IMG/VR virus record: IMGVR_UViG_3300031576_000001
Coordinates: 62,001-126,000 of that record
Length of the DNA: 64,000 nt
Reading direction: 5' to 3' (one strand)
This document shows, in pieces, positions 1 to 64,000 of the stretch. Numbering within the stretch: the stretch's first letter is position 1; every line of letters begins with the position of its first letter. The position numbers were made by a program, and so were the translations under genes. The notes beneath the pieces were generated by a model that saw only the letters and a program-made list of their open reading frames with translations, had not been told where the DNA came from and made no database searches.

Positions 1-48
1 GTACTCAACCAACTTCTTCGTGGACTTGCCCGTAACCTTGGTGGTAAC

Positions 49-369
49 ATGACAACCAACACCTTCAGCATTGATTACGCCGCGCTAGAAAAGTCTGTGG
101 CCGGTTCTCCCTCTGACTTTGACCTGTCCACCATGGAGGTTGCCTCCTCCTCGGGTACGGATGCTTTTCTGGGGCGCCGTACCCCCAAGACTGCCTCGTC
201 GCACAGGCTACGTGTTGCTTCTATAGATCAACTCAAGGGGTTTATGCGGCTGTCACAGGAGTCTTTGGTACACATGAGCACGCAAGACCTTTGGTTTGCT
301 CGCCGCGAGGGTGACGAGCTTGTACTAGAGCGCCTCTTTGATGACAACGGTAGCCCCTTGAAGGTTTTA
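49..369 (+). CDS. Small hypothetical virion-module protein (106 aa), ending at in-frame TTA 367-369
   Basis: ATG at 49. Reads ...NGSPLKV then TTA; next gene GTG at 374. The ORF track reads through to 399 and overlaps the next gene. Confidence 0.6.
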
Positions 370-373
370 CCCC

Positions 374-1684
374 GTGAGACAGCGAACCGCCAGAGCTGAG
401 AGCTTTCTACCCGCCCCGCCCCAAGAGGAGGGGGCAGGTTTTGGTGCGCCCGTCTCTGCGGGTGAGCGCAAGATACCGAAGAACTTCCCGTTTGACCCCA
501 AGGCATTGCAGCCTCTAGCCAGGACCGTGTGGGCGTCGTCGGTAGCCTTGGGTCATGCTCTCACGGCGTACCGCAACTTCAACAGGGTAAAATCCTCTTC
601 GGTGTCCCCGGACGGCTTGCTAGGCGGGCGTGGTTACGTGCTCAAGGTCACGGACCTACGCACTCGACTCTTTCGAGCCTGTGAGGAGCTATCGTCGGTG
701 ATTGACACGTTGCACGACGAGATAAATGCGCCTCACTGGCAGCCCAAGCTAGCGGACCTGGACGCTAACTCGGCTGAGGACATCCTTCATCTTCTCGACG
801 AAGCCGATTCAACCATGAAAGACCCCGAGGAGGAAGCCGATGAGAAGATCGACGACCTGGAGTCTGAAAATGACGGTCCTGGGGGCACGTCTACCAAGGA
901 GCGCTTTGGTGATAAGGAGACCCCTGGCTCGGATCTGCCCAAGGGGGGCAACGCTGACGAGCTAACCAAGACGCCGGGTAGCTCACGCAACAAGCTAGCC
1001 TCTTGGGACTATCAGCCCGCGACCAACCCCAAGGACACCTGGACGAACATCCCCGGTGGACCCCGTGTGCCTTCTCTGGACAGGAATCTGATTGAAAACT
1101 CCCCTGGGGGCTCGGCTAACGTGGGCGAACCCTCTTCGGAGCGCAACAGGGAGCGCACCCGCGAAGAGACCGACGAGAACAAAGGTATCAAGTTTTACGC
1201 TGCCGTAGCCTACTCGGTACTACCAGACGGCTCCCTTGAGCCCCAAAACACGGTAGACGACTTCGGGCTTGGGTACGGCGCCAAGGGTCCAAACTACAAC
1301 CCCCCTCAGTCTGACGGCAAGGGTATTACCGGACCCACAAGCGGTCTACCCGCTGGACCCCCGGCAAGCAAGGTCAGTCCTTGGGATTCGGACTCGACCC
1401 TGGTAACGGAGCGCCAGGTAAATGACACCACGCGCCACGGACAGTCCAAGCTGCCCCAGCCCCCGCTGAACGTGTCCCCTGTCGCCAGGTCTGACTATTA
1501 CGAGGACAAGGGGCTCCAACCCCTTACCGCAGAGAGCACCCTACCCCAACCCCAGGACGCCATGACGCCAACCGATACCGATCTTCCTGGGGCGAGTGCC
1601 ATGTTTGACCCGCGCGATACCGGCTACCGTAGGTGGGACGTTATACCCGTGGTCAAGCCCGACCCCCTTACCAGTCGAAAGTTA
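374..1684 (+). CDS. Hypothetical Pro/Gly/acidic-rich head-module protein (436 aa), ending at TTA 1682-1684
   Basis: First part of track ORF 374..3907. In-frame AAG TTA CCC ATG at 1679-1690. Confidence 0.55.
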
Positions 1685-1687
1685 CCC

Positions 1688-3907
1688 ATGGGTGATCTAG
1701 GAAATCTTGCAGACTTTTTCGAGGAAACCGCTGGACCCGTGGATCATGAGTGGCTTGCGGTAGACCCCTCCGAGTACGGAGCGTCAGAGGCGCTCCCCCA
1801 GCAAAACCTGGACATGGTTCCTGACCTGAAGGCGCTGTGGAGTCATGCCGACCGTGACCCTTCGGTCTACGCGGTGCCTAACCGGGGGATGCTAGAGAAC
1901 TTCGGGGACGCCAGCCTACGCCATGCAGAGCCCCCTGCGTCACTTACCAAGGAGGCGATGACTCGCGCGGCTCGCCAGATTCTCTTGGTGAACCAGGAAC
2001 CCGCCGCATTCTTTGACGCGCTGCGGCGTAACCATGACCTCTCGACGCTTCGGGCGCACAAGGGGGTACTGGCAAGTGTACTGGCAGAGAGGGGTCTCCT
2101 GGGTCCGTTCTACCTGGACTCCTTGGATTTCCCGGGGTGTAACAAGCGTGAGGGTGTAGCCCTTGCGCATCAATGGTACGCCTCTACGCCCTACGTTCTC
2201 GCCAAGCCTGACTGCGGTGGCTGTGTCTTTGCGAGCAAGGAGCTAGGCAAGGATCACTGCTCGGTTTTTGCCAAGACGCTGGTAGCCACCCCTCCTTATA
2301 CCGAGGCTGAGGCTCTTCGCGTAGAGGGTGCGCAAGCGGCGAGGGGGGTACAAGCCTCACAAGCGAGCACGCCCAAGGAAAGAATTCGTCTTGCCCTTCT
2401 AGCCTCCCCGGTGGTGAGCCAGGCGCTCCCCGAGACCAAGCCGGTCGAGAACACTTCGCGTACCCTCACCCCTGTCAAGCCGGCGCCCGCGGTTACCGTC
2501 GCGGAAGACCTGGCGCTACCCAAGGCAGCGGCGCTGGTGGTACTCACAACCCAGGTTCAGTCTGGCAAGGTCGCCTTTGACCAAGCCGCGCAGTGGCACG
2601 CCAGGATACGGGAAGCCTCTACCTCAGCAACCCTCTCCGGTGTGGTGACTGACCTCACGCAAGCGACACCGCTCGCCAAGAGGGTTTACGAGGCGAACCC
2701 TCAAGCCCCCGTAGCCCCCCTGCCCTCCATGCCCGAGGTGCAGCAAGCCCTGGTTACGGCAGCCAACCTCACGAAGAAGCGTGACGCTGCGTTCAACCTC
2801 AAGGTGGCTCAGGAGAAAGCCAAGCCGGTACTGGCTCTTCTACGCCGGGAAATGCTCAAAGGTCGAAAGCCTGGTCAGCTAGAGCAAGCGTTGCGCGCTT
2901 CTTTTGACGTGACGGATCTGGCGAGCACAAAGCCTTTCTGGGCGCCCCTTGTCAAAGAGGCTGGGCTTTATGGTGAGGTGTACCTACCCCAAGAGGCTTT
3001 TGCTGACTGTCTCCGGGGTGCTGACATTGTAGCCTCGTATCAGCCCACGTTGAAAGTCATTGTCTCTGGGCAGAAGTGCGCGGGCTGTGTGCATAACCGG
3101 GTAGGGTACTGCAACGTGTACCGTCGCCCGCTGGTAGCCGGCAAGGAAGCGGCATTTACGCCCACGGTGGCTCGCTCTGTTTTTGACGACAAGCTAACCA
3201 GGGGCACGCTACCCGCCTCGTCTTGGTCGCGGTACGCCAGCCTCACCCCCCGTGACGCGGTACAGGCCATGTACCGCGAGGAACAGGCGCAACAAGCCAG
3301 GCGAGCGGACGATCTGTACACCGCATTTGCAGGCGCCTCTCAGGAGTACAGCACGTCAGACCTCACCAAGAGGGACGTGGTAAAGACCGCCCGTCTACAA
3401 CTAAACGAGGGTCTTTACGGGGATGACTTGCTCTCTGCGTTGCGGCTCAGGTTTGACGAGCGTGACCTACGGGCGAGCCTCCCCCTCCTTCGCCCTGTGC
3501 TAGCCGAGCAAGGCTTGCAAGGGATATACTACGTGGACCCCACGGTCTATGACGACTACGGCACGGGGTGTGATACGGCGTCTAGCCTTCACCGGACGAG
3601 GGGCGCCATCAAGTACGCCAAGGTGGGTCCAGCGTGCTTCGGGTGTCTATTCCAGACGCGCCCCGGGGTGTGCTCCAAGCTGGCAAAGACCCTGGTACAG
3701 AACCCCCCCTACACGGACAAGACCGCTCAGCAAAAAGCTATTCTAGCGTCGGGTAGGTCAACAGAGACAGATTATGCCTCTTTGCTGAACAATGGGGCTA
3801 ACGTGGTGGCAGAGTACCACCTACGTAGCCAGGGGGACATTGAGCTAGACCCGGAGAACCCCAACCCAGCCCCGATAGGGGTTCAACTCGGGGGTAACGT
3901 GATATGA
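1688..3907 (+). CDS. Hypothetical protein (739 aa) with three repeated 4-Cys modules
   Basis: ATG one codon after the TTA (MGDLGNLADFF...). Three GLxGxxY...C...CxGC...C...LV repeats. ATGA overlap with the next gene. Confidence 0.6.
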   Translation: MGDLGNLADFFEETAGPVDHEWLAVDPSEYGASEALPQQNLDMVPDLKALWSHADRDPSVYAVPNRGMLENFGDASLRHAEPPASLTKEAMTRAARQILLVNQEPAAFFDALRRNHDLSTLRAHKGVLASVLAERGLLGPFYLDSLDFPGCNKREGVALAHQWYASTPYVLAKPDCGGCVFASKELGKDHCSVFAKTLVATPPYTEAEALRVEGAQAARGVQASQASTPKERIRLALLASPVVSQALPETKPVENTSRTLTPVKPAPAVTVAEDLALPKAAALVVLTTQVQSGKVAFDQAAQWHARIREASTSATLSGVVTDLTQATPLAKRVYEANPQAPVAPLPSMPEVQQALVTAANLTKKRDAAFNLKVAQEKAKPVLALLRREMLKGRKPGQLEQALRASFDVTDLASTKPFWAPLVKEAGLYGEVYLPQEAFADCLRGADIVASYQPTLKVIVSGQKCAGCVHNRVGYCNVYRRPLVAGKEAAFTPTVARSVFDDKLTRGTLPASSWSRYASLTPRDAVQAMYREEQAQQARRADDLYTAFAGASQEYSTSDLTKRDVVKTARLQLNEGLYGDDLLSALRLRFDERDLRASLPLLRPVLAEQGLQGIYYVDPTVYDDYGTGCDTASSLHRTRGAIKYAKVGPACFGCLFQTRPGVCSKLAKTLVQNPPYTDKTAQQKAILASGRSTETDYASLLNNGANVVAEYHLRSQGDIELDPENPNPAPIGVQLGGNVI

Positions 3908-4293
3908 CGCTCTCTGAGAGGGTAGCCTCTCGGTATCACCAGGTTCTAGCTGACCGTGACAAGGGCGACCGAGCCAACGCCCGCAAGCTCTCTCAGCCTA
4001 TCAACACACCCAAGGGGATCGACCGGGGGGTTGTCAAGGACAATGGGCGAGTGGATCTCTCGCTGGAAGAGTCGGTTTCGCAGTCCAAGACAGACATACA
4101 CCCCAAGGATGTTTTCCCCTCGACCCCTAACAATGTGGGGATGCTCAACCTGGCGGAAACTGGCAAGGATCTGTCAAAGGCGCTAGAAACCAAGGTACCC
4201 AAGGACAAGGGGCACGACGCGGTAAGCAACCTCTCTCAGTACCTCATCGAGACCAAGGGGGGAGGGTCAGCCAAGCCAGCCGGGAGACGCTAA
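3904..4293 (+). CDS. Hypothetical protein (129 aa)
   Basis: ATGA-coupled to the upstream gene; TAA stop. Confidence 0.65.
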   Translation: MTLSERVASRYHQVLADRDKGDRANARKLSQPINTPKGIDRGVVKDNGRVDLSLEESVSQSKTDIHPKDVFPSTPNNVGMLNLAETGKDLSKALETKVPKDKGHDAVSNLSQYLIETKGGGSAKPAGRR

Positions 4294-4304
4294 CGGGAGT
4301 GTAC

Positions 4305-4835
4305 ATGCCACCAGATGAAAATGAACCAAAGACAGAATTGGTCGAGGACAAACGCCCCCCGGTTCTGGTGCCTATGTACCAGAGAACCCGAGCCGACCAC
4401 GTAAGCGCCCTAGTCAGAGCCAAAGATGCTCACGTTCGCACGGACCCTCTGGTCAAGACGGTAGCTGACAAGAGCCCCCCGAAAGACATACTCGACGGGG
4501 TGCTACTTGAGCTAGCCAAAGAGGCTGCCGCGCTGGGGTTCGCAATTCGCGAAGTGGACAAGACCGGGCGGGATAGCTCCAAGCTGTCCAGGTCAAGAGC
4601 GGACGTGCTTGGTAAAATAGCCGTGATTGCCGTAGACCGTAATCGCATGGGTACGGACGAGCTAGACCTCCGGTCAAGCAAGGTCCAACTCCTGTTCAAC
4701 CTCTGGATTACTAACCTGTCCAAGGTCGCCCGCGATACCATGACACGCGAGCAAGCTGACCTGTTCTTCTCCAAGCTGACCGCTGCCATGGCCGGCTGGG
4801 AGAATGAGGCAGAGTCCAACCTGAAAGGCGTATTA
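4305..4835 (+). CDS. Putative terminase small subunit (176 aa), ending at TTA 4833-4835
   Basis: Helical-looking protein directly upstream of terL; TTATG overlap with the terL start. Function inferred from position only. Confidence 0.45.
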
Positions 4836-6844
4836 TGCCCTCTCAGGACAAGCGACCTAACACCCCGTCCATGGCGTCTCTGCTCGCCAAAGCAGGGCGT
4901 GACGTGGTGCAATCCCAGGACGCTGACGTTCCCGTTGCCGACCCCTCGGGACGCCCAGCTACCGCCAGAATCTTCAACATCATAGATTACATTGAGGCTC
5001 CCTGGGGCTTGGATATGAAGGTCTTTCCTGTCCAGCGCTTCATTATCAAGATGTTCTACAATCTCCCGCTAGATGACACGCTACCCGCGGGCGAGACGCA
5101 ACGCATCACGGTAACGGATATGTTCCGTACTAAGACATACCACACATTTACCGAGCGTGAGTATCTGCAATACCTTTATGACGAGGGGCGTTGTAATCTC
5201 TCAGAGCAAGACAACGACCGAAGAGAGCTTATCTTGGTGTGTGGGAGAAGGAGCGGCAAAACCCTCATAGCTGGCATTTTTGCTTCTTATGAGATATATC
5301 GCCTACTCTCTCTAGTGAATCCGCAGAAGTATTACGGACTACCGCAAGGTGACCGTATTCAGATAATCAGCGTAGCTACGGACAAGGAACAGGCGGGCAT
5401 TCTCTTCAACGGAGTCACGGGACACATTACCAAGTGCGACTATTTCACCCCGTACCTGGCACGTAACACACAGAGCAATGTCACGTTCCGCACCCCCTTT
5501 GAGATAGAGAAATACGGGGACACGATACGGCAGGGTGACGGCAAGTTTGTCTCGTACAACGGCAAGGCTAGCCTACGGCTGGCGTTCAAGTCGTGCATCG
5601 CTAAAGGGCTTCGTGGTTCTGGCAACATTGTCATTGTGCTCGACGAGTTTGCACACTTTCAGGTAAAGGGGCAGGCGTCAGCCAAAGAGATATACGACGC
5701 CATCACCCCGTCAAAAGCAGCGTTCTCGCCTAAAGACCCTACAAACCCTATGCGACCAATAGGAGTGGTGGAGTCTCGTGTCATCCTGATTTCCTCTCCG
5801 CTCAACAAGGAGGGTAAGTTCTACGAGCTATTCCACCAAGCCATGGCAAAGGGTCCAGGCTCCGAAAACCTCTTGGCGATTCAGGTGCCGACCTGGGAAA
5901 TGAACCCCACGGTAGAGGCTGGTTACCTCAAAGAGAAGTACTACTCAGACCCGCCCGTGTTCATGGTGGAGCACGGGGCAGAGTTTTCTGACCGCCTCCG
6001 GGGCTGGCTAGAGCGCGAGGAGGACTTGCTTGCTTGCATCGACCCGTTGCACCGCCCCGTGGACCGAGGGGTGCCCCGTGTGCCCTACTTTATGGGTATC
6101 GACGTGGGGCTCATCCATGACGGCACGTCTATCTTCCTCTCGCGCCTCGACGGGGACCGCATTGTGGCGGACTACCACGAGACCTGGCACGCAGGCATCC
6201 CCTGGAAAGAGAGCAACCCTCACCTTCTTAGCCCAGGGACCATGTACGCCAACGGGCTCGACAAGGTAGAACGCCTTGACTTTGACGAGATCGCCAACTG
6301 GATCGTCTCTCTCTGCCAACGGTTCTACGTGGTCGGGGGTCTCTTTGACCGCTGGAATGGTATCCCCTTGGAGCAAGCGCTACACAAGAGGGGTCTCACC
6401 CAGTTTCAGTCTGATTTCTTCTCAAAAGACCAGCGCAGCAAGATGTACCAGGCGGCAAAGATGATGATTTTCGACAAGAAAGTCATCCTGTATGACTGGC
6501 CGCGCCCAGAGGGGGGTAAGGTGGGGAGGTCACCCTTCATTCGTGAGCTTCTCAACCTTCAGGCACACCAGTACACTGCCAATTTGGTGGAGGTCGCCGC
6601 GCCCGCGGTTCCTGGGGCGCACGACGACACGTCAGACGCTTTTACTCGCTCGGTCTGGCTAGCCACGGAGCAGTTGAAAAACAGGAAGATCGTGGCTAGC
6701 CCCTTTGCAGGGGGTGCGCGCCCCACGTCGCCCGGAGCCTCCACGGTGAGCTACGCCGTGCAGAAAGCACGTAACCACGGGCTATTCACGGATAGACTCT
6801 CCCCTAACTCGGCTCTGGGTCGGCGCCTGACGCGGCGTCGCTAA
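4835..6844 (+). CDS. terL: Terminase large subunit
   Basis: Walker A (LVCGRRSGKT), Walker B (IVIVLDEFAHF), motif III (ILISSP), RNase H-like nuclease (MGIDVG...HDDTSDA). Confidence 0.93.
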   Translation: MPSQDKRPNTPSMASLLAKAGRDVVQSQDADVPVADPSGRPATARIFNIIDYIEAPWGLDMKVFPVQRFIIKMFYNLPLDDTLPAGETQRITVTDMFRTKTYHTFTEREYLQYLYDEGRCNLSEQDNDRRELILVCGRRSGKTLIAGIFASYEIYRLLSLVNPQKYYGLPQGDRIQIISVATDKEQAGILFNGVTGHITKCDYFTPYLARNTQSNVTFRTPFEIEKYGDTIRQGDGKFVSYNGKASLRLAFKSCIAKGLRGSGNIVIVLDEFAHFQVKGQASAKEIYDAITPSKAAFSPKDPTNPMRPIGVVESRVILISSPLNKEGKFYELFHQAMAKGPGSENLLAIQVPTWEMNPTVEAGYLKEKYYSDPPVFMVEHGAEFSDRLRGWLEREEDLLACIDPLHRPVDRGVPRVPYFMGIDVGLIHDGTSIFLSRLDGDRIVADYHETWHAGIPWKESNPHLLSPGTMYANGLDKVERLDFDEIANWIVSLCQRFYVVGGLFDRWNGIPLEQALHKRGLTQFQSDFFSKDQRSKMYQAAKMMIFDKKVILYDWPRPEGGKVGRSPFIRELLNLQAHQYTANLVEVAAPAVPGAHDDTSDAFTRSVWLATEQLKNRKIVASPFAGGARPTSPGASTVSYAVQKARNHGLFTDRLSPNSALGRRLTRRR

Positions 6845-6922
6845 GAGACAGGCTCCTACAAACCTCGGTGTGCCTCTACCCGACGCGGCGTCGTTTAGTC
6901 CCCACGCCAGGGGGTACGAACG

Positions 6923-7177
6923 GTGTCTGCCTCTGACCCTGACCCCCTTGTGTTTGCCAACCGCATCCTTCACATGATGCTCAGGAACCTCTTTGCTGAA
7001 AAGTACAAGGTTGCGCCCCCTGACTACTTGCGAATGCGGGTGGTCTTTCGCAAGCTAGGCGGCTCCTGGCAAGACGTGTGGGATGGCGACCCCGACCAAG
7101 TACACCTCTTGCAAAGCATCGTCAAAGCCTGGGGCAACATGCCGGGTCATGCTAACCTGAGCAGTGAGGTTGTTTAG
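6923..7177 (+). CDS. Hypothetical protein (84 aa)
   Basis: Fills the gap between terL and the paralog triplet; TAG stop. Confidence 0.55.
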   Translation: MSASDPDPLVFANRILHMMLRNLFAEKYKVAPPDYLRMRVVFRKLGGSWQDVWDGDPDQVHLLQSIVKAWGNMPGHANLSSEVV

Positions 7178-7179
7178 TC

Positions 7180-7698
7180 ATGCCAGACTTCCCCCGTAAC
7201 CGAGACTGTCACGCCCTCTTTCGGGGGGACTCGTTTCCGTCCCTCATTGACAACAATCTTGTCAACGGGGGCTGGAGTGGGGGGTCTGGCGTAGAGTGGA
7301 CCACGCCGTTCAAGGATGAGCCTGTGGTAACCCGTACCGATGGGTACGCTTGCGGGTTCATCCTGTTTGGGTCGAGTGAGTCGTCGGACCAGTACACTGC
7401 CAGTACACACCAGAGCCTCACCTACCGCTACAGTGAGATTTGCTCCGGGGGTTGGCTTATCTCGACCCTCAGTTACGAGAAGTACACCTACGCCTCTCGG
7501 CTCATCCCCCCCTTGGTGCTCATCAATTACCTGCCCACAGACCGGCTGGTATTCTCCCTGAGAGGGTTGTGGACCAAGGAGGACGAGTGGACCCTCTCAG
7601 GTGACCCGAGGGCGCCTAACCAGTACTACGCCGGGGGTGTGGTACAAACACCCACACAAGCCACGTCCTTCTACCTCACCTTGCAGTCCTACCTCTTA
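7180..7698 (+). CDS. Paralog 1 of tandem triplet, possible capsid decoration/cement-type protein (172 aa, TTA stop)
   Basis: Shares YEKYTYASRLIPPL and FSLRGLWTKEDEWTLSxDPRAP with the next two genes; TTATG overlap at 7696-7700. Confidence 0.7.
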
Positions 7699-8213
7699 TG
7701 CCATCTACCTACCCCCCAAGAACCCGAGACTGCGTGGTCTCTTACCGTAGCGTCCGCTACTCGGTCAGGGTAGACCCTGCGGTCAAGTTCTGGCAGGGGG
7801 GTCAGGGCTTTCGGTGGGACGACTCCCCCCTGGACGAGATCCGGGTTACGTCCACGGACGGCTACGGGGCGGGTTTTGCGCTCTTCGGGTCAGATGAGGT
7901 CCATGACCAGCTAACGGCCATGTCAGGCAACCAGCCGTTGCACGAGTTCTTGACGCTGGGGGTGGGCACCTGGCTTATCTCGACCCGGACTTACGAGAAG
8001 TACACGCTGGCGTCGCGGACCATTCCCCCGCTCATTCCCTTGGTCTACGCGCCCAACGAGCCATTGTACTTCAGCCTGAGAGGGTTGTGGACCAAGGAAG
8101 ACGAGTGGACGCTTTCACTGGACCCGAGGGCGCCCTCCCCGGTGGTGGCTCGCGTACAGATGCCCCCCTCTTTGCTAACCGATGACTACCTCTCCCTTCA
8201 CACGGCGCTTTTA
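7698..8213 (+). CDS. Paralog 2 of tandem triplet (171 aa, TTA stop)
   Basis: Same motifs; TTATG overlap at 8211-8215. Confidence 0.7.
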
Positions 8214-8716
8214 TGCCTGAGATCGCTCGCACCCGAGATTGTGTCCTGTTTTACAAGGGCGATGTGTACGCCGTGGAGACCAACCTCACGTTCTGGCTAG
8301 GAGGTCAGGGCGCCAGGTGGGTACAGTCCCCGGGAGACCACCGTGTAGTCACCACGTCGGACGGTGGTTTTGGGGGGTACTTCCTCTGGGGCAGTGATGA
8401 GGCGTCAGACCAGTACAACGCAATGACCGGGCAGTTCTTGCGGTATGGTTACGCCGTGTTCTCTGCGGGTGGTAGTGTCTTCTCGACCACGACGTATGAA
8501 AAGTACACTTACGCCTCTCGACTCATCCCACCCCTCGTCCCTCTGATTTACAATGCGGGGGAGCCTCTGTACTTCAGCCTGAGAGGGTTGTGGACCAAGG
8601 AAGACGAGTGGACGCTTTCACTGGACCCGCGCGCTCCGGCGTCCGTAGCTGGGTACTGTGTGCAAGTACCCAAGACCGTCAACCGCTTCTTCCTGGGTGT
8701 GTACACCACCCTCTAG
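8213..8716 (+). CDS. Paralog 3 of tandem triplet (167 aa, TAG stop)
   Basis: Same motifs; its TAG aligns with the TTA of paralogs 1 and 2. Confidence 0.75.
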   Translation: MPEIARTRDCVLFYKGDVYAVETNLTFWLGGQGARWVQSPGDHRVVTTSDGGFGGYFLWGSDEASDQYNAMTGQFLRYGYAVFSAGGSVFSTTTYEKYTYASRLIPPLVPLIYNAGEPLYFSLRGLWTKEDEWTLSLDPRAPASVAGYCVQVPKTVNRFFLGVYTTL

Positions 8717-8725
8717 GCAATCTAC

Positions 8726-9091
8726 ATGAAGACCACGGAAGAACTACACAGGGAGCTGCGGGTTCACCTTGGGATGGTTCAGCATCACAGCAAAGAGGCG
8801 CACATTCTCGCCTCTCAGCTAGGAGAGCTATACACCCAAGAGGCACGGACTCTAGCCTCTCAACAAGGAGACCCCTATGCCCGCGAGCGTACACAGGAAG
8901 CTCGCCAGTCTGCTCGCATGATGCGTACCCTAGCAGACACCGCCAAGGGAGTGTACCTGCGGCTGCGCGCCCTGGCTCGCGTGGAAACCAGGCTAGCGGA
9001 GCGACAACCTGTCAAGCAAGAGCCCCCGAAACCAAAGCCGGCACCCATCGTGCCCTCCTCTGACCCCATGGCAGAGCTAGGCTTCAAATGA
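8726..9091 (+). CDS. Hypothetical helical protein (121 aa)
   Basis: ORF tiles between the triplet and the portal gene. Confidence 0.55.
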   Translation: MKTTEELHRELRVHLGMVQHHSKEAHILASQLGELYTQEARTLASQQGDPYARERTQEARQSARMMRTLADTAKGVYLRLRALARVETRLAERQPVKQEPPKPKPAPIVPSSDPMAELGFK

Positions 9092-9106
9092 GCATGAGGT
9101 TACCCT

Positions 9107-10930
9107 ATGCCCCCAGAAACACCGTACTACAACCCCCTCTCACGCACCGCTCCGGTAGTGGAGCGCCCCCGCCCCTACATTTCCAAGCTGGCTGGCGGCA
9201 AAATCTTCCCCCTCACAGAGAAAGAGCGCATCGTTCGCAACGCACAGCGAACCGCTAACTTTGGGGGGTTTGGCTCGTCGGACGGTGGCGGTGGGGGCTA
9301 CGGCGGCTCTTTTGGGGGGAACACTGCGGTATCAGGGCAGGGCGCGTTCTTTAGCCCTCAGCTATCGACTGACTTCCTTGAGCTACCTCAGTCGGCAAGA
9401 GAGCGCAGGGAGGTATACCTGCACTATTACCGTGCAGATCCCATTGTAGGTCAGGCAATAGACCTCCTCAGTGAACTGCCTATCTCCAAGATTAGGCTAG
9501 CCAAGCCAAAGCCCAGGACGTGCCCCGAGGGCTTTGAGTCTCCGTCTGATTACGGAGACTACATCCTGCACTTCTTCAACAAAATGTGCAAGCGTATCAA
9601 GCTCTTTCAGCGCTTGCTCATGCTCTCGCACCACACCTTCCTTGACGGCAGTGTGTTTCCGTTCTGTGAGGATTCCGAGGTCGAAGTACCCTCTAACATC
9701 ACACACAAGCGAGTGATGAAGAAGGAAGCCTATCTCTCCGAGGAGGGTGAGCCTATTACCAGGGACGCCCCCTCAGAGGAGCCGTACCCTGACGCCGATG
9801 AGCGCCAGGACGCTTATTTCAAGAAGCACTACCAGGGCTGGTCCAAGATGCTGGTCCTTCCCTTTGACCAGATCAAGCTCACCACGTTTTCGTTTACCGA
9901 CGAGGTGCGTATCGAGCTGATACCCAGCGAGCGTGACCGGCAGATTGTCGAGCTAGCCAAGCAAGGCGACCCGGTAGCCGAGGAAATGTACCAAGCAATA
10001 CCCGCAGAGGTCCGTGAGTACCTCAGCGAGGGGAACCTGATACCTCTGGGCACGGACCCTAACGAGGGCTCATTTGTCTATCACTTCAGCAATCGCAAGA
10101 ACGCTGGCGAGGATATGGGGCACAGCCTTCTCGACCGGAACATTAGGGCGCTCTCGCTGAAGGAGAAGCTACGGCAAGCACAAACGCAAATAGCCTCGCG
10201 TGCAATGACCCCCAAGAGACTAGTGTGGGGTGAGAACCTCTCCGAGGTAGACGTAGAAGACTTGCGTGAGCAAGTCGATATGGCTTTGGTGGACCCTGAC
10301 TACTCCATTGTCACCAACTACGAGGTACACTGGGAAGAAATGGGGTCCGGGGACCGCCTCTTGGACCCTAGCTCGGAATACGAGCAAATTGACAAGGGGC
10401 TCATGACGGGCTTTGGGGTAACGGAGTCTCTTATGAGCGGGGAGTCCCTGTTCTCTGGCGACCGTATCAAGCTAGAGGTACTCAACAACAGGTTCATGCT
10501 CTTCCGCGAGCTAGTTCAAGAATACGTAGAGGAATACGTTTTTCGACCCGTAGCCAGGCGCAAAGGCTTTGTCGAGAAAAACAAGTGGGGCGAAGAGGAG
10601 GAAATCTTTCCGTCGTTGTCCTTTACGCGCCTGGCGCTCAAGGACAATCAAGACCTCTTTGACGCCCTGTTCAACCTCTACCAAAAGGGCAGCATCGACG
10701 TAGGCGTCATCCTTGAGCTGTTCAACATTGACCCTGACTCTACGCGCGAGAAGATTGAGCGGGATATGATGACGGTCAACGATAGCGCGTTCAATGAGAT
10801 TGTCCGAGGGGTCTACGGAGAGGTAGGACGTGGCTTGGCTGAGAAGACGGACATTACCGAGCGGATCGCCAAGTACATGAAGCTGAAGATGGCACCCGCC
10901 CCCGCTGAAGGCGCCGAGGGTCGGTTCTAA
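9107..10930 (+). CDS. Portal protein
   Basis: 607 aa after terL. YYRADPIVGQAIDLLSELP N-terminal helix, GHSLLDR...EKLRQAQ, and FGVTESLMSGE core typical of portals. Confidence 0.8.
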   Translation: MPPETPYYNPLSRTAPVVERPRPYISKLAGGKIFPLTEKERIVRNAQRTANFGGFGSSDGGGGGYGGSFGGNTAVSGQGAFFSPQLSTDFLELPQSARERREVYLHYYRADPIVGQAIDLLSELPISKIRLAKPKPRTCPEGFESPSDYGDYILHFFNKMCKRIKLFQRLLMLSHHTFLDGSVFPFCEDSEVEVPSNITHKRVMKKEAYLSEEGEPITRDAPSEEPYPDADERQDAYFKKHYQGWSKMLVLPFDQIKLTTFSFTDEVRIELIPSERDRQIVELAKQGDPVAEEMYQAIPAEVREYLSEGNLIPLGTDPNEGSFVYHFSNRKNAGEDMGHSLLDRNIRALSLKEKLRQAQTQIASRAMTPKRLVWGENLSEVDVEDLREQVDMALVDPDYSIVTNYEVHWEEMGSGDRLLDPSSEYEQIDKGLMTGFGVTESLMSGESLFSGDRIKLEVLNNRFMLFRELVQEYVEEYVFRPVARRKGFVEKNKWGEEEEIFPSLSFTRLALKDNQDLFDALFNLYQKGSIDVGVILELFNIDPDSTREKIERDMMTVNDSAFNEIVRGVYGEVGRGLAEKTDITERIAKYMKLKMAPAPAEGAEGRF

Positions 10931-10969
10931 GTTAGCGTGGCTCTAATCCCTCCCTCTCGGGGGTAGACT

Positions 10970-13900
10970 ATGATGGACGGGAGACTAGCGACCAAAGACA
11001 AGCCCGAGCGTGAAGACGAGGAGGTGGACCGCCTTCATCGCCCCTCGCCTCACGTCAAGCCCCCCCGGCACGACAAGCGCCGTGAGCAAATACAGCCCGA
11101 CGCTGACCCGGACCTGGACGAGTCTGATCCTGACCTCTCCCTCAACCGCCGAGAGGTAGGGGGCTCATCCGTAGCCCAGCGCGTCTTGGCTCGTCTACTG
11201 CAAGCCAAAGGCGCCGAGACGGACAAGGTAACGGTACGTAACACCGAGACGGACAAGGTAGTCCAGGTCAACCCCGAGACCGTTCAAGAGAACCCCGGCA
11301 AGTACGAAGAGGTCAAGGACGACGGCTCCGAGGCAGAAGAGCCCCACCTGACCACGGCGATCCGTGAGAGGCTCAAGTCTGACCCTGGCTTTGCGTCGAT
11401 GGCCAAGGCGCTGTCAGACCCCAAGAGCATGGGGAAGATTGACGATGGGAAGCCCCTGCCGGAGACGCTGGCTAAAGTCTTTCCAGGGCTAAAGACCTTC
11501 GGTGAGGCACGCAAGACGGTTTCCGAGGCTAGTAAAGCTAGCCCGCCCGCCAAGAAGGTGCCTCCGGTCAAGCTACTCGACGACGCCAAGCCAAAGCCTG
11601 TCCACCCCCCGCGCCCTCCCCGCCCTCAGAAGCCAGCCAAGCCGGCGCCCCCGGACGTGCCCAACAAGGACCGCCCCGACAAGGACGCCCCCAGGGATAC
11701 CTACGACGGCAAACCCAAAGAGGAGGGACCAAAGCCACCCTCCAAGCGATACCTTGACGACGAGAAGCTAAAGCCCCCTGGCGCACCGTCACCCGGACCC
11801 AAGCCCGCACCCTCCTCTAAGGATGAGCCTGCCAAGCCGCCAGCGGAACCAGCTAAGCAAGAGGGTCAAGAGAAACCCCCTACCCAAGCGGAACCAACTA
11901 GGCAAGAGGGTCAAGCTAAGCCTACCCCCAAGGCGCAGACCCCTTTTGATGACTGGGTTGCCAAGGGGGGTCTCTCTGACCCTGGCTTTCAAGAGTACCT
12001 GGACAGTGCGCCGGAGAACCTACGGACTCCAGGTACTCCTGTCTTGGTGTGGAACCCCCAGAAGAAGACCCGTGAGCCCTTTGCAGACCTCCCTCCTGAG
12101 CAACAGAAGGCTCACTTTGAGGAGTGGTCCGCAGACACCAAAGCCAAGCAGCAAGAGGCTGAGGCTAAGGCAGAGGAGCAAGCCACCCTACAGCGAGACG
12201 CCCTCTACACGGAAGCCTTCAAGAAGAACCCCAAGGTCGCCAAGCTACTGCAAGCCCTGTCGGACCCTGCCTCTGAGCCGTCCAAAAGACTAGCCGAGCT
12301 AGGTAAGAAGAAGGGTGTGGGGGCTCTTGTGCCCGAGAAAGTATTCCCTGAGCTAGCCGGGCTGCCCACCCTTGAAGTGACCAATGACTTGGACCGCCTT
12401 GCCTCTTTCGCCAAGAGGACCAGGAAGGACTGGGCGCCGGACCCCTACGAGGGCAAGTCTGACCTGAAGGAATTTGTGGACGGGGTAGCCAAGGAGGAAG
12501 AGACCTATTTCCTAGAGTACGCTCTGACCCCGAAGAACAAGCCTCGGATCAAAGTACCCAAGGGTAAAACCCTCAAAGGGTACGTAGCCTCCCTTCCGGT
12601 CGCAGACCAAGAGAAGCTGTTCAACGACTTTGCGAAGCACCTCGACCAAAAGAACCTGAGCACTGACGTGCAAAAGCTGTCTGCCGGCTCCCCAGAGCTA
12701 GCCAAGACTCTGCAAGCCATGTTTGACCCTCGCTCCCCTCTCAGCAAGAAAGCTGCGGAGAATACACAGCTACCCGCTAGTGAACTGCACCCTAAACTAG
12801 CGCACTTCAAGAATGTAACCGTAGGAGAGCTTCTCAAAGCCAGTAAGCCCCTCTTGGTGCCCCCCAAGCTGCCTACGCGCGAAAACTTCACCTACCGACA
12901 GCAGCTAGACGCCCTCAACCTCTTGGACCGCACGTTCCCTGAGAAGACCGCCAAAAGACTCTACGAGCTACACCCAACAGACATTGCCTCGGTCGTAGCC
13001 GCGTACAAGGCTACGCAGTCCAAGGGCGCTACCCTCCCTGAGAAGCTGTTGAAGTCGGGTGGGTTTCAGACTGACATTAATAAGGTGCGACCCCCCTTGA
13101 CGTGGGAGGTCTCAGGTAAGACGGTCCCGTTCTCTAGCCTGGACGAGAAAGCCCAAACTGACGCCTACCTACAGCACAGGGCGATGGTTGTGGCTGCCAG
13201 CCTGCAAGCTGAGGACACACTAGCCTCGACCTGTGAGAAGGGCGGCGTCCCCAAAGAGGCTAGCCGGCTCTTCGCCAGGGTCAGGATGGACACCGTGCCT
13301 GGGGAGTCCCCGGAGGAGCGTACCGAGCGTGCGACGGTCATAGGACGCAAGGCTCACGACCACGCGGTAACCACGGCTGCCCCTGTCATTGAGAACCCCA
13401 AGGAAGCCCTGTCTATCTTCGCCCACGGTAAGCTCAGGGACGAGGCGACCCACAAGATCGCCCTGCAATACAGCAAGGGGGCAGATTATCGCTCCTTTAT
13501 TGACCGGTTCCTGTCACGCAAGGCAAAAGACCCCCTCTCTGAGCACGACACGGTGTCTGGCGCCATGTTCAAGGTCAAAGCCCTCTCCGAAGAGGTAGAC
13601 CGGCGCTCCAAGCAGTACCCCAAGGAAGACCAAGGCTTCTTTCGCACCATGAAGGGTGACCTACGGGCGTTCTTCATGGAAAGGCTAGCCAACCTGAGCC
13701 CCAAGAAGGCGGACCTTCTAAGCGTTGCCCTTGAGGACTCGCGTAGCTCTCCCTGGGCAGAGGGGCTGTTGCCGCCCAAGCCCCAAGCCAAGGGAATCAA
13801 GTCCTGGCTAAGCTCCCACCTGAAACTAGCCTCTTATGCCGGGGCTGTAGGTACACAGTTGACCGAGAGAACTAGTAACTACCGCGGGGTCGCCCCCCTT

Positions 13901-14473
13901 CCTCGCACTCCGTACCCCCCGTGGCTCCCCGTGGACCACGTAACGGAGGGTGACGCTACCCGCCTCTTGGCTGACGCCAGGAAGCGCCTGGACCTCTCCG
14001 TTCCCGGTCGCGTACCGGACAGTGCGTACCGAGAGGCTCTAGACCTCGCGGTCTACACCCTGGATAACGGTGCCTTCTCTCGTGGTCTGCACCCCACCGT
14101 GTACAACGCTCTCCTGGCAAAACTCTCTGGGCAACCTGTAGCCCCTACCGACACCCTCTTGACCGTACAGAAGAAAGCCATGCTCACACAGAAACTCGCC
14201 TCTGACCTTCGCGCCCTGGCTACCAAGGTAGCCGAAGAAGCCCCCCAAGCAGCCTTTGAGATCGTGGAGCTAGCCGAGAAGGTAGCCCAAGACCAAGGCG
14301 AGCAGGATCAAGCTCCCGAGCAGAAACAAGCTCAGGACCAAGAGCAAGGGCAAGGTCAGCAGCAGAAGCAAGCCTACCTTACGCTACGGTCCCTAGTCAT
14401 CAAGACGGCTCATGCCTCTCAGGACAAGGCACCCTTCCTGCCTATACTCCGGCACCTCAAGGCTCAGGGCTTA
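10970..14473 (+). CDS. Large Pro/Lys-rich head-associated protein (1167 aa, TTA stop)
   Basis: Between portal and protease; low-complexity linker; only in-frame TTA found is at 14471, 8 codons before the track stop. Confidence 0.6.
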
Positions 14474-14514
14474 TTTCTATCCCCAGCTTCTCAGTAGAGG
14501 ATCACGAAAACACC

Positions 14515-14889
14515 ATGGCTTTCAAGCTAGCAACACAAGACGCAGAGCGTATTCTTTCCAACCTGGACCAGGCGTCACAGGTCATCCAAGCCGGCGTAGA
14601 GGCAGGAACCCTCAAGCTGGCTTTCGAGGATGCCAAGGCGATTGTCAACTCACTGGATCAGATTGCCGACCGTATTGAGTACGGTACGTTTGGCAAGCAG
14701 TCCTTTGAGAAGAGGATGGCAGAGGTCATCAAGCGTGAGCCTGACGAGAAGTACATGGACACGTTCAAGAACCCCATGCAGCCCCACGTCACGGACAAGG
14801 ACGAGCCGTACATGGCCGCCTACTCGGATGACCAGTCCTCTGCCATGATTCACGGCAAGAGCACCACAGGGCGCCCGCTCGCTCCCTTA
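14515..14889 (+). CDS. Hypothetical head-module protein (124 aa, TTA stop)
   Basis: Ends GRPLAP-TTA, which leaves AGGAGG (SD of the next gene) in intergenic space. Confidence 0.65.
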
Positions 14890-14915
14890 CACGTCTCGAC
14901 CAGGAGGGTAGCCAA

Positions 14916-15614
14916 TTGCTAGATTACTGGGCACTCGCCAAAGACTTTCACCAGGGGGACGCGGTTCAGAAGATCAACCCCGTCAACGGGAGTCTTGGTC
15001 CCTACGTGGGCGTTATCAAGCACGCTCACCCGGGGCTGGGGGTGCTTGACATTCAGTGGCCCTTTGGTGTCGAGCGCATTCACCCGGACGAGGTAGTCAA
15101 GGTCAACCCTGAGTTGATGTTGCACCTACCGCCCACGCTCAACCAAGTTTACGGTACGTGGGACACCCGGAGGCTGGCGTCCGCGAGAACCTCTTGGTAC
15201 CCCTTCCCGCCGGGCATCTATACGGACATGGCTCAGGCTTGGCACCACGGCAGGGGTGCTGTGGGCGTGTACGACGACCTTTACCGCAAGTACTCGGGGC
15301 TAGACGACCTAGTGCTGAGAGGCGAGGTCAGCAAGTTCTACACTGCCGCCAAGGTCTTTGGTGACTATCGTGTAGCTCACCACGCGGTAAGGACCGCGAG
15401 CTACTGGGTAGCCGAGAACCGGCAGTACAGGGTCACGGCGGACGAGCTAGACGCCCGTAAGCCCAGGTGTCCCAAGTGTGGGACACGGATGCGCAAGACC
15501 ACCTACAAGATGAAGAAGGGTGAGCGTCACCGCTTGCTAGCTTGCCCCAAGGATCTCTTCTTGGTGAAGACCACGGACATGCTTGGACCCGACGGAAAGG
15601 CAGTGGACTGGTTA
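14916..15614 (+). CDS. Hypothetical protein with C-terminal CxxC Zn-ribbon (232 aa, TTA stop)
   Basis: TTG start with AGGAGG upstream; RCPKCG...LACPKD; ends VDW-TTA at 15612. Confidence 0.65.
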
Positions 15615-15630
15615 GCGCCAGCCTGACACC

Positions 15631-18552
15631 ATGGCATTCCTCAAGTACGCCCGCTCCACGGTGCTGAAAAGCGACGTGAACTTCGATTCGTGGAACGATA
15701 GCCACAAGGGCAATGCGTTTCAGAATCGAGAGGCGCGTCGTATTGTGGTGGACCGCGTAAGCTCCAAGGACTACCTGCTTTCGCACTGTACCATTGTCGC
15801 CAGCGCCGACGCAGAAGAGTCAGGACTACCTCTGGGTAGGCACCTTGTTGACGGCTTTGAGGTCAATCGCCAGTTCTCTGACTTCTACGTAAAGCAAGAC
15901 TCTGAACTTTTTTTCAACAACAACCATGATGGGTGGTCTCGTCCGTTGATCCTGGGGACGTACAAAACATTTATAGGCTCCCCCTCATACATTGAGCACT
16001 GTCAAATACCAGAGTACGCTAAGGGTAAAATCCTAGACGCTGTAGCCAGGGATGTTGGCCCCTCAGTTTACGTTGACATTCTTGTGGGTACAGAGCGCAA
16101 GCACAAGCCGCTTATCGCTGCAATTCTGTCGAGAAAGATCAACGCCCTCAGCATGGGGTGTAGCATCCAATTTTCTTGCTGCACGCAATGCGGTAACGTG
16201 GCTGCGGACGAGACCGAGCTTTGTTTTCCTCCTGGGACTAGAGTGCTTAGGTCGGATGGCCTCTACACTCCGATAGAAGAGTTGGTCTCTGGTGATGTGG
16301 TTCTAACACACAAAGGAAACGCGCGTACTATCACTGAGACCACTTCTAGAGACTACTCTGGGGAACTAGTGCAACTCCGTGTTGACGGCGTGCCCACACC
16401 ACTACGATCCACACACTCCCATCCGTATCTTGTTTTCCGCCCGAAGACTGTTTGTGCTTGTGGTTGCGGTCAACCCCTAGCAAGAACGGTAGAGCACAGG
16501 AGAGGAGCCGCTAAGGCATTTGAGAGAATGTATCTTCCTGGGCACAACACTCATGAAGGCATTGCACAACACAAGCTAGTTTCTATCACTCCTGAATTTG
16601 TAGCGGCGCGAGACATAGCGGAAGGAGACTATCTAGCCTTTCCTGTGACTGGGGAGTTCTGCAATACGCCGGATGGCACCGAAGAGAAAGCTAAACTCAT
16701 AGGTTACTTTGCGTCAGAAGGCTCATTTATTAAAAGACGAGGTAAGCGAGTCGGGGTTTCATTTGCTTTTGGGGCTCACGAGTCAGAAACTTTGGTAGCT
16801 GATGTTGTAAAACTTTTGGAGTGCGTCTTTGGTGGGGTTAGAAAGGCGCCCGTTGTGCTCTGGGAGGATGCTGTCCAGAGGGATGGTACACTGCCTGTAA
16901 AACGACGCTCAACTAGCCGGGTGGTCCCTGAAGACCTTACTTGCCCATCGTGCGCAGCGCCCTCTGTGTACTTGAGAAACGCTTCATTCAAAAAAGGATC
17001 TCAGTGCTACCAGTGCAAGGTATGCCACAGGTCTTTTGTACTCGGTGCAGAGCGATATAAGCGGGCGCGTGTGTACCAGAGTGGAAACTCCTGTGACGTG
17101 CGTTTCTTGTGCGACAAGGCCGCCGACTTTTTCTATCGGCACTGCGGCGAATACGCCTCGACGAAGAGACTATCACCCGAGGTGATGTCGTGGCCACAAG
17201 AGCTACAAAGACACGTTTTGTGGACTTGGTTGTGTGGTGACGGCTCCCAAACTTCTGGTGAGGGTGTGAAGGGCACGAGCGTATCCTTTAACTTGATAAG
17301 TCAAATGCACCTCATCGCGGCAAGGTGTGGTCTTTATGCTAGGCGCGCTGTTGTCTTTGGTGGGCGTAGTGTTGCCGTGGGGGATGTCGTAGGGTCAGAT
17401 GGGATTGCAAGATTGCGGGATGCACGGGGGTGGCTGCCTACTTTTGTATTGGTCCTTCCGGCGCCTCAAGACCTCAAAGGAATTCTACGGTTCACAGACA
17501 AAGCACGTAAAACTCTTGCTCGCGTTACGTCGGGATACAAGCGGGTGGGTGATTACCTGCTCTATCGTGTTCGTAAGAAGTCTTGCGTTCCATACTCTGG
17601 TAAAGTTTACAATGTGGAAGTGGCTGATGACCATTCTTATGTGGTTGATGGTGTTGCAGTACACAACTGTAACCATATCAAATTCTTCAAGGGTAACTAC
17701 TTCATTGACCCTTACGGTAAGAGGCGCCGCGTAGGAGAGTTCTGTGGACACGCCTCTGACCTTGAGTCTAACAAATTCGTTGAAGCCTCTTGGGTGGGTA
17801 ACCCCGCTTTCGATGGCGCTGTGCTCAGGAACATCCTCAACGCCAGTGACTTTGATAAGACCGCCTACGGCAACCCCGACACGGTGTTCTCGTTCCCGTC
17901 CGTGTCCTTCGTACCCCCCGCAGGCGTCAAGCTAGCTAATCAGCAAGACGACCCCTTTGCTACGCCCTCTCAGGGTGACGCTGGTGCGGGCGACAGCAAA
18001 GCCAAGACTGAGAAGCCACCCCTAGAGGACGCCGTGAAAGACCTTCACGACACCCTCAAGGAAAAAGTGGTCGAGAATGTGCGCAAAGAGCTAGACGACG
18101 CCACGGGGGACGCCGCGCTCAAAGTCACTCAGTCTCCGCAGAACGAAAACGAGAACCTGATCAAGTCAGCCGCTAGCTCGCCCCTCTGGCGTAAGCGGGT
18201 GGCTTTCCTCTCCCCGTACCTCAAGAGCTACACGCCCTCCTTTAATAGGAGGCTGCTGGCGGGCTTGATTAGGGTACAGGCTTTTGGGTGGGGAAATCTC
18301 AAGACCGCAGGCTACGCACCCGAAGAGGTCTTGGTTCTGTCCTACCTCGTTGACCGAATGAAGGGCAAACCAGCCTTTGCCGGGGAGCGTAGGCTTTACG
18401 CCGCGCTTAGCAAGGCTGACCTGAACGCCCCTTGTCACTCGGTTTCCCTCTCTCTCGGTAGACCGCTGACCGCTACGGAGCAGTCCCTTGTGCTTGAAAA
18501 GTGCAACCTCCTCCAAAAAATACACGCAAACTCACTGATACAATCAACCTTA
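15631..18552 (+). CDS. Putative prohead (maturation) protease precursor containing an intein (973 aa, TTA stop)
   Basis: Between portal and scaffold/MCP; LSMGC and FVEASWVGNPA motifs resemble assemblin/HK97-type proteases; only in-frame TTA is at 18550. Confidence 0.65.
16222..17667 (+). mobile_element. Intein (482 aa) with LAGLIDADG endonuclease and extra Cys-rich inserts
   Basis: Starts CFPPGTRV, block B STHSHP, LIGYFASEG and LWTWLCGDG motifs, ends VYNVEV...VAVHN followed by Cys+1. Confidence 0.92.
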
Positions 18553-18569
18553 GAAGAGGCACTCTGACC

Positions 18570-19802
18570 ATGACTCGTCGTCGCACTACCTGGGCTGCTT
18601 ACCAAAAGACAGCCGACCCTTACCTCATGAACCAAGATCACGTCAACCAGCAACCCGGTGCGGGCGACTACCTCACGGGTGACCCCTCTTCGTGGAAAGA
18701 GGACGTGAACCCCGAGAACCGTTGGGAAGATGAGTACAAGGGCGACCAAGTAGCCCGTGACGAGATTGGCATGGGCGAGATGCGCTCCGAGACGTTCAAC
18801 CACCCCGAGAAAACTGCTAACATGGATCGTGACTACCTCCTCAAGAAGGCCAGCGTTTGTGAAAAGGTAGCCCGCCGTATGCTGGGCAGGACCGCCTCGG
18901 ACGCGGCTATCGAGGACCAGAGCCTAGCCCTCATGGACCTCTCCGATGCTGACCTCCTCGGCACCTATGACCGCCTTGCCAATGACCAACAGGGTCAGGG
19001 TCAAGAGGAGCAGAAGCAAGCTCAGCAGCAAATGCCCGCTCAAGGGCAACAGCAACAGGGTCAGCAAGCTCAACAGCAGCAAATGACCCAGGCTCAGCAG
19101 CAAGAAATGCAGGCTCAGCAACAGGCAGAGCAAGCCATGCAACAGGCTATGCAAGCCATGGCTCAGGGCGACCAAGTTGTCGCTGACCAAGCCATGCAGC
19201 AAGCTGTTGACGCACAGTCGAAGTGCGCCGGCATGACCGTAGCCAAGGCTGCCTCATTCGTGGCTCGCAAGTTTGCCACCCTCATGGTCAAGGCAAACCA
19301 GGGTCAGCAAATGCCCTTCCAGGGTCAGCAACAAGCTCAGCAGGGGCAACAGCAGCAAATGCCCGCCCAGGGTCAGCAGCAACAGGCGCCCGCGCAAGCC
19401 CAGCAGCAGATGCCTGCTCAGGGTCAGCAGCAGCAAATGCCGGCTCAAGACCAGCAGCAGCAGCAAGGTCAAGACCAGCAAATGCTGGAGTCGATGCTCA
19501 TGGAGGGTGACCCCGAAATGGCAGAATTTGACGTTGAGCTAGAGGCTCCCGAAATGGGTCTCGACGTGATGGACCAAGACCTTTCGATGGTCTTTGCGGG
19601 TCAAGAGGCTCAGGACGCTCAACAGGGTCAGCAAGCTCAAGAGGGTCAAAACAAAGAGGCTCGTGGCAAGACTGCCTCTCGCAAGCCCGTAGCCAAGCTA
19701 GGCGGCGCCCCCTCTTCGCAGACCATGCCGACCGACGTAGGCAACCTCTCTTCCATGTGGAAGTCGGCGCCCGACGTAAGCAAGGTCTTCTTCGGAGGCT
19801 TA
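18570..19802 (+). CDS. Gln-rich scaffold-like protein (410 aa, TTA stop)
   Basis: Between protease and capsid genes; QQMPAQGQQQQ repeats; ends MWKSAPDVSKVFFGG-TTA followed by a hairpin. Confidence 0.55.
18985..19480 (+). repeat. Imperfect intragenic tandem repeats encoding Q-rich (QQMPAQGQQQQ) units
   Basis: Repeated cagcaaatgcc(c/g)gc(t/c)ca(a/g)gg units; boundaries approximate. Confidence 0.8.
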
Positions 19803-19812
19803 CCCTCCCCCT

Positions 19813-19843
19813 GGGCTAGCAAAGCTGAACCCTCTGCTAGCCC
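19813..19843 (+). terminator. 8-bp stem-loop right after the TTA stop of the scaffold-like gene
   Basis: GGGCTAGC (19813-19820) and GCTAGCCC (19836-19843); no clear U-tract. Confidence 0.35.
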
Positions 19844-19998
19844 GCCAAGTGCAAAACGCACTCAGACACGATTTCTCACATGATGCGTTTATCCTAACGA
19901 CAACAGGTGAGATACTAGCAACACCCAGCTAGGAAAAAACTGCGTAGGGTGCTTAAATGTGAATGAGTTAGTTGCCCCCCGTGGCAAGGAGCGAATTC

Positions 19999-20625
19999 AT
20001 GTCCCTCTTTGGTCAATCGTCGGGTGACTTCAAGGAAACGTCGGGTCGAATCCAACTTTTCCACGTTGTCACTCGCAATTCCATAGGCTCACTGAGCCCG
20101 GATGCCTTTACACAGGCTAACCCTCCCGTCGTCGTAACCGTGGGCAATCTGTCCACCACCCTCTCAGCCTTGAACGGCAAGCGTGGTGTGTTGGGTAGCA
20201 CGGTGGCCTTTACACGTCCTGACATTGGTAACAACTACCTTGGTGGTCCGGTTCTGGTTGGAGGTCTCTACTCCGCTACGATCAAGCCCCTGGGTATGTT
20301 CATCAACGACTCGCTGGGCAACGCATTCGAGAACACCCCCGGGGTAGCCTCGAACCGTGGACCCTACGTGGCGGGCTCGGGTTCGTGTCTCGGTCTGAAG
20401 ATTTACGAGACGAAGCAACAGATCGGTGGCGCTGCCAACTTGGTCTATTCGGCGGGTCAGTGGGTTTACGCCTCGGTCAACGGTCTCATCACCAACCGTA
20501 TCGAGGACGCCTACGAGTACAACGTGGCGGGTCAAGCAGACCCGGACTTCGTAACCGTCATGGGTATCATCAAGCGCGTCCCAGACGCCAGCAACGACAT
20601 CATGGTCATTGACGTGAGGGCTTGA
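19999..20625 (+). CDS. Putative capsid decoration protein (208 aa)
   Basis: AAGGAG SD; directly upstream of MCP; Gly-rich beta-type sequence. Function inferred from position. Confidence 0.55.
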   Translation: MSLFGQSSGDFKETSGRIQLFHVVTRNSIGSLSPDAFTQANPPVVVTVGNLSTTLSALNGKRGVLGSTVAFTRPDIGNNYLGGPVLVGGLYSATIKPLGMFINDSLGNAFENTPGVASNRGPYVAGSGSCLGLKIYETKQQIGGAANLVYSAGQWVYASVNGLITNRIEDAYEYNVAGQADPDFVTVMGIIKRVPDASNDIMVIDVRA

Positions 20626-20637
20626 AAGGAAACTACC

Positions 20638-21528
20638 ATGATACAGCAACAGACCCAAGTATCCAACGCTTACAAGCAAAAGGTCATCGGAGAGCTGATC
20701 AAGACCGCCGCCGGTCGCTCCAAGATCGCAGCCTCCATGATCCAGCCCCTCCGGCTGCGTAGGGACTACACCTCGGTCAACCGCAAGACGTACCTCGTCG
20801 AGCAGCTACCGGACGGCGCTCTGCCGATCTACGACAAAGACCCGGACGTTACCGCCTACGTGGTAGGCGAAGAGGGTGAAAGCATCCTGGCAATCCAGAA
20901 GCCCCGCAGGGTCATCTTCCCCCTGTTCGAGCTAGCCAGCAACCCCGAGATCCCCCTCACCCAGATCAAGGAGCGGCGTTTCGATCTAATCGAGCGCGCC
21001 CAAGACCTCGGTAAGGCTCAGATCCAAGCAGCAGAAGACGAGCGTGGCTTTGCCATTCTCGACAGCATAGCGGTCAACGGGTTTGACACACTGCCCGGCC
21101 AGACCAACCCCGACGTGAACGTGGTTGCCCCTCTGAGCCCCTCGGTGCTGGCAGACGCCTTCGCAGAGATCGAGCGTCACGACCTGCGTGTCGCCCGTAT
21201 CTTCATGAACGCCACGGATTACGCGGATATCCGTAAGTTCGGTCGCGACATTCTCGACATCGAGTCGCAAGCCAACCTGCTCAAGACCGGTCTGCAAGCC
21301 ACCCTCTGGGGAGCCCAGATCATCACCAGCCGCTTGGTCCCGGTGGGCTTTACCTACCTTTGCTGCGAACCGGAATTCTTCGGGCGCATCCCCGTGAGGA
21401 CCGAGCTCTCGGTTATCAGCGCCGACGATCCGAAGGCTCGCACGATAGGCTTCTCTATCTTCGAGAACCTGGGGATTGGGGCATTCAATCCGCGGGGCGA
21501 GTGCCGCATGGTCATCACCCGCGCGTTA
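20638..21528 (+). CDS. Major capsid protein (HK97-like fold, 296 aa, TTA stop)
   Basis: GAAAGGA SD; FELASNPEIPLTQIKERRFDLIERAQDLGKAQIQAAEDERGF pattern and position; ends VITRA-TTA-GGG-TGA. Confidence 0.8.
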
Positions 21529-21540
21529 GGGTGACCATAG

Positions 21541-21601
21541 CAGCCTGAAAAGGCTGTGAAACAAAACGAGGGGGGTGCTTCCGCAAGGGGGTGCCCCCCT
21601 C
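21541..21601 (+). terminator. Two GNRA-tetraloop hairpins downstream of MCP
   Basis: CAGCCT-GAAA-AGGCTG (21541-21556, perfect) and a G/C-rich stem with GCAA loop (about 21568-21601). Confidence 0.5.
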
Positions 21602-21708
21602 GTCTATTTGTCCAGCCTGATGGTTTTGTAACGTGTAGTAGTCTAGCCCTGACAAGGTTACGAAACCTGTTGACAGAGCATCTTGGGCAGTTTACTACAC
21701 ACTCCAAG

Positions 21709-24387
21709 ATGAACACCGAGCACAGTTACGGGCTAACGCGCGAGCGTTTGGTAGACCTTTACGTTACCCAAGGTCTAACGGACGTTGAGATTGGGGAGTC
21801 CCTGGGGGTAAGGTACTCTGCGATCTCCCGGTTGAGGGAGAGGTGGGGGATACGCAACCTGTTGGCGTCGGAGAGGTTGGGGTTGCCTGAGACCCTCACG
21901 GAGAACCAGCAACAGCTTTTGCTGGGCACCATGCTAGGTGATGGTAGGTTGACGGGTTCTGGGTCGGAAACAGCCCTACTTACCGAGTACCATTGCCTCA
22001 AGCAGTCAGACTACCTCATGTGGAAGGTTGCCCAGTGGGGGAGCTTCATCAACAGGGTTTCTGACCGTACCAACGGGGAGTACCGTGGAAAAGTGTACTG
22101 CACTCATGCTAGCAGGGTTTTTCGCCCCTACTGGGAGATGTTTTACCCAGAGGGTAAGGGGCACAAGACCCTGAAACTGCTGGACCCTAAGAGGGTTGGA
22201 CCGTTGGCGTTGGCGGTGTGGTACCTGGATGACGGTAGCAAGAGCAACACGGGTACATTTCGTTTTTCCCTGGGTCCGCCCGACCCGGAGAGTTTCGAGG
22301 TTGCCTTGGGTATTTTCCGCAACCTTGGGATGCACCCCGCACGGTACGGGGAGGCTGGGGACAGCACAATCATTGTGCAGACTCGTAAGGACATCACTCT
22401 CTTTGCAGAGCTAGTGTCCCCACACATTCCAGATTGTATGAGCTACAAGATGGAGTTGAAAGCCAAGCGTGGCGGACCCCCCCCTAGAGACTTGTTGACC
22501 CCGCAAGCCTTGCAGCCTTTGATTGATCGAGACTTGTCAGCCATGGAAATGGCTGAGATTTTCTCAGTTTCTAGGAATAGCGTGGGGCGAGCCTTGGACC
22601 GGATGGGGGTGCCACACCAGCCTACCGGGCGACCCGCGGGTAAGCGTGGTTTTGACTTGGGGGTATCCGAGGCACGCATTCTCAAGATGGACCCTCTCGC
22701 CCCAGACTATCGTGAGAGAGTGTTGGGTGTGCTTTCGATGACGGAGTTCCCTGGTAAAGAGCCCACTACGCTTGAGGCTCGCAAGGACATTGCCTCCTTG
22801 AAAACTTCCCCTGTGCGTGTTCAAGACGGTAAAATTGTGGGAGCGTCCAAGCTGGGTCAGCGGGCGTGCTTGCACTTCTTCGGTTACCGTTTGGATGGCA
22901 CGTACCGTGATAACCTGTCGGCGCGTAGGGGGTGGTACGATACCGAGACTCTTGTGAGGGCGGTGAACTTTCAGATAACCCACCACGACCCCGTGACCCC
23001 TAAGAGGGTCTGGCGGGCGGTGCAAGCCATTCTTCGAGCGCCTTGCAACTTCCGCCCCACAATTGCTAAAGCTCTGGTGGACGCTTTCTGCCCTCCCGGT
23101 GGGGTGGTGTTGGACCCTTGTGCTGGTTACGGGGGTCGAGCCCTGGGCACTCTGGTCACGGGGCGCACCTACGTAGGCGTGGACCCGCACCCCAAAGCAA
23201 AAGAAGCCTACCACGGCTTGTTTGCCTTGTTGGGTGGTAATGCCACGTTTCACCACGCGCCTTATGAGGAGGTAGCCCTGGGGGACTTGCAGGCTGACTT
23301 GGCGTTGACCTCACCCCCATACTTCTCGGTTGAACGGTACTCTGACGCCACTACTCAAAGCTGGGTACGGTACAAGACGTGGATGCTGTGGGTCAACGGT
23401 TTTCTGCGTCCCTTGCTGACCAAAACGTACCAGCACTTGAAGCCGGGCGCTCTTTTCTTGTTGAACGTCAAGGACATTCGCAAGGGTAAGGACACCTACC
23501 CCTTGGTTAGCGAGTCCCGGCGTCTTGCCGAAGAGGCTGGGTTTGTATCTGAGCCAGACCTGTCTTTGCCTCTTGGTAGGCTCGGTCCAAAGGAGAAGAG
23601 TAGTGAGCCTATTCTTGTGCTCAGGAAGCCTGGACCTGGCACCCCTCGACCTGTTGAACGCTCACAGCCTGTGGTCGCTACCCAGATGGCGCCAACGGTT
23701 GCAGAGCCTCCACGCCCGCGCAGGTACGTACACCCTGAGAATGCTGCAAGTAGGGAGGTCGTTTGCAAGGGGTGTGGGGTTACATTCACCGCGCACCGCA
23801 GTGACCGAGAGTTTCACAGCGAAGCCTGTTACGTCAAGTACCGCAGGCGTCAGGCTAGAGAGGAGGTGCCCAACAAGACCTATCGTACCTTCACCTGTGA
23901 GAAGTGTGGGGTCTCTTGGGACACGGAAGCCCTGGGACGCTTTACCCTCTGCGAGGGGTGCAGAGCCACACACACCAGAGAGAGTACAGAGGGTAAGCGT
24001 GAAAAGACGTGCCACTACCGCCACTGCCAGAAGACCTACACGGATACCTCTCGGTTGAACGGCACCAAGTTTTGCTGCGCGGAGCACCAGCGCCGTGAGA
24101 AGCTGTTCAAGTCGGGTCAAGTAACCTCGGAAGACCAGTTCAGAGACCCCAGCAAACCTACGTACCGCACCTGTAAACTGTGTAAGACCCAAGGCACCGA
24201 AGAGGAGATCCTTGGCGGTGTGTGCCTCCTCTGCCGTGCCAAGCTGCGCGAGAAGACGTGCAAGAAATGCAACGCGACCTACACAGACGCCTCTGAGCGA
24301 AACACGAGGCGGTACTGCTTTGCTTGTCGCCCCGACGACACCCTACCCGTGACCCCGCCTCTGGGTATACTGCACGACCTGGACTAG
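21709..24387 (+). CDS. Fusion: LAGLIDADG-like endonuclease + SAM-dependent DNA amino-methyltransferase + CxxC Zn-finger repeats (892 aa)
   Basis: LLGTMLGDG and LAVWYLDDG motifs; VLDPCAGYGG (motif I) and LTSPPYF (motif IV); many CxxC/CRPD units at the C-terminus. Start set at ATG 21709 because an in-frame TTA lies upstream at 21658. Confidence 0.8.
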   Translation: MNTEHSYGLTRERLVDLYVTQGLTDVEIGESLGVRYSAISRLRERWGIRNLLASERLGLPETLTENQQQLLLGTMLGDGRLTGSGSETALLTEYHCLKQSDYLMWKVAQWGSFINRVSDRTNGEYRGKVYCTHASRVFRPYWEMFYPEGKGHKTLKLLDPKRVGPLALAVWYLDDGSKSNTGTFRFSLGPPDPESFEVALGIFRNLGMHPARYGEAGDSTIIVQTRKDITLFAELVSPHIPDCMSYKMELKAKRGGPPPRDLLTPQALQPLIDRDLSAMEMAEIFSVSRNSVGRALDRMGVPHQPTGRPAGKRGFDLGVSEARILKMDPLAPDYRERVLGVLSMTEFPGKEPTTLEARKDIASLKTSPVRVQDGKIVGASKLGQRACLHFFGYRLDGTYRDNLSARRGWYDTETLVRAVNFQITHHDPVTPKRVWRAVQAILRAPCNFRPTIAKALVDAFCPPGGVVLDPCAGYGGRALGTLVTGRTYVGVDPHPKAKEAYHGLFALLGGNATFHHAPYEEVALGDLQADLALTSPPYFSVERYSDATTQSWVRYKTWMLWVNGFLRPLLTKTYQHLKPGALFLLNVKDIRKGKDTYPLVSESRRLAEEAGFVSEPDLSLPLGRLGPKEKSSEPILVLRKPGPGTPRPVERSQPVVATQMAPTVAEPPRPRRYVHPENAASREVVCKGCGVTFTAHRSDREFHSEACYVKYRRRQAREEVPNKTYRTFTCEKCGVSWDTEALGRFTLCEGCRATHTRESTEGKREKTCHYRHCQKTYTDTSRLNGTKFCCAEHQRREKLFKSGQVTSEDQFRDPSKPTYRTCKLCKTQGTEEEILGGVCLLCRAKLREKTCKKCNATYTDASERNTRRYCFACRPDDTLPVTPPLGILHDLD

Positions 24388-24390
24388 TTT

Positions 24391-24864
24391 GTGCTACAGT
24401 CACCTTGTACCATGGTTGACGACCGCACTTACCCTAACGTACTTCAAGCCCTGTTGTCTGACATCCTGGCGATCCTACCCGGTGTGGCGGTTCACGTTAC
24501 GGACCACGGTAAGACATGGTGGGCCGAAGCCTCACACGGTAAGCACACGGTAGCCATAGAGGTCTTCCCCCACGGAACACCCACCTACGGTTACAGTGTA
24601 GTCAACAGTGAGACTGTGGCGGGCGTTGGGCACTCCTACGGGTCAGATACCACCCTCTCCGTGGTTTGCGATATAGGAGACCTCTTGGAAGTTCGGGGTG
24701 ACCTCCTCACCCTACTCAACCGTGTACCGGAGGCTCAGCGTGCTTACGAGCGATACGGGGAGTTTGTGGGCTGGAAAAACTACGCGGGGCTACGTATGCC
24801 CTCTTGGGATGAGGTTCCAAGCAAGATCAAGCTGGCGTGGTGCTACTCTCTTGGGTGGGACTGA
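24391..24864 (+). CDS. Hypothetical protein
   Basis: 157-aa ORF; start may be ATG 24412. Confidence 0.5.
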   Translation: MLQSPCTMVDDRTYPNVLQALLSDILAILPGVAVHVTDHGKTWWAEASHGKHTVAIEVFPHGTPTYGYSVVNSETVAGVGHSYGSDTTLSVVCDIGDLLEVRGDLLTLLNRVPEAQRAYERYGEFVGWKNYAGLRMPSWDEVPSKIKLAWCYSLGWD

Positions 24865-24926
24865 CGGGCTTGTACTAAGAGGCGCACTGGCTTACGGACC
24901 ACGGGTGCGCTAGACTGACGCCAACC

Positions 24927-25181
24927 GTGAACATGAAGATACACCCCCAGACCCTCCAAGAGCTAATCCACCGGTTCTTCAGTTTTCTGTCGGAAGACCC
25001 AAGCGTGAAGAGTGCTCTTCTGCACACCACCCCGCCTCTAAGGGCACAAGCGGTCTTTACCTCCCTGGTCAGTGTGGCAATTGCCGTGGGCAAGCGTACA
25101 GGGCTAACCAAGGAAATGATGATCGAGGCAGTGAGCATCGGTTACGACCGTACCGAGACCACGAACCCCACGTTGAACTGA
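24927..25181 (+). CDS. Hypothetical protein (84 aa)
   Basis: ORF tiling only. Confidence 0.45.
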   Translation: MNMKIHPQTLQELIHRFFSFLSEDPSVKSALLHTTPPLRAQAVFTSLVSVAIAVGKRTGLTKEMMIEAVSIGYDRTETTNPTLN

Positions 25182-25332
25182 CCCCTTAGAGGGTTAGTAG
25201 TAGCCCCAAACTAAGGTACCACCTCCTTAGAGGCTGCCGTACCCGCGAGTTACGCCCTAGCCTTCTATCCAATGGGACTCTCTTGGTGCATCCTTTTCTC
25301 CCCGAAGCTAAGGCTGTTCGAGGAGATAACAG

Positions 25333-26274
25333 ATGCAAACCATCACGTTCAAGTCGGGTGCTTTCCAAAACTTCGTTGCTGCTCAGAAGTTCCAACTGAA
25401 GTTCGCAGGGTCGGATGTTACCCTGGTACCGGGTGAGCCTTTGCGGTTTGATGGTATGAACGCAGAGATCAACGGGGCGATGGCGCCGTGCCCGACGTTG
25501 AAGGGTGCTCTCAAGTCGGGGTGGATTGTGCCGGAGGGCTCGGAGCAAGAGGTTGTGCGCCCTGTGTCGGGCAACATAGCGTTTCGCCCTACCCAGCAAA
25601 CGGGGAACAGTACGACGCCCCCTCTCAGGCGTCCAGCGGTTACCACGGAGGCTGATGAGCGTGAGGTACTCCGTGTGTCCCCTCGGTCGGCGGCGGTAGC
25701 TCAGAACAACCGAGACAAGCGAGCACAGACCTTTCAGAAGGGGCGCCTAGTCACGGACGAGAACGGTATGGAGGGCGTAGAGGTACGCTCTTTGCTCACG
25801 CCAGCCAAGCAACGCACGGAGCTAACGGCGACCAACGCGGGCTCGCGAATCATGCAGGCAGCAGCCCCCGTGACCGAGGCAGGTAGAGGCGTTTCCGAAG
25901 ATGAAATGCTAGCCCGGATGAGCCCCGAGGCTGCCTCTGTGTACCGTGAGAAGGTGGACGCGGCTCGCCAGCGGGTTGCCGTGAGAGAGGGTATCGAGCT
26001 AGAGGGGGTCCGTTTTTCCACGTCACCCAAGCCCCTCAATCAGAACCCCCTGGCGACCTCGGACCCGAAGATTCTGGCGGCGCGTGCCGCGTGTCCGCAG
26101 TTTCCCACGGACTACCCCCTCCTGGCCTCGGTACGTAAGAGGGTAGCCAGGCTGGTTTCTGACTTTGAGGATGACCACGCGGTTCTACGTGCGGCGCACG
26201 CCATCGAGGATGACGCTGGCAAAGAGGCGTTGGTCAAGGAGTTCCCTGACGTGTTCCCCTCGACTGGCTTCTTA
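25333..26274 (+). CDS. Hypothetical protein (TTA stop)
   Basis: AGGAG SD; TTA at 26272, 4 codons before the track TAG. Confidence 0.65.
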
Positions 26275-26347
26275 GTGCGAGGCTAGAGCCCTCTCGGGTG
26301 GTTTTCTAGCTTAGCCTCCCTAAGCATTATTCCCCGGGGTGCCTTGT

Positions 26348-27622
26348 ATGAGCCACCCCATAGGGCGAATGGTCGTCTACCTCATGGAAGAGTTGGGGGA
26401 CGCACGCCTACGTTGTGAGGACGTGAAGGGCTACGTGGACCGCGCCCGTGTTCTGTGTGACAACAGCACACACAGGGACCACCTTATCGAGGTAGCGGGG
26501 GACATTGTACACGGGCTGCCGGAGGCGTTGCTCAAGCTGGACAAGGCTTTGGCAGCAACGGCAATGGCGGCGGCTCGAATGGATTACGAGATCATGGCTT
26601 CTGAGCTACGCCCGCAGAAGGCGGACGAGCTAGACGCTGTGATGACGGACTTGCGGCAAAAAAGACTACCGAGGAAATCAGCGATCATGAACAAGCACGA
26701 GACAAGCAAGAGACTCAGCGTACTAGCCAAAGTTATCCGGGCGTGCAACTGCATGGCTCCAGCGGGAGCCCTTCTGGCTCACGAGATCAAGGGGCTAGAG
26801 GGTGGCGTGGTAGCCTCTTTGGGTGAAGCGCCGGAAGGTATGCCAGTGGCGTCCAACCCCGAGGTCGCCTCTCAGGTAGTGGAACAGATTGCGGGGACAC
26901 TGGCTAATGACAGCCCTCCTCCTCCCCGTGAGGTAGCGGCTGCTTTGCGTAAGGTTCTCTCGGATAGCCACGATAACCCCTTGAACCGCAGTGCGGCTCG
27001 TCTTTGGAAGCTGGCTACAACCAAGAGCGAGCTAGGCGAGGGTCTAGTCAAGCTGGGGTGTACCGTTGACCAAGCCAAGGTGACGGTACGTGCTCGATTC
27101 CACGCGGGCAAGCCGGCGGACCCCACTAGCCAAATGAGCGAGGAGGATGCTCAGACCTGGCGTGAAATGAACGACAAGTACAAGGATGTTGTCAAAAACA
27201 TGCACCAAGCCTCTGAGGGCTCCAGTCAACAGCAGGCTCAGACTGCACAACCGCAAGAGCAGAAGCAGTCGGGTGCGGGCGAAGAGTTTCAAAAGCACAA
27301 CCCGGGCATTGACGACGAAGAGGCTGCTGAGATTGACCGCCAGCACGAGAAGAACAAGGACGTTGTGAAGGACCAGCACAAAGAGGCTGCCTCGGACGAC
27401 AACGCCTCTTCGCTTGAGAAGATTGAGGCTGACTTGTTCTCTATGGACGTTGCGGTCAAGGCCATGGTCAAAGAGGCTGGTAAGCTCTCTGACGCCTCTG
27501 GTTTGCAGGGTGCGTTGAAGGCACTGAGTAAGTGCTACGCTGACGTAGAGAGCGAGCTAAAGAAGGCTCAGTCTGCCAAGAAGAGCGCCTCTGCACAGCA
27601 GCCTTACCGCTACGGTCGCTTA
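26348..27622 (+). CDS. Hypothetical head-associated protein (TTA stop)
   Basis: Long ORF with Q/E-rich C-terminal half; TTA at 27620 and again at 27629; start uncertain. Confidence 0.6.
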
Positions 27623-27636
27623 GCCAGATTACACAG

Positions 27637-28062
27637 GTGACCCAGCCTCTCCGCTCACGACCTGATTACAGCACCGACACCCCCCCGGCGCTACCCCGAG
27701 GGGCTGAGTCCAAGCTACCCGGGGGTAGCCCTGGGGGTAAGGGGCTACCCCTCGACTCCGGGCTCCCTGGCACCCTCACGTTTGCTCAACCCACGGACAA
27801 CCACCGTGAGCCTACGGTAACAGACACGCACCCCTCTAAGGTAGAGAACGCTGACGACCTTCTCAAGGACCGGGGGCGTATTGACGTGAGAGACCTCGGA
27901 GGTGACGTACCCTCGTACTACGGCAAGGGTCCATCTGACGCGGGCAACCCAAAGACCAAGTACCCTTACCGTGACGGTCTGCCCAACGAGAAGAACGCCA
28001 GCCTGACTGAGAGGGTAGCCCGGCGTTACCTCTCTCGCCTCCCGGTGCTACGCTCACGGTAA
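27637..28062 (+). CDS. Hypothetical Pro/Gly-rich protein (141 aa)
   Basis: TAATG overlap with the next gene. Confidence 0.55.
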   Translation: MTQPLRSRPDYSTDTPPALPRGAESKLPGGSPGGKGLPLDSGLPGTLTFAQPTDNHREPTVTDTHPSKVENADDLLKDRGRIDVRDLGGDVPSYYGKGPSDAGNPKTKYPYRDGLPNEKNASLTERVARRYLSRLPVLRSR

Positions 28063-28493
28063 TGCCGACCTACACGATCAACTGTCCCTGCGGCTACCAA
28101 GGCGACCTCCGTATGACTTTCGGGGAGTATCGTCAGTCGATAACCCAGCCCACGGTACCCTGCCCAGACTGCCAGGCTACAGGCTACACGCTGGGGTTTT
28201 CGAGACCGGGTAACCTGGGGTTCATTCTCAAAGAGGGTGATACGGGCGGGTGGGCTTCCAAGGGGATCAAGGAGAACAAGTGGCGAGCCACGCACAACCA
28301 AGAGATAAGCCGGCGCCAGAAAGAGCACGCTGCCCCTCCTACCCGGCTCATCCCTAACTACCAGGGGCAAGAGGCAGACCGGTGGTCCGACGTACAGGAC
28401 CACGTACACACGACCAAGGGTAAAGAGGCTGCCTCTACGTACAACGCTCTTGTATTCAAGGAGAAGGGTGAGTCACCATGCCCCGTAAAGTAA
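28062..28493 (+). CDS. Zn-ribbon protein (FmdB-like N-terminus)
   Basis: MPTYTINCPCG...CPDC pattern. Confidence 0.55.
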   Translation: MPTYTINCPCGYQGDLRMTFGEYRQSITQPTVPCPDCQATGYTLGFSRPGNLGFILKEGDTGGWASKGIKENKWRATHNQEISRRQKEHAAPPTRLIPNYQGQEADRWSDVQDHVHTTKGKEAASTYNALVFKEKGESPCPVK

Positions 28494-29119
28494 CTACAGC
28501 CCGCCGTCGTAACGACCTCTTTGACCTGTTCTTCCAACCCGAGCCCGCCAGTCCTGCCGGCGTGGACACCTACCGGTTTGAATGGGCTACCAACTTTGAC
28601 GCTGCCCCGGTAGCCCTCTTTACTATCCCAAGGTGGGGCTTTTCTGACCCATTGCTGACACCCCTGGAACACTCGGCGCTCTCGGTCTTTAACAACCCAA
28701 ATCAAGCCAGGGTGGCATTCAAGGGGTTTAGCTACTCTATCCCTCAGACCGCCCCGGTGTGGCTACGGGTGGTGTACCTCCTCAATGGGGTAGACACTAC
28801 AACGAGCGGGTGGCAGCTTTTGCCTGCCTATGACACGTCCTATCGCCCGGTTGTCGTGCTGGCGGGCGTTGTGCCTTCGGCGGCTTCGCTGGCTACTTCT
28901 CTTGAACTGAACCTGCCGTACCAGCTTACGGGCTGGACGGTGACCAACCTCTCAGCGACGGCATTGAAGATGGCTTTTGCACCTGGGGGACCGGAGCTAA
29001 CCGTACCGCCCCTGGCGACTCAGTATCCCACGCAGGGCACGTCGGGCGTGGTTTATGTCCGGGGTGATGGTGCGCCCGTAACGGTGTCGATCCAAGCGGC
29101 GTACCCCTACGGGCTCTTA
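28478..29119 (+). CDS. Hypothetical beta-rich virion protein (TTA stop)
   Basis: Within the structural run; TTA at 29117, 5 codons before the track TAA. Confidence 0.55.
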
Positions 29120-29160
29120 TTCCCAAGCCTCTAACCAAGAGGACGGCATAGAGACAACCA

Positions 29161-29751
29161 ATGCTACGAGTCATTCACAGTCAAACCGTGACGGGCGCCA
29201 TTCTGATCGATGATATCGACGATGGTTTGCCCAACAAGACCGCAAGGCGTCTAGGGGGGACTGCGGACCCCAAGGCTTACGAGCGTGACGGTTACGCCAA
29301 CGCTCGTAAGCAACCTTGCTACGTGAAGAGGGTCAACCCGGCAGACCCCACCGTGGCGGGCTACATTGACGTAGAGGAGACGGCTCGCGTAGCCCTCTCA
29401 GCGGATAAGGGTAAAATCGCGGGCTTTCGTAACGCTGGCTTGGTTACCTTGGTTAGCTTTACGGCTGCTGACGTTGCGGAGCCTACGGTGGCTTCTGCCG
29501 TGCTGGCGGCTTTTCTTAGCATCACGGGGACCAACCTTACCAGCGTGGCACCCAACCTTACCCGGGTGACCCTCACCGGTACGGGCGCGACCACGCTTAC
29601 CCAGACTCAGATCATTCTGGGTGGCGGCACCGTGACCCCCCTGTCTATCACGATCCCTGCGGCCATGGTGCCCGGCGTCGCCGTGGCAACGTCTTTCGTA
29701 ACGGTCACCGCAGACCTTCAAACTTCACCCATCGCCGTAGCGGTCACCTTA
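29161..29751 (+). CDS. Putative virion fibre/decoration protein with Ig-like C-terminus (TTA stop)
   Basis: T/V/A-rich; C-terminal SITGTNLTS... resembles the next gene; ends AVAVT-TTA-GAG-TAG. Confidence 0.55.
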
Positions 29752-29775
29752 GAGTAGGGAGCCTAGAGAAAACCC

Positions 29776-30528
29776 ATGCGTATTGGAGTCATTCGAGCCG
29801 ACATAAGCAAGTCGCTCTTCATCGCGGACGTTGAGCCTACGTCACAGTACAACCCCATGACGGACGCCGAGGGGCAAACGCGCTACGTCTACCGTCCAGA
29901 CCTCGCCCGCATTCAAGCGTATCTCAACGCTCAGGGTCTAGTAGCCTCTGCGGCTGCCCTGATTCTGGCGACCGTTCCTGTGGGTGGACCCGTCAACGTG
30001 TCCTCTGCGGCGATCACGGGCGTAGCTGGTCTGGGTGCAGCAACCGTTGCACAAGTTCGAGCGTTGCAAGACCTCCTAGCCCCTCGCCTGGTAGAGACAC
30101 GGGCAGCACGGGAGAGCTTCTTGGTAGGCAACCTGCGGGGCTTCCTTGCACCCACCTTCAACCCGGACCCTCACCGTATTCCGGCGCTAGCCAACGGTGC
30201 GGCCATCGGGGTTGTAGCGGACGACGGTGTTTCGGCGCTGACCTACACGGCACCGGTACTGGCGCTGGCGGACCTGGGCACCCCCAACGTGGGGGACGTT
30301 ACGCTCACGGGAACGGGCATGTTCTTCGTGGACTCCCCTCTTTTCGTGAAGTTCACGGGCGTTCTGACCAAGAGGCTAGAGCGCAGCACCATCGAGCAAG
30401 CGGGCGGCACCCTCTCGGCTACCAGCACGGTTATACCGGCTGTGCTCTTGCCAGGGGCTACGCTGGCGACGACGAGCGTGCGGGTTCAGGTGGGCTCGCT
30501 CTTGTCCAACTCGCTGGTCTTGACCTGA
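29776..30528 (+). CDS. Putative virion protein, C-terminal part paralogous to the previous gene
   Basis: VTLTGTG...GGTLSATSTVIPAVL matches ...GGGTVTPLSITIPAAM; ends SLVLT-TGA. Confidence 0.55.
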   Translation: MRIGVIRADISKSLFIADVEPTSQYNPMTDAEGQTRYVYRPDLARIQAYLNAQGLVASAAALILATVPVGGPVNVSSAAITGVAGLGAATVAQVRALQDLLAPRLVETRAARESFLVGNLRGFLAPTFNPDPHRIPALANGAAIGVVADDGVSALTYTAPVLALADLGTPNVGDVTLTGTGMFFVDSPLFVKFTGVLTKRLERSTIEQAGGTLSATSTVIPAVLLPGATLATTSVRVQVGSLLSNSLVLT

Positions 30529-30547
30529 GCGAGATTAGGGACCACCC

Positions 30548-30790
30548 ATGGCTAAAGATGAAAATGAATACAAGACCCCTGACCTGTACTTCGCCGCCTA
30601 TCTCAAGGTGGCGGGGTGTCCCATGCCCAAGACAGACAGGGTGGGCAAGCGGGTCTTCTTCTGCTTTGACGTGGGTGTGTCCAACGTAGAAGAGCTAAAA
30701 CGGGGCTACTTCTCAGGTCAGTCCAAGGTGCCCGCCCTTGGTTACGCTAACGAGATCAAGACCCTCAAAGCGTTGTGCCACATGGAGTGA
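30548..30790 (+). CDS. Small hypothetical protein (DUF5659-like)
   Basis: YKTPDLYFAAYL...RVFFCF pattern; recalled similarity, not searched. Confidence 0.45.
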   Translation: MAKDENEYKTPDLYFAAYLKVAGCPMPKTDRVGKRVFFCFDVGVSNVEELKRGYFSGQSKVPALGYANEIKTLKALCHME

Positions 30791-30821
30791 CCTCCCTGAG
30801 AGGTAGCCACGCCTAGTCACC

Positions 30822-31208
30822 ATGCCTTACTACCTCTCAGCCCATACCGTTGCACCGTCTACGCTCGTACAGGAGCAAGTGGACGTGTTTGCCGTGGATG
30901 GCTTTACCCGAGTACCCGCCCTGGTACCGGGTTTGGTGACGCTGAGGTTGACGTACAACAACACGGTGCTGGCGTGGTCCTTGGTTTCAGGTATCGGGGT
31001 AACGGATACCTCCGTGGTCGCGGGCTCTGTCTTCTGGGATGAGGTCTCTCCAGGGTACTACCGAGTGCGGTTCTTCCCCAACGCGCCCGGGGCTTGGCGC
31101 CTGGAGTTTGTCTACCCTCCCTCTGGGCAGAGAACCGTGCTTGTTTACGACGTGACTCCCCCAGCCCCGACACCAACCCTAGGTCTACACGCCTCATTCA
31201 CCGGATAA
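30822..31208 (+). CDS. Ig-like domain protein
   Basis: EVSPGYYRVRF...GAWRLEF beta-sandwich pattern shared with 32468 and 37683. Confidence 0.5.
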   Translation: MPYYLSAHTVAPSTLVQEQVDVFAVDGFTRVPALVPGLVTLRLTYNNTVLAWSLVSGIGVTDTSVVAGSVFWDEVSPGYYRVRFFPNAPGAWRLEFVYPPSGQRTVLVYDVTPPAPTPTLGLHASFTG

Positions 31209-31215
31209 AGTACCC

Positions 31216-31848
31216 ATGTTGACAGAACGCATCGTTACCCGTTACCTCACCGCTGCAAAGAAGTCCGTAGACACCAAAGCTATGCGGGCTCTTCTGATCG
31301 ACAAGATGGACGAAGCGCGAGACTTGCAGAGCAAGACCTACGCTGAGGGTTTCAAGCCGCTCCTTGAGATGCGCAATTGGGCTCAAAAGGCTTTCGACCA
31401 AGTGTACGCTACGGCTAACGAAACCCCCAAGATCGACTGGGCTGCGGGTGAGAAGATCGCCCAGGAAGCTCTCAGTGTAATGCCGGTTTGGCAGTCACAC
31501 TTGAAGGGGGTGGCTGCCCTGGCAAAAGCCCTGTCTGCTGTGGATAAGGACCAGCGGGTAGTGTCCAAGCCCGACGTTGAGAGCACCAAAGAGAGTGTCG
31601 AGGCTATCAAGGTGCTGGTCACCCGGCTAAAGGGGGACTGGGACATTTGCAAGGACATCAAGAAGTGGAACCTCAAGCAAAAGAAGACTGAGGACCAGAC
31701 CAGGGAACGGCACGACGCAATTGAGAGCCTCGACGAACTGCGTAAGGTGACACACGACGCCTGGGAAGCCGCCTATAACATTCGCCCTGCCCTGGTTCAA
31801 GGACTCACGTCTGAAATCGACTCGGCGCTCAAGTTCACTTACAAGTGA
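31216..31848 (+). CDS. Hypothetical helical protein (210 aa)
   Basis: Clean ORF; N-terminal ERIVTRY resembles the ERVAxRY motif of other genes here. Confidence 0.6.
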   Translation: MLTERIVTRYLTAAKKSVDTKAMRALLIDKMDEARDLQSKTYAEGFKPLLEMRNWAQKAFDQVYATANETPKIDWAAGEKIAQEALSVMPVWQSHLKGVAALAKALSAVDKDQRVVSKPDVESTKESVEAIKVLVTRLKGDWDICKDIKKWNLKQKKTEDQTRERHDAIESLDELRKVTHDAWEAAYNIRPALVQGLTSEIDSALKFTYK

Positions 31849-31850
31849 CC

Positions 31851-31886
31851 GTGTAGTGCTCCCCGTAACCCCGGAGAGTGCTACAC
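31851..31886. terminator. Hairpin between convergent genes
   Basis: GTGTAGTGCTC / GAGTGCTACAC, 11-bp stem with two G-U pairs. Confidence 0.5.
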
Positions 31887-32213
31887 ACCTCTCGGGCGGG
31901 CTGACGGGCGGGGCGCTCGCTTAGGTCGCAGGGCGTGTGCTTTCTCTTGCCAGGCGGGCTGTAGGTCGCCATCGTTCACGTAAGTCTGCCCACACTCCTC
32001 GATCTGAGCGATAGCCTCACGGAGGGCGTGCAGGATGTACGCCGCGTCCCCCTCCAGGTGAATGTCCTCCGGCGCCTTGGTGAAAACGTCCTCGGTCAGG
32101 AAGGTCAGGCGCACCTTCATGCTGCGCGCCATGTGCTCCCCCCTCCGCACGGGCGTCAATGAAGCCCCCAGGCAAACCTCAGCCTTGCTATTGATGTCGT
32201 GTACGATCCTCAT
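31881..32213 (-). CDS. Hypothetical accessory protein
   Basis: GC3-rich; start at ATG 32213 or at ATG 32132 (GGAGG upstream). Confidence 0.5.
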   Translation of the reverse strand: MRIVHDINSKAEVCLGASLTPVRRGEHMARSMKVRLTFLTEDVFTKAPEDIHLEGDAAYILHALREAIAQIEECGQTYVNDGDLQPAWQEKAHALRPKRAPRPSARPRGV

Positions 32214-32467
32214 GGTGCCTCTTAGTACACCGGGGCAGCTAGACGCACCCAAAACTACCCCCTCAACCTATATGGAAACCAGGAGCGTTCAATAGTGCCA
32301 ATTTGAGGATTTCTCGATGTTTTTGATCATCCAGCCCCAGGGGCGGATCGACCCTCGTTTCCATATAGTTCAATAAGAGTGTAGGGCTCCTCCATACACA
32401 AAGAGGGTGGGTCACCCAAGACCCTCCAAGGGGTCCGGTTTTAGTTTCACTCCCCGGGGCTTCTGGC

Positions 32468-32884
32468 ATGGCGTGTACTTGTTCGTGCAACCCGACGTAT
32501 CCCGGGGGTTTTGCGCCTGCGGTGTCCCCTGGGGTTTTCGTAGTGTGTGCCGTGTTTTCGCGGGGCGACTTGCCGATCTTCTTCAAGGACAGCAGCGGTA
32601 ACCCTACCAGTCCGTACCTGGTGGCGTACAGTCTGTACCAGCAAGGCGCGTGTGGGGCTGTCTTGGTGGGGTGTGCAGACAGGACGCCCGTAGAGGCTGC
32701 TGTGGGGGAGTATTACGTCTCGGGGGTCGCGGCTTCGCCTGGGCAATGGTTCGTGGAATGGACCTACCAGGAGACCAGTACCTCTCCGCTAACCGGGGTC
32801 ATCTTTGCGTTCACGGTGTTTGACCCGGCTCGCTACTGCCCCAAGTGTTGCGGCTCCCCCTGTCTCTGTCCCTCTGGGTGGTAG
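32468..32884 (+). CDS. Ig-like domain protein with Cys-rich termini, paralog of the 37683 N-terminus
   Basis: RTP...GEYY...W...ET..SPL pattern shared with 37683. Confidence 0.6.
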   Translation: MACTCSCNPTYPGGFAPAVSPGVFVVCAVFSRGDLPIFFKDSSGNPTSPYLVAYSLYQQGACGAVLVGCADRTPVEAAVGEYYVSGVAASPGQWFVEWTYQETSTSPLTGVIFAFTVFDPARYCPKCCGSPCLCPSGW

Positions 32885-32899
32885 CTAGCGGTAGTGTCT

Positions 32900-33103
32900 T
32901 AAGGGCGTCTCGCGCCAGAGAATGAGAGCCGCCTTGGTGATGAGGAAAGCCTCCTCGGGGCTGACGCCCTTTGCTGCCAGGTACGCCGGCAAGTCCTGCG
33001 GGTCCACGCCGTAGTCCAGAGCCATCCTGGCGCGGCGCATGAGCCTCTCGGTGTCCCCATTGTCTTCGTGAGCGAGGGGGCACGGGGAAATTTTGAGGTA
33101 CAT
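32900..33103 (-). CDS. Small hypothetical protein (TTA stop)
   Basis: MYLKISP...RETP-TTA; ending at TTA removes the overlap with the convergent gene. Confidence 0.5.
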
Positions 33104-33107
33104 CGGG

Positions 33108-33311
33108 TCAAACCTCTTCGAGGAGATCCGCACGGAGGGGGTAGGCCACGCACTCGGGACTCAGCGTGACCGAAAACTCGGCGCGCTTGGGTGTGGTGGG
33201 GTGGTGGTAGACTTCAAGCACCGTGACCACAGAGCCCACAGGGAGGCAACACACCCCCGTGACTTTGAGGGTGGCGCCGCGCTTGACTAGGAGAGACTGA
33301 GAGGGAGTCAT
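33108..33311 (-). CDS. Small hypothetical protein (67 aa)
   Basis: ATG directly downstream of a bipartite motif copy. Confidence 0.5.
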   Translation of the reverse strand: MTPSQSLLVKRGATLKVTGVCCLPVGSVVTVLEVYHHPTTPKRAEFSVTLSPECVAYPLRADLLEEV

Positions 33312-33316
33312 AACCC

Positions 33317-33347
33317 CTCTTACGTACAACCCTCCCCGGGATTCACG
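33317..33347 (-). promoter_or_regulatory. Bipartite motif CGTGAATC-N15-CGTAAGAG (copy 1)
   Basis: Exact 8+8 match, 15-nt spacer, 5 nt upstream of ATG. Confidence 0.75.
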
Positions 33348-33379
33348 ACATTTCAGAGGATGCCCCTCCCCGTCACCTG

Positions 33380-34009
33380 TAACCAAGGGGGCTCCTGGGG
33401 CTCTTGGTTTTTCTTGCTTCGCCGGGCGGGCTTCTCCGTCACGACCCAGGCAGCACAACCGAGGGGGCTCCGCTGTTGCAAATCCTGGTAGACACGCTCG
33501 CCGGCTTGCTCAGCCTCGCTCCCCTTGCCGTAATCGTACAGAGCGTCCATCTGACGCACCGAGAGGTGGTTGGGGTAGCGCCTCTCCTCGTCCTTCTGGT
33601 TAAGCCACTCTTCGATCTGCGCCTTGATGCTCTTCTTGAAGTCGCCCCGGGGGTTGGTACGCATACAGCCCCAGCACAGGGCGTACAACTCCTCGAAAGG
33701 CAGCGTGAAGAGGGAGCGCTGCCAGTGCTCGCTCCAAGAGGGCATGACGCCAGCCGACCACGCGAAGTGCCAGGACGAGGCATTCTCAACCCACTCCTCC
33801 ACGGAGAGCCACGCGGGCAGCGTGACGGGCAGAACCTCGTAAACCTTCTTCTCGACGAGACGGTCAGCACAGGGGATCGTGACCGTCTCGTCGAGGTTGA
33901 CTTCGCCCTCGACGTAGACCCCCATGGGGCTGCGGGGGGTAGAGGCGTTCTCCCCGTGGGCACGGAAGATGACTTGGTGGGTAGCGAAGAGGTTTTCGGA
34001 TGTGGACAT
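33380..34009 (-). CDS. Hypothetical protein (209 aa, TTA stop)
   Basis: GC3-rich ORF; ends EPPW-TTA. Confidence 0.65.
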
Positions 34010-34015
34010 ACCAAT

Positions 34016-34046
34016 CTCTTACGCACAACCTCGCCCACGATTCACG
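34016..34046 (-). promoter_or_regulatory. Bipartite motif (copy 2)
   Basis: CGTGAATC-N15-CGTAAGAG, 6 nt upstream of ATG 34009. Confidence 0.75.
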
Positions 34047-34054
34047 AAAATCTG

Positions 34055-34366
34055 TTAGGGCTTCTCCAGCCTGGCTTTGGTGTCCAGGTTCTTAGCTACC
34101 CGTTGTAGGACAAGGTAGCCAAGCAAGTCAAGCTCAGCATCTTCGTTGTCCGGGCTCCCTGACTCCGTGGCATGTTTGATGCGTGAGAGCTTGTCGTCCA
34201 TCCTGACCTTGATTTGATCGGTGGGTGAGGCGGACGAGAACACGCGAAGAGGGTCAATGGCTGCGTTACCGTACCGTTGGTTCTTCTCGGTCAGCAGCTT
34301 AGCTACCTCTTCGCAGACAACCCGGATCTCGGCTTGAACTTCGCTTAGTGTGGGCATGGCGTACAC
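34055..34366 (-). CDS. Nucleotide-modification-associated domain 1 (DUF1599-like) protein
   Basis: EKNQRYGNAA...VRMDDKLSRIK...DLLGYLVL signature. Confidence 0.65.
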   Translation of the reverse strand: MYAMPTLSEVQAEIRVVCEEVAKLLTEKNQRYGNAAIDPLRVFSSASPTDQIKVRMDDKLSRIKHATESGSPDNEDAELDLLGYLVLQRVAKNLDTKARLEKP

Positions 34367-34370
34367 CTTT

Positions 34371-34709
34371 TCAGGGGTTTAGAGGGCAACCGAGGGTCGT
34401 GGCAGTCTTGGCAACCTCTTCGGGTGTGGGGGTACCAGCCCTCCAAAGCCAAAGGGTCGTGTTGACGTGCCAGTCCCTTACCCCAACGATACTCACGGGG
34501 TCACCCCCGCTGACCTTACAGTAGTTCACCTTGTCGGGCGTGGTGAGGTGTTTGTAGGAGCACCACGACCCAAAGGCTAGCAGGGTAAGGGCTACCGCCA
34601 GACTCCAGAAAGCCCAGGCGTCACCATCGTACAGGACAACCGAGGTTGTGTGGGGCAAACCGTCGTGCTCACAGTGGGGGCATTTGGCTGTGGTTTTCTG
34701 TACTTGCAT
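34371..34709 (-). CDS. Small membrane-anchored protein (C...LGC family)
   Basis: Hydrophobic AWAFWSLAVALTLLAFG segment, then YC...ATTLGC; start uncertain. Confidence 0.5.
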   Translation of the reverse strand: MQVQKTTAKCPHCEHDGLPHTTSVVLYDGDAWAFWSLAVALTLLAFGSWCSYKHLTTPDKVNYCKVSGGDPVSIVGVRDWHVNTTLWLWRAGTPTPEEVAKTATTLGCPLNP

Positions 34710-34902
34710 GGTACGAGAGTACACCGAAAGCCACCGCGTAAGCAGCCTCTTCCCAGAGAGCGTCATAGCCCCTCGCCACGCACAGTGCCTTCTCGGTCCC
34801 CTTTGCGTCAACCGCTACGACCATGAGCCCTCTTCGGAAAAGAGCGTAGCCCAGCGTCAGGGCAGTCTTTATTGCAGCCTCTTTGGCTTGCTGAGAGGTC
34901 AT
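34669..34902 (-). CDS. Hypothetical protein (77 aa)
   Basis: ORF tiling only. Confidence 0.4.
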   Translation of the reverse strand: MTSQQAKEAAIKTALTLGYALFRRGLMVVAVDAKGTEKALCVARGYDALWEEAAYAVAFGVLSYHASTENHSQMPPL

Positions 34903-34939
34903 ACAAGGGCTCAGCCTTCCAAGGTTATCAGGCTAAAGA

Positions 34940-36175
34940 TAACCAGGAACCGTCCCGTATACCCTCGGGTTTCGTAGCCACGGGCGCGCTCGCCCCGGGG
35001 GACAGCCTTTGGTTGTCCGTGATCAGGTGCCACCCCTTTTGAAAGCCTAGCTCGGTCAGGGTTTGCAGGTTGGCTAGCAGCACGGAGCCCTCCAACGCCT
35101 TGCTGTTCTCTTGGTAGTGCTCGAACCAGCGGACCCCGTACTTGCCATACACAGAGGCAGGCGTGGGGGTGTAGGGTGGCTTCTCGCCCGTGACAATCTG
35201 ATAGCCCAAAGAGTTACACAGGTGGACGTAGACCCTCTCCGAGTTTTCCGTGTCCCACACGTCCAAACCAAACTCGTCCTCTTCGATAGCCTGGGTCATC
35301 TGACCCCCAGCCGCCATCCCCATGTCCACGTTGAGCGACGCCAGCATGAAAGCACTGGTCTCTTCTGTGCCCCGCTCCATGTCGCAGTTGAGCCTGGTGT
35401 CCAGGGTGTAGTCACTGAGAGCTATCGCCCCCTTGGTCACGTTCTCCCCCCAGGCGCACCCAATGGGTACCGTGCTCGACTCGAAAGCGCTGTAGTTCAC
35501 GGTCATGCCCCCGCTACTCTCTGAAATGGTTGTGATGCCACCCTCGAAGGACTGACCCGTACCCCCCCCCTTGCGACTCCTGGTAAAGCCCCGGAAAGTC
35601 TGAGCCATGACAGGGAAGCGAGCCTCGTAGACTTCGCGCTTCATGGGGAAGACTTCGATCTGAAGACCCCCGAAGCTCTCTTTGCCCGAGAGTTGAGACT
35701 CCACCGTCCAGCCTTGACCCAAAGGCGCCGCTACGAACTGGCGGATCTTCCCCTTCTCTACGCAGAAGCCGTCAATCCAGGGCTGCTTGGGGGCGACCAT
35801 GTAGTCCTTCTCACGCAGCCCCGCGGACCACTCTTCCCCGGTCACGGCTGACCTCATACCCGCCGCCACCTTGATCGCAAAGGGGTAGTGCGCCCTGCGG
35901 TCACCCGCGTACCCTGCCTTGAAAGCGATGTAGAGCGCCTCCGCTTGGTACATGGGTAGGAAGATACCCCCGTGTTTGTTCCACTCGGGGGGTACGCGGT
36001 CCTTGTAGCGGTCAACCTCCCTGAGAGGGAAGGCGCCCAGCCCGGGAGGTAGCCGGTGGGTCTCGTCGTTGTCGGGGAGCCTCAGCGTGCGTTGAAAATC
36101 CAGGGTGAGGTTTGCGTTTGCGTGCCCGACCTTACCGGAGAGGTCAAAAACAAGGGTTTCATTGTGTATCCTCAT
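34940..36175 (-). CDS. Conserved hypothetical protein (TTA stop)
   Basis: FQRTLRLPD...LPPGLGAFPL...LPMYQAEA family recalled from bacteria and fungi; ends RDGSW-TTA. Confidence 0.7.
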
Positions 36176-36229
36176 CTTGGGGGCTACCCTACCATGGAAC
36201 CCACCCCTTGTCTAGCCTGTCAACCCTCC

Positions 36230-36433
36230 TCACCACGACGTTACACCAGAGTCCCCCGGGCTTAGAGTGTGCTCGATCCTAGCCCGGAGGGCATAGGCAC
36301 GGTCAGCCTCTTGGTGTCGCTCTGGAGTCAAATTTGGGGCACCCAGGTTGATCCGGTTCAGGATGAACGCTGAGAGGGACTGAACGAGAAGTTGACCCTC
36401 ATCGGGCGAGAGGGTGATGGTGATGCTTAGCAT
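36230..36433 (-). CDS. Hypothetical protein (67 aa)
   Basis: AGGAAGG upstream; tiles with neighbours. Confidence 0.45.
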   Translation of the reverse strand: MLSITITLSPDEGQLLVQSLSAFILNRINLGAPNLTPERHQEADRAYALRARIEHTLSPGDSGVTSW

Positions 36434-36447
36434 GGTGCTCTACCTTC

Positions 36448-36768
36448 CTAGGCGGGCCTTCCGCCCTTGAACTTGAGTTTCAGGTCGTTGTGCTGCAACA
36501 CAACCTTGTCGTGGTCGCTGTAGCCTAGCTGAACCCACTCCAAGAGTTGAAGCTGTACACCCTTGCCAGAGGTGCTCACCTTGCGTGTAGGTCCACGTAG
36601 GCTGTTGATGACCAACAGCGCACACCAACCCTCTTTGCCAGGCTGCCGCAGGTACCGGTGTGCTGCTCGGCGGGCGCTAGTCTTGCTACGCCAGTTACCC
36701 AGGACAGCGCTACCGACCCAAGTGTCAGCCCGGCAGCCTATCACGGCGTACCAGTAAACGTGTTGCAT
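36448..36768 (-). CDS. Hypothetical basic protein (106 aa)
   Basis: GGAG upstream; tiles with neighbours. Confidence 0.45.
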   Translation of the reverse strand: MQHVYWYAVIGCRADTWVGSAVLGNWRSKTSARRAAHRYLRQPGKEGWCALLVINSLRGPTRKVSTSGKGVQLQLLEWVQLGYSDHDKVVLQHNDLKLKFKGGRPA

Positions 36769-36794
36769 GAGGCTCCGTTACACCGTGGCAAAAA

Positions 36795-37172
36795 TTACCG
36801 TCCCTTGGTGCCAGGGATACTGATCTCGTGGAGGCAGCGTGCAGCGGTACTCACCGCAAGGTAAAACTGCGACACGGCAAAGGCGCGCTCACCAGGGATG
36901 GTAGTCGGGCTGAGATCGATCACGGTTTGGACCCCCCCGTGTGAGGGCAACAGGTTGATCGTAGCCGTAGCCCAGTCAGGGATACCGGCGGCGGGCGAGT
37001 AGCCAAAGGTAAGGGAGGTCTTCTCACCCCTCTTTAGCCGGGCTTCGCAGAGAACAGCCAACTCCTCTGCGAAAGGAGCCCCCTCAAGGTACAGGTTGTA
37101 CCCCAAGTCAAGGAGGTCAAGGGCTTGCGTGGCGATCTGGTTCGCCAACTTGTTGAGTCGAGGTTTTTTCAT
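36795..37172 (-). CDS. Hypothetical protein (125 aa)
   Basis: AGGAGG SD and ATG just after an in-frame TTA; second half of track ORF 36795..37388. Confidence 0.65.
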   Translation of the reverse strand: MKKPRLNKLANQIATQALDLLDLGYNLYLEGAPFAEELAVLCEARLKRGEKTSLTFGYSPAAGIPDWATATINLLPSHGGVQTVIDLSPTTIPGERAFAVSQFYLAVSTAARCLHEISIPGTKGR

Positions 37173-37190
37173 GTGGCCCCTCCTTCTACG

Positions 37191-37388
37191 TAACGAGTAG
37201 ACAGTGACCGGCTGGTCGTACCCCACGGTCACGTCGTAGCGCTTTGTGCCGTCGTGCAGGGTGAGGTACACTTTGCCCTGGCTCTTGTAGACCTCCAAGA
37301 CTTCGCCCTTGGCGACGCCCTCGGGGAGGTACATCTTTACGATCTCAGCCTTGTAGACGTGGGCGGCACAGGTTTCGGTGGTGTTCAT
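37191..37388 (-). CDS. Small hypothetical protein (65 aa, TTA stop)
   Basis: First half of the same track ORF; ends TVYS-TTA; downstream of motif copy 3. Confidence 0.6.
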
Positions 37389-37393
37389 AACCC

Positions 37394-37424
37394 CTCTTAC
37401 GCTAGTCCACGCTCAAGATTCACG
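37394..37424 (-). promoter_or_regulatory. Bipartite motif (copy 3)
   Basis: CGTGAATC-N15-CGTAAGAG, 5 nt upstream of ATG 37388. Confidence 0.75.
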
Positions 37425-37677
37425 CCTTATTGAGGGCACCGCAGAGAACCTCTTTGCGACACTTGGGGCACACCCTGTAAGGACTGTACGCCGGGTGTGC
37501 CTCAACGGGGTCAGAGGTGGTTGGCTGTGTGCAGAGCCCGCAAACCTCTGGCAAGGGGGGCAGATGTCCCTCTACTTGTAGCGCCAGATGTAGGATCTCG
37601 TCCGCCACCGTCCTGAGAATCTGAGCGAACCTACGCATGACGCGGGCACTACACCCTTTGCTCCCCTCTCTTAGCAA
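37420..37677 (-). CDS. Small Zn-finger-like protein
   Basis: CGLC and CPKC pairs; start may be ATG 37638. Confidence 0.45.
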   Translation of the reverse strand: MLREGSKGCSARVMRRFAQILRTVADEILHLALQVEGHLPPLPEVCGLCTQPTTSDPVEAHPAYSPYRVCPKCRKEVLCGALNKA

Positions 37678-37682
37678 GAACC

Positions 37683-38189
37683 ATGTCAGGGGTACTTTTT
37701 TACCGCGGTCAGCAGCTAGGGCGTAACGACCTCAACCTCTTCTTGACCAACGCCAGCGACCACCCCACGCAAGCCGCTGAGATTTGGTACGCCCTCTATG
37801 ATTTCACCACGGGCTTTGAGTGCCTCGTAGGAGACGAGCGCCGTACTCCCCTCATGCCCAGCCTGGGTGAGTACTACGCCTCGGTCGTGATCCCTACGGA
37901 CGCCAGGATCGGGGGCTACAGGGTACGGTGGTTCTTCCGAGAGACCGTGGGCTCACCGCTGCAATCCGTGGTCCAAGAGTTTCAGGTTATCGACAAAAAC
38001 CAGTTCAGTCCGTCCGTATTCAGTGACACCATGACGGATTTGATACGTCGTCTGCGTATTCTGGTCCGAGATAACTGCTTGGATGGGGCAGAAACTATTG
38101 AAATTGTGATTGACCAGGACCAGAAAGAGATTACACTGGAGGATCTCTGGGACGCACTTCATGACCTCTCCCCCCTCCCCCCATCCTGA
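37683..38189 (+). CDS. N-terminal half of a fractured neck/head-tail gene fused to a 37-aa N-intein
   Basis: Ig-like domain, then LRILVRDN|CLDGAETIEI...ITLEDLWDAL (intein block A) from 38076; TGA stop. Confidence 0.75.
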   Translation: MSGVLFYRGQQLGRNDLNLFLTNASDHPTQAAEIWYALYDFTTGFECLVGDERRTPLMPSLGEYYASVVIPTDARIGGYRVRWFFRETVGSPLQSVVQEFQVIDKNQFSPSVFSDTMTDLIRRLRILVRDNCLDGAETIEIVIDQDQKEITLEDLWDALHDLSPLPPS

Positions 38190-39075
38190 ACTGGTACCCT
38201 ACTTGGAAAAGCACCAAATTACTTGGGAAGTGTTCTCGAACACACGTCTTAAACCACGTAGCGTGGTAGCTAAGAGACGCGCGATTGTCACTGAGATACA
38301 CGAAACTGGAGCAACCTGGGCGCACATGGTGGCGATTACGTGTTTGAGTCAAGGGTCGATTCAACGCTTGAGTCAAGCTAAAGGTAACCCTCTAGTGAAG
38401 CAACGAAAGCAACAAATTGCAGCAGAGCTTGGACGCCAAGGGAAAGGTGCTAAAAAGCCGTGGTTGACCTTGAAGCTCCAAGCTGATTGGGAATCTGGAA
38501 AGTTCGACTTCCACAAAGGGCGTATTCGTCCACAGTTTGAAGTAGACAAGATTCAAGCGTCTTGGGCGGACCCTGCACGACATGATAACCAAGCTCAAAT
38601 GATGAAGTCTTGCTGGCAAGACCCTAACTTTCGAGACAACCTTCTATCTTTTCACCGATCTGACACAGAACGGGTAAAACGCTCCCAGGCTCAGGCCCAG
38701 CGTATGCTCGATCATCCTGCAACTTACATGGGGGGCCGTGGCGAGTATGTTTCAACACAAAAAGCTACAGTATCTAAAACCTGGGTGCGTAGTTCTTTTG
38801 AGAAGCGGTACGTTGAAATACTAGAACGCGACCCAACTGTTCTTTCTTACGAGTATGAGCCTCTTTATGTTTTGCCGGATGGTAGGCACATCCTTCCTGA
38901 CTTTCTAGTGCGCTATCGGGACGGAAAGCAAGAGCTTGTTGAGGTTAAGGCTAAGTGGGTACTTGCTATGCCTGTCACATATAAAGCACAAGTGCGCCTA
39001 GCACTAGCGCGAGAGCTTGCAAATAGAGAAGCACTTGCCTTTAAAATCGTTACGGAGAATGACCTGTGGCCTTGA
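38161..39075 (+). mobile_element. Free-standing PD-(D/E)xK (TnsA-N-like) endonuclease gene between the split-intein halves
   Basis: SSFEKRY...YEYEP...LPDFLVRY...ELVEVKAKW; AT-richer than the flanks. Confidence 0.75.
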
Positions 39076-39941
39076 CTACTATTGAACGTAACCAAATACG
39101 TGCAGCATACCGGACAGGGCGACTAACCACCTGGGCTGTAAATAAAGAAGGGCAACGAGAGCTTCAACCTATCCAGGCTGTACACCAACACAACTTGCAG
39201 TCTGATGACTTGTACGCCGTTACCACAACACGGGGCACATCGTATATGACTGGGGGTCACCGGGTATTTCGCACCCCCACATTGAAGGTAGAAGCGTGCT
39301 CTTTGACGCAAAACTTCACTGTCCTTGGCGAAACCATCGTGACCTCAAGACTTGTCGGTAAAGCCAGAACGGTCTATGACTTGACTGTAGGTGTGTGGCA
39401 CAACTTCAGGTTGTGCCGTAGTGGGTTGGTGGTGTCAAACTCACCGGACCAAAACTACCGCTTCGTCCCCCCCTCTAGGGAGGCTACTATCTCTCAGTTC
39501 AATCGTGTCTTTGGTTTTCTGTGGGAGGATTACGAGATGGACGAGTATATTCAGCGCTCGCTCGACCTGATCATCGCGTCCCCACCTCGTACACCTTTTG
39601 CCAGCGTCGAGCAAATGATAGTGCAGAAGAGGGAATGGACAACACTGTTGCTTACAGGTGCGGCAACATTTGCAATAAGGGCAATGATGCTAAACTGGAT
39701 TGCGAATGAATTTGATTTTTCCGTGGGGGGTATCTCTCTAAACATAGAGAAGTCGTCTAAGTACGAGAGTGCGAAAGGTAACTTTGAAGAGGAGTTTACC
39801 CGCCAGCTAGAACAAAGTAAAAAAACGGTACTGATTATCAGAGGGCTACAGCAGCCCCGTTTCGGAATCGGCGTGAGATCCTCCTTCGGGAGTTTTGTGG
39901 GTAGAAATGTGGTAACCCCTCGTAAATTCATAGGTTTCTTA
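39066..39941 (+). CDS. 125-aa C-intein fused to the C-terminal half of the fractured gene (TTA stop)
   Basis: TGGH (block B), VYDLTV..WHNF (block F), VVSN|S junction at 39440/39441; ends PRKFIGF-TTA. Confidence 0.78.
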
Positions 39942-39994
39942 GCTCTGGTATTGGGGCTATTGCACTTACACTACAGTGGTGCTACCGTACTGGT

Positions 39995-41362
39995 GTGTCA
40001 ATAAAAGGCTCCTGTTTGTGCCCTTGCTGTGGAAAAGACATGGCACCCCATGCAATACATGGTCACACCGCGGTCTGTGAGGCTTGGAAAGCGTCTCGTG
40101 GGAAACCCTGGCCCCAGTTCAAATACAGTTACAGTCGTGCGAAGTACCTACCTGGCTTGGTGGAGGGTGTAGACTTTCTTCGATGCCACGTTTGCCTAAC
40201 CAATGGTTGGGACTTCAGGTTCAATCGTCTAGTGCAGCACTTGGCAATCCACGGGTTGTCTGAGTCGGAGTACTTGAGCCTATTCCCAAGTAAGCTCGTG
40301 CGTTTGGCACTGACCAACGAGCGTCGCAAGGCTTCTGTTCGTGCGAAGTACGGAGTAGACTTCATCGCGCAAGTCGAGGAATGTAAAGAGAAGTCGAGGA
40401 ACACCATGGTAGAACATTATGGTGTTCCCTCAGCTATGCAGTCCGAAGATGTCCGAGCGAAAGCCACTAAAACCAACCTTGAGCGGTATGGTTCGGAAAA
40501 CCCGTTTGGTTCCAAAGAGGTTCAGAAGAAAATACGAAAGACCCTTTTGTCTAAGTATGGGGTTGCGAATCCCCAACAAGTGTCTGACATACGAACCAGA
40601 ACGCTACAGACTAACAAGGAACGGTACGGGTCGGAGCACTTCTTCCAAACGCCTGATTTTGACACGGTACGAGCGGCAACGTGCCAAGAGCGTTATGGTG
40701 CTCCTCACCATATGCAATCGGTTGAGGGTCGGGCCAACCATGAAGCGGCATTCATTGCAAAGTACGGGGTACCTAACCCATTTCTTATCCCTGAGATACG
40801 GGACCGTGCTTATGCCACTAATGTAGCTAACCATGGGGGCGTACACGCCCTTGCACACCCGGACGTGATTGCAGCACGGAAAAGAAACCTCTTGGCACTC
40901 TACGGCGTGGATAACATATCTAAGGTGCCTGCAATCAAGGACAAAATCATAGCAAAAGTGCGTGCCAGCTTCTCTGGTGCCCCTAAGAGAACTACACCCG
41001 AGCGGATAGTTGAGGGGTTCTCACCTGAATGTGTGGTTTATTCAGGTGATTGGTCCTACTGGGTTACATGGGCTAACGGCTACCATAAGAACCCAGACTT
41101 TGTGATTCTCACCCCGCAACAGTTGGAGGAGTACAAGGCTGGCGCAGTCCTGAATGCCCTCCGTACTAGTAAGGTTATTGAGGTCAATGGGGACTTTTGG
41201 CACACTAAGTACAGAGGTGTGACACGAGAGGAGCGGGAACAACAATTCTTTGAGGGTTACGCTTCCATAGGGGTAACCTGTCTCATTCTTTGGGAGTTGG
41301 ATCTTTACGCTTCAACGTCAGACGCTATACGTGCCAAAGTTGAGGCATTCTGTTGTTCCTAA
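39995..41362 (+). mobile_element. Putative homing endonuclease (Zn fingers, KYG-type repeats, Vsr/PD-(D/E)xK-like C-terminus)
   Basis: CPCC and CHVC, repeated (K/R)YGV units, KNPDF...VIEVNGDFWH; flanked by a duplicated host 3' end. Confidence 0.75.
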
Positions 41363-41382
41363 GTAAGAGATCCCAAATCGGG

Positions 41383-41406
41383 CCTCGCAAATTTATAGGT
41401 TTCTTA
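41383..41406 (+). repeat. Orphan duplicate of the last 8 codons (PRKFIGF-TTA) of gene 39066..39941
   Basis: CCTCGCAAATTTATAGGTTTCTTA versus CCTCGTAAATTCATAGGTTTCTTA (39918-39941); the two differences are synonymous. Confidence 0.85.
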
Positions 41407-41423
41407 TCTGGTAAGCTGTCAGC

Positions 41424-41591
41424 TAAGCCTGGTCTGTCAGTGCTAGCCGTCACGGGGCATACCCCGCCTCTACGCAAAGCGTGCTTGGTCTCTCTGCGTA
41501 GCCACCTGTGGGCTTGTCTCTTCAAGAAGCCCTTGGTCTTGCTACCACACCCCCGGCACATTTTGCAGCTACAGCTAACGTAAGCTCTCAC
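41424..41591 (-). CDS. Small Cys/Arg-rich protein (55 aa, TTA stop)
   Basis: VRAYVSCSCKMCRGC...KRQAHRWLRR; bounded by in-frame TTAs at 41610 and 41424. Confidence 0.45.
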
Positions 41592-41704
41592 GTCCCAAGC
41601 CCCTGTGGATAACTTGAAGCCGTGTGCGCGACGTAGTGCTTGGTACTCAGGTCCATCTTTCAGGGAGCATCCTGTCTGGTCATACGCTCCGGTAACAGAA
41701 GAGT

Positions 41705-41962
41705 TCACGGCTCTTTTGCTTTCACGGACACACACCCTTTTACAGTGGAGGCGTACATCGCCCGTACCACGTCTTCCGACCTGGGCACGTTGAAGGTCAT
41801 CACCGGCTTACCTGCTAGGTCAAACTGCACATGACCTACAGGACCACGCCTGTAGGTCATTGTACACACCCCCTCACTTGTAGCCCTCTTGGTGTGCCCT
41901 GAGAGCGATGACAGCGTAGCCCAGAGGGTTACATGGTAGAGGAGGGTACGGGGTGTCATCAC
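41705..41962 (-). CDS. Small exported/membrane protein (C...GC family)
   Basis: GVCTMTY...TVKGC. Confidence 0.45.
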   Translation of the reverse strand: MMTPRTLLYHVTLWATLSSLSGHTKRATSEGVCTMTYRRGPVGHVQFDLAGKPVMTFNVPRSEDVVRAMYASTVKGCVSVKAKEP

Positions 41963-41994
41963 CAGCTACCCTTAGCCTCTGGGAACAGAAGGGG

Positions 41995-42303
41995 TTACAA
42001 TGCACCTCCCACGAGAACCTCTTTGCAGCCGAGCCGCGTCTTGGCAATCTCGACCACACTGCTAAGCCCTTGGGGGTTCTGCACAGCAAACTCGGCAATC
42101 GTCTGGTCAAGGTAAACGTAGCGGTGGGCGTAGACTGTGAGCCCTCCCCCAGTGTAGACGAGGGTACACACGCCCGTAGAACGTGAGAGGTAGTGTGACA
42201 GACGAACCAGACCGATAAGTGTGCCCACGACGAGGCTGAGGCATACCAGGATGGCGAATAGGTCACGGGCGACGGTAGAGGGGGTGTCTTTCATGCTTGT
42301 CAC
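41995..42303 (-). CDS. Small membrane-anchored protein (C...LGC family)
   Basis: Hydrophobic LFAILVCLSLVVGTLIGLV; GVCTLVY...KTRLGC. Confidence 0.55.
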   Translation of the reverse strand: MTSMKDTPSTVARDLFAILVCLSLVVGTLIGLVRLSHYLSRSTGVCTLVYTGGGLTVYAHRYVYLDQTIAEFAVQNPQGLSSVVEIAKTRLGCKEVLVGGAL

Positions 42304-42324
42304 AGTACACCCCTGTGCTCTTCG

Positions 42325-42579
42325 TCAGCCTACCTGGCACCCTTGCGCTAGCTCTTCGTAGCTCTTGACGGTTGAGGGTACCCATTTGAAGGCTACCAGC
42401 GTGCTCCCCATGATGATGCACTCCGTGTAGGTTTGCCCTGGTACCATGTGCTTCTTGACCCAACCGTTCGCCCCCGACGTGAGGTAGATCCCGGTGCCAA
42501 GCACGCCAGCGAAGCCATCAGCCTTCCAAGCCTCTTCGGTTTGATCGTCGATACCATTTGTAGGTGCTGGGTTGTCCAT
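42325..42579 (-). CDS. Hypothetical protein (84 aa)
   Basis: ORF tiling only. Confidence 0.5.
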   Translation of the reverse strand: MDNPAPTNGIDDQTEEAWKADGFAGVLGTGIYLTSGANGWVKKHMVPGQTYTECIIMGSTLVAFKWVPSTVKSYEELAQGCQVG

Positions 42580-42591
42580 AGTGTATCCCGC

Positions 42592-42906
42592 TCAGAGGGG
42601 GAGCACCGTGCCAGCCGAGAGGGTCACGCAACCCAGCGCCTTAGCGCCCGCTACCACGGACTGTATGTCCCCCAGCGTGCTTGTCTGCGCTGTCAATGGG
42701 TGTATGTAAATAGGCGTCGTCCCGTCCCCCCTGGATGTCGTGACCACGTAGTACGAGCCTGTTGTCCGTAGGACTAGCTCAAGGGTGCATGTGGGTGTAG
42801 CAGGTACCGTTCTCTCAGAAGCCGTGGAGAGTAGTATCGCCAGGTTGGCCGTGCCCAGAGATATGCCAACCCCGAGCCAGACGAACCAGAGGATGAGGCG
42901 TGTCAT
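42592..42906 (-). CDS. Small membrane-anchored protein (C...LGC family)
   Basis: Hydrophobic N-terminus; TCTLEL...AKALGC. Confidence 0.55.
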   Translation of the reverse strand: MTRLILWFVWLGVGISLGTANLAILLSTASERTVPATPTCTLELVLRTTGSYYVVTTSRGDGTTPIYIHPLTAQTSTLGDIQSVVAGAKALGCVTLSAGTVLPL

Positions 42907-42910
42907 GCGC

Positions 42911-43237
42911 TAACCCCCGTGCCCGCTTCTCAACCGAGCGTCGCTTCTTCCTGCGACGCTCCATCTGGGTCATCTCCACGTCCTCCAGGCGAGCAAAGAG
43001 GGCGTCGTCCACCTTGACCTCCTTGAACCTGTCGGTCTGGTCACCCTTACAGCCGTGCAGAAATACAGCACCACGGTAAAGCGGGTTGAGAAAGAGGTAA
43101 AGGGTGGTATCGGGTTCGTTGTCGGTCCACGCTGCCCAGCGTGATAGCGTCCCTTCGGAGGCGAGGTCTACTTCCATGGCGAGGTCCGGGTGGAGGTTGC
43201 CTGTTAGCACAGCGTCTACTATACCCCGGGACAGCAT
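42911..43237 (-). CDS. Hypothetical protein (TTA stop)
   Basis: Ends KRARG-TTA, 4 nt before the ATG of the next gene; start at 43237 or 43177. Confidence 0.5.
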
Positions 43238-43550
43238 GACAGACGACAGCGCACCAAAGGCCCTGCTAACCCCCCTCGACCCGGAAAGCCTCATGGCGCT
43301 ACAGAGGCACCAAGAGATCCGAGCCAAGATCGCCCACGATATGCTTGAGCTTGAGCAAGAGAAGGTCCGTTTGCTTGTCCTAGCCCAGGGCTTCGATAAG
43401 GAGGCACACTCCCTCTTCGCCAAGCTGCTTACCGAGAGGGGGCAGAACGCCGACGCCAAGGTCTACGTAGACTTCAAGGACGGTCTACTCAAGCCTGTAG
43501 GCGAGCCAAACGTCCACTCCTTAGCTAAGCCCCCCTATCCCCCCCTCTAA
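43236..43550 (+). CDS. Small coiled-coil hypothetical protein
   Basis: MTDDSAPK...; restarts the + strand structural run. Confidence 0.55.
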   Translation: MTDDSAPKALLTPLDPESLMALQRHQEIRAKIAHDMLELEQEKVRLLVLAQGFDKEAHSLFAKLLTERGQNADAKVYVDFKDGLLKPVGEPNVHSLAKPPYPPL

Positions 43551-43553
43551 GGC

Positions 43554-44891
43554 GTGGTTTACGCCAGGGACAGAAACCCACCCCCCACCCTAGAGTACCG
43601 AGCTACCCCGTGGCCGCTCCCTCCCCTTGAGGTATTTATGACTGGTGGGGTACCAGGGGTGTATGACCTACACTGGACACCCCCAGCGATACTCACCGGC
43701 AACGGGGGCTTCTGCCTTGTGGGGGTCAACGTCTACCGTAGCTTTGACTCGGAGTATGGCCCGTACCATCGGATAACGGAGCTACCTGTGGGCTCCCTGT
43801 ACTGGCAGGACCGGACGGGTAACGAGCTGGTTATCGAAGAGGACGTGACCGACCGGGTGACCCTCAAGGGTGACGCCGGTTCTTTCCCTCAGAACCCACG
43901 GTGGGCTTTCCAGGTCAGGTACCCTCCCATTGTCCGAGAGGGTAGCCAGGCTACGCCTACCCGCATACCACAGGACGTGAGAGCCTTCGTGGACGGGGTA
44001 GAGACTGCCGTGCTAGCCGTCTGGGGTGACACGGGGGAGGTCGAGATTGACACCCACCTGTACCCTAACGTGACGTACCAGACCCTCGACAAGCCACTAC
44101 TGCCCTCTCCGGGGTCTCGGGTGACCGTGACCTACCGCAGGAACCGTTCTCTCTTGCGGACGGACTTGAACACAAGGGTCTTTTACCGTGTCACCTCGGT
44201 AGCCTACCCGGCTTCTTGCTCCGCGCCTCACCAAGAGGACTTGCTAGAGACCCCTTTGGACCGTGCCCCGATGGCTTCTACACAGGAGACGGAAAAGCTG
44301 GACTGGGTATGGCGCGACGCGATTGAGCGCAACCGGTGGATTCTAGAGCAAGGCGGGGAGCGCGTGAGGGTCTTTATCAAGAAGACCGTGGGCGTGCCGT
44401 GTTTCTGCTTCCAAGAGCCCAGACACAAGCAGCCTCTAGCTGACTGCCGGGACTGTTACGGGTCAGGAATCCTTGGGGGTTACGAGGGACCGTGGGATAT
44501 ACTCATTGCCCCTGACGACGCTGAGCGACGGAAACGACAGAGTGAGAGGGGCAGGACCATTGAGCACAGTTACGAGACCTGGACAGGGCCGTCACCTCAA
44601 CTGGACCAGCGAGATTTCCTGGTCAAGTTGAACGGCAGGCGATACTCGATAGGTGCCGTGCGTACCCCCACAGCAAGGGGGATGGTCTTGCAACAGCACT
44701 TCACAATGAGTCAGCTCGACGAGAAGGACATACGCTACAGCGTCCCTCTAGGTAACCCCGTCAAGCACGTAGCTACGACGTTCACGCCGCTTTTCGCGCC
44801 ACCACCCCCAGACATTACCAACCACCCCACCGTGCCCGAAGAGATTGAGCTAAAAGGGCGCACCCGGGCGTGGGTTAACACCTCGTACTTA
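43554..44891 (+). CDS. Putative neck/head-closure protein (TTA stop)
   Basis: FnIII-like start, CFC...CRDCYGSG Zn motif, DQRDFLV...YSIGAV OB-like segment; ends WVNTSY-TTA. Confidence 0.55.
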
Positions 44892-44931
44892 CGACCGCTG
44901 GCTTATCACTCATTGCGCTTAGAGGCACACC

Positions 44932-45381
44932 ATGGCTTTCCTATCTGGTTTCAAGTTTGATCGCACGTTGCACCTCCTACGTAAGGAAATGCAGCGTCAG
45001 CTACGCAAGGCGCTCTTTCGTAAAGCGTTCACGCCACGCGAGCAAAAGACGCTCGCCCGAGCCCTCTCCGTGGAAAGTCGCGGTGGACAGCTACAGGTTG
45101 TCGCCCGCGACCCCAAGTACTTCTACCTTACCAGCAAGCGCAGCCGCACCTCTATGCGGTGGCTCCTTGGTAAGACAATCGCGCTCCGTACCCCATCGGG
45201 GCTAAAGTTTCGCAGGGCGACGGCACGTTCAATTGCCAGGGGCGGGTGGGTCTATCCCGCCAAACCTGCCCGCGATTACGTGCAAACCGCGGCGCTCCAA
45301 GCCAAGAAGATCATTGCCAAGGAGATCAAGGCAGACCTACGAGACATGCTCATGTCCGAGCTAAAGAAGGGCTTTCATTGA
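44932..45381 (+). CDS. Basic putative neck/tail-completion protein (149 aa)
   Basis: Position in the structural run; TGATG overlap with the next gene. Confidence 0.45.
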   Translation: MAFLSGFKFDRTLHLLRKEMQRQLRKALFRKAFTPREQKTLARALSVESRGGQLQVVARDPKYFYLTSKRSRTSMRWLLGKTIALRTPSGLKFRRATARSIARGGWVYPAKPARDYVQTAALQAKKIIAKEIKADLRDMLMSELKKGFH

Positions 45382-45890
45382 TGAGCGTTACGGTGCTCAA
45401 CATTGACGGCGACGTGGTAGTTGTCCATGACATCGGGGAGTCCCTTGCGCCCGGTAGTCAGGCTACCATTGCCGACGACAAGGCGCTCAGGTCCACCGAC
45501 CTCTGGCGAGCTATCTCTCAGCGGAGGCTCTATCAGCTAAAGACGGAGATTGCGATAGCCCCCTCGCCCACGCCTAACAAGCCGGCGCCCGCGAACCTGC
45601 AAAAACCCCCTAGCCTCTCCGACGTGCTTTCCCGCCTGGATACCATCATTGGGCTACTGAGAGAGCTACCCCTGTCTACCCAGGCGCCCCCCACGCAACC
45701 CAGCCTCCGTAGCCGCACCCCCCGGTCTGAAGAGGAAGCTGCCCCGGCGCCAGCGCCCTTGTTCCTACCTACACTGACCACCCCGGAAAGCTCGCGCGTG
45801 CAAGGGGAAGGTCTAGCCAAAGAGGGTGGGGGCTCGTCCAGTGTCACTGAAAACGCCTCTAGACTGCGCGCCCTCCGAAACCTCCAATGA
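45381..45890 (+). CDS. Hypothetical Pro-rich protein
   Basis: TGATG-coupled start. Confidence 0.55.
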   Translation: MSVTVLNIDGDVVVVHDIGESLAPGSQATIADDKALRSTDLWRAISQRRLYQLKTEIAIAPSPTPNKPAPANLQKPPSLSDVLSRLDTIIGLLRELPLSTQAPPTQPSLRSRTPRSEEEAAPAPAPLFLPTLTTPESSRVQGEGLAKEGGGSSSVTENASRLRALRNLQ

Positions 45891-45900
45891 GACCCCTGAC

Positions 45901-46482
45901 ATGACACACCCGGTATGGAATGACCCTCTAGGTTTTGACCCTATCTTGCACGGACCCCCCTACCTACGGGTCAACAAGCAGCACCCCACGGGAATGTACC
46001 CCAAGGTCGCCTCTTTGCCCCGGGCGCTCAACATGGGGGCGTTGGGCTCCTTGGTCGCGTTCCTGCGGGCGCTGGCGCTGGTCCACCAAGGGCACCACTG
46101 GCTAACCCAGGGGGCGCACTTCTACGCTGACCACCTTCTCTTTGACCGCCTGTACGAGGGCGCAGTCAAGCACGTAGACCCTCTAGCGGAGCGAGCCGTA
46201 GGGGAGGGCGCTGGTGCTTCGCTGTCACCTTTTCTGCAAGCCAACCTCGTCGCTCGCTACCTGGGCTTCTTTTACGGTACGCACCCCATCAATCCCACGC
46301 CGGACCAGATGGTCATGGCCTCTCTTGACGGGGAGGATGCTTTTCTGGCTCACCTGAGAGAGTGTCGCACCCTCTTGCCCAACCTCAGCTCAGGGACGGG
46401 CAACCTCTTGGACGAGACAGCGGACTTGCACGAGAGTCACGTTTACCTCTTGCGCCAGCGCGCCCCCTCCGTGCTAAAGTAA
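45901..46482 (+). CDS. Dps/ferritin-like four-helix protein
   Basis: HQGHHW..QG.HFYADHLLFDRLY...D.LAER...HESHVYLL matches the Dps-type pattern. Confidence 0.65.
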   Translation: MTHPVWNDPLGFDPILHGPPYLRVNKQHPTGMYPKVASLPRALNMGALGSLVAFLRALALVHQGHHWLTQGAHFYADHLLFDRLYEGAVKHVDPLAERAVGEGAGASLSPFLQANLVARYLGFFYGTHPINPTPDQMVMASLDGEDAFLAHLRECRTLLPNLSSGTGNLLDETADLHESHVYLLRQRAPSVLK

Positions 46483-46488
46483 ACCAGC

Positions 46489-46545
46489 ATGACAAAGAGC
46501 GAATTTCTTCCGGGCGTTGGGCTGGACATCGGAACCATGCCGTGA
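46489..46545 (+). pseudogene. Orphaned original 5' end (MTKSEFLPGVGLDIGTMP*) of the actin-like gene
   Basis: The DIGTM phosphate-1 motif is duplicated at 47462-47476 on the far side of the endonuclease gene. Confidence 0.8.
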
Positions 46546-46563
46546 TAGCGTTAGGGAGAAGCT

Positions 46564-47439
46564 ATGCCCAGGCGAGAAATACCAAAATGTGTGTTGGAAG
46601 CAGCACTAGAGTCAAACCCTATGATTACTCTTGTGGGCTTGGCAATTGTCTGTCAGTGCTCTGCGACATCTGTAGCTAGGAACTTGGCGAGACATAGCCT
46701 GCGAACGAAACGCTGGTCCGAGAGGCGACACAGCGACGAAACTAAGCAAAAGATGCGAGATAGTGTACCAGACAGATCGGGTGCTCGTAATCCCAACTTT
46801 GGGGTGAAGGACCGTCCTTGGCTAGAAGGGGATAAGAACGCTTTGCGACAATGGCACAAGGCTAACCCTGATTTCGGAGAGAGGCAAAAGGGAGAAAATA
46901 ACCCTGTACACAAGGTAAAGCATCTCTACAATGATGCCAGCTATGTGCTCCGCATAACGTCTGGGATACGTGCTCATGCTAAAGCTAAAGCCGGGCACAC
47001 TTACGAGGAAACCTACGGTGGGGCGAAAGCAGAAGAATATAAGGAACAACTGCGCCGTGCGTCCCCTGCTAGAATGGCAAAGTTCAAGCGAAAAGTCACG
47101 GCACCTGAAGCAGCCGTAGCGGTTATGCTCCAAAGTCTTGGGGTGTGCTATGTGGAGCAAGCGCCTTTGGGTTACTACACTGTTGACTTCTTGGTTCCTA
47201 ACGTGAAGCTGGTTATCCAAGCTGATGGGGACTTCTGGCACGGACACCCCGATAAGTATACCGTAGAATCGCTTACTCCCACACAAAAGAAACAGAAGCG
47301 TCTGGACTCCTCAACCAACTCTTACCTCGTCTCGCGAGATTATCGCGTGCTACGCCTTTGGGAGAGTGACATCAAAGATAAAGCTGCGGAGTGCCTGGCA
47401 CGTATCAAACAATACCTGGAGGTCACAAATGGAGAATAA
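46564..47439 (+). mobile_element. Putative homing endonuclease (HTH/NUMOD3-like + DUF559/Vsr-like domain)
   Basis: HSDETKQKM; EQAPLGYYTVDFLV...IQADGDFWHG...VLRLWESD. Confidence 0.78.
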
Positions 47440-48430
47440 CTACAAGCTAGGCTGCGCAATTGATATAGGAACAATGAATTTGGTTTCTGCTAGGCAAAAC
47501 CAGCAAGGAAAGGTGGTTACCAAGAGCATCCGTGACTGCTTTCTCGACCTTGAGCCAGACGCCAAGAAGACCCTCAAGCTCTCCCGCGTACCGTACACGG
47601 AACAAGCCGGGCAACTGGTCGTCCTGGGGGAGGCGGCATTCCGGTTTGCCTCTCTGTTCAAGAGGGAGGTACGGCGCCCCTTGCAGCGTGGGGTGATTGC
47701 AGCCGGCGAGCTAGACGCTCAGAAAATCCTGTCCCTGCTCATCTTTCACGCACTGGACGTGCCGCTCACCGCCGGAGAGGCTTGCCACTACAGCGTGCCC
47801 GCGGCGCCTGTGGACGACACCACACAGGACGTGTTTTACCACCAAGAGGTCTTCCGCAAGATCCTGACTGACCATGGGTACAAACCTACGCCCGTCAACG
47901 AAGCCATGGCTATCCTGTTCTCGCAGTGTGCCCAAGAGAACTTCTCCGGGGTGACGATGAGCTACGGGTCTGGTCAGGTGAATGTGGCTCTTGGTTACCA
48001 GACTATCGAAGGGCTAACCTTTAGCCACACTCATGCCGGTGACTGGGTTGACATTCACGCCGGTAAGGCTGTGGGGCTCACCGCTCAGAGAATGTGTGTC
48101 ATCAAAGAGAAGGGTGTGGACCTCCTCGCCCCGAAAACCAGGGAGGAGGAGGCTTTGGCGCTCTACATGCGAAGCGCCATGGACTACACCCTTTTTCACT
48201 TGAAGCGTGAGTTTGATAAGGTACGGGCCACGCTGGACATCGCTGAGCCCTTGCCGATCATCCTCTCAGGGGGGATGACAAGAGCGGGTAACTTTCTACC
48301 CATCTTCCAAGAGGCTATCAAGGGCGTCGCGCTACCCTTTGAGGTCAGCGAGGTCAGACTAGCCACGGACCCCATGACTTCGGTAGCTGAGGGCTTGCTG
48401 GTTCTGGCTCAACAAGAGGCTGACGGCTGA
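47429..48430 (+). CDS. Actin/FtsA/ParM-superfamily ATPase
   Basis: GGAGG SD; AIDIGT (phosphate 1), MSYGSGQVN (phosphate 2), IILSGGMT (adenosine), VAEG (connect 2). Confidence 0.75.
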   Translation: MENNYKLGCAIDIGTMNLVSARQNQQGKVVTKSIRDCFLDLEPDAKKTLKLSRVPYTEQAGQLVVLGEAAFRFASLFKREVRRPLQRGVIAAGELDAQKILSLLIFHALDVPLTAGEACHYSVPAAPVDDTTQDVFYHQEVFRKILTDHGYKPTPVNEAMAILFSQCAQENFSGVTMSYGSGQVNVALGYQTIEGLTFSHTHAGDWVDIHAGKAVGLTAQRMCVIKEKGVDLLAPKTREEEALALYMRSAMDYTLFHLKREFDKVRATLDIAEPLPIILSGGMTRAGNFLPIFQEAIKGVALPFEVSEVRLATDPMTSVAEGLLVLAQQEADG

Positions 48431-48475
48431 GCCTCGCCCTTTCCACCTCTCTTAAAGGAGAAGGCTTAGCCCACC

Positions 48476-49615
48476 ATGTACGCCTACCTCCTCTCCCCCT
48501 TGAAGCGTAGACTCCTCTTGGAGCTTCAAGAGAGCTTCACAAGACACCCGGTCTACCACAAAATAGTCCCCTTTATCCAGAACAGGTTCGCTTTTGATGA
48601 GCGCCCTCAGTACGGGATCGTCATGAAGGGCGGCTCTGTCACCCCGGTTCAGCTAGCGGCAGACCACCATTTGGGGACCGTCGTGAGTCACGTCATGCTG
48701 GCGTACTTCGGTCAACCGGTCTTCCCTCTGGAGTGGGTCAGGGAAGACACGGGGGCAATACGAGCCAACCGCAACGTCATGCCTACCCTCCCGGGCGTGT
48801 ACTACCTGGAGGTTCTACAAGCACCCACCGACCCTCAGCGCCCGGGTCAGTTCATCATTGACCCCTTGTTGACGGTGACCGATGAGTTTCTCTTGCAATT
48901 CGAGACGGGGCTGGAAACCAGCGTCACCCTAAAGCACCCACCCCTCTCAGGGACGCTCCGTGTGTGGGAGAACCGCAGGACTCTTCTCAGAGAGGGGGTG
49001 GACTACACGGTAGACTACCCCACGGGCACCCTTACCCTGTTGACCCCCTACCGAGCCCGAGCGTACCTCACGGCGGACTATCGTTACCCTGTGGCGAGCA
49101 TTGGGCCCGTAGACTTCTATTGGAACCGAGCGGACGTGTCCACGCTCCCCGGCGTGGTCCTGGCTTTTGGCAAGCGTGCCAAGAAGGGTGACAAGGTGGG
49201 CGTGGTTGTCTACCCAGACCGAGTAGACACCGCCAGAGCCTACGGAGGGCGTATCGACGCCAACTTTGACCTCGACGTGATCGCCCGGGACAGTAACCAA
49301 GTCGAAGAGATAGCCGACTACGCCCTCATGGCCTTTTGGTATGAGAAGCGGTCCTCACTGTCTTTTGAGGGTATCGAGGTCATGGAGTGCAGCATTTCCG
49401 GGGAAAGTGAGGACGTGTACGACGAGGCGGGCGATGACTACTATTACCAAGCCTCTCTGTCGCTCAGGGTTCAAGCCGACTGGGAAGTACACGTACCGCT
49501 GCCGCTCACAATTTCTCGCGTCACTCCCGAGCCAAAGCCCCTCGCTGGCGCTGGCTTGTACTTTGCCGCGCACCCCGTGATCGTCGGGCGGAATAACGAC
49601 TACGAGCGCCTATTA
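48476..49615 (+). CDS. Putative tail completion/terminator-type protein (TTA stop)
   Basis: Upstream of sheath; FDLDVIARD...EEIAD pattern; ends YERL-TTA-GGG-TAA. Confidence 0.5.
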
Positions 49616-49688
49616 GGGTAACCTCCCACAGGTGTCCCCTGAAGAGTGCAGACAACCTAGAGACGGTAACTCTGCTACCGTAACCACC

Positions 49689-50126
49689 ATGCCCAAGTAC
49701 ACCTTCGCGTGCCCGGATTGCGAGCTACTCTTTGACCGTACCCTCAAGCTAGCCAGCCACTCAGAGCACCCCTGCCCTCTTTGCAAGAGGCTAGCCCCAC
49801 GCCAGTGGTCAGAGCAAAACTTTGCAGCCTCTTTCGCGGTCCCTGCTAACAAGCCTACAGGGAACACGGGGGTACACGACCTGGATAACCCTACCGCAGA
49901 CAAAGCCGTGGGACGGTCTGCTTTCTCTCGGTGGGAGTCCTACGAGGGGCGCAAGGAAGTCAAGGAAAAGGCTCGCCAAGAGGGCGGTACACACGCACTC
50001 ATCCGTCACGACGACGGGCAACACACCGACTACGAGCCAATGACCGCCCTTGGGCTTGACGCCCATCGTAAGCTCGCCAGGGAAGCCTACAGCAAGGCAA
50101 AGAAATCTTCTATCCTACCCAGCTTA
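49689..50126 (+). CDS. FmdB-like Zn-ribbon protein (TTA stop)
   Basis: MPKYTFACPDC...CPLC; ends ILPS-TTA-GGG-TAG. Confidence 0.6.
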
Positions 50127-50248
50127 GGGTAGAGAGCACGCTGGGCGCCTTCTTTGTGGAATAAACGCGGCCCTGCCTCTCTAGATGTACACCCAAACCC
50201 AAATGATCATGAAGATAACCCACCTTTCCACAAGGGTTACCCAATACC

Positions 50249-53200
50249 ATGGCTTTTGGACCGTTTCCGACCTACGCCCCTCCTGGGGTGTATACTCGCA
50301 CCACCCGCGACGCTAACCTTCAAGGCGTGCTCGCCAACCTCAGAATCCCCTTCGTTATCGGGGTGGGTCAGGAGGAGCTAGAGCAGCTTGACTATGAGCT
50401 AATCCGCGGGTCTAGCTCGACCTCGGACACCCCTGTCTTCAACGAAGACCCCAGTGAGCGTTGGGTTCTGGACGAGATCAACCCTGCTAACCCCACGTTG
50501 GGCGCTCAGACGGGCGCCTTGACCAAGCTCCGGGTCAGAAACTTCCCCATTGTGGACGGTCAGGGGTTCGGTATCACGACCAATGACGCTCGCAAGGTGA
50601 CGGTCAAGGTCAACGGTGTCCCTGTCACGGTGGGAGCGGTACAGGGCAGCACGGGAATGGTCACGTTGCAAGTGCCCACCCAGCCCACGGACGTGGTGAG
50701 GGTGACTTACCAGTTCCACCGGGGGGACACGGCGTTTCAGGATGACGTGTCTGCCCAGGTCACAGCGGACTCGGCGGTACTTCTCAGCCCCGGCGTAGAG
50801 CCGTACAACATTCAGGCTGGCACGTCGGACCAGTTCAAGCTCAAGGTCAACGGGACGAGCCGCACGGTGGTTTTTGTGGCGAACCCCGCAACCACGGCGG
50901 CATCCGTCAAGAGCCAGATTGACGCCGCCATGCTGGGTACGGGGCTATCCACCTCGGTCTTCACGGACAACCAGGGGCTAAAGCACCTACAGCTAAACGC
51001 TCAGGTCTCTCTGGAAATCGAGGACGGCACCGCCAACGGTATCCTGGGTTTCACCCAGGGCAACAAGACGACGCGCAACCAAGTCTTTCAAGTTTTCCAG
51101 CGCCCCGTGGTAGACGGAACCAGCGCCGGTCTGACCACCACGGACCCCTCTAAGGTCGTGGTCAAGGTCAACGGGCTGCAAGTCCTAGCCTCTGCGGTGG
51201 ATGGCACCAATGGCAAGGTTACCCTACCCAGCGCGCCACCCCCAGGGGCGAGCGTGACGGTAGCCTACTTCTCGAACACCTGGCAGGACACCTTTGACTA
51301 CCTCCCCAACACGGCGGTAACCACGGTTCTACGTTCGGGTATCTCTCCCGGGCGTAGTGATTACATCCAGGGCCCTGACTTTGTAGTCAGTAACCCCTCC
51401 CCCGACGTGAGCATCATTCACTGGGGAGCCTCGGTCTCGGTAGCGTCTGACATTCGCACGGCGGGCGCAGAGCTTTTTGACGGCACGCAGGTACTTCCAA
51501 CCCTGGTTGACGAACGGCGCTACCTGGCAGAGTGTGAGCGGTTCACGGATACCACGGTGGTCCCGAGCCAGGTTTCCTCGACCGTGTTCCTCCTGCCCGA
51601 CGTGCCTACGCTGGGTAATGGCAGGGATACCCCTCTCGGTCAGACCCTCTACAACTCGATTTCTAACGCCAGGGCAGCCCTGGACAGCAACCGCCCAGAC
51701 CTTGTAACCGTGTACACCGGCAGAACCCTCTCCGATGCTCTGGGTCGGAGCGCCGCTACGGTCGTTGCTGTGGACGGCGTGACCCGCAAGGTGACGCTGA
51801 AAGACCCTGTACCCCCGGACCACCTGGCGTTTGCTACCTTCTACTACAACCGGCTTGTTGACGACACCTACGTCCTGACCAACAGGGTAGCTGGTCCGGT
51901 AGGCACGGGACAGTATGAGGTTCTCTCGGCTCTCCGGGCGGTGAACCTCTTCCAAGTCAAGTTTGGCACCAAGGTAGGCTTTGCTCAGACCCTCCAGTGG
52001 CCCCGCGGCGTAGAGAACATCCCCGATGCTTTCCACACCGGGGACGGCACCCCCGTGTCGGAAATCGTCACGGTCACCTTTGCCACGGCGCCCGCGACCA
52101 ACGCGGTCTTCACCAACGACGGCGCCGCGCCTTACAACTTCTATGTACCCAGCGCCACCTGGGTAACGAAGCTCAACCTTGTAGACCAGACAACCAACCT
52201 CGTCACCGCAACCCGTGGCGTCATGGTCTCGTCCCGTGTCCCCCTCACGGCGGGCATGATCACGGTCCCCGTAGCGCCAGATAACATTCTGGAACTCACG
52301 GTGGACACGGGCAGCATCACGGGCACAACCAACTCAGAGATCCTCTCCGTGTCGGTAGCGTTGCCCACGGGCGCTCAAACCCCCGTGGCTCTGGTCACCG
52401 CCATCAATGCCGCGATTGACGCCGCGCTGACAGCGGAGCTTGGACCCACGGTGGCTACGCTCTGCTCGACCGTGACCATTGGTACGGACGCCGTGTTCAT
52501 CATCCGGTCGTTCACTACGCCCGCAGCCTTGCCGTCAGGCTTTGACACCAAGAGCACGGTGAGCATTGCACAGGGCACCGCCGAGACCCTTCTAGGCTTC
52601 ACCACCTTCCAAACTGCCTCTGGGTCGCCCCAGTCGATCAACAAGCCCGCCACCTTGGTTGGCTCCCTCGTTGGACCCTACAACATCACGGCTGGGCTCA
52701 ACGACACCTTCAGGGTCCGGGTCAACGGGACAGACTACACGATCTTCCTGCCCACCGGACCCGCCGTGACCACGGCAGCCATGGTCGCCCAGATCAACCT
52801 GTCCACGGCGCTCTCCCTCGCCAGCGTGGGTACGTTGTCCAACCTGGGTAAGGTCCGGCTTACTGCACCTAGCAACACGGACCAAAGCTCCCTGGTCATT
52901 CTGAACGGCTCCAGCAACACCGTACTCGGCGTCACAGAGAACGATACCGCCTCTCAGGTGAGGGTCACCAACCAAGAGGTAGTCAACTCCCTCATGGCTA
53001 CGGCAGGCTTCGCTGCGAGCGCGATTGCCTACCCCCAGACCTTCTCGGGTCAGGGGTCGTTTGTCACCATCGAGACCCTGAGCACGGGCGCGGGCGCAAG
53101 CATTGCCTTTGCAAACTCGGCTAACTCAGCCTTCAACCTCCTGGCGGGCACCGGAATTCGCCCTGGCATTGACGGTGACAACGGAGAGAATGCTCACGAC

Positions 53201-54538
53201 ATTTTCAACGTGACCAGCACCAACGTAGAGGGTTCTGCGGGCACAGGGACACCGGGTCAGACGTACACGGACGTTCAGACCGGGCTACGGTTCAGCGTGC
53301 TACCGGCTAGCTCCGGGGGGTACACGCCCGGCGGCTCGTTTACCCTCTTGGTGAGCCCTACCTTTGACGTGTCCCCCAGCATCCCCTCTTACTCGGTTCC
53401 TGGGTTGGAGCTTCTGGTCACCAACACGGTGGGCGTAGGAGCCAACGACACGGCGAACCTGCTCACGTTTGACCCCAGCGGAGCGGAGCCCAACGTAGGG
53501 GATTTCTACTACATAAGCTACCGCTACCTCAAGCAAGACTTTGACGCCAGGGTCTACCAGACGTTCAAGACCATCGAGGCTAACTTCGGTCGTCTGGGCG
53601 CTGATAGTCCCGTGACGCTGGGCGCTTACCTGGCTCTTCTCAACGGCGCCGTGCTGGTGGGTATCAAGCAGGTTCGTAAGGTGGTCAACACCGCAGAGGG
53701 TTCTACCCAGGACTACATTGACGCGATTGCGGACCTGGCTACGCCCCTCCCCGGCAACATCAAGCCTGACATTCTGCTGTCGCTCAACCCCAACGTGCAG
53801 ATCACGACCTACCAGGCTCAACACTGCGAGGTCATGAGCAACGAGCGTAACCAAAGCGAGCGCATGGGCTTCTTTGGGTTCGCATCCGGCACGGTGCCCA
53901 CGTCAGCGCAAGCGGTAGCCAAGAGCATCCTGTCTACCCGAATGGTGGGCTTCTACCCCGACTCGGCGGTTATCACGCTGACCAACGAGCTAGGAGAGAG
54001 CTTTGAGTCCCAGGTCAACGGCACCTTCCTCGCGGCGGCTGCCATGGGGGCGGTAGTCTCCCCCACCGTGGACGTGGCTACGCCCTACACAAGGCGCCGT
54101 ATCGTTGGCATTACCCGGCTGCCCAGGATTCTGGACCCCGTGGAAATGAACCAAACGGCCGTCTCGGGGCTAACCGTGCTTGAAGACCTGGACCCCATCA
54201 TCAGGATTCGCCACGGTTTGACCACGGACATGAGCAGTATCCTCAACAGGCTGCCCACCGTGACCCAGATTTCTGACCACGTTCAGCAACAAAGCCGGGC
54301 TACGCTGGACCCCTTCGTGGGCACCAAGTTTCTAGAGACACGCGCCAACGAGGTTGAGGTCAGCATGACCTCCCTCTTCCGCGGGTTGAAGCAAGCTGAG
54401 ATCGTAGGAGCCTTCAACGGCTTCTCCGCTTTCACGGACCCTGACGACGTAACGTCGCTCATTTTGGAGGGTTTCTACGCACCCATCTTCCCATTGGAAT
54501 TTTTGCAGCTACGGTTCAATTTGAGAGCCAGGTTGTAA
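50249..54538 (+). CDS. Contractile tail sheath protein with large beta-rich insertions (1429 aa)
   Basis: N-terminal YAPPGVY; C-terminal sheath domain (AVSGLTVLED...IRHGLTT...APIFPLEFLQLRF). Confidence 0.85.
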   Translation: MAFGPFPTYAPPGVYTRTTRDANLQGVLANLRIPFVIGVGQEELEQLDYELIRGSSSTSDTPVFNEDPSERWVLDEINPANPTLGAQTGALTKLRVRNFPIVDGQGFGITTNDARKVTVKVNGVPVTVGAVQGSTGMVTLQVPTQPTDVVRVTYQFHRGDTAFQDDVSAQVTADSAVLLSPGVEPYNIQAGTSDQFKLKVNGTSRTVVFVANPATTAASVKSQIDAAMLGTGLSTSVFTDNQGLKHLQLNAQVSLEIEDGTANGILGFTQGNKTTRNQVFQVFQRPVVDGTSAGLTTTDPSKVVVKVNGLQVLASAVDGTNGKVTLPSAPPPGASVTVAYFSNTWQDTFDYLPNTAVTTVLRSGISPGRSDYIQGPDFVVSNPSPDVSIIHWGASVSVASDIRTAGAELFDGTQVLPTLVDERRYLAECERFTDTTVVPSQVSSTVFLLPDVPTLGNGRDTPLGQTLYNSISNARAALDSNRPDLVTVYTGRTLSDALGRSAATVVAVDGVTRKVTLKDPVPPDHLAFATFYYNRLVDDTYVLTNRVAGPVGTGQYEVLSALRAVNLFQVKFGTKVGFAQTLQWPRGVENIPDAFHTGDGTPVSEIVTVTFATAPATNAVFTNDGAAPYNFYVPSATWVTKLNLVDQTTNLVTATRGVMVSSRVPLTAGMITVPVAPDNILELTVDTGSITGTTNSEILSVSVALPTGAQTPVALVTAINAAIDAALTAELGPTVATLCSTVTIGTDAVFIIRSFTTPAALPSGFDTKSTVSIAQGTAETLLGFTTFQTASGSPQSINKPATLVGSLVGPYNITAGLNDTFRVRVNGTDYTIFLPTGPAVTTAAMVAQINLSTALSLASVGTLSNLGKVRLTAPSNTDQSSLVILNGSSNTVLGVTENDTASQVRVTNQEVVNSLMATAGFAASAIAYPQTFSGQGSFVTIETLSTGAGASIAFANSANSAFNLLAGTGIRPGIDGDNGENAHDIFNVTSTNVEGSAGTGTPGQTYTDVQTGLRFSVLPASSGGYTPGGSFTLLVSPTFDVSPSIPSYSVPGLELLVTNTVGVGANDTANLLTFDPSGAEPNVGDFYYISYRYLKQDFDARVYQTFKTIEANFGRLGADSPVTLGAYLALLNGAVLVGIKQVRKVVNTAEGSTQDYIDAIADLATPLPGNIKPDILLSLNPNVQITTYQAQHCEVMSNERNQSERMGFFGFASGTVPTSAQAVAKSILSTRMVGFYPDSAVITLTNELGESFESQVNGTFLAAAAMGAVVSPTVDVATPYTRRRIVGITRLPRILDPVEMNQTAVSGLTVLEDLDPIIRIRHGLTTDMSSILNRLPTVTQISDHVQQQSRATLDPFVGTKFLETRANEVEVSMTSLFRGLKQAEIVGAFNGFSAFTDPDDVTSLILEGFYAPIFPLEFLQLRFNLRARL

Positions 54539-54570
54539 AAAGCCCACGTTTTCGGTGGGGGTGAGCATAG

Positions 54571-54624
54571 TTCCTTGACGTGATTAGAGAAGTGGCGTAG
54601 TGACACTCTAATCACGTCAAGGAA
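54571..54624. repeat. Perfect 19-bp inverted repeat, 16-nt loop, covering the RBS of the downstream endonuclease gene
   Basis: TTCCTTGACGTGATTAGAG (54571-54589) and CTCTAATCACGTCAAGGAA (54606-54624). Confidence 0.8.
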
Positions 54625-54626
54625 GA

Positions 54627-56384
54627 GTGCATCGCATGACCACGCCAGAGGATACCTACGCAGACTTCGAGGGTAACGAGTCCTTCAACAGTCTGGTCAA
54701 GAAGCACCACGTAGCTCCCACCACCCTTCGTCAGTGGTGGTTGGCGCACTTTGGGGCAGTTCTTGTAGCTGAGAGGGGTAAGCGTATCCAAAGTGCCAGT
54801 GCCGTGATCACAGGGCGCTCACGTAAGGGCGCTACCCTTGTTTACAAGACGCTCACGGACACTTGCTGCCGCTGCGGGGTGGCTATGACCCTGACTGTAC
54901 TACAGAAGGCGATGACCAAGAGGGTCATCTGTGAGCCTTGTGAAGCTCAAGAGAGGGGCGTGGACCGTTACTGTCCGGTGTGTGGTTTCGGCTGCATCGG
55001 TAACAAGGGCTTGTCTACCCACATGCACCGTCCAGGGGTGACGGACCCAGAGGGTCATAAGCAGTACCTTGAGCAGAAGTCACAAGAAGAGGAGGCTGCT
55101 CGGTTCGAGGGTAAGGAGGAGGGCACGGATTACGTGGTGTGTCGTCTCTGCGGTCAGCGCGACACTTGGCTAGGTCGGCACCTCAAGGCGGCGCACCAGA
55201 TGGGAGCCGAGGACTACCGCATCCAGTTTTCCGGGGCGCTAGTCAGCTCCAAGAGTACCTCCGAGAAGCGTTCCAAGGCTCTTGTGGCTTACAGCCGAGC
55301 GCACCCTACGGCGGGTCAAAAGAAAACTGTACTCTGCTCCTCGTGTGATCTGCCGCATGACGTGGGGTGGTCGTTCTCACTTATTATACACGATAATCGG
55401 TGCGACGACTGTAAGGCGCGCGAGGAGGAGCTTGCAGAAGAGACCTACTGGGAAGGGAAAACGGAGCGTGAGGATTACGCAGTCTGTCAAGTCTGTGGGC
55501 ACAAGGCGAACAACCTCAACTCCCATATTATGTCGGAACACCCGGAGTTGGTGGGTAAGTATGTCGTGGTCTACCCTGGTAGCCTCATCTCCTCGCTCAA
55601 GAGTCCGATCCGTGACAAATCAAAAAACGTAGGTTCGCAGCACACCGCAGAGACCAAGCACTTGATGAGTGTGAACGCTGGACGCTGGAATAAGGGACTC
55701 ACTAAGGAGACGGATGAGCGTGTAGCCTGTGGTGCTGAGGCTCGAAAGGGGTATCCAGGGTGGGCTAAGGGCCTTACCAAGGAAACAGACCCACGGATAG
55801 CAGCACTAGCTGAGAAACTGTCTGCGTTGAGGCTGGGGGTACCACACGAAGCGGCTAGAGTTGTCTTGACTACGGAGGACTTTCTCCCTTACCGGCTAAA
55901 GAATGGTAAGGTGGTGGTAGGTTGGGCGTCAGCGGGTTTGGGCTACAGCGTACCCACAGTCACCCGCGAGGCAAAGCGGCTTGGGTTGCCCACCTATTCC
56001 AAGTGCGTTACGCAGACCGCTCTCGTCGCTCAGTTGGCTATCCTCTTGGGTGGTGCCACCTTTCAGCAAGAGTGGTCCTCCTCATGTTACCGAAATCCTC
56101 CCACGGACCACCCTTTCCGGTTTGATGGTTACTTCCCAGACCACAAGCTCTTGGTGGAATTTGAGGGGTTTTGCCACTATACCTTTCCGTCAGTTTACTT
56201 CCCTCTTGGTCGAGAAGTCGAGTACGCAGCCATGCAAGAGCGTGACCGTGAGAAGGTACGTCAGGTAAAGAAAGCCGGTGAGTTCCAACTCCTTGTCATC
56301 CATGAGTCGGAACCCTTTGCAGACCCCGGGTACCTCACCCAACGTCTACGTGACTTGGGTTTCCAAGTCACGCTCCCCGAGTAA
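54627..56384 (+). mobile_element. Putative homing endonuclease (Zn fingers, WNKGLTKETD repeats, PD-(D/E)xK-like C-terminus)
   Basis: Repeated DYxVCxxCG...HL units; WNKGLTKETDERVA twice (variant); FRFDGYF...LLVEFEG. Start may be ATG 54636. Confidence 0.72.
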
Positions 56385-56402
56385 ACCGCACCTAAACTTT
56401 CG

Positions 56403-56433
56403 CGTGAATCCTGTAGTCCCCTCTACGTAAGAG
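56403..56433 (+). promoter_or_regulatory. Bipartite motif (copy 4)
   Basis: CGTGAATC-N15-CGTAAGAG, 5 nt upstream of ATG 56439. Confidence 0.75.
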
Positions 56434-56438
56434 GGTGC

Positions 56439-56663
56439 ATGACTACCAAGGTTTTCAGCATCGAGTTCGAGGTCCACGGGCTCAACCACGTCATCAACGG
56501 CACGGTCGAGGGCACCGCCGTTACGGTCGAGGAGGTTGGTGTCGAGTCGAGGCGCACCAAGACCGACAGGTACGTCTCCTGGTACAACGAGTTCACGAAG
56601 GACGCCTTCGTCGCGGAGTTCTCCGACAAGATCGAGCCGCTGGCGCGCAAAGCTGCCAAGTTA
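56439..56663 (+). CDS. Small hypothetical protein (74 aa, TTA stop)
   Basis: Very GC3-rich up to ARKAAK-TTA; ending there removes the overlap with the next gene. Confidence 0.6.
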
Positions 56664-56691
56664 CCCGCCCCCCGGTGTACCGTAGGCTCCC

Positions 56692-57339
56692 ATGGCTAAG
56701 AAGCGCGTCACGGACTGGGCGGAACCCGCCATTGTTCACCTTGACCAGTGCGCGGGGCGACAAGTCATGGGGTACTTTGTGCGCCCCTCGACTACCTTGG
56801 TAGTGACCCGCCAGGAGTGGTGCGTGGTCCCCCAGAGAGGGTGTTACGCCAATTTCCTCATGAAGGACTACGTAGTCCTACACGACATGGGCAACGAGGA
56901 CAGGTCACACCTTACCCCCCTCCTACAGCGAAAGCTGGGTCTCAACCTGAAAGCCTCTTCGCTGGCGGTTCACAAGGAGACGGGGCATGTTTTCCAGTGC
57001 GAGTGGACGCACGAGGGGGACGAGACCTGTTGTGCCTACCTGGACCCTCTACCCTCCAGCCTCATCGTACCCGCCCCATACCGGAAGGGGCTCCTTGTGA
57101 GGGTGGATACCAAGCGACCCTGGGGGTGGTGGTTGCACGAGAGGGAGCTACACGACTTCATGAACCGAGAGATAGGCTACCGTGACCTACGCCGGTCTCT
57201 TGGTGTCAAGCTCTACGTGGACCAGATCACGGTTTGCGTCGAGCCGGTGTACGACGCTCACGAGCGGATCAATTTTCAAACCGTCACGCATGACAGCGCG
57301 GACCAAGGCACGGGCAAAGAGGGCTCTGTATGCCTCTGA
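56692..57339 (+). CDS. Hypothetical protein (215 aa)
   Basis: Clean ORF. Confidence 0.55.
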   Translation: MAKKRVTDWAEPAIVHLDQCAGRQVMGYFVRPSTTLVVTRQEWCVVPQRGCYANFLMKDYVVLHDMGNEDRSHLTPLLQRKLGLNLKASSLAVHKETGHVFQCEWTHEGDETCCAYLDPLPSSLIVPAPYRKGLLVRVDTKRPWGWWLHERELHDFMNREIGYRDLRRSLGVKLYVDQITVCVEPVYDAHERINFQTVTHDSADQGTGKEGSVCL

Positions 57340-57899
57340 GCCCCTCATTTCTCAAACCAGTGGGCGTAGCGCCCAAGGAGGGTGTAGCCGTGGGTGTTGA
57401 CTTTACAGCCAAGTTGTACGTGGGTTTCATCGTGTACGAGGAGGACTTCTGGACACACGCGACCGGGGAGCCTCACTGTCCCGAAGAGGGTCACCCTACA
57501 CCCAGGGGGGGCGCTATCTTCTGTGACCAGTGCGGGCGCAAGCTCATGCGTACCGTGGGTGCGAGTATACCCACCCCAGGGTTTCAGTATTACCTCTCGC
57601 TAGACGGGTTCAGTGCTGAGGAGGTCTGGCGAGGGTGGGCTACGGTGTCGGACAGTGACCTACACTTTGTTGACGTGCGCTATAGAAATCAGGAGCCTGA
57701 CAAGAGGTACCTGTGCCTCTTGGTGGGGTCCACGACGGCTTTCTACTACGAAAACTCGGGCAACGTGGTACACCCCCGGGACATGGTAGCGGAGGGCTTC
57801 ATGGTGTCGGGGTTGGCTGAGAGGGTGAGAAACCTCTTGGCGTGCCTGGGCAAGCCGGTGAATGACTTGCGGTGGGTCTTGTCGGCGGACGTGCTTTTA
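57330..57899 (+). CDS. Hypothetical protein with Zn-ribbon (TTA stop)
   Basis: HCPE...FCDQCG; ends SADVL-TTA; start may be GTG 57390. Confidence 0.55.
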
Positions 57900-57963
57900 C
57901 TTGTGCCTGTAGTCAAGAGCAGGGTAAAAACCCTCTCCATACCCCCCGAGACTGTAAGCTAAC

Positions 57964-60900
57964 ATGACACAACCCTACACTTACAACCGCCGCCGAGAAG
58001 CCGCTGTCGAAGAGCCTACCGAGGAGAACATCGGAGAGGTGGTGGTAGCTGAGTACATTGTATTCCTCTGGGCGGTAGACACTTACCTACGGTACCTGGA
58101 GGAGTCCGCTGGTGGTGTGGCTGACGATATAGCGGGCGCTGGACTGCGCATCCTACGCAGTCTGGAGGGTGCGGTAGCCGAGGGTGTCAAGACGCTCTTG
58201 ACCTCTGGCGTGTCCACCCCTGGGGCAAAGGCACTCCTAGAGGCTGCTTTTGCAAAGGCGGTAACCAACGAGGATGGTGTGTCGGCGCGGGCGTACAAGA
58301 TTCGAGCCGTGATTACCCGTGGCGGCGCTGCCCTCATCAAGCACATTTTTGGTACGAGCCGTAAGGCAGCCAAGGAAGTGTGGGACGGTCTTGCTGCGGT
58401 TCGTCAGGACGACCCTGACATGGCGCTAAGTAAGCTAGACATCATCACGCTACAGAACAAGCGGCTGGACAAGTGGATTAGCGTAGCCTCCGAGAGTGCA
58501 AAGCCTCGGTCGGCGCCGCCCATGAGTGCGGTAGCAGAGGCGGCGGCTGTGGCCACGGAAGCAGCTACGTCTCTCATGGAGAGCAAGCTCAAAGAGACGG
58601 GTTCTGTACCAGGCTCACAGGCTAGTGCGCAAGCTCAGGACGCCCACACCGCCAACGTGAAAGCCGTGGAGGACGACGCAAAGGCCGCCGCGCAAAAGGT
58701 GATGAAGCAAACCGGCGAGGAGGATAAGCCGGTTACCAAGAGTGAGGCGATTGCGATTGCTACTGCGGTGGCAGCGGCTACCAAGGCAGCGCCCGCAATA
58801 CCGGACAACATCCCGAAGGCTTTCACCAATAACGGTCGCCCTCTTGACCCGGAGCAAATGGCGGCTGCGTTGACGGACGGCAAGGTGCTTGTAGCAGCCG
58901 GCGCCGGTAGCGGCAAGTGTGTCCGCGGGGACACACTCATCGGGACATTGGGCGGTACCATCCGTATTGATGGGTGTCAACATAACCCACTGGTGCGCGC
59001 TGTACGCTCGGATTCCCTTAGTGTGGAGGCTAGGGCGGGGCAGTGGCTCGACATGGGAACGGACTTCGTTACCGAGGTAGAAACTCGGAGTGGAATTCGG
59101 ATTCGAGCCACTAAGGAGCACCCTCTTTTGGCGTGGAACGGCGCTGCTACCTGGGTCAAGGTGGGGGACATGCTAGGGGGGGAGCACCTCTTTATTCTTC
59201 CTGGGTACGCCCTCGGGACCGGGGCAGAAACGGTGGACCCCGATGAGGCATATCTTATAGGTCTCTTCATGGGGGATGGGTGTACCTCGAAGTACACCGT
59301 TTCGTGGTCTCGTGGGGGAGAATATCTACCCAAGCACTTTCATGCACTAGCCAGGCAGTTCTGGGGTGTGGATACGATCAAAGTCTACCCGAGGGCGGGT
59401 AGCTTGAGTGTGGAGCACCGTATTTCATCAAAAGACCTCGTGGACCGGCTTGTCGCACAAGGGGTCGCGTATCCCTCTGCGCGTGTGAAGGAGGTACCCT
59501 CTTGGCTCTTGCAAGCAAGTGATGCAGAGCGCATTCGATTCTTGCAAGGGCTCTTTGATACAGACGGGACCGCAGCCGGTTCAAGATGTGTGGAATGGGT
59601 CTCTGCATCCGAGACCCTGGCTCGTCAGGTACATCAAATGCTCATCGGGCTTGGCGTGGTGGGAATGTTGAAACCTAAACACGTTGAGGGGTACGAACAC
59701 ACCTACTGGCGCGTGCTCATTGGCTCTGAACAGATGCGAAACTTCAGAGCTGTAGTGGGTTTCAGGTACGAGTTGTCCAAAGTGGCGGCAGTTGATGACC
59801 TCTGTGACCGAGAGTGTAACCCAAACGTGGATGTTTACCCACACACCGCAGACCTACTTAAGAGAGTGCGGGAGTCGTGGAAGAAGCAAGGGCGCTGGCA
59901 AGGACACTCGCAGTCTCTTTTGATGGATGACCGTTGGGTCGTGGTCAAAGACTACCTGCTAGGGAAGAGGAACCCGTCTCGTCAGAAGCTACTTGATTTG
60001 ATACAAGGCTCTGAGAGCGACGAGGCACATCTTTTGGAGGCTCTGTCCCACTATTACCTGGACGAAGTGGTGACTGTGCGTAGGGACGTAGAGCGGTGCC
60101 AGGTTTATGATTTTCATGTGCCAGAAGCCCACAGTTTCGTGGCAAACGGGATCGTGTCGCACAACACCACCTGTGTGATTAGCCGTATTGCTTATCTCAT
60201 TCAAGACAAGAATGTGCGTCCAAAGCGCATCATAGCAGTAACGTTTGCCAAGAAGGCTGCTGGTGAAATCAAGGAGCGTGTTCACGCCAAGACCGGGCTT
60301 ACGGACAAGACTGGTCCCTTCATGGGGACGCTAAACTCCATGGGGATGCGTTTCATAACAGGCTCTCCTGATGACGGTGTGCCTACCTTCGGCACGCCTG
60401 AAGAGGCTGCCATGATGCGTCGCCCTCGCTTCATTTCGGGGAAGGGGGGGATCAGCCCGTCTGTCTTCACCAAGACCATTACGGGCATCTTCAACGAGTG
60501 TAGCCCTGACGCGCTGTCTAAGCACACCGGTTTCGCCAAGGCTGTCTTTGCTAAGGGTGCTCCCAACGCGAAGAAGATGGGCACGTTCATTAGCAAGTGG
60601 CGTGGTAATCAGATTACCTGGCAGGACGCCCGCGCTCAAGCCACCTCCAAGTCAGAGAGTCAAGCTGCTTTCTGGTACGAGTGTTACATGGGCTTGAAGG
60701 GTGATATTCCCGGGTGGCGTCCTCCCTGTCCGACCAAGCTGCACACCAAGTTCATGGACCGCTACCGTCGAGGTGGTGAGCGTCTAGGGGACATGGACGA
60801 TCAGCTACAGATTTTCCATAACATTCTCAAGAGGGACATTTCAGCACGCAAGCTGGTTCAAGGCATGTTCGATCACGTCATCGTCGATGAGGGTCAGGAC

Positions 60901-62772
60901 ATGAACGTAACCCAGATGGGTGTCTTTGACCTCATGACCGAGCACGTTGGGGATGGTAGTGACGGGCGCTCCGCGTGGGTGGTGGGTGACGCAAATCAGG
61001 CAATCTTCCAATTTCGCGGGAGCAAACCGGAGCAGTTTGAGGGTTTTTACGACAAAGAAACTTGGAAAACTCGGATGATTCAGACCAACTACCGTTGCCA
61101 GCCTGAGATCATCGCAGCCGCGAACAAGCTCATTGCTGACAAGCAGTCTCCGATACCCTTCAAGGCTCGTCCTGCCCCGCACAAGGTCAACGGGGAGGCG
61201 TCTATCACGGTAGACATGCCGGAAGACCTCACGCAAGCGGCTCTGGTTACGATGCGAGGGGTGCGTAAGGACATGGACATGGGCGGTCAGCCCATGGACC
61301 ACGCGGTTCTCTCGCGCACCAACCGTGAGCTAAACGACTTTGAGACCGCGTGCATCATCAACGAGATCCCTTACACAAAGAGGGGGGGTAAGGCGTTTCT
61401 TGACGCCCCTGAGATCCAGGCTGTCCTTGGCTATCTGCGCCTGGAAACGTCAACCTCTTTCGAGGAGCGGAAAAAGTCTCTGGTTGCCATGATGATGAAA
61501 CCCAACCGTGGGTTCTACGGCAAGCCCGAGGAAATTATGAAGGCTGTCGAGGACACCATGGACACCATGGCCAGGATGAAGCGCACCGACGTTAGCCTCA
61601 TCGACCCGGCAGAAATCCTGAAAAACCCTAACTTCAGGTCCATGTTCGCCAGTGCCTACCTCGGACCCAAGAAGGCAGACTTCCTGGTGCAGTACCGCGA
61701 CAACCCTTACAAGGGTGAGGCGGCTTGGAAGTACAAGGTGCAAGACCTTGTGACCAGCATTTCCGCGGTTCCTGGCGACCTGGCAAAGATCAACGCCTTT
61801 GTTCAAACGGAGCCTACTACCGAAGCACTGATGAACTTCGTGCTTGACAACGTAAGCTCGACGCAAAGCGAGTGGGACAAGCAAACACAGCAAAAGGTGT
61901 GGACCAAGACCACCCTGCGTCAGCAAATCAGCAATGACGTTGCTATGTTCTCAGGTGATGACGAAGAGGCTACGGACACTAGTGAGGAGGAGTCCTCGGT
62001 AGAGCTTGGTCCTGATGGTACACCCGTACAGAAAGCACAGGCGGCGGCTGGGTTGGGCTCCGTGGCATTCTTGTTTGAGCTTGCGACACCCAACGCCAAC
62101 GACACCAATGAGGGGCTCAACCCCACCAAGGCCAAGGACTTCTTGACCAAGGTGGATCGTTTTGCGCAGAAGGCTGAAAAGCTCTACATCAACCTGGAGA
62201 AATGGGAGACCGAGCAAAAGCAACTGCCCCCTGACCAGCGTGAAAAGAAGCCAAATTGTGTCACGCTTTCAACTTGTCACTCGGTTAAAGGTCTCGAATG
62301 GAAAAACGTCACGGTGTCCATGCCTACTGGCAAGTTTCCGCTCCCTCTTCGCGTGGACCCGGATGACCCCCCTCCGACCCCTGAGCAAGTGGCAGAGCAC
62401 AACACCGCCGAGCTAAACCTCGCCTACGTAGCCATGACCCGCGCCGCAGAAACCCTGAAGATTGTGTGCCCCATGCACGTTGACGGTAAACCCGCAGGCC
62501 CCTCTGAGTTTGTGTTTCAAGCCGGTCTAGAGAGGGGCGAGAACGTAGCCAAGGTTAGCCAGGGCAGCGCCGAGGACAAGCTGCCCCCGGGCTACTTTGA
62601 AGATACGGAATGGTCTGACACCGACTTTTCCGATACCACCCTCACGGCAAGCGAGGCTGACTACTACGCCCGTATGGAAAGGGAGCACCCTTCTCAGCTA
62701 GCCTGGGATGCCACGCCTGGCGAGCTTGGCGTAGTGGAGCCCACCGTAACCGCTACCAAGTGGGACGCCTGA
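57964..62772 (+). CDS. uvrD: UvrD/Rep/PcrA-family SF1 helicase with long N-terminal extension and an intein in the P-loop
   Basis: VAAGAGSGK|TT, AVTFAKKAA, VIVDEGQD, VVGDANQAIFQFRG, TNYR, LSTCHSVKGLEW, LAYVAMTRA. Confidence 0.9.
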   Translation: MTQPYTYNRRREAAVEEPTEENIGEVVVAEYIVFLWAVDTYLRYLEESAGGVADDIAGAGLRILRSLEGAVAEGVKTLLTSGVSTPGAKALLEAAFAKAVTNEDGVSARAYKIRAVITRGGAALIKHIFGTSRKAAKEVWDGLAAVRQDDPDMALSKLDIITLQNKRLDKWISVASESAKPRSAPPMSAVAEAAAVATEAATSLMESKLKETGSVPGSQASAQAQDAHTANVKAVEDDAKAAAQKVMKQTGEEDKPVTKSEAIAIATAVAAATKAAPAIPDNIPKAFTNNGRPLDPEQMAAALTDGKVLVAAGAGSGKCVRGDTLIGTLGGTIRIDGCQHNPLVRAVRSDSLSVEARAGQWLDMGTDFVTEVETRSGIRIRATKEHPLLAWNGAATWVKVGDMLGGEHLFILPGYALGTGAETVDPDEAYLIGLFMGDGCTSKYTVSWSRGGEYLPKHFHALARQFWGVDTIKVYPRAGSLSVEHRISSKDLVDRLVAQGVAYPSARVKEVPSWLLQASDAERIRFLQGLFDTDGTAAGSRCVEWVSASETLARQVHQMLIGLGVVGMLKPKHVEGYEHTYWRVLIGSEQMRNFRAVVGFRYELSKVAAVDDLCDRECNPNVDVYPHTADLLKRVRESWKKQGRWQGHSQSLLMDDRWVVVKDYLLGKRNPSRQKLLDLIQGSESDEAHLLEALSHYYLDEVVTVRRDVERCQVYDFHVPEAHSFVANGIVSHNTTCVISRIAYLIQDKNVRPKRIIAVTFAKKAAGEIKERVHAKTGLTDKTGPFMGTLNSMGMRFITGSPDDGVPTFGTPEEAAMMRRPRFISGKGGISPSVFTKTITGIFNECSPDALSKHTGFAKAVFAKGAPNAKKMGTFISKWRGNQITWQDARAQATSKSESQAAFWYECYMGLKGDIPGWRPPCPTKLHTKFMDRYRRGGERLGDMDDQLQIFHNILKRDISARKLVQGMFDHVIVDEGQDMNVTQMGVFDLMTEHVGDGSDGRSAWVVGDANQAIFQFRGSKPEQFEGFYDKETWKTRMIQTNYRCQPEIIAAANKLIADKQSPIPFKARPAPHKVNGEASITVDMPEDLTQAALVTMRGVRKDMDMGGQPMDHAVLSRTNRELNDFETACIINEIPYTKRGGKAFLDAPEIQAVLGYLRLETSTSFEERKKSLVAMMMKPNRGFYGKPEEIMKAVEDTMDTMARMKRTDVSLIDPAEILKNPNFRSMFASAYLGPKKADFLVQYRDNPYKGEAAWKYKVQDLVTSISAVPGDLAKINAFVQTEPTTEALMNFVLDNVSSTQSEWDKQTQQKVWTKTTLRQQISNDVAMFSGDDEEATDTSEEESSVELGPDGTPVQKAQAAAGLGSVAFLFELATPNANDTNEGLNPTKAKDFLTKVDRFAQKAEKLYINLEKWETEQKQLPPDQREKKPNCVTLSTCHSVKGLEWKNVTVSMPTGKFPLPLRVDPDDPPPTPEQVAEHNTAELNLAYVAMTRAAETLKIVCPMHVDGKPAGPSEFVFQAGLERGENVAKVSQGSAEDKLPPGYFEDTEWSDTDFSDTTLTASEADYYARMEREHPSQLAWDATPGELGVVEPTVTATKWDA
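58918..60165 (+). mobile_element. Intein (416 aa) with LAGLIDADG endonuclease
   Basis: CVRGDT start, TKEHP block B, LIGLFMGDG and FLQGLFDTDG, ends IVSHN followed by Thr+1. Confidence 0.93.
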
Positions 62773-62786
62773 GAGGAACAGAACCG

Positions 62787-63188
62787 ATGACCACTACAAC
62801 ACCCAAGAAAGCCGCTGCTACATTCGTAGGCTTCACCCTTGAAGAGTTTGACAAGTACATCAAACGCGCCTTCCGGGCCTTCAAGCCTACCCAGGTGAGA
62901 CTAGGCAACGAGTTTGCCTACGTCCTTCACCTCTCAGAGCGGATCAAGATCCTCATCCAGTCGAGTATACACTCCTCGGGGTACGCCGCCGGCTCTGGTA
63001 CGGACCCGATCCGTGTGGGTTTTATGTACGCTGAGTCCAAAGGTGGCTCGCTCAGACCCCTCAAAGGCAAGAGCTTTCCCATTGTCAAGCGCACCGAAAA
63101 CTGGCGCGACAACCTGGAAGACCGCGTGAATGACTACCTAGAGGAGTACGAGTCCAACCGGGGCAACTACAAGGACACGTTTGACTGA
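62787..63188 (+). CDS. Hypothetical protein
   Basis: GAGAGGA upstream of ATG. Confidence 0.6.
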   Translation: MTTTTPKKAAATFVGFTLEEFDKYIKRAFRAFKPTQVRLGNEFAYVLHLSERIKILIQSSIHSSGYAAGSGTDPIRVGFMYAESKGGSLRPLKGKSFPIVKRTENWRDNLEDRVNDYLEEYESNRGNYKDTFD

Positions 63189-63269
63189 GAGGGTGTCCTA
63201 CTGGGGTGGTTCCGTCTACGCTCCCCCTGAGCGTGCTGAGCTAGCTGCCCCTGTGCTACCCTCCCCAGG

Positions 63270-63989
63270 GTGACACCCTCCTACGCACCCCTCCCCTTGC
63301 ATTTGCGATACGACCCCATTACTCGCCCCTCACCCCAAGAGGCGGACACCGGGGTCGTGGTCTTTTCAACGCTGCCCGCGTTGTACGAGAGCCTCATCCT
63401 CGGTGCGCCCCTACCAAGCACCCTGGTCATCCGGCACTTGACCACGCCCACCCTCTTGGCAGGTACCCTCTTCCTTCACCGGGAAACGCTACTCTCACCC
63501 CTCACGCTGCCCCTGGTTTACGGTCTCGACCTCGCTGAGCGTGAGGGCTTCCCAGCGACGGCTCACCTACCGTCCCTCCCCGAGCTAAGGCTACCCTATG
63601 CCTCTCAGCCCAAGCCAGAAATCACTGCCCGCATAGGGGCTACCGTCGCCACGCTAAGAGACTACCTCGCCTGTCCACCCCCAGAACTACCCAAGGGCGC
63701 CTCTGTGCTTGACGTAGGCTCCAACGGGTTCGTTGTGGCTGAGGGTCTACGCACGCCCCTCCCCCTCTACCAGCAAGGCTACCTGCGGGGTGTCATCTTC
63801 CCCGTAGCCCCCTTCACTACAGTCACCATCTTCAAGAAAAGCCGCCTCGTCCCCATGGACCTTGGCTGCGCGCAACGCTACCTCAAAGCCCTCGACTCTA
63901 GCCTTGGTGTCGCCTTTGACCCCCTCTCCCTCTTGGTGCAAACCCGGCTCACCCGCGAAGAGGTAGTCAAGGTGCTCACCTACTGCTGA
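63270..63989 (+). CDS. Hypothetical Leu/Pro-rich protein (239 aa)
   Basis: Long ORF; start uncertain. Confidence 0.5.
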   Translation: MTPSYAPLPLHLRYDPITRPSPQEADTGVVVFSTLPALYESLILGAPLPSTLVIRHLTTPTLLAGTLFLHRETLLSPLTLPLVYGLDLAEREGFPATAHLPSLPELRLPYASQPKPEITARIGATVATLRDYLACPPPELPKGASVLDVGSNGFVVAEGLRTPLPLYQQGYLRGVIFPVAPFTTVTIFKKSRLVPMDLGCAQRYLKALDSSLGVAFDPLSLLVQTRLTREEVVKVLTYC

Positions 63990-64000
63990 CCCCCCCCCTG

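Follow-up and report, generated by a model that had tools for sequence, protein, structure and literature searches.

Evidence that TTA serves as a probable fourth stop codon in a jumbo phage and, apparently, in its proposed Polyangiaceae-lineage host

In the genes of a 322-kb jumbo phage contig the leucine codon UUA appears to act as a termination signal, most likely as a property of a host of Polyangiaceae lineage, a reading that rests on sequence comparison and to which we give a probability of roughly 0.8. Less firmly, we consider it fairly probable that a free-living Polyangiaceae lineage shares UUA as a fourth stop codon with phages from what appear to be two or more distinct families, and we propose that the host is a high-GC lineage of this family (Myxococcota). 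A sequence-only reading of the window, that is, the whole 64,000-nt stretch of the contig analysed here, had arrived at a sense-to-stop reassignment affecting the phage and probably the host as well, and this proposal is now supported by the positions of TTA codons, the stops of orthologous genes, tmRNA tags and bacterial aldolase genes. Our analysis covered positions 17.7-163 kb of the contig (about 145 kb, 45% of it).

An in-frame TTA is present at all 27 coordinates at which the sequence-only reading had placed one. When the window was modelled independently, with TTA counted as a fourth stop beside TAA, TAG and TGA, 25 of these 27 gene ends were reproduced, and one end absent from the earlier list was added, at 43521 (Table 1). 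The other two, the minus-strand sites 41424 and 42911, belong to ORFs with low scores, which the four-stop model left uncalled. In this model TTA closes about 40% of the genes in the window, and the three conventional stops are still in use, as had been claimed (TTA 26, TGA 19, TAA 14, TAG 7).

Table 1. TTA triplets at gene ends in the window, including two weak cases (window coordinates; ORFs on the minus strand run from high to low).
TTA	Strand	ORF	Length (aa)	Evidence and remarks
367..369	+	49-369	106	four-stop model; GTG start of next gene at 374
1682..1684	+	374-1684	436	splits a standard-code 1177-aa ORF, second part 1688-3907 (739 aa); ATG 3 nt downstream; halves are separate adjacent genes in LR745208.1
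4833..4835	+	4299-4835		four-stop model; TTATG overlap with terL start at 4835
7696..7698	+	7180-7698		four-stop model; TTATG overlap with next start
8211..8213	+	7698-8213		four-stop model; TTATG overlap with next start
14471..14473	+	10970-14473	1167	structural gene; commonest ortholog stop column, 7/15
14887..14889	+	14515-14889	124	ortholog stop in same column, 31/45
15612..15614	+	14916-15614	232	ortholog stop in same column, 28/46
18550..18552	+	15631-18552	973	prohead protease with intein; four-stop model
19800..19802	+	18501/18567-19802		commonest ortholog stop column, 24/74
21526..21528	+	20638-21528	296	major capsid gene; ortholog stop in same column, 78/79 loci
26272..26274	+	25333-26274	313	four-stop model; most orthologs stop 3 codons earlier
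27620..27622	+	26339-27622	427	four-stop model; second TTA 3 codons on
29117..29119	+	28478-29119	213	ortholog stop in same column, 12/25
29749..29751	+	29161-29751	196	ortholog stop in same column, 7/12
32900..32902	-	33133-32900	77	four-stop model
33380..33382	-	34009-33380	209	four-stop model
34940..34942	-	36175-34940	411	four-stop model
37191..37193	-	37388-37191	65	followed directly by GAAGGAGG and ATG of next gene
39939..39941	+	39066-39941	291	four-stop model
41424..41426	-	41735-41325		in frame, low-scoring ORF; weak case
42911..42913	-	43459-42815		in frame, low-scoring ORF; weak case
43521..43523	+	43104-43523	139	four-stop model only
44889..44891	+	43554-44891	445	four-stop model
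49613..49615	+	48476-49615	379	four-stop model
50124..50126	+	49632-50126	164	four-stop model
56661..56663	+	56439-56663	74	four-stop model
57897..57899	+	57330-57899	189	four-stop model

The statistics of TTA usage were obtained from the 63 genes of the window defined as standard-code ORFs (20,145 codons), where 32 in-frame TTA were observed against some 109 expected from position-specific composition. Twenty-seven of the 32 (84%) fall within the last 30 codons of their ORFs, a portion that holds 9.4% of all codons (binomial P = 2e-23); for the sense codon that ranks next, this share is at most 18%. The remaining five comprise two within standard-code fusions of neighbouring genes (1682 and 37191), two close to ORF starts and upstream of the likely true start, and one, at 4833, within a TTATG stop/start overlap with terL, where reading TTA as a stop abolishes an overlap of 151 nt. 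Inside the genes of the four-stop model the TTA trinucleotide occurs 148 and 131 times in frames +1 and +2 and never in frame 0, so the trinucleotide as such is not avoided, and CTA and TTG are as common in frame as had been stated (305 and 296). Over the wider interval of 34-154 kb of the contig, 33 of 43 in-frame TTA among 36,986 codons lie in the last 30 codons, none lies within a Pfam-matched domain, where the sequence-only reading would not have allowed it, and codon use did not appear to divide into an early and a late pattern.

Gene organization agrees with these figures. Once TTA is taken as a stop, overlaps longer than 25 nt in the window decrease from nine to five, and overlap in total shrinks from 706 to 310 nt. 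The coding signal is lost after TTA, the tails scoring -0.10 versus +0.14 log-odds per codon; three TTATG stop/start overlaps are present, and at several junctions a ribosome-binding site and a start codon come after TTA. The fourth-stop behaviour of TTA across the window, as an observation, is thus confirmed. A +1 frameshift onto TAA or TAG, after the model put forward for mitochondrial AGA and AGG, was considered and rejected, as A or G follows TTA at only 11 of the 27 sites.

We regard it as extremely improbable that the pattern is a sequencing or assembly artefact, such as TAA miscalled as TTA. As to the miscalls or sequence editing that the sequence-only reading had wished to exclude, the JGI and ENA assemblies, which have different break points, differ by a single 18-bp indel. 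In addition, the effect is frame-specific, and no common flanking motif, of the kind that methylation or miscalling might leave, was found among the 27 sites; TAA still closes 14 genes of the window; and the pattern recurs in unrelated samples, phages and bacterial MAGs, as described below.

The ends of orthologous genes in relatives that use the standard code provide evidence of a different kind. In more than 50 relatives, with capsid identities of 82-89%, TTA is an ordinary internal codon; in these and throughout the 485-kb genome LR745208.1 its internal frequency is 0.2-23 per 1000 codons, and the last 30 codons hold about 10-13% of the occurrences. The homolog comparison suggested by the sequence-only reading gave the expected outcome in six of the ten genes tested, in which the TTA column is the commonest stop position of the orthologs. 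The major capsid gene is one of these cases: in 76 loci of relatives the column is occupied by TGA (48), TAA (17) or TAG (11) and never by a sense codon, in the window phage and in a second phage of its family, L082, it is occupied by TTA, and the protein alignment supports an ortholog that ends there. For the ORF closed at 14887 the next standard stop of the window lies 11 codons on, and for that closed at 19800 it lies 27 codons on, a position at which none of 74 orthologs stops. In two of the ten tests the relatives stop 3-8 codons before the TTA, and these C-termini are therefore uninformative; the orthologs of the prohead protease, whose C-terminus is variable, stop 7-8 codons before TTA 18550. 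The tails that follow TTA are unconserved and overlap downstream genes.

The tRNA complement of the phage was examined next to these data. The array, which lies elsewhere on the contig, no tRNA or Rfam family having been found within the 64-kb window, comprises 38 tRNAs predicted by ARAGORN, plus Thr(UGU) and a probable Cys(GCA), about 40 in all. Its leucine anticodons are GAG, UAG, CAG and CAA, with UAA absent in the 45% of the contig read, and the standard-code relative LR745208.1 has CAG, GAG, UAG, CAA and UAA side by side. The array serves other rare A-ending codons (AUA, AGA and CUA) and not UUA, and it holds no suppressor tRNA. A metallophosphatase-like protein encoded beside it gave no anchor in LR745208.1.

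The phage also encodes a tmRNA (L100, 12557-12934), which reaches 52.8 bits with the Rfam RF00023 model (gathering score 47; model positions 1-374) and has tRNA-like ends with the G3-U acceptor-stem pair and CCA, as expected for a member of this Rfam family. Its tag ORF, ANDNVEAAPLALAA, ends in ALAA and carries TTA in the stop position, the next standard stop being 27 codons beyond. Neither this tmRNA (blastn) nor positions 1-25000 of the window (megablast) matched any GenBank phage.

These results bear on the view that TTA is an avoided rare leucine codon, or a regulatory codon of the bldA type, whose position at gene ends is coincidental or regulatory and whose tails are translated. It is true that TTA is the rarest leucine codon in GC-rich genomes, and that UUA-dependent regulation operates in Streptomyces and its phages (PMC10732093). 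Yet avoidance would not place 27 TTA in the last 30 codons, nor does it explain the alignment of TTA with ortholog stops or its position after the ALAA of the tmRNA tag; the tails are devoid of conservation and coding signal and run into downstream genes; and the phage has tRNAs for AUA, AGA and CUA and none for UUA in its array. With neither internal UUA in the genes of the window nor a tRNA-Leu(UAA) in the array, a bldA-type system is not what we observe, and we consider this view very improbable.

A search for the factor that would recognize UUA was done with phmmer, E. coli RF1 and RF2 serving as queries on six-frame translations of positions 17.7-163 kb of the contig (145 kb), and detected no release factor homolog. 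In the standard-code relative LR745208.1 there is a short RF1-like protein with the GGQ motif but no PxT codon-reading loop. This protein belongs to a family with 2,886 database hits, of which none among the best 120 is on the 322-kb contig, and in IMG/VR it retrieved only its own contig.

It could be argued that UUA is an unassigned 'hungry' codon, at which stalled ribosomes are rescued independently of the codon, by an ArfB- or PrfH-like protein, or by tmRNA. The lack of tRNA-Leu(UAA) in the array, the tmRNA of the phage and the loop-less release-factor-like protein of its relatives are what such a situation would call for. We find it quite unlikely nonetheless. First, the tag ORF of the tmRNA itself ends in UUA, so tmRNA cannot resolve this codon. 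Second, tagging would lead to degradation of the capsid protein, the protease and about 40% of all phage proteins. Third, the TTATG overlaps look like the usual coupling of termination and reinitiation. Known rescue systems, moreover, require an empty A site.

Returning to UUA as a genuine termination signal, we found the same behaviour in other phages. In L082 (Logan SRR13388588; GC 50.5%) there are 14 in-frame TTA, 13 of which fall at ORF ends. In IMGVR 3300033121_001619 (GC 57%), TTA is absent in frame and occurs 13 and 22 times out of frame; this phage has a separate set of relatives, all of them with internal TTA, and appears to belong to a different family from the window phage. The tag ORFs of two further phage tmRNAs, L143 and L144, are closed by TTA rather than by a standard stop, and L142 and L143 (GC 65%), in which TTA counts are too low for more, are only suggestive as additional TTA-stop phages. 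Two other viral contigs (L140 and L141) were rejected, since their genes contain internal TTA and their tags run on to RVAA before a standard stop. Searching IMG/VR and the JGI metagenomes for the capsid C-terminus plus TTA recovered only the window phage, together with chance or out-of-register matches that have internal TTA.

Evidence from bacteria is limited and comprises six tmRNAs, along with two genes that were verified and three that were inferred. The six tmRNAs come from Polyangiaceae/Myxococcota MAGs and encode the tags ANDNAVPFALAA or ANDNVEAEEI[LF]AVAA, followed by TTA; all end in A[LV]AA, the readthrough past TTA is unconserved, and the three that were checked in Rfam score 142-152 bits. 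The tmRNA-plus-TTA pattern gave 25 genome hits, and the 19 outside Myxococcota, which have no tmRNA at the match and are close in number to the approximately 26 estimated from the degeneracy of the pattern, were discarded. The two verified genes are aldolase genes on contigs of Polyangiaceae type. MAG SKYG56 has a complete class I fructose-bisphosphate aldolase of 306 aa, after which come TTA, AAGGAG, ATG and an entire dienelactone hydrolase, and the aldolase orthologs of Sorangium and Polyangiaceae (78-88% identity), of 306-308 aa, stop at the TTA column or at most two residues from it. The aldolase ortholog of contig Ga0373631_0066955 (GC 70%) has TTA at the ortholog stop column as well, this being the sole TTA among some 120 leucine codons of the contig, and its readthrough would create a 250-nt overlap with a convergent MoaA gene. 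The 8-kb MAG loci have a GC content of 62-73%, at which TTA is too rare for statistics. The phage is connected to Polyangiaceae only through the resemblance of the tmRNA tags and the TTA that both have; the tmRNAs as a whole are only about 50% identical, a similarity too low for host assignment on its own.

The same data weigh against recoding imposed by the phage, in which a standard-code host would have its tRNA-Leu(UAA) removed or inactivated by a phage that supplies its own UUA release factor. Jumbo phages of this family do carry translation genes, around 40 tRNAs and a tmRNA; the relative LR745208.1 has the RF1-like protein; and only 45% of the contig was covered. On the other hand, no gene class on either strand has in-frame TTA, not even the replication genes, which are expected to be expressed before any phage factor; chromosomal bacterial contigs have TTA-ended ssrA tags and aldolase genes; the trait is common to phages with different sets of relatives; and the RF1-like protein is found in standard-code relatives and is therefore not specific to the trait. 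We thus judge a phage-imposed code to be unlikely.

A host-determined fourth stop could have arisen by codon capture, in an order of events that we infer. In high-GC host genomes UUA would become vanishingly rare, tRNA-Leu(UAA) would then be lost from the host, and a release factor with changed discrimination at the second codon position would capture the free UUA. Phages of such hosts would have to purge all in-frame TTA and could use TTA freely as a stop; that it is their commonest stop may be explained by the phages being more AT-rich than the host.

If true, this would, according to the literature searched, be the first case of a sense codon turned into a stop outside organelles, in a cellular genome as well as in viruses. 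It would offer a large-genome instance of codon capture in a living lineage, and it would mean that a bacterial release factor has naturally broadened its specificity to tolerate U as the middle base of the codon. It would also raise a code barrier towards standard-code relatives, with a bearing on host range and horizontal transfer, and public gene calls for such organisms would be systematically wrong. Annotation faults that we came across include C-terminal junk extensions, false fusions, long false overlaps and uncalled genes, such as the SKYG56 aldolase. The codon that closes the tmRNA tag ORF offers a simple screen for other sense-to-stop codes, which may be of interest for engineering recoded organisms and release factors.

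UUA is a stop codon in the mitochondria of Thraustochytrium (NCBI table 23), and to our knowledge all accepted code variants of bacteria and phages convert a stop or sense codon to a different amino acid. In the literature searched we found sense-to-stop changes in mitochondria only, with no report in bacteria or phages. Codetta-type tools cannot detect changes of this kind (PMC9825746), and large code screens would therefore have missed a UUA stop. Other mitochondrial stops are UUR in Pycnococcus provasolii and UCA/UCG in Sphaeropleales green algae, where the reassignment is correlated with mtRF1a release factor mutations and is consistent with codon capture (PMC6821328). As in those mitochondria, the codon is gone from the interiors of coding sequences and present at gene ends, and, as in Thraustochytrium, the affected codon is UUA; the cognate tRNA, missing in those mitochondria, was not found here in the 45% of the contig read. 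Unlike mitochondria, whose tiny genomes have a few dozen genes, the present case involves a 322-kb phage with hundreds of genes, other phages and, apparently, free-living bacteria with genomes of many megabases, in a bacterial system with two release factors.

Stop-codon-recoded phages, such as Lak megaphages and crAss-like phages, are likewise large, misread by table 11 and rich in translation-related genes, but in them TAG or TGA is turned into an amino acid, the opposite direction to that proposed here. The window phage does not fall into this class, as it has long intact ORFs at a table 11 coding density of 93-94%, no readthrough of standard stops in the window and no suppressor tRNA in its array. 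Streptomyces, with its bldA regulation and the UUA-linked bypassing described in its phages (PMC10732093), resembles our case in that a GC-rich host hardly uses UUA and the way this codon is decoded is of consequence for phages. There, UUA inside ORFs is leucine, read by a regulated tRNA, whereas here it is never internal and sits at ortholog stops. Unassigned codons are known from Micrococcus luteus (UUA, AUA and AGA) and Mycoplasma capricolum (CGG), in which compositional pressure has eliminated rare codons along with their tRNAs, as in the first step proposed for codon capture; yet those codons are unused rather than terminators, whereas TTA ends about 40% of the genes of the window and the tmRNA tag.

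All 27 positions at which the sequence-only reading had placed a TTA (UUA, normally leucine) acting as a fourth stop codon proved to be in-frame TTA when checked in the sequence. Standard-code gene calling returned 63 genes in the window, with 20,145 codons. In-frame TTA number 32 in these genes, where position-specific base composition would predict about 109. As many as 27 of these 32 (84%) fall within the last 30 codons, a zone holding 9.4% of codons (binomial probability, 2e-23); the second most end-biased sense codon reaches 18%. Of the five exceptions, two lie within standard-code fusions of adjacent genes (1682 and 37191), two a few codons past the first possible start codon, and one (4833) in a TTATG overlap with the start of the terminase gene. 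Such TTATG overlaps occur at three junctions (4833, 7696 and 8211), and start codons lie 3-30 nt downstream of many TTA.

When genes were called with TTA as a stop in addition to TAA, TAG and TGA (four-stop model), the claim that genes lack internal TTA was borne out throughout the window, with none in frame against 148 and 131 in the other two frames, while CTA, TTG, ATA and GTA are each common in frame. This model recovered 25 of the 27 sites as gene ends and added another at 43521, reduced overlaps longer than 25 nt from nine to five, and lowered the summed overlap from 706 to 310 nt. Coding signal drops beyond the TTA, from a log-odds of +0.14 per codon immediately upstream to -0.10 between it and the following standard stop. 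TTA is the commonest stop; it closes 26 of the 66 window genes, and 36 of 108 genes over 120 kb. The contig was walked from 17.7 to 163.3 kb, with 45% of it covered overall, and between 34 and 154 kb (36,986 codons) 43 TTA are in frame, of which 33 fall in the last 30 codons and the others near starts, ends or junctions.

The source contig, Ga0247727_10000022 (JGI metagenome 3300031576; 322,633 bp), is that of IMGVR_UViG_3300031576_000001, and belongs to a jumbo tailed phage with a GC content of 57.7%. An identical phage sequence, rotated and reversed, is present in ENA assembly ERZ27247320 (k141_3047311; 322,662 bp), which makes a circular or circularly permuted genome probable. The single difference in the stretches compared is an 18-bp indel, located in the gene at 19762-21048 (L092 versus L093, the JGI and ENA copies; ORF of 428 aa (422 aa)). 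Database homologs of the capsid protein number more than 2,000 at 82-89% identity, and many of them lie on contigs of 300-600 kb. In GenBank the closest entry is LR745208.1, an uncultured phage of 485 kb whose Volactin homolog is 46% identical; among cultured phages, Tunturiibacter phage Tunturi_5 (50% identity) comes closest. Inteins or homing endonucleases split several core genes (see table), LAGLIDADG also occurs inside the ribonucleotide reductase, LAGLIDADG and DNA methylase domains are found together in one ORF, and several endonuclease genes are free-standing (HNH, Vsr-like, TnsA-like). The Ros/MucR zinc-finger family, represented by one protein, is typical of Alphaproteobacteria regulators. 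Many gene starts (e.g. 14515, 15631, 18567, 44932 and 56692) have a C-rich context like 'caccATGgc' without Shine-Dalgarno sequence, and a clear GGAGG precedes others (37191 junction, 14916).

Features of the phage, its relative LR745208.1 and the SKYG56 MAG (window coordinates unless a locus or record is named)
Feature	Coordinates	Remarks
Terminase large subunit	4835-6841	
Portal	9107-10927	
Prohead protease with intein	15631-18549	Hint/intein domains
HK97-type major capsid	20638-21525	
Intein or homing-endonuclease locus	21658-24384	
Volactin-family actin homolog	47366-48427	Pfam Volactin, E = 6e-61
Ros/MucR zinc-finger domain protein	54627-56381	585 aa
UvrD helicase with intein	57964-62769	LAGLIDADG
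Intein or homing-endonuclease locus	L097 4636-7518	
Protein with weak TROVE (Ro60-like RNA-binding) domain	L100 1843-3402	519 aa; adjoins tRNA array
tRNA array	contig about 21.2-31.3 kb (L100 3510-13557)	38 tRNAs by ARAGORN; upstream of window
tmRNA	L100 12557-12934	Rfam RF00023, full length, 52.8 bits (gathering score 47)
RF1-like protein of LR745208.1	63468-64058 (L102 13468-14058), minus	197 aa; GGQ motif
tRNA with anticodon UUA and tRNA with anticodon 'ttta' (8-nt loop) of LR745208.1	L101 7629-7705 and L103 42332-42406	ARAGORN
Complete aldolase of SKYG56	L146 11099-12140	no gene in NCBI gene table

We then compared 80 loci around the capsid gene from relatives that share it. In these phages TTA is an ordinary sense codon without end bias, its frequency varying with GC content between 0.2 and 23 per 1000 codons; in the complete LR745208.1, 13% of 277 in-frame TTA (141,704 codons) fall in the last 30 codons. 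Ortholog stop positions were extrapolated for ten TTA-ending window genes, with the following results. First, the TTA column is the commonest stop position in six genes, as had been anticipated, with exact coincidence in 78 of 79 loci for the capsid and in 31/45, 28/46, 24/74, 12/25 and 7/12 loci for the other five; it is also the commonest in a seventh gene, at 10970-14473, though in only 7 of 15 loci. Second, orthologs of two genes stop 3-8 codons before the TTA. Third, too few alignments extended to the end of the remaining gene. Across 81 loci matching at the capsid stop column there are 48 TGA, 17 TAA, 11 TAG and five TTA, the latter from four copies of the phage contig and from L082, a second TTA-stop phage, with no relative having a sense codon there. 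In LR745208.1 the counterpart of the 1177-aa ORF that the TTA at 1682 would split is a pair of separate, adjacent genes.

L082 (Logan SRR13388588_343; 55 kb, GC 50.5%) was recognised from its capsid homolog P0098, which ends in an extra 'LSG'. Of the 14 TTA in frame among its roughly 6,300 codons, 13 are within 50 codons of an ORF end. In relatives with a comparable GC content, TTA is distributed along the genes at 3-9 per 1000 codons. In a concatenated tree of three proteins, L082 and the window phage group together opposite 45 standard-code relatives (SH-aLRT 87), both on long branches; this topology is compatible with a single old origin of the trait, long-branch attraction being the alternative for the grouping. 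A third phage, IMGVR_UViG_3300033121_001619 (126 kb, GC 57%), was found via its tmRNA. In the 22 kb of it that were covered, TTA is never in frame and occurs 13 and 22 times in the other two frames; three copies directly precede the next gene start or an ORF end. All 50 of its relatives, found by a protein encoded about 9 kb from the tmRNA, have internal TTA, and the contigs concerned are distinct from those of the window phage's capsid relatives. Two further contigs, L142 and L143 (435 and 231 kb, GC 65%), are candidates only, with too few TTA to judge.

These sequences show that UUA is kept out of gene interiors and marks gene ends in at least three phages. Simple codon avoidance, regulation of the bldA type, in which TTA would remain a sense codon, and sequencing error are each contradicted by the positional, comparative and cross-sample data. 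CTA, at 15 per 1000 codons in the window versus about 5 in relatives, shows a roughly threefold excess that L082 does not share; it may derive partly from TTA-to-CTA replacement, but goes beyond the TTA content that the ancestor is likely to have had. Strings that contain CTAG, GCTAGC for example, recur frequently across the window.

To the tRNAs that ARAGORN predicts in the array upstream of the window, Rfam adds tRNA-Thr(UGU), whose anticodon stem has a C-C mismatch at its base. A weak Rfam match was read by eye as a probable tRNA-Cys(GCA), the D-loop of which is very small. Rare codons ending in A are provided for by Ile(UAU), Arg(UCU) and Leu(UAG) tRNAs. The expected absence of tRNA-Leu(UAA) held for the array, where leucine is served by GAG, UAG, CAG and CAA only, this within the 45% of the contig read; tRNA-Trp is likewise absent. 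LR745208.1 has five leucine tRNAs side by side (CAG, GAG, UAG, CAA and UAA), and a set without UAA matches what a UUA-free code predicts. ClpP-like protease, GroEL homolog and phosphoribosyltransferase genes lie near the array. LR745208.1 also encodes an RF1-like protein without domain 1, in which a four-residue deletion takes out the PxT codon-reading loop, and which belongs to a family of proteins of about 195 aa with 2,886 database matches. One tRNA predicted in this phage has an anticodon, UUA, that would read the UAA stop; the genome otherwise appears standard-coded, with 116 genes ending in TAA.

The array also contains a tmRNA, with the G3-U pair and CCA end present, and a T-arm plus CCACCA fragment lies directly 5' of it. 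In the usual register its tag ORF encodes A-N-D-N-V-E-A-A-P-L-A-L-A-A, with TTA as the next codon; no standard stop occurs in frame until 27 codons later, within structured RNA. tmRNA tags end in ...LAA or ...VAA right before the stop, these C-terminal residues being the degradation signal. The phage tag is thus evidence, from outside the protein-coding genes, that UUA would end translation in infected cells. It also bears on the proposal that UUA is an unassigned codon at which ribosomes stall and are then rescued: a tag that itself ends in UUA argues against tmRNA resolving such ribosomes, and rescue at UUA would impose a costly tagging of structural proteins, so that we consider this proposal very improbable.

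To look for the same signature in bacteria, one genome per GTDB species was searched with a pattern comprising the tmRNA 5' end, 80-110 nt, and Ala-[Leu/Val]-Ala-Ala-TTA. The 25 matches are close in number to the roughly 26 expected by chance, as estimated from pattern degeneracy. Six of them come from Polyangiaceae or Myxococcota MAGs (CAYNEK010000036, JALOQB010000140, JANWXX010000071 (= GCA_025057345.1), JADLFU010000008, CAZSDX010000231 and CAUJFL010000099). Three were confirmed as tmRNA by ARAGORN or Rfam (142-152 bits), and the other three, cut by the locus end, have identical tags in the same register. The tags are ANDNAVPFALAA in three MAGs and ANDNVEAEEI[LF]AVAA in three, each followed by TTA, beyond which read-through is unconserved and without terminal AA. 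The second type shares ANDNVE...AA with the phage tag.

In 13.8 kb of the SKYG56 MAG (JANWXX010000071, GC 62%) a single TTA is in frame, and it falls within an ORF of 539 aa when the standard code is applied. The first part of this ORF is a complete class I fructose-bisphosphate aldolase (DeoC, model positions 2-229/229), followed by TTA, AAGGAG, a 6-nt spacer, ATG and a complete dienelactone hydrolase (2-217/217). More than 100 aldolase orthologs from Sorangium and Polyangiaceae (78-88% identity) are 306-308 aa long. In an alignment of twelve orthologs, six of standard length stop at most two residues from the SKYG56 TTA column, and four metagenomic ones have 'L' plus a low-complexity extension exactly at that column. 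One of these four, P0278 from contig Ga0373631_0066955 (GC 70%), has TTA there, the sole TTA among about 120 leucine codons of the contig, and reading through it would create a 250-nt overlap with the convergent MoaA gene. Since the contigs contain ordinary chromosomal genes (PlsB, Hsp33, MoaA/C/E, protein kinase), they are bacterial and not misbinned phage. The SKYG56 aldolase was presumably left uncalled because table 11 runs it into the next gene, the sort of annotation error that a stop codon should cause when it goes unrecognised.

UUA thus closes tmRNA tags in phages and six bacterial MAGs and ends at least two bacterial aldolase genes. A recoding imposed by the phage on a standard-coded host would leave these bacterial data unexplained, as well as the replication genes without TTA, and on the 45% of the contig covered we regard it as unlikely. 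The sense-to-stop reassignment put forward by the sequence-only reading is supported for the phage, where positional, ortholog, tmRNA and cross-genome data agree. Its extension to the host is favoured by the six tags and two aldolase genes; Polyangiaceae is the probable lineage, as judged from tag similarity and shared codon use in a small bacterial sample.

The most probable course of events is as follows. UUA would have grown very rare in the GC-rich Polyangiaceae lineage, after which tRNA-Leu(UAA) may have been lost, leaving UUG to tRNA-Leu(CAA), and a release factor could have gained acceptance of U at the second codon position. A comparable change has been proposed for the mutated mtRF1a of algal mitochondria (PMC6821328). 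Phages entering such a host range would have to purge all in-frame TTA and, being more AT-rich than the host, might drift to TTA as their commonest stop.

UUA is a stop codon in Thraustochytrium mitochondria (NCBI table 23), and to our knowledge sense-to-stop changes have been documented in mitochondria only. Known phage recodings run from stop to sense, whereas the change proposed here runs the opposite way. Other mitochondrial sense-to-stop changes involve UCA/UCG in Sphaeropleales and UUR in Pycnococcus (PMC6821328). Full-text literature searches turned up no bacterial or phage case of UUA acting as a stop, nor any other sense-to-stop code in these groups, and Codetta, used in a large screen for alternative codes, is by design blind to sense-to-stop changes (PMC9825746). 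We rate the present case as a known kind of code change, in a setting, bacteria and phages, where it was not thought to occur.

Follow-up and report, generated by a model that had tools for sequence, protein, structure and literature searches.

A central question raised by this locus is whether a 1177-codon reading frame in the genome of a huge phage encodes one long protein or two adjacent genes, and, if two, what separates them. The window analyzed here is a stretch of 64,000 nucleotides (positions 62,001 to 126,000 of IMG/VR record IMGVR_UViG_3300031576_000001), and it derives from a roughly 323-kb phage contig (322,633 bp; JGI 3300031576, Ga0247727_10000022). The frame in question, ORF 374..3907 on the plus strand, begins with GTG at 374, ends with TGA at 3905-3907, and contains a single in-frame TTA (codon 437, positions 1682-1684) in the context AAG (1679-1681) TTA CCC (1685-1687) ATG (1688-1690). 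The initial annotation proposed that this TTA, normally a leucine codon, splits the frame into two same-frame genes, the first with a Pro/Gly/acidic low-complexity region and the second a structured cysteine-module protein, and our analysis supports this interpretation. Upstream of the TTA is a protein with a structured, conserved N-terminal part and a long Pro/Gly/acidic low-complexity tail (gene 1, 374-1684, 436 codons followed by TTA). Downstream, after a 3-nt spacer (CCC, 1685-1687) that provides the (A/C)CC ATG start context common in this genome, is a protein of 739 aa (gene 2, 1688-3907) that starts MGDLGNL, has three repeats of a helical plus four-cysteine module, and ends in TGA.

To determine whether the two parts exist as independent proteins, we searched them separately. 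The C-terminal part recovered about 70 proteins of 555-928 aa, and those that we read begin M[A/G][D/E]LGDL at residue 1; the N-terminal part recovered more than 300 stand-alone proteins of about 400-550 aa. No fused homolog was found within the 406-1293 aa range searched, in which the only 1177-aa hit was the window's own gene call. In the closest relative (locus L015), the two genes are separate and encode 436 and 738 aa. The first is 64% identical to its counterpart in the window, aligns over residues 1-436, and ends CGA AAG TAA where the window has CGA AAG TTA, and the second starts 4 nt later in a different frame. In 13 further related loci the second gene starts at the same conserved ATG, with the pattern M-x-[D/E]-L-G-[D/N]-L, and is preceded by standard stops in varying frames. 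What the two proteins do is unknown: neither had Pfam or PHROG hits, the full structure model of the C-terminal part had no Foldseek match, and a model of the single repeat module (pLDDT 86) matched only generic helical bundles (Z up to 5.5) and nothing in the viral structure library. Further, no DNA similarity to known phages was found.

The initial annotation also mentioned a pattern of TTA at the ends of ORFs, and this pattern is real. Of 39 in-frame TTAs in the window, 16 lie in the last 12 codons of ORFs, compared with only 3 of 152 and 1 of 132 TTAs in the other two frames (4 of 284 combined), against 3.5% expected (Fisher odds ratio 49, p=3e-13). Because out-of-frame TTAs are not enriched at ORF ends and none of the 15 TAG stops is preceded by T, we could exclude a frame-independent TTAG or TTAGGG motif upstream of starts, such as a promoter or ribosome-binding element. 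No sequence motif flanks the terminal TTAs, apart from the absence of A at the following base. Overall, about 24 of roughly 60 genes in the window have an in-frame TTA at the gene end.

Thirteen of these sites, including the one at 1682, coincide with the terminator of an ortholog, and in seven cases the ortholog has a standard stop. Immediately upstream of gene 1, a 106-aa gene (49-369) ends in TTA at 367-369: the L015 ortholog (105 aa) aligns to its last residue and has TGA where the next window codon is TTA, 10 more distant relatives have a standard stop at that position, and the related locus L037 has TTA. The standard-code ORF would instead run on to 399 and overlap the next gene by 26 nt. 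Three sites read TTATG, the analog of the usual TAATG stop/start overlap, and under the standard code these genes would overlap the next gene by 76-151 nt. The first, at 4833-4835, terminates gene 4299-4835 and overlaps by one base the ATG of the large terminase gene; orthologs end here, within one residue, with standard stops, and L037 also has TTATG. The second, at 7696-7698, terminates gene 7180-7698; the L015 ortholog ends exactly here with TGA, and the standard-code overlap would be 76 nt. The third, at 8211-8213, terminates gene 7698-8213, and all 10 relatives that have this gene terminate exactly here, nine with standard stops and L037 with TTA. At 19800-19802, gene 18570-19802 ends VFFGG TTA where the ortholog in locus L016 ends VFFGG TGA, and at 29117-29119 (gene 28478-29119) the ortholog in locus L052 ends exactly at the TTA with TGA.

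At the other six sites the ortholog itself has TTA. These are the terminators of the 1167-aa gene 10970-14473 (TTA at 14471-14473), for which the L016 ortholog has a TTA within 3 residues, just upstream of the conserved next start MAFKLA; of gene 14515-14889 (14887-14889), where L016 has TTA at the identical aligned position (RPLAP-TTA) and homology ends there; of the gene ending at 15614 (15612-15614), where L016 has TTA at the identical position (AVDW-TTA), followed by the conserved start MAFLKYA; of the major capsid gene 20638-21528 (21526-21528, TTA GGG TGA), a Pfam Phage_capsid match whose L052 ortholog is 92.5% identical and also ends in TTA at the same codon; of gene 25333-26274 (26272-26274), where L052 has TTA at the aligned position; and of gene 29161-29751 (29749-29751), where L052 has TTA at the identical position. 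Homology vanishes right after a conserved TTA.

The TTA at 18550-18552, which terminates an intein-containing protease-like gene (15631-18552), lies 4 codons before the standard stop, with the next ATG at 18570, and the L016 ortholog ends a few residues earlier with TGA. The TTA at 27620-27622 (gene 26339-27622) lies 5 codons before the standard stop, with a second TTA at 27629, but the ortholog end is not colinear. Assigned without ortholog comparison are the terminators at 49613-49615 (gene 48476-49615, TTA GGG TAA) and 50124-50126 (gene 49632-50126, TTA GGG TAG); probable terminators at 39939-39941 (gene 39066-39941, in the lower-GC island, 20 codons before the standard stop, with the next start near 39995) and 44889-44891 (gene 43554-44891, with a second TTA at 44919 that lies 10 nt before the next ATG at 44932); and a possible terminator at 57897-57899 (gene 57330-57899, 20 codons before the standard stop). 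On the minus strand, TTA terminates gene 36175..34940 (34940-34942, with a second TTA at 34934-34936) and gene 34009..33380 (33380-33382), and probably the gene inside ORF 43459..42815 (42911-42913). A second same-frame split also occurs on this strand: in ORF 37388..36795, 65 codons are followed by TTA (37191-37193), then 18 nt containing AGGAGG, then ATG at 37172-37170.

Well-supported genes have essentially no internal TTA. All in-frame TTAs in well-supported plus-strand genes are terminal or lie in doubtful 5' extensions, and other internal TTAs lie in junk-like ORFs or at the second same-frame junction, although a few that lie further from ORF ends have not been individually explained. 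The other five leucine codons are each used 300-530 times. However, rarity inside genes is not diagnostic on its own, because TTA is also rare (about 0.05-0.1% of codons) in relatives of similar GC content that use the standard code. Two related phages share the trait: loci L037 and L015/L016/L052 also have TTA at gene ends, and with the window they form a clade in the terminase tree (support 99/98), whereas 10 more distant relatives have standard stops at those positions.

Based on these lines of evidence, and with high confidence, we conclude that ORF 374..3907 is two adjacent genes that happen to share a frame, and that in this clade TTA is not used as a leucine codon but marks gene ends alongside TAA, TAG, and TGA, accounting for about 40% of gene ends in the window. 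Termination at UUA is inferred from DNA comparisons alone, without protein-level or RNA-level evidence, and some readthrough cannot be excluded. How termination happens is likewise an inference. By analogy with organelles, where UUA stops are read by altered RF2 or RF1 (PMC12574857), the most likely route is that UUA has no efficient cognate tRNA during infection and is read by a class-I release factor with widened second-base specificity, which could be the host's or an unrecognized phage factor. Translation of gene 2 would then start at the ATG only 3 nt downstream, probably by termination-reinitiation coupling.

No component of this mechanism has been identified. Following the window's contig from 57.7 to 163.3 kb (about 106 kb) and the relative's contig to its end (about 47 kb) revealed no tRNA gene and, among the called genes, no RF-1 or PCRF Pfam hit. 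A tblastn search with Escherichia coli RF2 gave no hit (E>1) in the window or in the related loci L001-L016, and scans of the viral collection with RF2 peptides and with a GGQHVNxTxSA[V/I]R coding pattern did not return this contig, although such scans miss divergent factors. The host is unknown, and the only two leads are weak and conflicting: one relative's contig is binned in a 'Lysinibacter sp.' (Actinomycetota) metagenome-assembled genome (MAG), and the nearest isolate by terminase (28% identity) is a jumbo phage of Tunturiibacter (Acidobacteriota), which uses the standard code. A more speculative possibility, which we consider unlikely but not excluded, is that the phage rather than the host imposes the UUA-to-stop reading, through an unrecognized release factor or an activity that removes tRNA-Leu(UAA). 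Host messages containing UUA would then be truncated while the phage's own genes, which lack internal TTA, would be immune, and the change would act both as a host shut-off and as a barrier to genes from competing elements.

Of the alternatives, the one that survives best, although still improbable, is that TTA is a conditional or leaky terminator or a stall site, read as leucine when a tRNA-Leu(UAA) is available, much as the bldA tRNA appears to control rare TTA codons in Streptomyces, and ending translation otherwise, so that both separate and extended or fused products would be made at different times. Consistent with this, most TTA sites are followed within 1-10 codons by a standard stop, three share the tandem form TTA GGG T(G/A)(A/G), no release factor was found in the searches above, and one relative's contig is binned with an actinobacterial MAG, a group in whose high-GC members TTA is probably the classic rare, regulated codon. 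However, the distance from a TTA to the next in-frame standard stop is no different from that after ordinary stops (p=0.16), which gives no support to selected backup stops. Further, the frames of adjacent genes differ between relatives, so no fusion product is conserved; in the TTATG and other long-tail cases, readthrough would translate 24-49 codons of the next gene out of frame; and no tRNA gene was found in the available sequence.

It is very unlikely that the standard code applies and that ORF 374..3907 encodes one 1177-aa fusion protein, with the other TTAs as ordinary leucines in short C-terminal tails. Automatic gene calling did produce this protein, and there is no standard stop between 374 and 3907, but this reading is contradicted by the absence of fused homologs in the size range searched, the 13 coincidences with ortholog terminators, the frame specificity of the enrichment, the unrelated sequences that follow a conserved TTA, and the gene overlaps that it implies. 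A single TAA-to-TTA change, either a mutation or an assembly error, could explain the one-base difference from the relative at 1682, but is similarly contradicted by the recurrence of the same situation at about 24 gene ends, by conservation of TTA at orthologous gene ends in independent assemblies from other samples, by the identity of the public contig to the window over 9.9 kb, and by the lack of other stop-loss substitutions. Finally, editing of UUA to UAA, or a +1 shift at a starved UUA so that UUA-G is read as UAG (perhaps as at AGA/AGG in human mitochondria), is equally doubtful because, although 9 of 22 TTA sites are followed by G and at 1682 the +1 frame reaches a TAG five codons later, the other 13 are followed by C or T, no motif flanks the sites, and U-to-A editing is, to our knowledge, unknown in bacteria and phages.

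Among the closest known systems is the labyrinthulid (Thraustochytrium) mitochondrial code (NCBI translation table 23), in which the same codon makes the same change while TAA, TAG, and TGA remain stops, and for which the evidence is of the same kind, TTA at positions where homologs end. That case involves an organelle with its own small tRNA set and an altered mitochondrial RF2 (Ser204 substitution, as cited in PMC12574857), whereas the system here is a large double-stranded DNA phage. UUA and UCA are stops in plastids of green-colored dinoflagellates (pedinophyte-derived), and UUA and UUG are stops in Marsupiomonadales and Pseudoscourfieldia mitochondria (PMC12574857). There too a large share of genes end in the new stop (more than half in some plastids), and earlier annotations showed apparent gene fusions and extensions because the codon was read through, but in the window only TTA is affected, as TCA (150 in-frame uses) and TTG (about 310) are ordinary sense codons. 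All alternative codes reported for phages turn a stop codon into an amino acid. As in Lak and crAss-like phages, in which TAG or TGA is recoded, the trait is clade-restricted and standard gene callers mis-annotate it, but the direction is opposite: there genes look fragmented, and here they look fused or extended. In the window, long uninterrupted ORFs exist under the standard code, TAA, TAG, and TGA all coincide with ortholog ends, so none of them is recoded, and no suppressor tRNA was found in the available sequence.

We found sense-to-stop changes described only for organelles, and our searches of the open literature found no report of TTA, or any other sense codon, used as a stop in a phage or bacterium. 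If confirmed, this clade shows that the stop-codon set can expand in a bacterial translation system, points to a release factor or another factor able to read UUA, and gives a natural test case for codon capture, in which TTA, almost absent as a sense codon, reappears as a stop. A comparable near-absence of UUA from coding sequence probably exists in some high-GC bacteria, where it seems to be still leucine or simply unread and not placed systematically at gene ends. In practice, standard gene callers fuse or extend about 40% of the genes of such genomes, and screens for alternative codes that infer amino-acid meanings would not detect the change. For instance, in the window standard gene callers yield the 1177-aa artifact, the false overlaps of 76-151 nt, and a major capsid gene with a false tail.

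The window covers positions 62,001-126,000 of a 322,633-bp viral contig (IMG/VR UViG_3300031576_000001, which is JGI Ga0247727_10000022) and is identical to the public record over the 9.9 kb compared. It is a tailed-phage genome of about 58% GC, with genes for the large terminase (4835-6844), portal (9107-10930), and major capsid protein (20638-21528), as well as several intein-bearing genes. Three large genes (15631-18567, 21556-24387, and 57964-62772) carry Hint/intein and LAGLIDADG homing-endonuclease signatures: a protease-like gene, a DNA methylase, and a UvrD-type helicase. ORF 374..3907 is open for 1177 codons under the standard code and contains exactly one in-frame TTA, at 1682-1684, in the context AAG TTA CCC ATG, which confirms the observation of the initial annotation that a single TTA divides this reading frame.

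The two parts of this ORF are separate genes. The part downstream of the TTA (739 aa, starting MGDLGNL) finds about 70 homologs of 555-928 aa, and the only 1177-aa hit is the window's own automatic gene call. The homologs that we retrieved, including the two longest, begin M[A/G][D/E]LGDL at residue 1, and they are longer only because they have extra internal repeats. The upstream part (436 aa) finds more than 300 stand-alone proteins of about 400-550 aa. In 13 related viral loci, the second gene begins at the same conserved ATG, and the preceding gene ends with a standard stop in varying frames. The closest relative is a 150-kb contig assembled from run SRR29476925 (represented by loci L015, L016, L052, and L055; 58-92% protein identity), in which the first gene also has 436 codons and ends CGA AAG TAA, followed by 4 nt and the ATG, where the window has CGA AAG TTA CCC ATG. 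Thus, the TTA sits exactly on the ancestral stop position.

The use of TTA at gene ends is genome-wide and frame-specific. Of 39 in-frame TTAs in 60 ORFs, 16 lie in the last 12 codons, where 3.5% are expected, but only 3 of 152 and 1 of 132 TTAs in the other two frames do (odds ratio 49, p=3e-13), and no other codon behaves this way. If the first in-frame TTA is counted as the gene end, there are about 22-24 TTA ends, compared with 18 TGA, 13 TAA, and 7 TAG. Three sites (4833, 7696, and 8211) read TTATG, with the A shared with the next start, the analogue of the common TAATG overlap; under the standard code, these genes would overlap their neighbors by 151, 76, and 88 nt, respectively. Three gene ends (21526-21534, which belongs to the capsid gene, 49613-49621, and 50124-50132) share the form TTA GGG T(G/A)(A/G), in which TTA is followed one codon later by a standard stop, and this could be chance or a preferred tandem terminator. 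A second ORF that is really two same-frame genes split by TTA lies on the minus strand (37388..36795), where 65 codons are followed by TTA (37193-37191), 18 nt containing AGGAGG, and then ATG. The remaining internal TTAs lie in doubtful 5' extensions of ORFs or in two junk-like minus-strand ORFs of 130-136 codons at 41325-42266, which have Ser/Cys/Arg/Trp-rich translations and several in-frame TTAs and look like non-genes, so that about 1 kb here has no convincing coding assignment. Beyond the window, two more called genes on the same contig (L039 10001-13747 and L040 7342-7971) have an in-frame TTA far from the end (95 and 84 codons) and may be further same-frame gene pairs fused by standard gene calling.

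To test this pattern comparatively, we aligned orthologs to their last residue and asked which codon comes next in the window. It is TTA at 367, 1682, 7696, 8211, 19800, and 29117, and at 4833 within one residue, sites at which the relatives have TAA, TAG, or TGA. At 14887, 15612, 21526 (major capsid, 92.5% identical), 26272, and 29749, and at 14471 within three residues, the closest relative also has TTA at the same position. The same holds for a sigma-factor-like gene just upstream of the window, for which sequence identity is high up to SKC-TTA in both phages and is lost immediately after it. The closest relative uses TTA ends less often, at about 8 of about 50 genes compared with about 40% in the window. 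Several of its standard stops correspond to TTA in the window and the reverse also occurs, so TTA and standard stops interchange over evolutionary time. Ten more distant relatives end the orthologs of four TTA-terminated window genes with standard stops at exactly the predicted positions. A third phage (locus L037, a 127-kb contig binned in a “Lysinibacter sp.” metagenome-assembled genome) also uses TTA at four of ten orthologous gene ends, and its sites include a TTATG and two same-frame TTA+3 nt+ATG junctions. The three phages with the trait form one group in a terminase tree (support 99/98), whereas more distant relatives and the nearest isolate use TTA as a rare ordinary codon.

Although the DNA evidence, which rests on sequence comparison alone, shows that translation units end at TTA, it does not show how, and a conditional, leaky stop cannot be excluded. 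However, the distance from a TTA to the next in-frame standard stop (median 7.5 codons) does not differ from the distance after ordinary stops (median 13, p=0.16), and there is therefore no evidence that backup stops are selected. No sequence motif flanks the sites, and a +1 shift to TAG cannot be general, because the following base is G at 9, C at 7, T at 6, and A at 0. None of the 15 TAG stops is preceded by T, so a frame-independent TTAG motif cannot explain the pattern. Further, TAA, TAG, and TGA all coincide with ortholog ends, so this is not the familiar phage stop-codon recoding. Assembly error and a one-off mutation are excluded by the conservation of TTA at orthologous sites in independent assemblies.

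In four literature searches, we found no report of a sense codon used as a stop in phages or bacteria, and the closest precedents are organellar. UUA-to-stop changes are documented in labyrinthulid mitochondria and green dinoflagellate plastids, where the agent is an altered RF2, and in some green-algal mitochondria, where an altered RF1 reads UUA and UUG (PMC12574857). By analogy, we propose that UUA has no cognate tRNA and is read by a release factor with relaxed second-base specificity, which either the host or the phage might supply. We could not find such a factor: there was no RF hit in the window or in loci L001-L016, none appeared among called genes over 106 kb of this contig (about 217 kb of which was not covered) or 47 kb of the relative, and three scans of the viral collection, which miss divergent factors, did not return this contig. 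No tRNA genes were found in the sequence searched. With respect to initiation, the AGGAGG at the minus-strand junction shows that the genome does use a strong Shine-Dalgarno sequence in some places. Thirty gene starts (for example, 14515, 15631, 20638, 29776, 37683, 44932, and 48476) show an unusual context, in which the two bases before the start codon are C in 19 of 30 genes each, giving ACC ATG in 10 and CCC ATG in 5, with only a weak purine-rich stretch 8-13 nt upstream.

The two proteins encoded by ORF 374..3907 are conserved neighbors just upstream of the terminase in a large family of huge phages. Neither matches Pfam or PHROGs, and although their position suggests a role in the virion or in packaging, this is a guess. 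The structure model of the downstream protein (1688-3904) shows three repeats of a four-helix unit followed by a small four-cysteine beta unit. The four cysteines are invariant in each repeat and are probably metal-binding, and some homologs have one or two extra copies of a helical repeat. No convincing structural relative was found. Elsewhere in the window, a lower-GC island at about 38000-41400 (49-52% compared with 58%) holds a TnsA-like endonuclease domain and a DUF7487 protein and is probably an inserted mobile element, and the product of the gene at 47366-48430 matches Pfam PF25216 (Volactin), an actin-like family, according to the precomputed annotation of the contig.

What the first reader, a model, noticed from the sequence alone, without database searches (positions are those of the whole stretch)
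4833..8716. TTATG stop/start overlaps, and paralogs where TTA aligns with TAG
TTATG occurs at 4833, 7696 and 8211, in the same geometry as TAATG (28060) and TGATG (45379) elsewhere in the window. The three tandem paralogs end FYLTLQSYL-TTA, DYLSLHTAL-TTA and FFLGVYTTL-TAG, so TTA occupies the stop column. This is the cleanest internal control for the recoding.
Basis: seen in the sequence. Interest (0 to 1): 0.72.

Follow-up and report, generated by a model that had tools for sequence, protein, structure and literature searches.

The report
Phage that uses TTA as stop
In this 323-kb cave-metagenome phage the leucine codon TTA marks the end of about 30% of genes, and of the phage's own tmRNA tag, which would be the first sense-to-stop codon change seen outside organelles.

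Summary
TTATG at 4833, 7696 and 8211 each joins an in-frame TTA to the ATG of the next gene.

- **Paralogs.** Paralogs 1 and 2 are 172 and 171 aa when stopped at TTA. That matches about 337 outside homologs of 171-173 aa, which end in exactly that column.
- **Codon position.** Across the 322,633-bp phage, in-frame TTA is almost absent inside genes and 17-28x enriched in the last 30 codons. No other codon exceeds 1.9x.
- **Homolog ends.** 26 of 28 informative TTA sites lie where relatives stop or their similarity ends. In control relatives G003 and G005 TTA aligns with Leu and the proteins run on.
- **Sister phage.** In L001, TTA and TAA/TGA/TAG interchange at orthologous gene ends.
- **tmRNA.** The phage's own tmRNA tag reads ANDNVEAAPLALAA followed by TTA. 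Relative G005 has TGA TAG at that place.
- **tRNAs.** The phage carries Leu tRNAs GAG, TAG, CAG and CAA but none with anticodon TAA.

About 96 of 324 genes end in TTA. How termination happens is not shown. No release-factor gene was found, the record is 68% complete and the host is unknown. I infer that a release factor reads UUA, probably a host one.

The parts
4299..4835 (+). 178-aa gene upstream of the terminase, ending in TTA (4833-4835). Table 11 would extend it 50 codons into the terminase gene.
   Evidence: In 43 of 49 homologs a canonical stop lies within 2 codons of this TTA. The L001 ortholog (177 aa) ends in TGA overlapping the terminase GTG.
4835..6844 (+). Terminase large subunit (669 aa, TAA stop, no in-frame TTA). 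Its ATG shares its A with the upstream TTA.
   Evidence: phrog_2 terminase large subunit, E 3e-23.
6923..7177 (+). 84-aa gene ending in TAG. Its ortholog in sister phage L001 ends in TTA inside a TTATG overlap with paralog 1.
   Evidence: 53% identity to the last residue (..EVV), then TTA at L001 8960, with ATG at 8962 opening MPEFPRTRDC.
7180..7698 (+). Paralog 1 (172 aa) ending in TTA 7696-7698. TTATG overlap with paralog 2.
   Evidence: 221 of 222 homologs stop within 2 codons of this column, using TGA 142, TAA 43, TAG 36.
7698..8213 (+). Paralog 2 (171 aa) ending in TTA 8211-8213. TTATG overlap with paralog 3.
   Evidence: 218 of 220 homologs stop within 2 codons of this column. The L001 ortholog ends ..LHTAI-TAA.
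8213..8716 (+). Paralog 3 (167 aa) ending in canonical TAG 8714-8716. It serves as the internal reference for the family's C-terminus.
   Evidence: The public gene call for it is only 150 aa (P0001); a read-through of paralog 2 to 8300 under table 11 is the likely cause (inference).
374..1684 (+). 436-aa gene ending in TTA 1682-1684, followed 3 nt later by the in-frame ATG (1688) of a 739-aa gene. Table 11 fuses them into one 1177-aa ORF.
   Evidence: L001, L055 and L057 have a canonical stop in this column and a separate downstream gene starting M(A/G)DLG(D/N)L.
10970..14473 (+). 1167-aa gene ending in TTA 14471-14473.
   Evidence: The L001 ortholog also ends in TTA.
14515..14889 (+). 124-aa gene ending in TTA 14887-14889.
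   Evidence: L001 has TTA in the same column after the identical ..GRPLAP, and similarity collapses beyond it. L079 and L034 have a canonical stop there.
14916..15614 (+). 232-aa gene ending in TTA 15612-15614.
   Evidence: L001 has TTA in the same column after ..KAVDW. 39 of 66 homologs stop within 2 codons.
15631..18552 (+). 973-aa intein-containing gene ending in TTA 18550-18552.
   Evidence: The L001 ortholog ends in TGA five codons earlier.
37191..37388 (-). 65-aa gene ending in TTA (37191-37193), followed by AGGAGG and the ATG of the next in-frame gene (36795-37172). Table 11 fuses them.
   Evidence: the sequence reads TTA cgt aga AGGAGG ggc cac ATG.
18501..57899 (.). Further TTA-terminated genes in the window. 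Stop codons at 19800, 21526, 26272, 27620, 29117, 29749, 34940-34942(-), 39939, 44889, 49613, 50124, 57897.
   Evidence: Homolog stops coincide at 19800, 21526, 29749, 39939, 44889 and 49613 (genome coordinate = window + 62000).

Best explanation
TTA (UUA) is a fourth stop codon in this phage, so its code is formally the same as NCBI table 23. The window lies in a 322,633-bp jumbo phage from a cave metagenome. About 96 of its roughly 324 genes end in TTA (TGA 133, TAA 53, TAG 42), on both strands and along the whole genome.

In the flagged stretch, the gene before the terminase and tandem paralogs 1 and 2 end at TTA. That TTA shares its A with the ATG of the next gene (TTATG), just as TAATG and TGATG junctions do elsewhere. 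The 76-151-nt 'overlaps' seen under table 11 are therefore artefacts of reading through a stop.

- **Shown:** TTA sits in the stop column of conserved proteins. It is never at a conserved sense position. It interchanges with TAA/TGA/TAG between sister phages. It ends the phage's tmRNA tag. The phage's tRNA set has no tRNA to read it.
- **Inferred:** UUA is recognised by a class-I release factor with relaxed second-position specificity (U-A/G/U-A, RF2-like). This factor is most likely supplied by the host, which would then use the same four-stop code.
- **Inferred:** ribosomes terminating at TTATG re-initiate on the overlapping AUG.
For: 1. **Position bias.** Across the genome TTA is 17x (28x with a codon-usage-filtered gene set) more frequent in the last 30 codons of table-11 ORFs than in their interiors. 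The next codon reaches 1.9x. Window binomial P = 1e-19. Off-frame TTA is at the normal level for this GC (7.2/1000), so mutation bias is not the cause.
2. **Homolog lengths.** 337 homologs of the paralogs are nearly all 171-173 aa, and all 14 aligned ones end in the column before the TTA.
3. **Systematic test.** At 23 of 34 in-frame TTA sites with homologs, at least half of the homologs have a canonical stop within 2 codons. Most of the remaining sites are second TTAs downstream of a first one. No alignment crosses a TTA without a stop in the subject.
4. **Controls.** The same test on relatives G003 and G005 gives sense behaviour: the aligned residue is Leu and homolog stops fall at the query's own canonical stop.
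5. **Sister phage L001 (75% terminase identity).** Of 14 orthologous gene ends, 3 are TTA/TTA, 5 TTA/canonical, 1 canonical/TTA and 5 canonical/canonical.
6. **In-frame gene pairs.** Nine gene pairs are separated only by TTA, and in all nine the next gene opens in frame 3-45 nt after the TTA. Four have ATG just 3 nt after the TTA and two others show a visible AGGAGG/GAGGAG before the ATG.
7. **tmRNA.** The match is RF00023 at 52.8 bits against a gathering score of 47. The tag frame is ANDNVEAAPLALAA followed by TTA, and the next canonical stop is 29 codons later. Relative G005 has ANDNSTAFTAKAA followed by TGA TAG at the aligned place.
8. **tRNAs.** About 40 tRNAs include Leu GAG, TAG, CAG and CAA but none with anticodon TAA, by aragorn (default and relaxed) and by Infernal.
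9. **Downstream sequence.** The distance from a TTA stop to the next canonical in-frame stop (median 13.5 codons) equals that after canonical stops (median 16, P = 0.57). The +4 context of TTA stops (G 0.47, C 0.34) resembles that of TGA stops and differs from TTA in general.
10. **Sequence reliability.** An independent assembly of the source reads gives the same sequence.
Against: - There is no protein-level evidence: no mass spectrometry and no ribosome profiling.
- No release-factor gene (RF-1 or PCRF domains) is present in the held 68% of the genome or in three complete relatives, so the agent that would read UUA is unidentified.
- The host is unknown, and two database scans for a tmRNA with a TTA-terminated tag gave no lead.
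- No bacterial release factor is known to read UUA (my own knowledge).
- Homolog evidence shows where the conserved protein ends. It does not prove that the ribosome stops there.
- My 4-stop gene model is home-made, so the count of 96 is approximate.
Confidence: 0.87

Rival explanations
1. UUA is an unassigned ('hungry') codon rather than a true stop. No tRNA reads it in the infected cell. Ribosomes stall, and the peptide is freed by rescue (tmRNA, ArfA/ArfB, peptidyl-tRNA drop-off plus a hydrolase) or by slow near-cognate release.
For: No tRNA-Leu(UAA) is in the phage's otherwise broad tRNA set and no RF gene was found. The phage carries a tmRNA and a PTH2-like peptidyl-tRNA hydrolase. Unassigned codons are known to be resolved by rescue and mistranslation in recoded E. 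coli (PMC6207430, abstract).
Against: The phage tmRNA's own tag frame ends in TTA, so rescue by it would stall again. tmRNA rescue normally marks proteins for degradation, which is hard to reconcile with about 30% of genes ending this way, structural ones included. TTA interchanges freely with canonical stops between sister phages, as expected for equivalent signals. The PTH2-like gene and the tmRNA also occur in G005, and PTH2 in G003, where TTA is sense.
Confidence: 0.09
2. The standard code applies. TTA is a rare Leu codon, the genes really overlap by 76-151 nt, and they carry short unconserved C-terminal tails.
For: Table 11 gives open frames through every TTA. Gene overlaps occur in phages. 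TTA is rare in any 58% GC genome.
Against: This cannot explain four things: the 17-28x terminal enrichment unique to TTA; its absence in relatives of equal GC; the column-exact match with canonical stops of homologs; or the fusion of separate genes (1682, 37193). It would also give the tmRNA a 43-residue tag that does not end in ALAA.
Confidence: 0.02
3. The pattern is an artefact or depends on editing: TAA miscalled as TTA by sequencing or assembly, or UUA edited to UAA in the mRNA.
For: TTA differs from TAA and TGA by one base. The window comes from a metagenome assembly.
Against: A second assembler on the source reads gives identical sequence at 12.6x word depth. The same habit appears in L001, which comes from another run. 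A miscall or edit of TTA would not remove genuine internal TTA codons. It would also alter the roughly 3,700 off-frame TTA, yet proteins translated from the DNA align well with homologs. No RNA data were available.
Confidence: 0.01
4. Ribosomes pausing at UUA shift frame into a canonical stop, as at human mitochondrial AGA/AGG.
For: 47% of TTA stops are followed by G, so a +1 shift would read TAG.
Against: The other half are followed by C or T. At all three flagged sites TTATG gives TAT after a +1 shift and NTT after a -1 shift, neither of which is a stop.
Confidence: 0.01

Closest known systems
NCBI translation table 23 (Thraustochytrium mitochondrial code, TTA = stop)
   Same: The codon table is formally identical: TTA is added to TAA, TAG and TGA as a terminator and all other codons are standard. 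The ORF listing with TTA=* gives tidy, non-overlapping genes.
   Different: That code belongs to a protist mitochondrion of a few dozen genes. Here it is a 323-kb phage translated on bacterial-type ribosomes (Shine-Dalgarno sites, tmRNA). The origin is certainly independent, and relatives in the same phage family read TTA as Leu.
Stop-codon recoding in huge and crAss-like phages (TAG or TGA read as an amino acid; PMC7162821, PMC7886860)
   Same: A phage genome whose code departs from table 11. It carries many tRNAs, including a CUA-anticodon suppressor-like tRNA, and is mis-annotated by standard gene callers.
   Different: The direction is opposite. There a stop becomes sense and genes look fragmented. 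Here a sense codon becomes a stop and genes look too long, overlapping or fused. Coding density does not drop, so the usual screen would miss it.
Non-canonical termination at AGA/AGG in human mitochondria (my own knowledge: first explained by a -1 shift to UAG, later by mtRF1)
   Same: A former sense codon without a cognate tRNA ends reading frames, and a specialised release factor is the leading explanation.
   Different: The human case involves only two genes and an organelle. A frameshift to a canonical stop is excluded at the sites studied here.
Rare UUA codon and bldA tRNA in Streptomyces and its phages (PMC10732093)
   Same: UUA is singled out as a special, strongly avoided codon whose decoding depends on one tRNA.
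   Different: There UUA is a regulated Leu codon, or a bypass take-off site, inside genes. Here it is never at a conserved sense position, no tRNA-Leu(UAA) is found, and GC is 58% rather than about 72%.
Unassigned codons (Micrococcus luteus AGA/AUA, my own knowledge; UAG in RF1-deleted E. coli, PMC6207430)
   Same: A codon with no decoder in the cell. This may be the evolutionary intermediate ('codon capture').
   Different: Unassigned codons are avoided altogether. Here TTA is positively used at about 30% of gene ends and in the tmRNA tag.

Membership tests
Genetic code with TTA = stop (table 23 type) | TTA occupies the stop column of conserved proteins | tested here: met
   paralog 1 221/222, paralog 2 218/220, pre-terminase gene 43/49 homologs stop within 2 codons. 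23 of 34 informative sites genome-wide.
Genetic code with TTA = stop (table 23 type) | TTA absent from conserved sense (Leu) positions | tested here: met
   no alignment crosses a TTA without a stop in the subject. Controls G003 (28 of 30 sites) and G005 (6 of 6) read through with Leu aligned.
Genetic code with TTA = stop (table 23 type) | No cognate tRNA-Leu(UAA) | tested here: met
   Leu GAG, TAG, CAG and CAA are present and TAA is absent. This covers only the held 68% of the genome, and host tRNAs are unknown.
Genetic code with TTA = stop (table 23 type) | An independent, non-protein-coding reading frame also ends in TTA (tmRNA tag) | tested here: met
   the tag ANDNVEAAPLALAA is followed by TTA. 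The relative's tag ends ..KAA followed by TGA TAG.
Genetic code with TTA = stop (table 23 type) | A release factor that recognises UUA, with peptide release at UUA | not testable with these tools
   No RF-1 or PCRF domain in G000 or in complete relatives. The host is unknown. Biochemistry or proteomics is needed.
Stop-codon-recoded phages (TAG/TGA to amino acid) | Canonical stop codons in frame inside conserved genes | tested here: not met
   In the flagged region TAG (8714) is a true stop. Genome-wide only one clear in-frame TAG was found, in a PTH2-like gene outside the window.
Stop-codon-recoded phages (TAG/TGA to amino acid) | Suppressor tRNA | tested here: met
   A CUA-anticodon tRNA at genome c[307803,307877]. 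One is also present in relatives G002, G003 and G005.
bldA-type regulated UUA sense codon | UUA at internal, conserved Leu positions, read by a dedicated tRNA-Leu(UAA) | tested here: not met
   no internal sense TTA; no such tRNA.
Frameshift into a canonical stop at a hungry codon | A +1 or -1 shift at the codon creates TAA, TAG or TGA | tested here: not met
   TTATG gives TAT (+1) or NTT (-1) at 4833, 7696 and 8211. Only 50% of all TTA stops have G or A at +4.
Termination-reinitiation coupling at one-base stop/start overlaps | Stop and start codons share a base, and the downstream gene lacks its own strong ribosome-binding site | tested here: inconclusive
   The geometry is met: 8 TTATG junctions genome-wide, against 2 TGATG, 2 TAATG and 4 TAGTG. 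By eye there is no AGGAGG before 7698 or 8213. Coupling itself was not tested.
Capsid decoration / cement proteins (identity of the three paralogs) | Fold match to solved decoration proteins | tested here: inconclusive
   The model has pLDDT 67. The best PDB matches are decoration or outer-shell chains of the T1, BB1, FCWL1 and Pam3 capsids, but at E 0.02-0.2 and TM 0.4-0.5. The best viral match is Bacillus phage G gp26 at E 1e-3. No Pfam or PHROG match.

The most novel reading that the evidence does not exclude
The four-stop code belongs to the host's translation system, not to the phage alone. An undescribed bacterial lineage in cave or subsurface habitats would then terminate at UUA with an altered RF2-like factor. 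Unrelated branches of this jumbo-phage family (the window phage with L001, and separately G002) would have adapted to it independently. That would be the first natural sense-to-stop reassignment in a free-living cell's code. It would also be invisible to current code-inference tools, which infer an amino acid for each codon rather than a stop.
Probability: 0.4. Interest if true: 0.97.

Novelty: new variant of a known kind. Interest (0 to 1): 0.9.

Why it matters
- **First of its kind.** All natural code changes so far described in bacteria and phages, to my knowledge and in six literature searches, turn stops into sense codons or swap amino acids. Sense-to-stop changes are known only from organelles. 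A phage with TTA as a fourth stop would show that bacterial-type termination can acquire a new codon. It makes testable how a release factor (or something else) reads UUA, and whether codon capture passes through an unassigned stage.
- **Annotation.** Standard gene calling extends, overlaps or fuses about 30% of this phage's genes. It appears to have shortened downstream genes: the public call for paralog 3 is 150 of 167 aa, and paralog 1 of L001 is called 146 of about 172 aa. aragorn under the standard code does not report the tmRNA.
- **Detection.** Screens based on low coding density, or on the amino acid aligned to each codon, would not find such genomes. More may therefore be hidden in existing data.

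Tried and rejected
- **Related phage records.** A blastn search of the region against 50,697 phage records found no match. A terminase pattern scan of viral contigs found no relative. Relatives were reached instead through the paralog family.
- **Pfam.** It gave nothing for the paralogs, terminase or portal. PHROGs named the latter two.
- **Release factor and SmpB.** RF-1, PCRF and SmpB domain searches in the phage and in complete relatives found nothing.
- **Wider distribution.** I first suspected L047, L053/54, L035 and L067 from 20-kb loci. Whole-record analysis showed no strong signal in G001, G003, G004 or G005. Only G002 keeps partial support.
- **Host search by tmRNA tags ending in TTA.** A stricter metagenome scan returned only the phage's own contig. 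There is no host lead.
- **G002's weak tmRNA-like match.** It gave no interpretable tag.
- **Apparent read-through alignments at TTA.** These turned out to be tblastn reading through a canonical stop in the subject, or off-frame similarity caused by the overlapping downstream gene.
- **Frameshift-to-stop.** Rejected from sequence context.
- **Sequencing runs.** No run shown to hold the stretch as RNA was listed, and the search (kind 'any') was not a dedicated RNA search.

Full report
**What is there.** The window is bases 62,001-126,000 of a single 322,633-bp virus record: 58.6% GC, linear, CheckV 68% complete. It was assembled from a cave metagenome.

The flagged stretch lies in the head-packaging module:
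- a 178-aa gene (4299-4835)
- the terminase large subunit (4835-6844, phrog_2, E 3e-23)
- an 84-aa gene (6923-7177)
- three tandem paralogs (7180-7698, 7698-8213, 8213-8716)
- a 121-aa gene
- the portal (9107-10930, phrog_16240)

TTATG occurs at 4833, 7696 and 8211. Each time the TTA is in frame with the upstream gene and the A opens the ATG of the next gene. Under table 11 the upstream frames run on for 50, 25 and 29 codons into the next gene. TAATG at 28060 and TGATG at 45379 are ordinary examples of the same geometry.

**TTA behaves like a stop throughout the genome.**
- In 49 naive table-11 ORFs of the window (18,796 codons) there are only 28 in-frame TTA, against about 150 in each off-frame. 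22 of the 28 lie in the last 30 codons (binomial P = 1e-19).
- The other six are all accounted for. 4833 is itself a flagged gene end, 50 codons before the table-11 stop. Three lie upstream of the likely start. Two are places where table 11 fuses two genes. At 1682 the sequence reads TTA ccc ATG. At 37193 on the minus strand it reads TTA, then AGGAGG, then ATG.
- Genome-wide, TTA is 17x enriched in the last 30 codons relative to ORF interiors. The next codon reaches 1.9x. With a codon-usage-filtered gene set the ratio is 28x.
- A four-stop gene model gives about 324 genes ending in TGA 133, TTA 96, TAA 53 and TAG 42. TTA ends are spread over the whole genome and both strands.
- The sequence after a TTA stop runs to the next canonical stop after a median of 13.5 codons. 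After canonical stops the median is 16 (P = 0.57).
- The base after TTA stops is G 47% and C 34%, like TGA stops and unlike TTA in general.

**Homologs end where the TTA is.**
- Paralog 3, which ends in TAG, has 337 homologs, nearly all 171-173 aa.
- In an alignment with 14 of them, every homolog ends in the column just before the TTA of paralogs 1 and 2. The read-through tails align with nothing.
- By tblastn, 221 of 222 and 218 of 220 homologs carry a canonical stop within two codons of those TTAs. For the gene before the terminase the figure is 43 of 49.
- Over the genome, 34 in-frame TTA sites have upstream homologs. At 23 of them at least half of the homologs stop within two codons. Most of the rest are second TTAs a few codons after a first one.
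- This includes sites where table 11 would add 28-96 more codons.
- Alignments that seemed to cross a TTA all run through a stop codon in the subject. Otherwise they reflect the overlapping downstream gene read out of frame.

**Controls.**
- The same script on related complete phages G003 (448 kb) and G005 (407 kb) gives the opposite result. Their TTA codons align with Leu, and homologs stop at the query's own canonical stop.
- G005 even carries a tRNA-Leu(TAA).
- Of the 75 of the 79 related 20-kb loci that had informative TTA sites (plus the window), only the window (6 stop-like, 0 sense-like) and L001 (5 and 1) are stop-like. Most others have only sense-like TTAs.
- Off-frame TTA frequency in the window (7.2/1000) equals that of relatives with the same GC. 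The pattern is therefore selection on the reading frame, not mutation bias.

**Sister phage.** L001 is a 150-kb Logan contig from a different run. It has 75% terminase identity to the window and groups with it at 100/100 support. It shares the habit. Among 14 orthologous gene ends:
- 3 are TTA in both
- 5 are TTA in the window and TAA or TGA in L001
- 1 is TAG in the window and TTA in L001
- 5 are canonical in both

The TAG/TTA case is a TTATG overlap at L001 8960, which opens paralog 1 (MPEFPRTRDC). After a shared TTA, similarity collapses. This interchange is what synonymous stop codons should show.

**Independent witness: the tmRNA.**
- Rfam finds a full-length tmRNA at genome 30,256-30,633, scoring 52.8 bits against a gathering score of 47.
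- Its tag frame reads ANDNVEAAPLALAA and is followed by TTA. The next canonical stop is 29 codons further on.
- The tmRNA of G005 encodes ANDNSTAFTAKAA followed by TGA TAG at the aligned position.
- aragorn, which assumes standard stops, does not report the G000 tmRNA.
- A tag that begins AND.. and ends ..ALAA is the classical form, so the TTA sits where the tag's stop must be.

**Decoding apparatus.**
- The phage has about 40 tRNAs at 21-31 kb. These include Leu GAG, TAG, CAG and CAA, but none has anticodon TAA, by aragorn (default and relaxed) and by Infernal.
- No RF-1, PCRF or SmpB domain is encoded in the held sequence, nor in three complete relatives.

**How it most likely works.**
- *Shown:* TTA marks the ends of conserved reading frames and is not used as sense.
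- *Inferred:* termination is by a release factor that accepts U at the second position. UUA is one change from both UAA and UGA, the RF2 pair.
- *Argument against stall-and-rescue:* the tmRNA tag itself ends in UUA, so stall-and-rescue would recur at the end of the phage tmRNA's own tag.
- *Argument for a host factor:* TTA stops occur in all genome regions. G002 (complete, 435 kb, 64.8% GC, no Leu-TAA tRNA) also looks like a TTA-stop phage. 10 of its 18 informative sites are stop-like and none is sense-like, and its apparent sense sites are off-frame or lie outside the coding region. Yet it has no RF gene. A host-supplied factor, and hence a host with the same code, is therefore the most economical reading. 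It remains unproven.
- *Phylogeny:* on the terminase tree G002 sits in a different well-supported clade, together with TTA-sense phages. The trait therefore changed at least twice, or tracks the host.
- *Coupling:* the TTATG junctions (8 in the genome), with no obvious Shine-Dalgarno before 7698 and 8213, suggest termination-reinitiation. This is inference only.

**What the paralogs are.** They form a widespread family of about 172 aa with no Pfam or PHROG match, usually in tandem, between terminase and portal in this jumbo-phage family. The model is of moderate quality (pLDDT 67). It weakly resembles capsid decoration or outer-shell proteins and gp26 of Bacillus phage G. I take 'small virion/decoration-like protein' as a low-confidence lead only.

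**Comparison with what is known.**
- The code equals NCBI table 23, but that is a protist mitochondrial code.
- Phage recoding described so far goes from stop to sense (PMC7162821, PMC7886860).
- UUA is special in Streptomyces, but there it is a regulated Leu codon (PMC10732093).
- Six full-text searches found no report of UUA/TTA, or any sense codon, used as a stop in phages or bacteria.

I therefore rate this a new variant of a known kind (natural codon reassignment), in a new direction for this domain of life.

**Caveats.**
- All evidence is comparative. There is no protein or ribosome data.
- The gene model and the counts derived from it are approximate.
- The record is incomplete, and G002's status rests on 18 sites.
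- The host and the terminating factor are unknown.
- The reads check used contigs of the source run, not independent reads.

Noticed in passing
outside the window: genome 30,256-30,633 (L152 10256-10633): Phage-encoded tmRNA whose tag ANDNVEAAPLALAA is followed by TTA instead of a canonical stop. aragorn does not call it. No SmpB gene is present in the phage.
   Followed up: yes
outside the window: genome about 305,799-306,233 (-) and c[307803,307877] (L151 1299-1733 and 3303-3377): A PTH2-like peptidyl-tRNA hydrolase gene (Pfam PF01981, 23 bits, at the cut-off) carries an in-frame TAG. Relatives G005 and G003 have Ala or Glu at that position, and homology continues about 40 aa beyond it. A CUA-anticodon tRNA lies 1.5 kb away on the same strand. 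The large relatives examined (G002, G003, G005) also carry CUA-anticodon tRNAs. TAG may therefore be read through in a few genes, although it is a true stop at paralog 3.
   Followed up: partly
window 8714-8728: The TAG ending paralog 3 is in frame with the ATG (8726) of the next 121-aa gene, with 9 nt between them. With the phage's amber-suppressor-like tRNA, read-through would fuse the two proteins. This is not conserved in L001, which has a TAA stop and a different spacing.
   Followed up: no
window 15631-18552: The 973-aa protein contains an intein-like insert (Intein_splicing, Hint_2 and LAGLIDADG_3, all below the Pfam cut-offs). The L001 ortholog shows Hom_end_hint and LAGLIDADG hits.
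   Followed up: no
G002 = IMGVR_UViG_3300037313_001869 (loci L054, L081-L100, L109-L110): A second, complete (direct terminal repeats, 435 kb, 64.8% GC) phage of the family appears to use TTA as a stop. 10 of 18 informative sites are stop-like and none is sense-like. One example: homologs stop at ..LAMQEH(A)E, where G002 has TTA and table 11 adds 70 codons. It lies in a different terminase clade from the window phage and has no RF-1 domain gene.
   Followed up: partly
window 8213-8716; L001 8962-9480: Public gene calls look distorted by the read-through, which I infer as the cause. The database protein for paralog 3 is 150 aa instead of 167 (P0001). Paralog 1 of L001 is called from 9040 (146 aa) instead of 8962.
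   Followed up: yes
outside the window: genome 25,064-25,150 and 30,730-30,800: Infernal finds two tRNAs that default aragorn misses. One is 87 nt with an apparent insert in the anticodon loop, which relaxed aragorn calls Thr-TGT. The other is a 71-nt Thr-TGT. Neither has anticodon TAA.
   Followed up: partly
window 37173-37193 (-) and genome-wide: Where a spacer follows a TTA stop, a classical AGGAGG Shine-Dalgarno can be seen. The host therefore presumably uses SD-led initiation. The TTATG junctions have no such site.
   Followed up: no

What the first reader, a model, noticed from the sequence alone, without database searches (positions are those of the whole stretch)
33317..56433. Exactly conserved bipartite motif CGTGAATC-N15-CGTAAGAG before four accessory genes
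Four copies (33317-33347 -, 34016-34046 -, 37394-37424 -, 56403-56433 +) match at 16/16 positions, have an unrelated 15-nt spacer and sit 5-6 nt upstream of an ATG. The layout resembles ECF-sigma promoters (B. subtilis SigW: TGAAAC-N16-CGTA). The distance to ATG suggests leaderless or near-leaderless mRNAs. It defines a small regulon of genes of unknown function.
Basis: partly seen in the sequence, partly recalled or inferred. Interest (0 to 1): 0.6.

Follow-up and report, generated by a model that had tools for sequence, protein, structure and literature searches.

The report
Phage promoter motif for near-leaderless genes
The repeated two-part motif is real and is most likely a class of promoters in a huge uncultivated phage; they sit directly against the start codons of at least 23 small, unrelated genes, which makes this a well-defined but fairly ordinary kind of phage regulatory signal.

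Summary
All four copies of CGTGAATC-N15-CGTAAGAG are exact, against 0.02 expected by chance.

The window is part of a 322,633-bp contig of a huge phage from a cave metagenome. It carries 8 exact copies, 22 copies with at most 2 mismatches (reversed control 0), and 28 profile hits.

- **Position:** every strong copy points at a gene, 5-8 nt before an ATG.
- **Downstream genes:** they are small, unrelated and match no known family.
- **Conserved flanks:** an A/T triplet upstream, AG before the second box, and GGGTT-ATG after it.
- **Weaker copies:** four lie 12-39 nt from the start codon with a separate Shine-Dalgarno-like stretch in between. The element is therefore not just a ribosome site.
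- **Related phage (terminase 75% identical):** it carries yTGAAAG-N15-CGTAnnAG at the same positions, including before two orthologous genes only about 40% identical.
- **Second element:** GGTGTA lies 10-11 nt before about 30 other ATGs that mostly lack a Shine-Dalgarno sequence. This supports leaderless starts.

Best reading: a sigma-type -35/-10 promoter class, probably for early or accessory genes, giving near-leaderless mRNAs.

The layout resembles an ECF promoter. However, the 322 kb (about 68% complete) hold no sigma region-2 gene and no RNA polymerase gene, only a protein with two sigma-region-4-like domains. No RNA data exist, so transcription starts are untested.

The parts
33309..33352 (-). 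Motif copy 1. Core 33317-33347; A/T triplet 33350-33352; GGGTT, then ATG at 33311-33309.
   Evidence: Exact match; flanks shown; ATG 5 nt after the core.
34007..34051 (-). Motif copy 2. Core 34016-34046; A/T triplet 34049-34051; ATG 6 nt after the core.
   Evidence: An orthologous copy lies before the orthologous gene in the related phage.
37386..37429 (-). Motif copy 3. Core 37394-37424; A/T triplet 37427-37429; GGGTT, then ATG at 37388-37386.
56398..56441 (+). Motif copy 4. Core 56403-56433; A/T triplet 56398-56400; ATG at 56439-56441.
   Evidence: An orthologous copy lies before the orthologous gene in the related phage.
33108..33311 (-). Gene downstream of copy 1: 67 aa, no family match.
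   Evidence: ORF and distance; no Pfam match; no paralogue.
33353..34009 (-). Gene downstream of copy 2: 218 aa, no family match. Its orthologue in the related phage is 42% identical.
36795..37388 (-). Gene downstream of copy 3: 197 aa, no family match.
56439..56699 (+). Gene downstream of copy 4: 86 aa, no family match. It is homologous to the N-terminus of a 291-aa ORF that follows the motif in the related phage.
36766..36784 (-). Context, not part of the motif: one of the second-class elements, GGTGTA-N10-ATG. Others in or near the finding lie at 32211-32231(-), 34707-34725(-), 37636-37655(-) and 56674-56694(+).
   Evidence: Seven in the window against 1.33 expected. Genome-wide spacing peak at 10-11 nt. 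No -35 element.

Best explanation
The motif is one promoter class of a huge phage.

**Proposed reading of the element**
- GTGAAy, at about -35 to -30 if the A of the ATG is +1, acts as the -35 element. A short A/T stretch lies just upstream of it.
- After a 15-17 nt non-specific spacer, (AG)CGTAAGAG acts as the -10 element.
- Transcription then starts at or within a few nucleotides of the ATG. Most of these mRNAs would be leaderless or nearly so.
- A minority of copies have a real leader with its own Shine-Dalgarno-like stretch.

**What it drives**
- At least 23 mostly small, unrelated genes of unknown function, often one promoter per gene.
- One large methyltransferase/SNF2-helicase gene.
- This is the pattern of phage early or accessory (host-takeover, anti-defence) genes.

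**What reads it**
A bacterial-type RNA polymerase holoenzyme. The specificity factor is unresolved. It could be an ECF-like sigma from the host or from the missing third of the genome, the host primary sigma with an unusual consensus, or host polymerase helped by the phage's tandem sigma-region-4 protein.

**Shown:** the motif itself, its copy number, orientation, fixed position, extended conservation, conservation in a relative, and the lack of RNA structure.
**Inferred:** promoter function, the start site, the temporal class and the identity of the factor.
For: **Excess over chance**
- 4 copies against 0.02 expected in the window.
- 22 copies against 0 for the control in the contig.
- 28 profile hits, with a null maximum of 9.9 bits.

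**Position and orientation**
- Every strong copy is co-oriented with a gene that starts 5-8 nt downstream.
- The element often fills a roughly 45-nt intergenic gap.

**Independence from the coding sequence**
- The downstream proteins are not paralogues.
- They match no Pfam family.
- The repeat is therefore not carried along by gene duplication.

**Conserved positions that were not used to select the copies**
- A/T triplet upstream in 22/22 copies.
- AG before box 2 in 17-18 of 22.
- GGG and TT after box 2.

**Geometry**
- With the A of the ATG as +1, GTGAAT falls at -35 to -30.
- A 17-nt spacer then leads to GTAAGA at -12 to -7.
- This is read directly from the sequence.

**Weaker copies keep the two boxes but move away from the start codon**
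- They lie 12, 21, 22 and 39 nt away, with GAGGAG, AGGTGAGG, AGAGGTGA or GAAAGGG in between.
- One copy has CGTAATAT-N5-ATG and no Shine-Dalgarno-like bases.

**Start codons**
- All 20 called start codons are ATG, against 74% genome-wide.
- This fits the ATG requirement of leaderless mRNAs noted in PMC3898074.

**Second element**
- GGTGTA lies 10-11 nt before about 30 other ATGs.
- Those leaders carry a Shine-Dalgarno-like 4-mer in 4/28 cases, against 122/299 for other genes.
- It recurs in the relative.

**Related phage** (terminase 75% and portal 78% identical)
- Seven copies of yTGAAAG-N15-CGTAnnAG lie 4-9 nt before an ATG.
- Two of them precede orthologues of window genes that are only about 40% identical.
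- TGAA and CGTAAGAG are invariant there and the spacers are unrelated.

**RNA structure**
- The copies share no fold; mean z is -0.1.

**Fit to known promoter rules**
- Sigma-W promoters use TGAAAC and CGTA.
- ECF promoters stay near consensus, with 14-17 bp spacers (PMC5758882, PMC7776599).
Against: - No transcription start has been seen, and no RNA run holds this sequence.
- The 322 kb held contain no sigma region 2, ECF sigma, single-subunit polymerase or multisubunit polymerase. The reader of the motif is therefore unknown.
- GAGG inside box 2 sits 4 nt before the ATG and could serve as a Shine-Dalgarno sequence on read-through transcripts. Part of the conservation may be translational.
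- The -10 box lacks the T at -7 that primary sigma factors need.
- The motif was not found in more distant relatives, nor elsewhere in IMG/VR or the JGI metagenomes.
- Gene calls are my own crude ones.
- The 16 motif positions used to pick copies are not independent evidence of conservation.
Confidence: 0.72

Rival explanations
1. The motif is the operator of a phage DNA-binding regulator, either a repressor or an activator. The tandem sigma-region-4 protein g065 could bind one box with each helix-turn-helix. The operator would overlap a minimal promoter of the GGTGTA type, whose weaker version here is AGCGTA. On this reading the bipartite conservation reflects a transcription factor rather than a sigma factor.
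For: - g065 has two helix-turn-helix domains. The first is a clear sigma region 4 (E 1e-13; Z 9.6 to SigR region 4). The second resembles region 4 or LuxR.
- The box centres lie 23 bp apart.
- Both boxes begin CGTRA.
- G-Y-G-T-A is shared with the second element at almost the same distance from the ATG.
- Conservation is stronger than most sigma sites need.
Against: - The recognition helices of g065 are nearly invariant across a family found on many distant huge-phage contigs. Yet the motif is absent from distant relatives.
- 20 kb around a 46%-identical family member shows no such element.
- The first helix-turn-helix is identical in the related phage although its first box differs.
- Nothing ties g065 to the motif beyond being in the same genome.
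Confidence: 0.12
2. The element acts at the RNA level. It would be a ribosome-binding or translational-control site on polycistronic transcripts, with AAGAGGGG as the Shine-Dalgarno sequence and the first box as the binding site of a translational regulator.
For: - GAGG lies 4 nt before the ATG.
- Many copies sit only 5-8 nt after the stop codon of an upstream gene on the same strand.
- TAAGAGG resembles the canonical TAAGGAGG.
Against: - The first box lies 30 nt upstream at a fixed DNA-like -35/-10 spacing, with an A/T tract further upstream.
- There is no shared RNA fold.
- Copies that are 12-39 nt from the start carry a separate Shine-Dalgarno-like stretch, and one copy has no purine run at all.
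- Other genes place GGAG or GGAGG about 2 nt further from the ATG.
- Six copies follow an opposite-strand neighbour, where no read-through transcript exists.
Confidence: 0.06
3. The element is a recombination or cassette-boundary repeat that marks mobile accessory-gene cassettes.
For: It flanks small, non-conserved accessory genes scattered over the genome.
Against: - It always lies on the 5' side of the gene, co-oriented with it and at a fixed 5-8 nt from the ATG.
- There is no inverted-repeat or hairpin character.
- It is kept before orthologous genes at syntenic positions in the relative.
- No partner site lies at the 3' ends of the genes.
Confidence: 0.02

Closest known systems
ECF sigma promoters, in particular Bacillus subtilis sigma-W (TGAAAC ... 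CGTA) (PMC5758882, PMC7776599)
   Same: - A two-block layout, with TGAA-containing first box and an invariant CGTA second box.
- A 15-nt gap, inside the 14-17 bp range of ECF spacers.
- Very close adherence to consensus across the regulon.
- An A/T or T tract next to the -35 box.
   Different: - The first box is GTGAAyC, mostly AAT rather than AAC.
- The second box extends to CGTAAGAG plus GGG.
- No ECF sigma gene (region 2 plus region 4) was found in the 322 kb held, and no autoregulated sigma operon.
- The promoters abut start codons.
Promoters of leaderless genes in Actinobacteria and other phyla (-10 TANNNT a few nt before the start codon; PMC3898074, PMC3160421)
   Same: - A -10-like box ends 5-8 nt before the start codon.
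- All start codons are ATG.
- A second -10-only class in the same genome lacks a Shine-Dalgarno sequence.
   Different: - The -10 box is CGTAAGAG or GGTGTA rather than TANNNT; the last base is G, not T.
- A strong -35 box is present.
- A GAGG lies inside the box.
- Transcription starts have not been mapped.
Arrays of early and middle promoters of large phages that use the host polymerase (T4: PMC2988021; SPO1: PMC13401047; PA5oct: PMC7318152)
   Same: - Many near-identical promoters, often one per small gene of unknown function.
- They are scattered on both strands.
- The phage appears to lack its own polymerase.
   Different: - The consensus is far from the host sigma-70/sigma-A consensus that those early promoters use.
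- No MotA/AsiA-type or gp28/gp34-type factor was identified.
- The host is unknown.
Promoters of the multisubunit polymerases of jumbo phages (phiKZ, AR9; PMC7598289, PMC5312081)
   Same: Genome-wide, class-specific conserved upstream motifs in a phage genome larger than 200 kb.
   Different: - Those motifs are short, single-block and A/T-rich, and are read by phage-encoded beta/beta'-like subunits.
- No such subunits were detected here.
- The motif here is bipartite, with sigma-like spacing.

Membership tests
ECF-sigma-dependent promoter | -10 block containing CGT (CGTA or CGTC) | tested here: met
   CGTA is invariant in the 22 copies with at most 2 mismatches, although these positions helped to select the copies. 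It is also kept in 6 of 7 copies in the relative, found with a different first box. The rule comes from PMC5758882.
ECF-sigma-dependent promoter | -35 block with a conserved AAC core (such as TGAAAC or GGAAC) | tested here: inconclusive
   TGAA is invariant, but the next base is T in 16, C in 5 and G in 1 of 22 copies. The relative has TGAAAG.
ECF-sigma-dependent promoter | Spacer of 14-17 bp between the blocks, and near-consensus sites across the regulon | tested here: met
   The gap between TGAAyC and CGTA is 15 nt in all copies, and 8 copies are exact. The range comes from PMC5758882.
ECF-sigma-dependent promoter | A cognate ECF sigma (regions 2 and 4), usually autoregulated | tested here: not met
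   Sigma70_r2, the sigma70-ECF model TIGR02937 and Sigma70_ECF gave no region-2 match in the 322 kb. The record is estimated to be 68% complete, and the host could supply the factor.
ECF-sigma-dependent promoter | Transcription start about 6-9 nt after CGT | not testable with these tools
   No RNA run holds the sequence.
Primary sigma (sigma-70/sigma-A) promoter | -35 TTGACA and a 17 +/- 1 bp spacer | tested here: inconclusive
   GTGAAT matches 3/6 and the relative's TTGAAA matches 5/6. The spacer to GTAAGA or TAAGAG is 17-18 nt.
Primary sigma (sigma-70/sigma-A) promoter | -10 TAnnnT with a conserved last T | tested here: not met
   The hexamer is TAAGAG with G last in 22/22 copies. Only one weak copy has TAATAT. 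The consensus scan found no sigma-70-type site in 31500-38500 above chance.
Leaderless mRNA start | -10 element ending a few nt before the start codon, and an ATG start | tested here: met
   The distance is 5-8 nt in the strong copies, and ATG starts 20/20 called genes.
Leaderless mRNA start | No Shine-Dalgarno sequence; 5' end mapped within +/-5 nt of the start codon | tested here: inconclusive
   GAGG lies 4 nt before the ATG inside box 2. The 5' ends are not testable.
Jumbo-phage multisubunit-polymerase promoter | Phage-encoded beta/beta'-like polymerase subunits | tested here: not met
   RNA_pol_Rpb1_2 and RNA_pol_Rpb2_6 gave no match, while the controls rang. The very divergent phage subunits could escape these models.
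Phage single-subunit-polymerase promoter (T7-like) | A T7-like polymerase gene and a contiguous promoter of about 20 bp | tested here: inconclusive
   PF00940 gave no match, but the control genomes were also silent. The motif is bipartite with a free spacer, unlike T7-type promoters.

The most novel reading that the evidence does not exclude
The motif is read neither by a canonical sigma factor nor by a phage polymerase. Instead, host core or holoenzyme is redirected by the phage's tandem sigma-region-4 protein (the g065 family, widespread on huge-phage contigs and lacking region 2). The first box co-evolves with this protein between related phages (GTGAAyC against TTGAAAG). That would be a new type of phage-encoded promoter-specificity factor.
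Probability: 0.1. Interest if true: 0.7.

Novelty: new member of a known kind. Interest (0 to 1): 0.36.

Why it matters
- **Temporal gene class.** The motif gives a clean, testable transcription signal for a lineage of uncultivated huge phages. It marks at least 23 genes, nearly all without known function, as one co-regulated and probably early set. That is the natural place to look for host-takeover and anti-defence functions.
- **Translation mode.** Together with the GGTGTA class, it suggests that this phage and its unknown host rely heavily on leaderless or near-leaderless translation.
- **Phage-host co-evolution.** The first box has changed in a concerted way between two related phages while the second box stayed fixed. 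This is a small natural experiment in promoter and factor co-evolution.
- **Overall.** None of this overturns current ideas. Conserved class-specific promoters are expected in large phages.

Tried and rejected
- **Gene duplication as the source of the repeat.** Rejected: all-against-all BLASTP found no similarity among the downstream proteins.
- **Conserved RNA hairpin.** Rejected: 23 copies folded one by one give a mean z of -0.1 and no common structure. A CCTCT/AGAGG pairing appears in only some copies.
- **Phage RNA polymerase or sigma factor.** No match for Sigma70_r2, RNA_pol (T7-type), Rpb1_2, Rpb2_6 or Sigma70_ECF. TIGR02937 and phrog_1740 hit only region-4-like parts, chiefly of g065. 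The sigma-like proteins of Tunturi_5 and LR745208.1 have no homologue here apart from the g065 family.
- **The motif in other phages.**
  - Absent from Tunturi_5 and LR745208.1.
  - No exact copies in IMG/VR.
  - Only the phage's own contig in the JGI metagenomes.
  - The relative's variant gave only three chance hits in low-GC phages.
- **Host identification.** The g065 family occurs in genome bins assigned to mixed phyla, so it gives no host signal. The nearest cultured phage by terminase infects an acidobacterium, but at only 28% identity.
- **RNA evidence.** Only two DNA runs from one cave-metagenome sample hold the region.
- **A -35 element for the GGTGTA class.** None above background.
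- **Linking g065 to either motif through a more distant family member's locus.** No GGTGTA spacing signal in L042 or L045.
- **Near-identical phage DNA.** None in the annotated phage collection.
Full report
**1. The observation**

The pattern CGTGAATC-N15-CGTAAGAG occurs four times in the window, at the stated coordinates and strands, with no mismatch. The expectation is 0.02 from 100 dinucleotide-preserving shuffles. Each copy is followed by an ATG after 5, 6, 5 and 5 nt on the same strand. The spacers are unrelated.

**2. Where the window lies**

- The window is bases 62001-126000 of a 322,633-bp IMG/VR virus record that CheckV rates 68% complete.
- The same contig is held in the JGI metagenomes. 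The only sequencing runs that hold it come from one cave-metagenome sample.
- It encodes a large terminase, a portal and long structural genes inside the window.
- It has an array of 38 tRNA genes and a CTA-anticodon tRNA elsewhere.
- By terminase, the nearest records are an uncultured 485-kb phage (46% identity) and the acidobacterial phage Tunturi_5 (28%) (PMC11924767).
- It is therefore a huge phage with an unknown host.

**3. The motif across the genome**

- The contig has 8 exact copies, 7 with one mismatch and 7 with two. The reversed control pattern has none up to two mismatches.
- A profile built from these 22 copies finds 28 sites above 12 bits. The reversed profile reaches at most 9.9 bits.
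- The 16 specified positions helped to choose the copies, so they are not independent evidence. The positions that were not selected are:
  - three bases 2-4 nt upstream of box 1 are A or T in 22/22 copies;
  - position 20 is T in 15 of 22;
  - positions 22-23 are A in 17 and G in 18 of 22;
  - box 2 is followed by GGG (17, 17 and 15 of 22), TT (14 and 14) and ATG.
- The extended consensus is WWW-NN-(C/T)GTGAA(T/C)C-N13-AG-CGTAAGAG-GGGTT-ATG.

**4. Relation to genes**

- I called genes with a simple codon-bias method, giving 346 genes. These calls are crude.
- Every strong copy points toward a gene whose ATG lies 5-8 nt after box 2. In many cases the upstream gene ends only 5-8 nt before the motif, so the element fills the whole intergenic gap.
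- Six copies follow a gene on the opposite strand.
- The downstream proteins are short: median 114 aa against 174 aa for other genes.
- They are not similar to one another and match no Pfam family apart from one sub-threshold hit.
- One copy with a leader precedes a 1268-aa methyltransferase/SNF2-helicase gene.
- The repeat is therefore a shared signal in front of unrelated genes, not a by-product of duplicated genes.

**5. Promoter or ribosome site?**

Part of box 2 (GAGG, 4 nt before the ATG) looks like a Shine-Dalgarno sequence. In other genes of this genome GGAG or GGAGG lies about 2 nt further from the ATG. Several results favour a promoter:

- The first box lies 30 nt upstream at a fixed distance, with an A/T tract beyond it.
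- With the A of the ATG as +1, GTGAAT occupies -35 to -30. A 17-nt spacer then leads to GTAAGA at -12 to -7, which is standard sigma-type geometry. This is read directly from the sequence.
- Weaker copies keep both boxes but lie 12, 21, 22 and 39 nt from the start codon, with a separate purine-rich stretch in between. One copy has CGTAATAT-N5-ATG with no purine run at all.
- No RNA fold is shared: mean z is -0.1 over 23 copies.
- All 20 called start codons are ATG, against 74% genome-wide. At 74% per gene, the chance of 20 out of 20 is about 0.002. A strict ATG requirement is known for leaderless mRNAs in E. coli (PMC3898074).

**6. A second element supports leaderless starts**

- GGTGTA is the other strongly enriched upstream word.
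- It is followed by ATG at 10-11 nt in 49 cases, against about 7 per spacing elsewhere.
- The window has 7 such sites against 1.33 expected.
- It has no -35 partner.
- The 9-12 nt between it and the start codon carry a Shine-Dalgarno-like 4-mer in only 4 of 28 cases, against 122 of 299 for other genes.
- The TA of GGTGTA then falls at about -12/-11 if transcription starts at the ATG. The TA of CGTA in the motif lies one base closer.
- In the minus-strand cluster at 32.2-37.7 kb of the window, the two kinds of element alternate in front of successive small genes.
- GGTGTA-type genes include DNA methyltransferases and a helicase.

**7. A related phage**

- The sigma-region-4 protein g065 has a 73%-identical homologue on a 150-kb Logan contig.
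- I walked along this contig by repeated look-ups and read 89.5 kb of it.
- It is syntenic with this phage. Identities are terminase 75%, portal 78% and the 1429-aa protein 82%.
- It holds seven copies of yTGAAAG-N15-CGTAnnAG, each 4-9 nt before an ATG.
- Two of them precede orthologues of window genes:
  - the gene after copy 2 (42% protein identity);
  - the gene after copy 4 (about 40% over 75 residues).
- In a four-way alignment of these upstream regions, only TGAA, CGTAAGAG and a few coding bases are invariant.
- The element, its spacing and its distance to the ATG are thus under selection.
- The flanks of the first box differ in a concerted way between the two phages (GTGAAyC against TTGAAAG). 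This points to a difference in whatever reads that box.
- GGTGTA-N11-13-ATG is also enriched in the relative.
- More distant relatives and the public collections lack the motif.

**8. What reads it?**

- The 322 kb contain no match to sigma region 2, ECF-type models, a T7-type polymerase or the catalytic domains of multisubunit polymerases. For the T7-type model the control genomes were also silent.
- The only sigma-like gene is g065 (G000:58756-59403, just upstream of the window, among replication genes).
  - Its residues 48-95 are a clear sigma region 4 (E 1e-13; Z 9.6 to SigR region 4 and 7.5 to sigma-W domain 4 bound to -35 DNA).
  - A second conserved helix-turn-helix block follows.
  - There is no region 2.
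- The g065 family is common on very long, phage-like contigs. LR745208.1 has two copies.
- Its recognition helices are almost invariant across the family, whereas the motif is specific to this lineage. A direct link is therefore only a possibility.
- Tunturi_5 and LR745208.1 do encode proteins with a region-2 match. A proper sigma in the missing third of this genome is thus plausible.

**9. Comparison with known systems**

- **ECF promoters.** This is the best sequence-level resemblance. Sigma-W uses TGAAAC and CGTA, ECF spacers range from 14 to 17 bp, and ECF promoters stay close to consensus (PMC5758882, PMC7776599). The motif meets the CGT, spacer and near-consensus criteria. It is ambiguous for the AAC core and fails the test for a cognate sigma gene in the sequence held.
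- **Primary-sigma promoters.** The motif fits the spacing, and in the relative the -35 hexamer (TTGAAA). It lacks the conserved last T of the -10 hexamer. From my own knowledge, not tested here: a GGG run just after the -10 hexamer is a known discriminator contact of primary sigma factors, so the conserved GGG need not be translational.
- **Leaderless genes.** The motif shares the short distance to an ATG start (PMC3898074), but its 5' ends are unmapped.
- **Jumbo-phage polymerase promoters.** These differ in form, and the enzyme is absent here (PMC7598289, PMC5312081).

**10. Verdict**

The finding is real and larger than reported. The most likely explanation (about 0.7) is a class of sigma-type promoters that drive near-leaderless transcripts of early or accessory genes.

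I cannot say which factor reads them. I would put an ECF-like sigma (from the host or the unsequenced part) slightly ahead of the host primary sigma. A role for g065 comes third.

The main rivals are a regulator's operator (about 0.12), a translational signal (about 0.06) and a recombination site (about 0.02).

This is a new member of a known kind of element. It is useful for annotating this phage lineage and moderately interesting.

Noticed in passing
window 32211-32231(-), 34707-34725(-), 36766-36784(-), 37636-37655(-), 40166-40185(+), 42292-42311(-), 56674-56694(+); about 30-45 sites genome-wide: A second upstream element: GGTGTA 10-11 nt before an ATG. It has no -35 partner, and its leaders mostly lack a Shine-Dalgarno sequence. 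It is also present at 11-13 nt before ATGs in the related phage. It looks like a -10-only promoter class for leaderless genes.
   Followed up: partly
G000:58756-59403 (+) = L013:7756-8403, 2.6 kb upstream of the window: A 215-aa protein with a clear sigma region 4 followed by a second region-4/LuxR-like helix-turn-helix and no region 2. Its family is widespread on contigs of 150-450 kb, and LR745208.1 has two paralogues. Its function is unknown. It is a candidate transcription factor of huge phages.
   Followed up: partly
G000 about 21.2-31.3 kb (L011:4209-14256) and G000 about 307.8 kb (L025:1803-1877, -): An array of 38 tRNA genes, plus a separate tRNA with a CTA anticodon that ARAGORN labels Pyl, which is amber-suppressor-like. 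I did not test whether TAG is recoded, and I applied no alternative code.
   Followed up: no
window 15631-18567 (+) and 21709-24387 (+); G000:188962-193050, 8686-12114 and 217393-219942: Several large genes carry intein or LAGLIDADG homing-endonuclease insertions: a structural-region gene, a methylase, a helicase and two paralogous DNA methyltransferases.
   Followed up: no
window 56439-56699 (+) and 56692-57339 (+): The 86-aa gene after motif copy 4 and the next 215-aa gene overlap by 8 nt in different frames. Together they correspond to a single 291-aa ORF in the related phage. This could be a split gene, a frameshift or an assembly error. A GGTGTA element sits just before the second ATG.
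   Followed up: partly
G000:1879-1909 (-) inside ORF 1601-2101; G000:57698-57728 (+) inside the 5'-3' exonuclease gene 57012-58751: Two motif copies lie inside longer open frames and precede in-frame internal ATGs. The two halves of the first ORF look like a tandem duplication. These may be nested genes or mis-joined gene calls.
   Followed up: partly
genome-wide; for example G000 238044/238068 and 276248/276259: CTAAGAG(G) and its complement CCTCTTAG are frequent, with about 50 CTAAGAG sites. Some form close inverted pairs. This is unexplained; they may be terminator stems or a methylase or restriction target.
   Followed up: no
first codons after the motif, for example window 37385-37377 (-): The third codon is ACC in 6 of 19 motif-driven genes, against 12 of 327 others, and several N-termini read M-(T/N)-T-(T/S)-E. 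This may be a preference of the initially transcribed or translated region, or chance.
   Followed up: partly
G000:255632-259438 (+) and G000:304339-304752 (+): A methyltransferase/SNF2-helicase fusion of 1268 aa sits behind a motif copy with a leader. A pentapeptide-repeat protein lies two genes downstream of another copy. Both are plausible anti-restriction or early functions.
   Followed up: no
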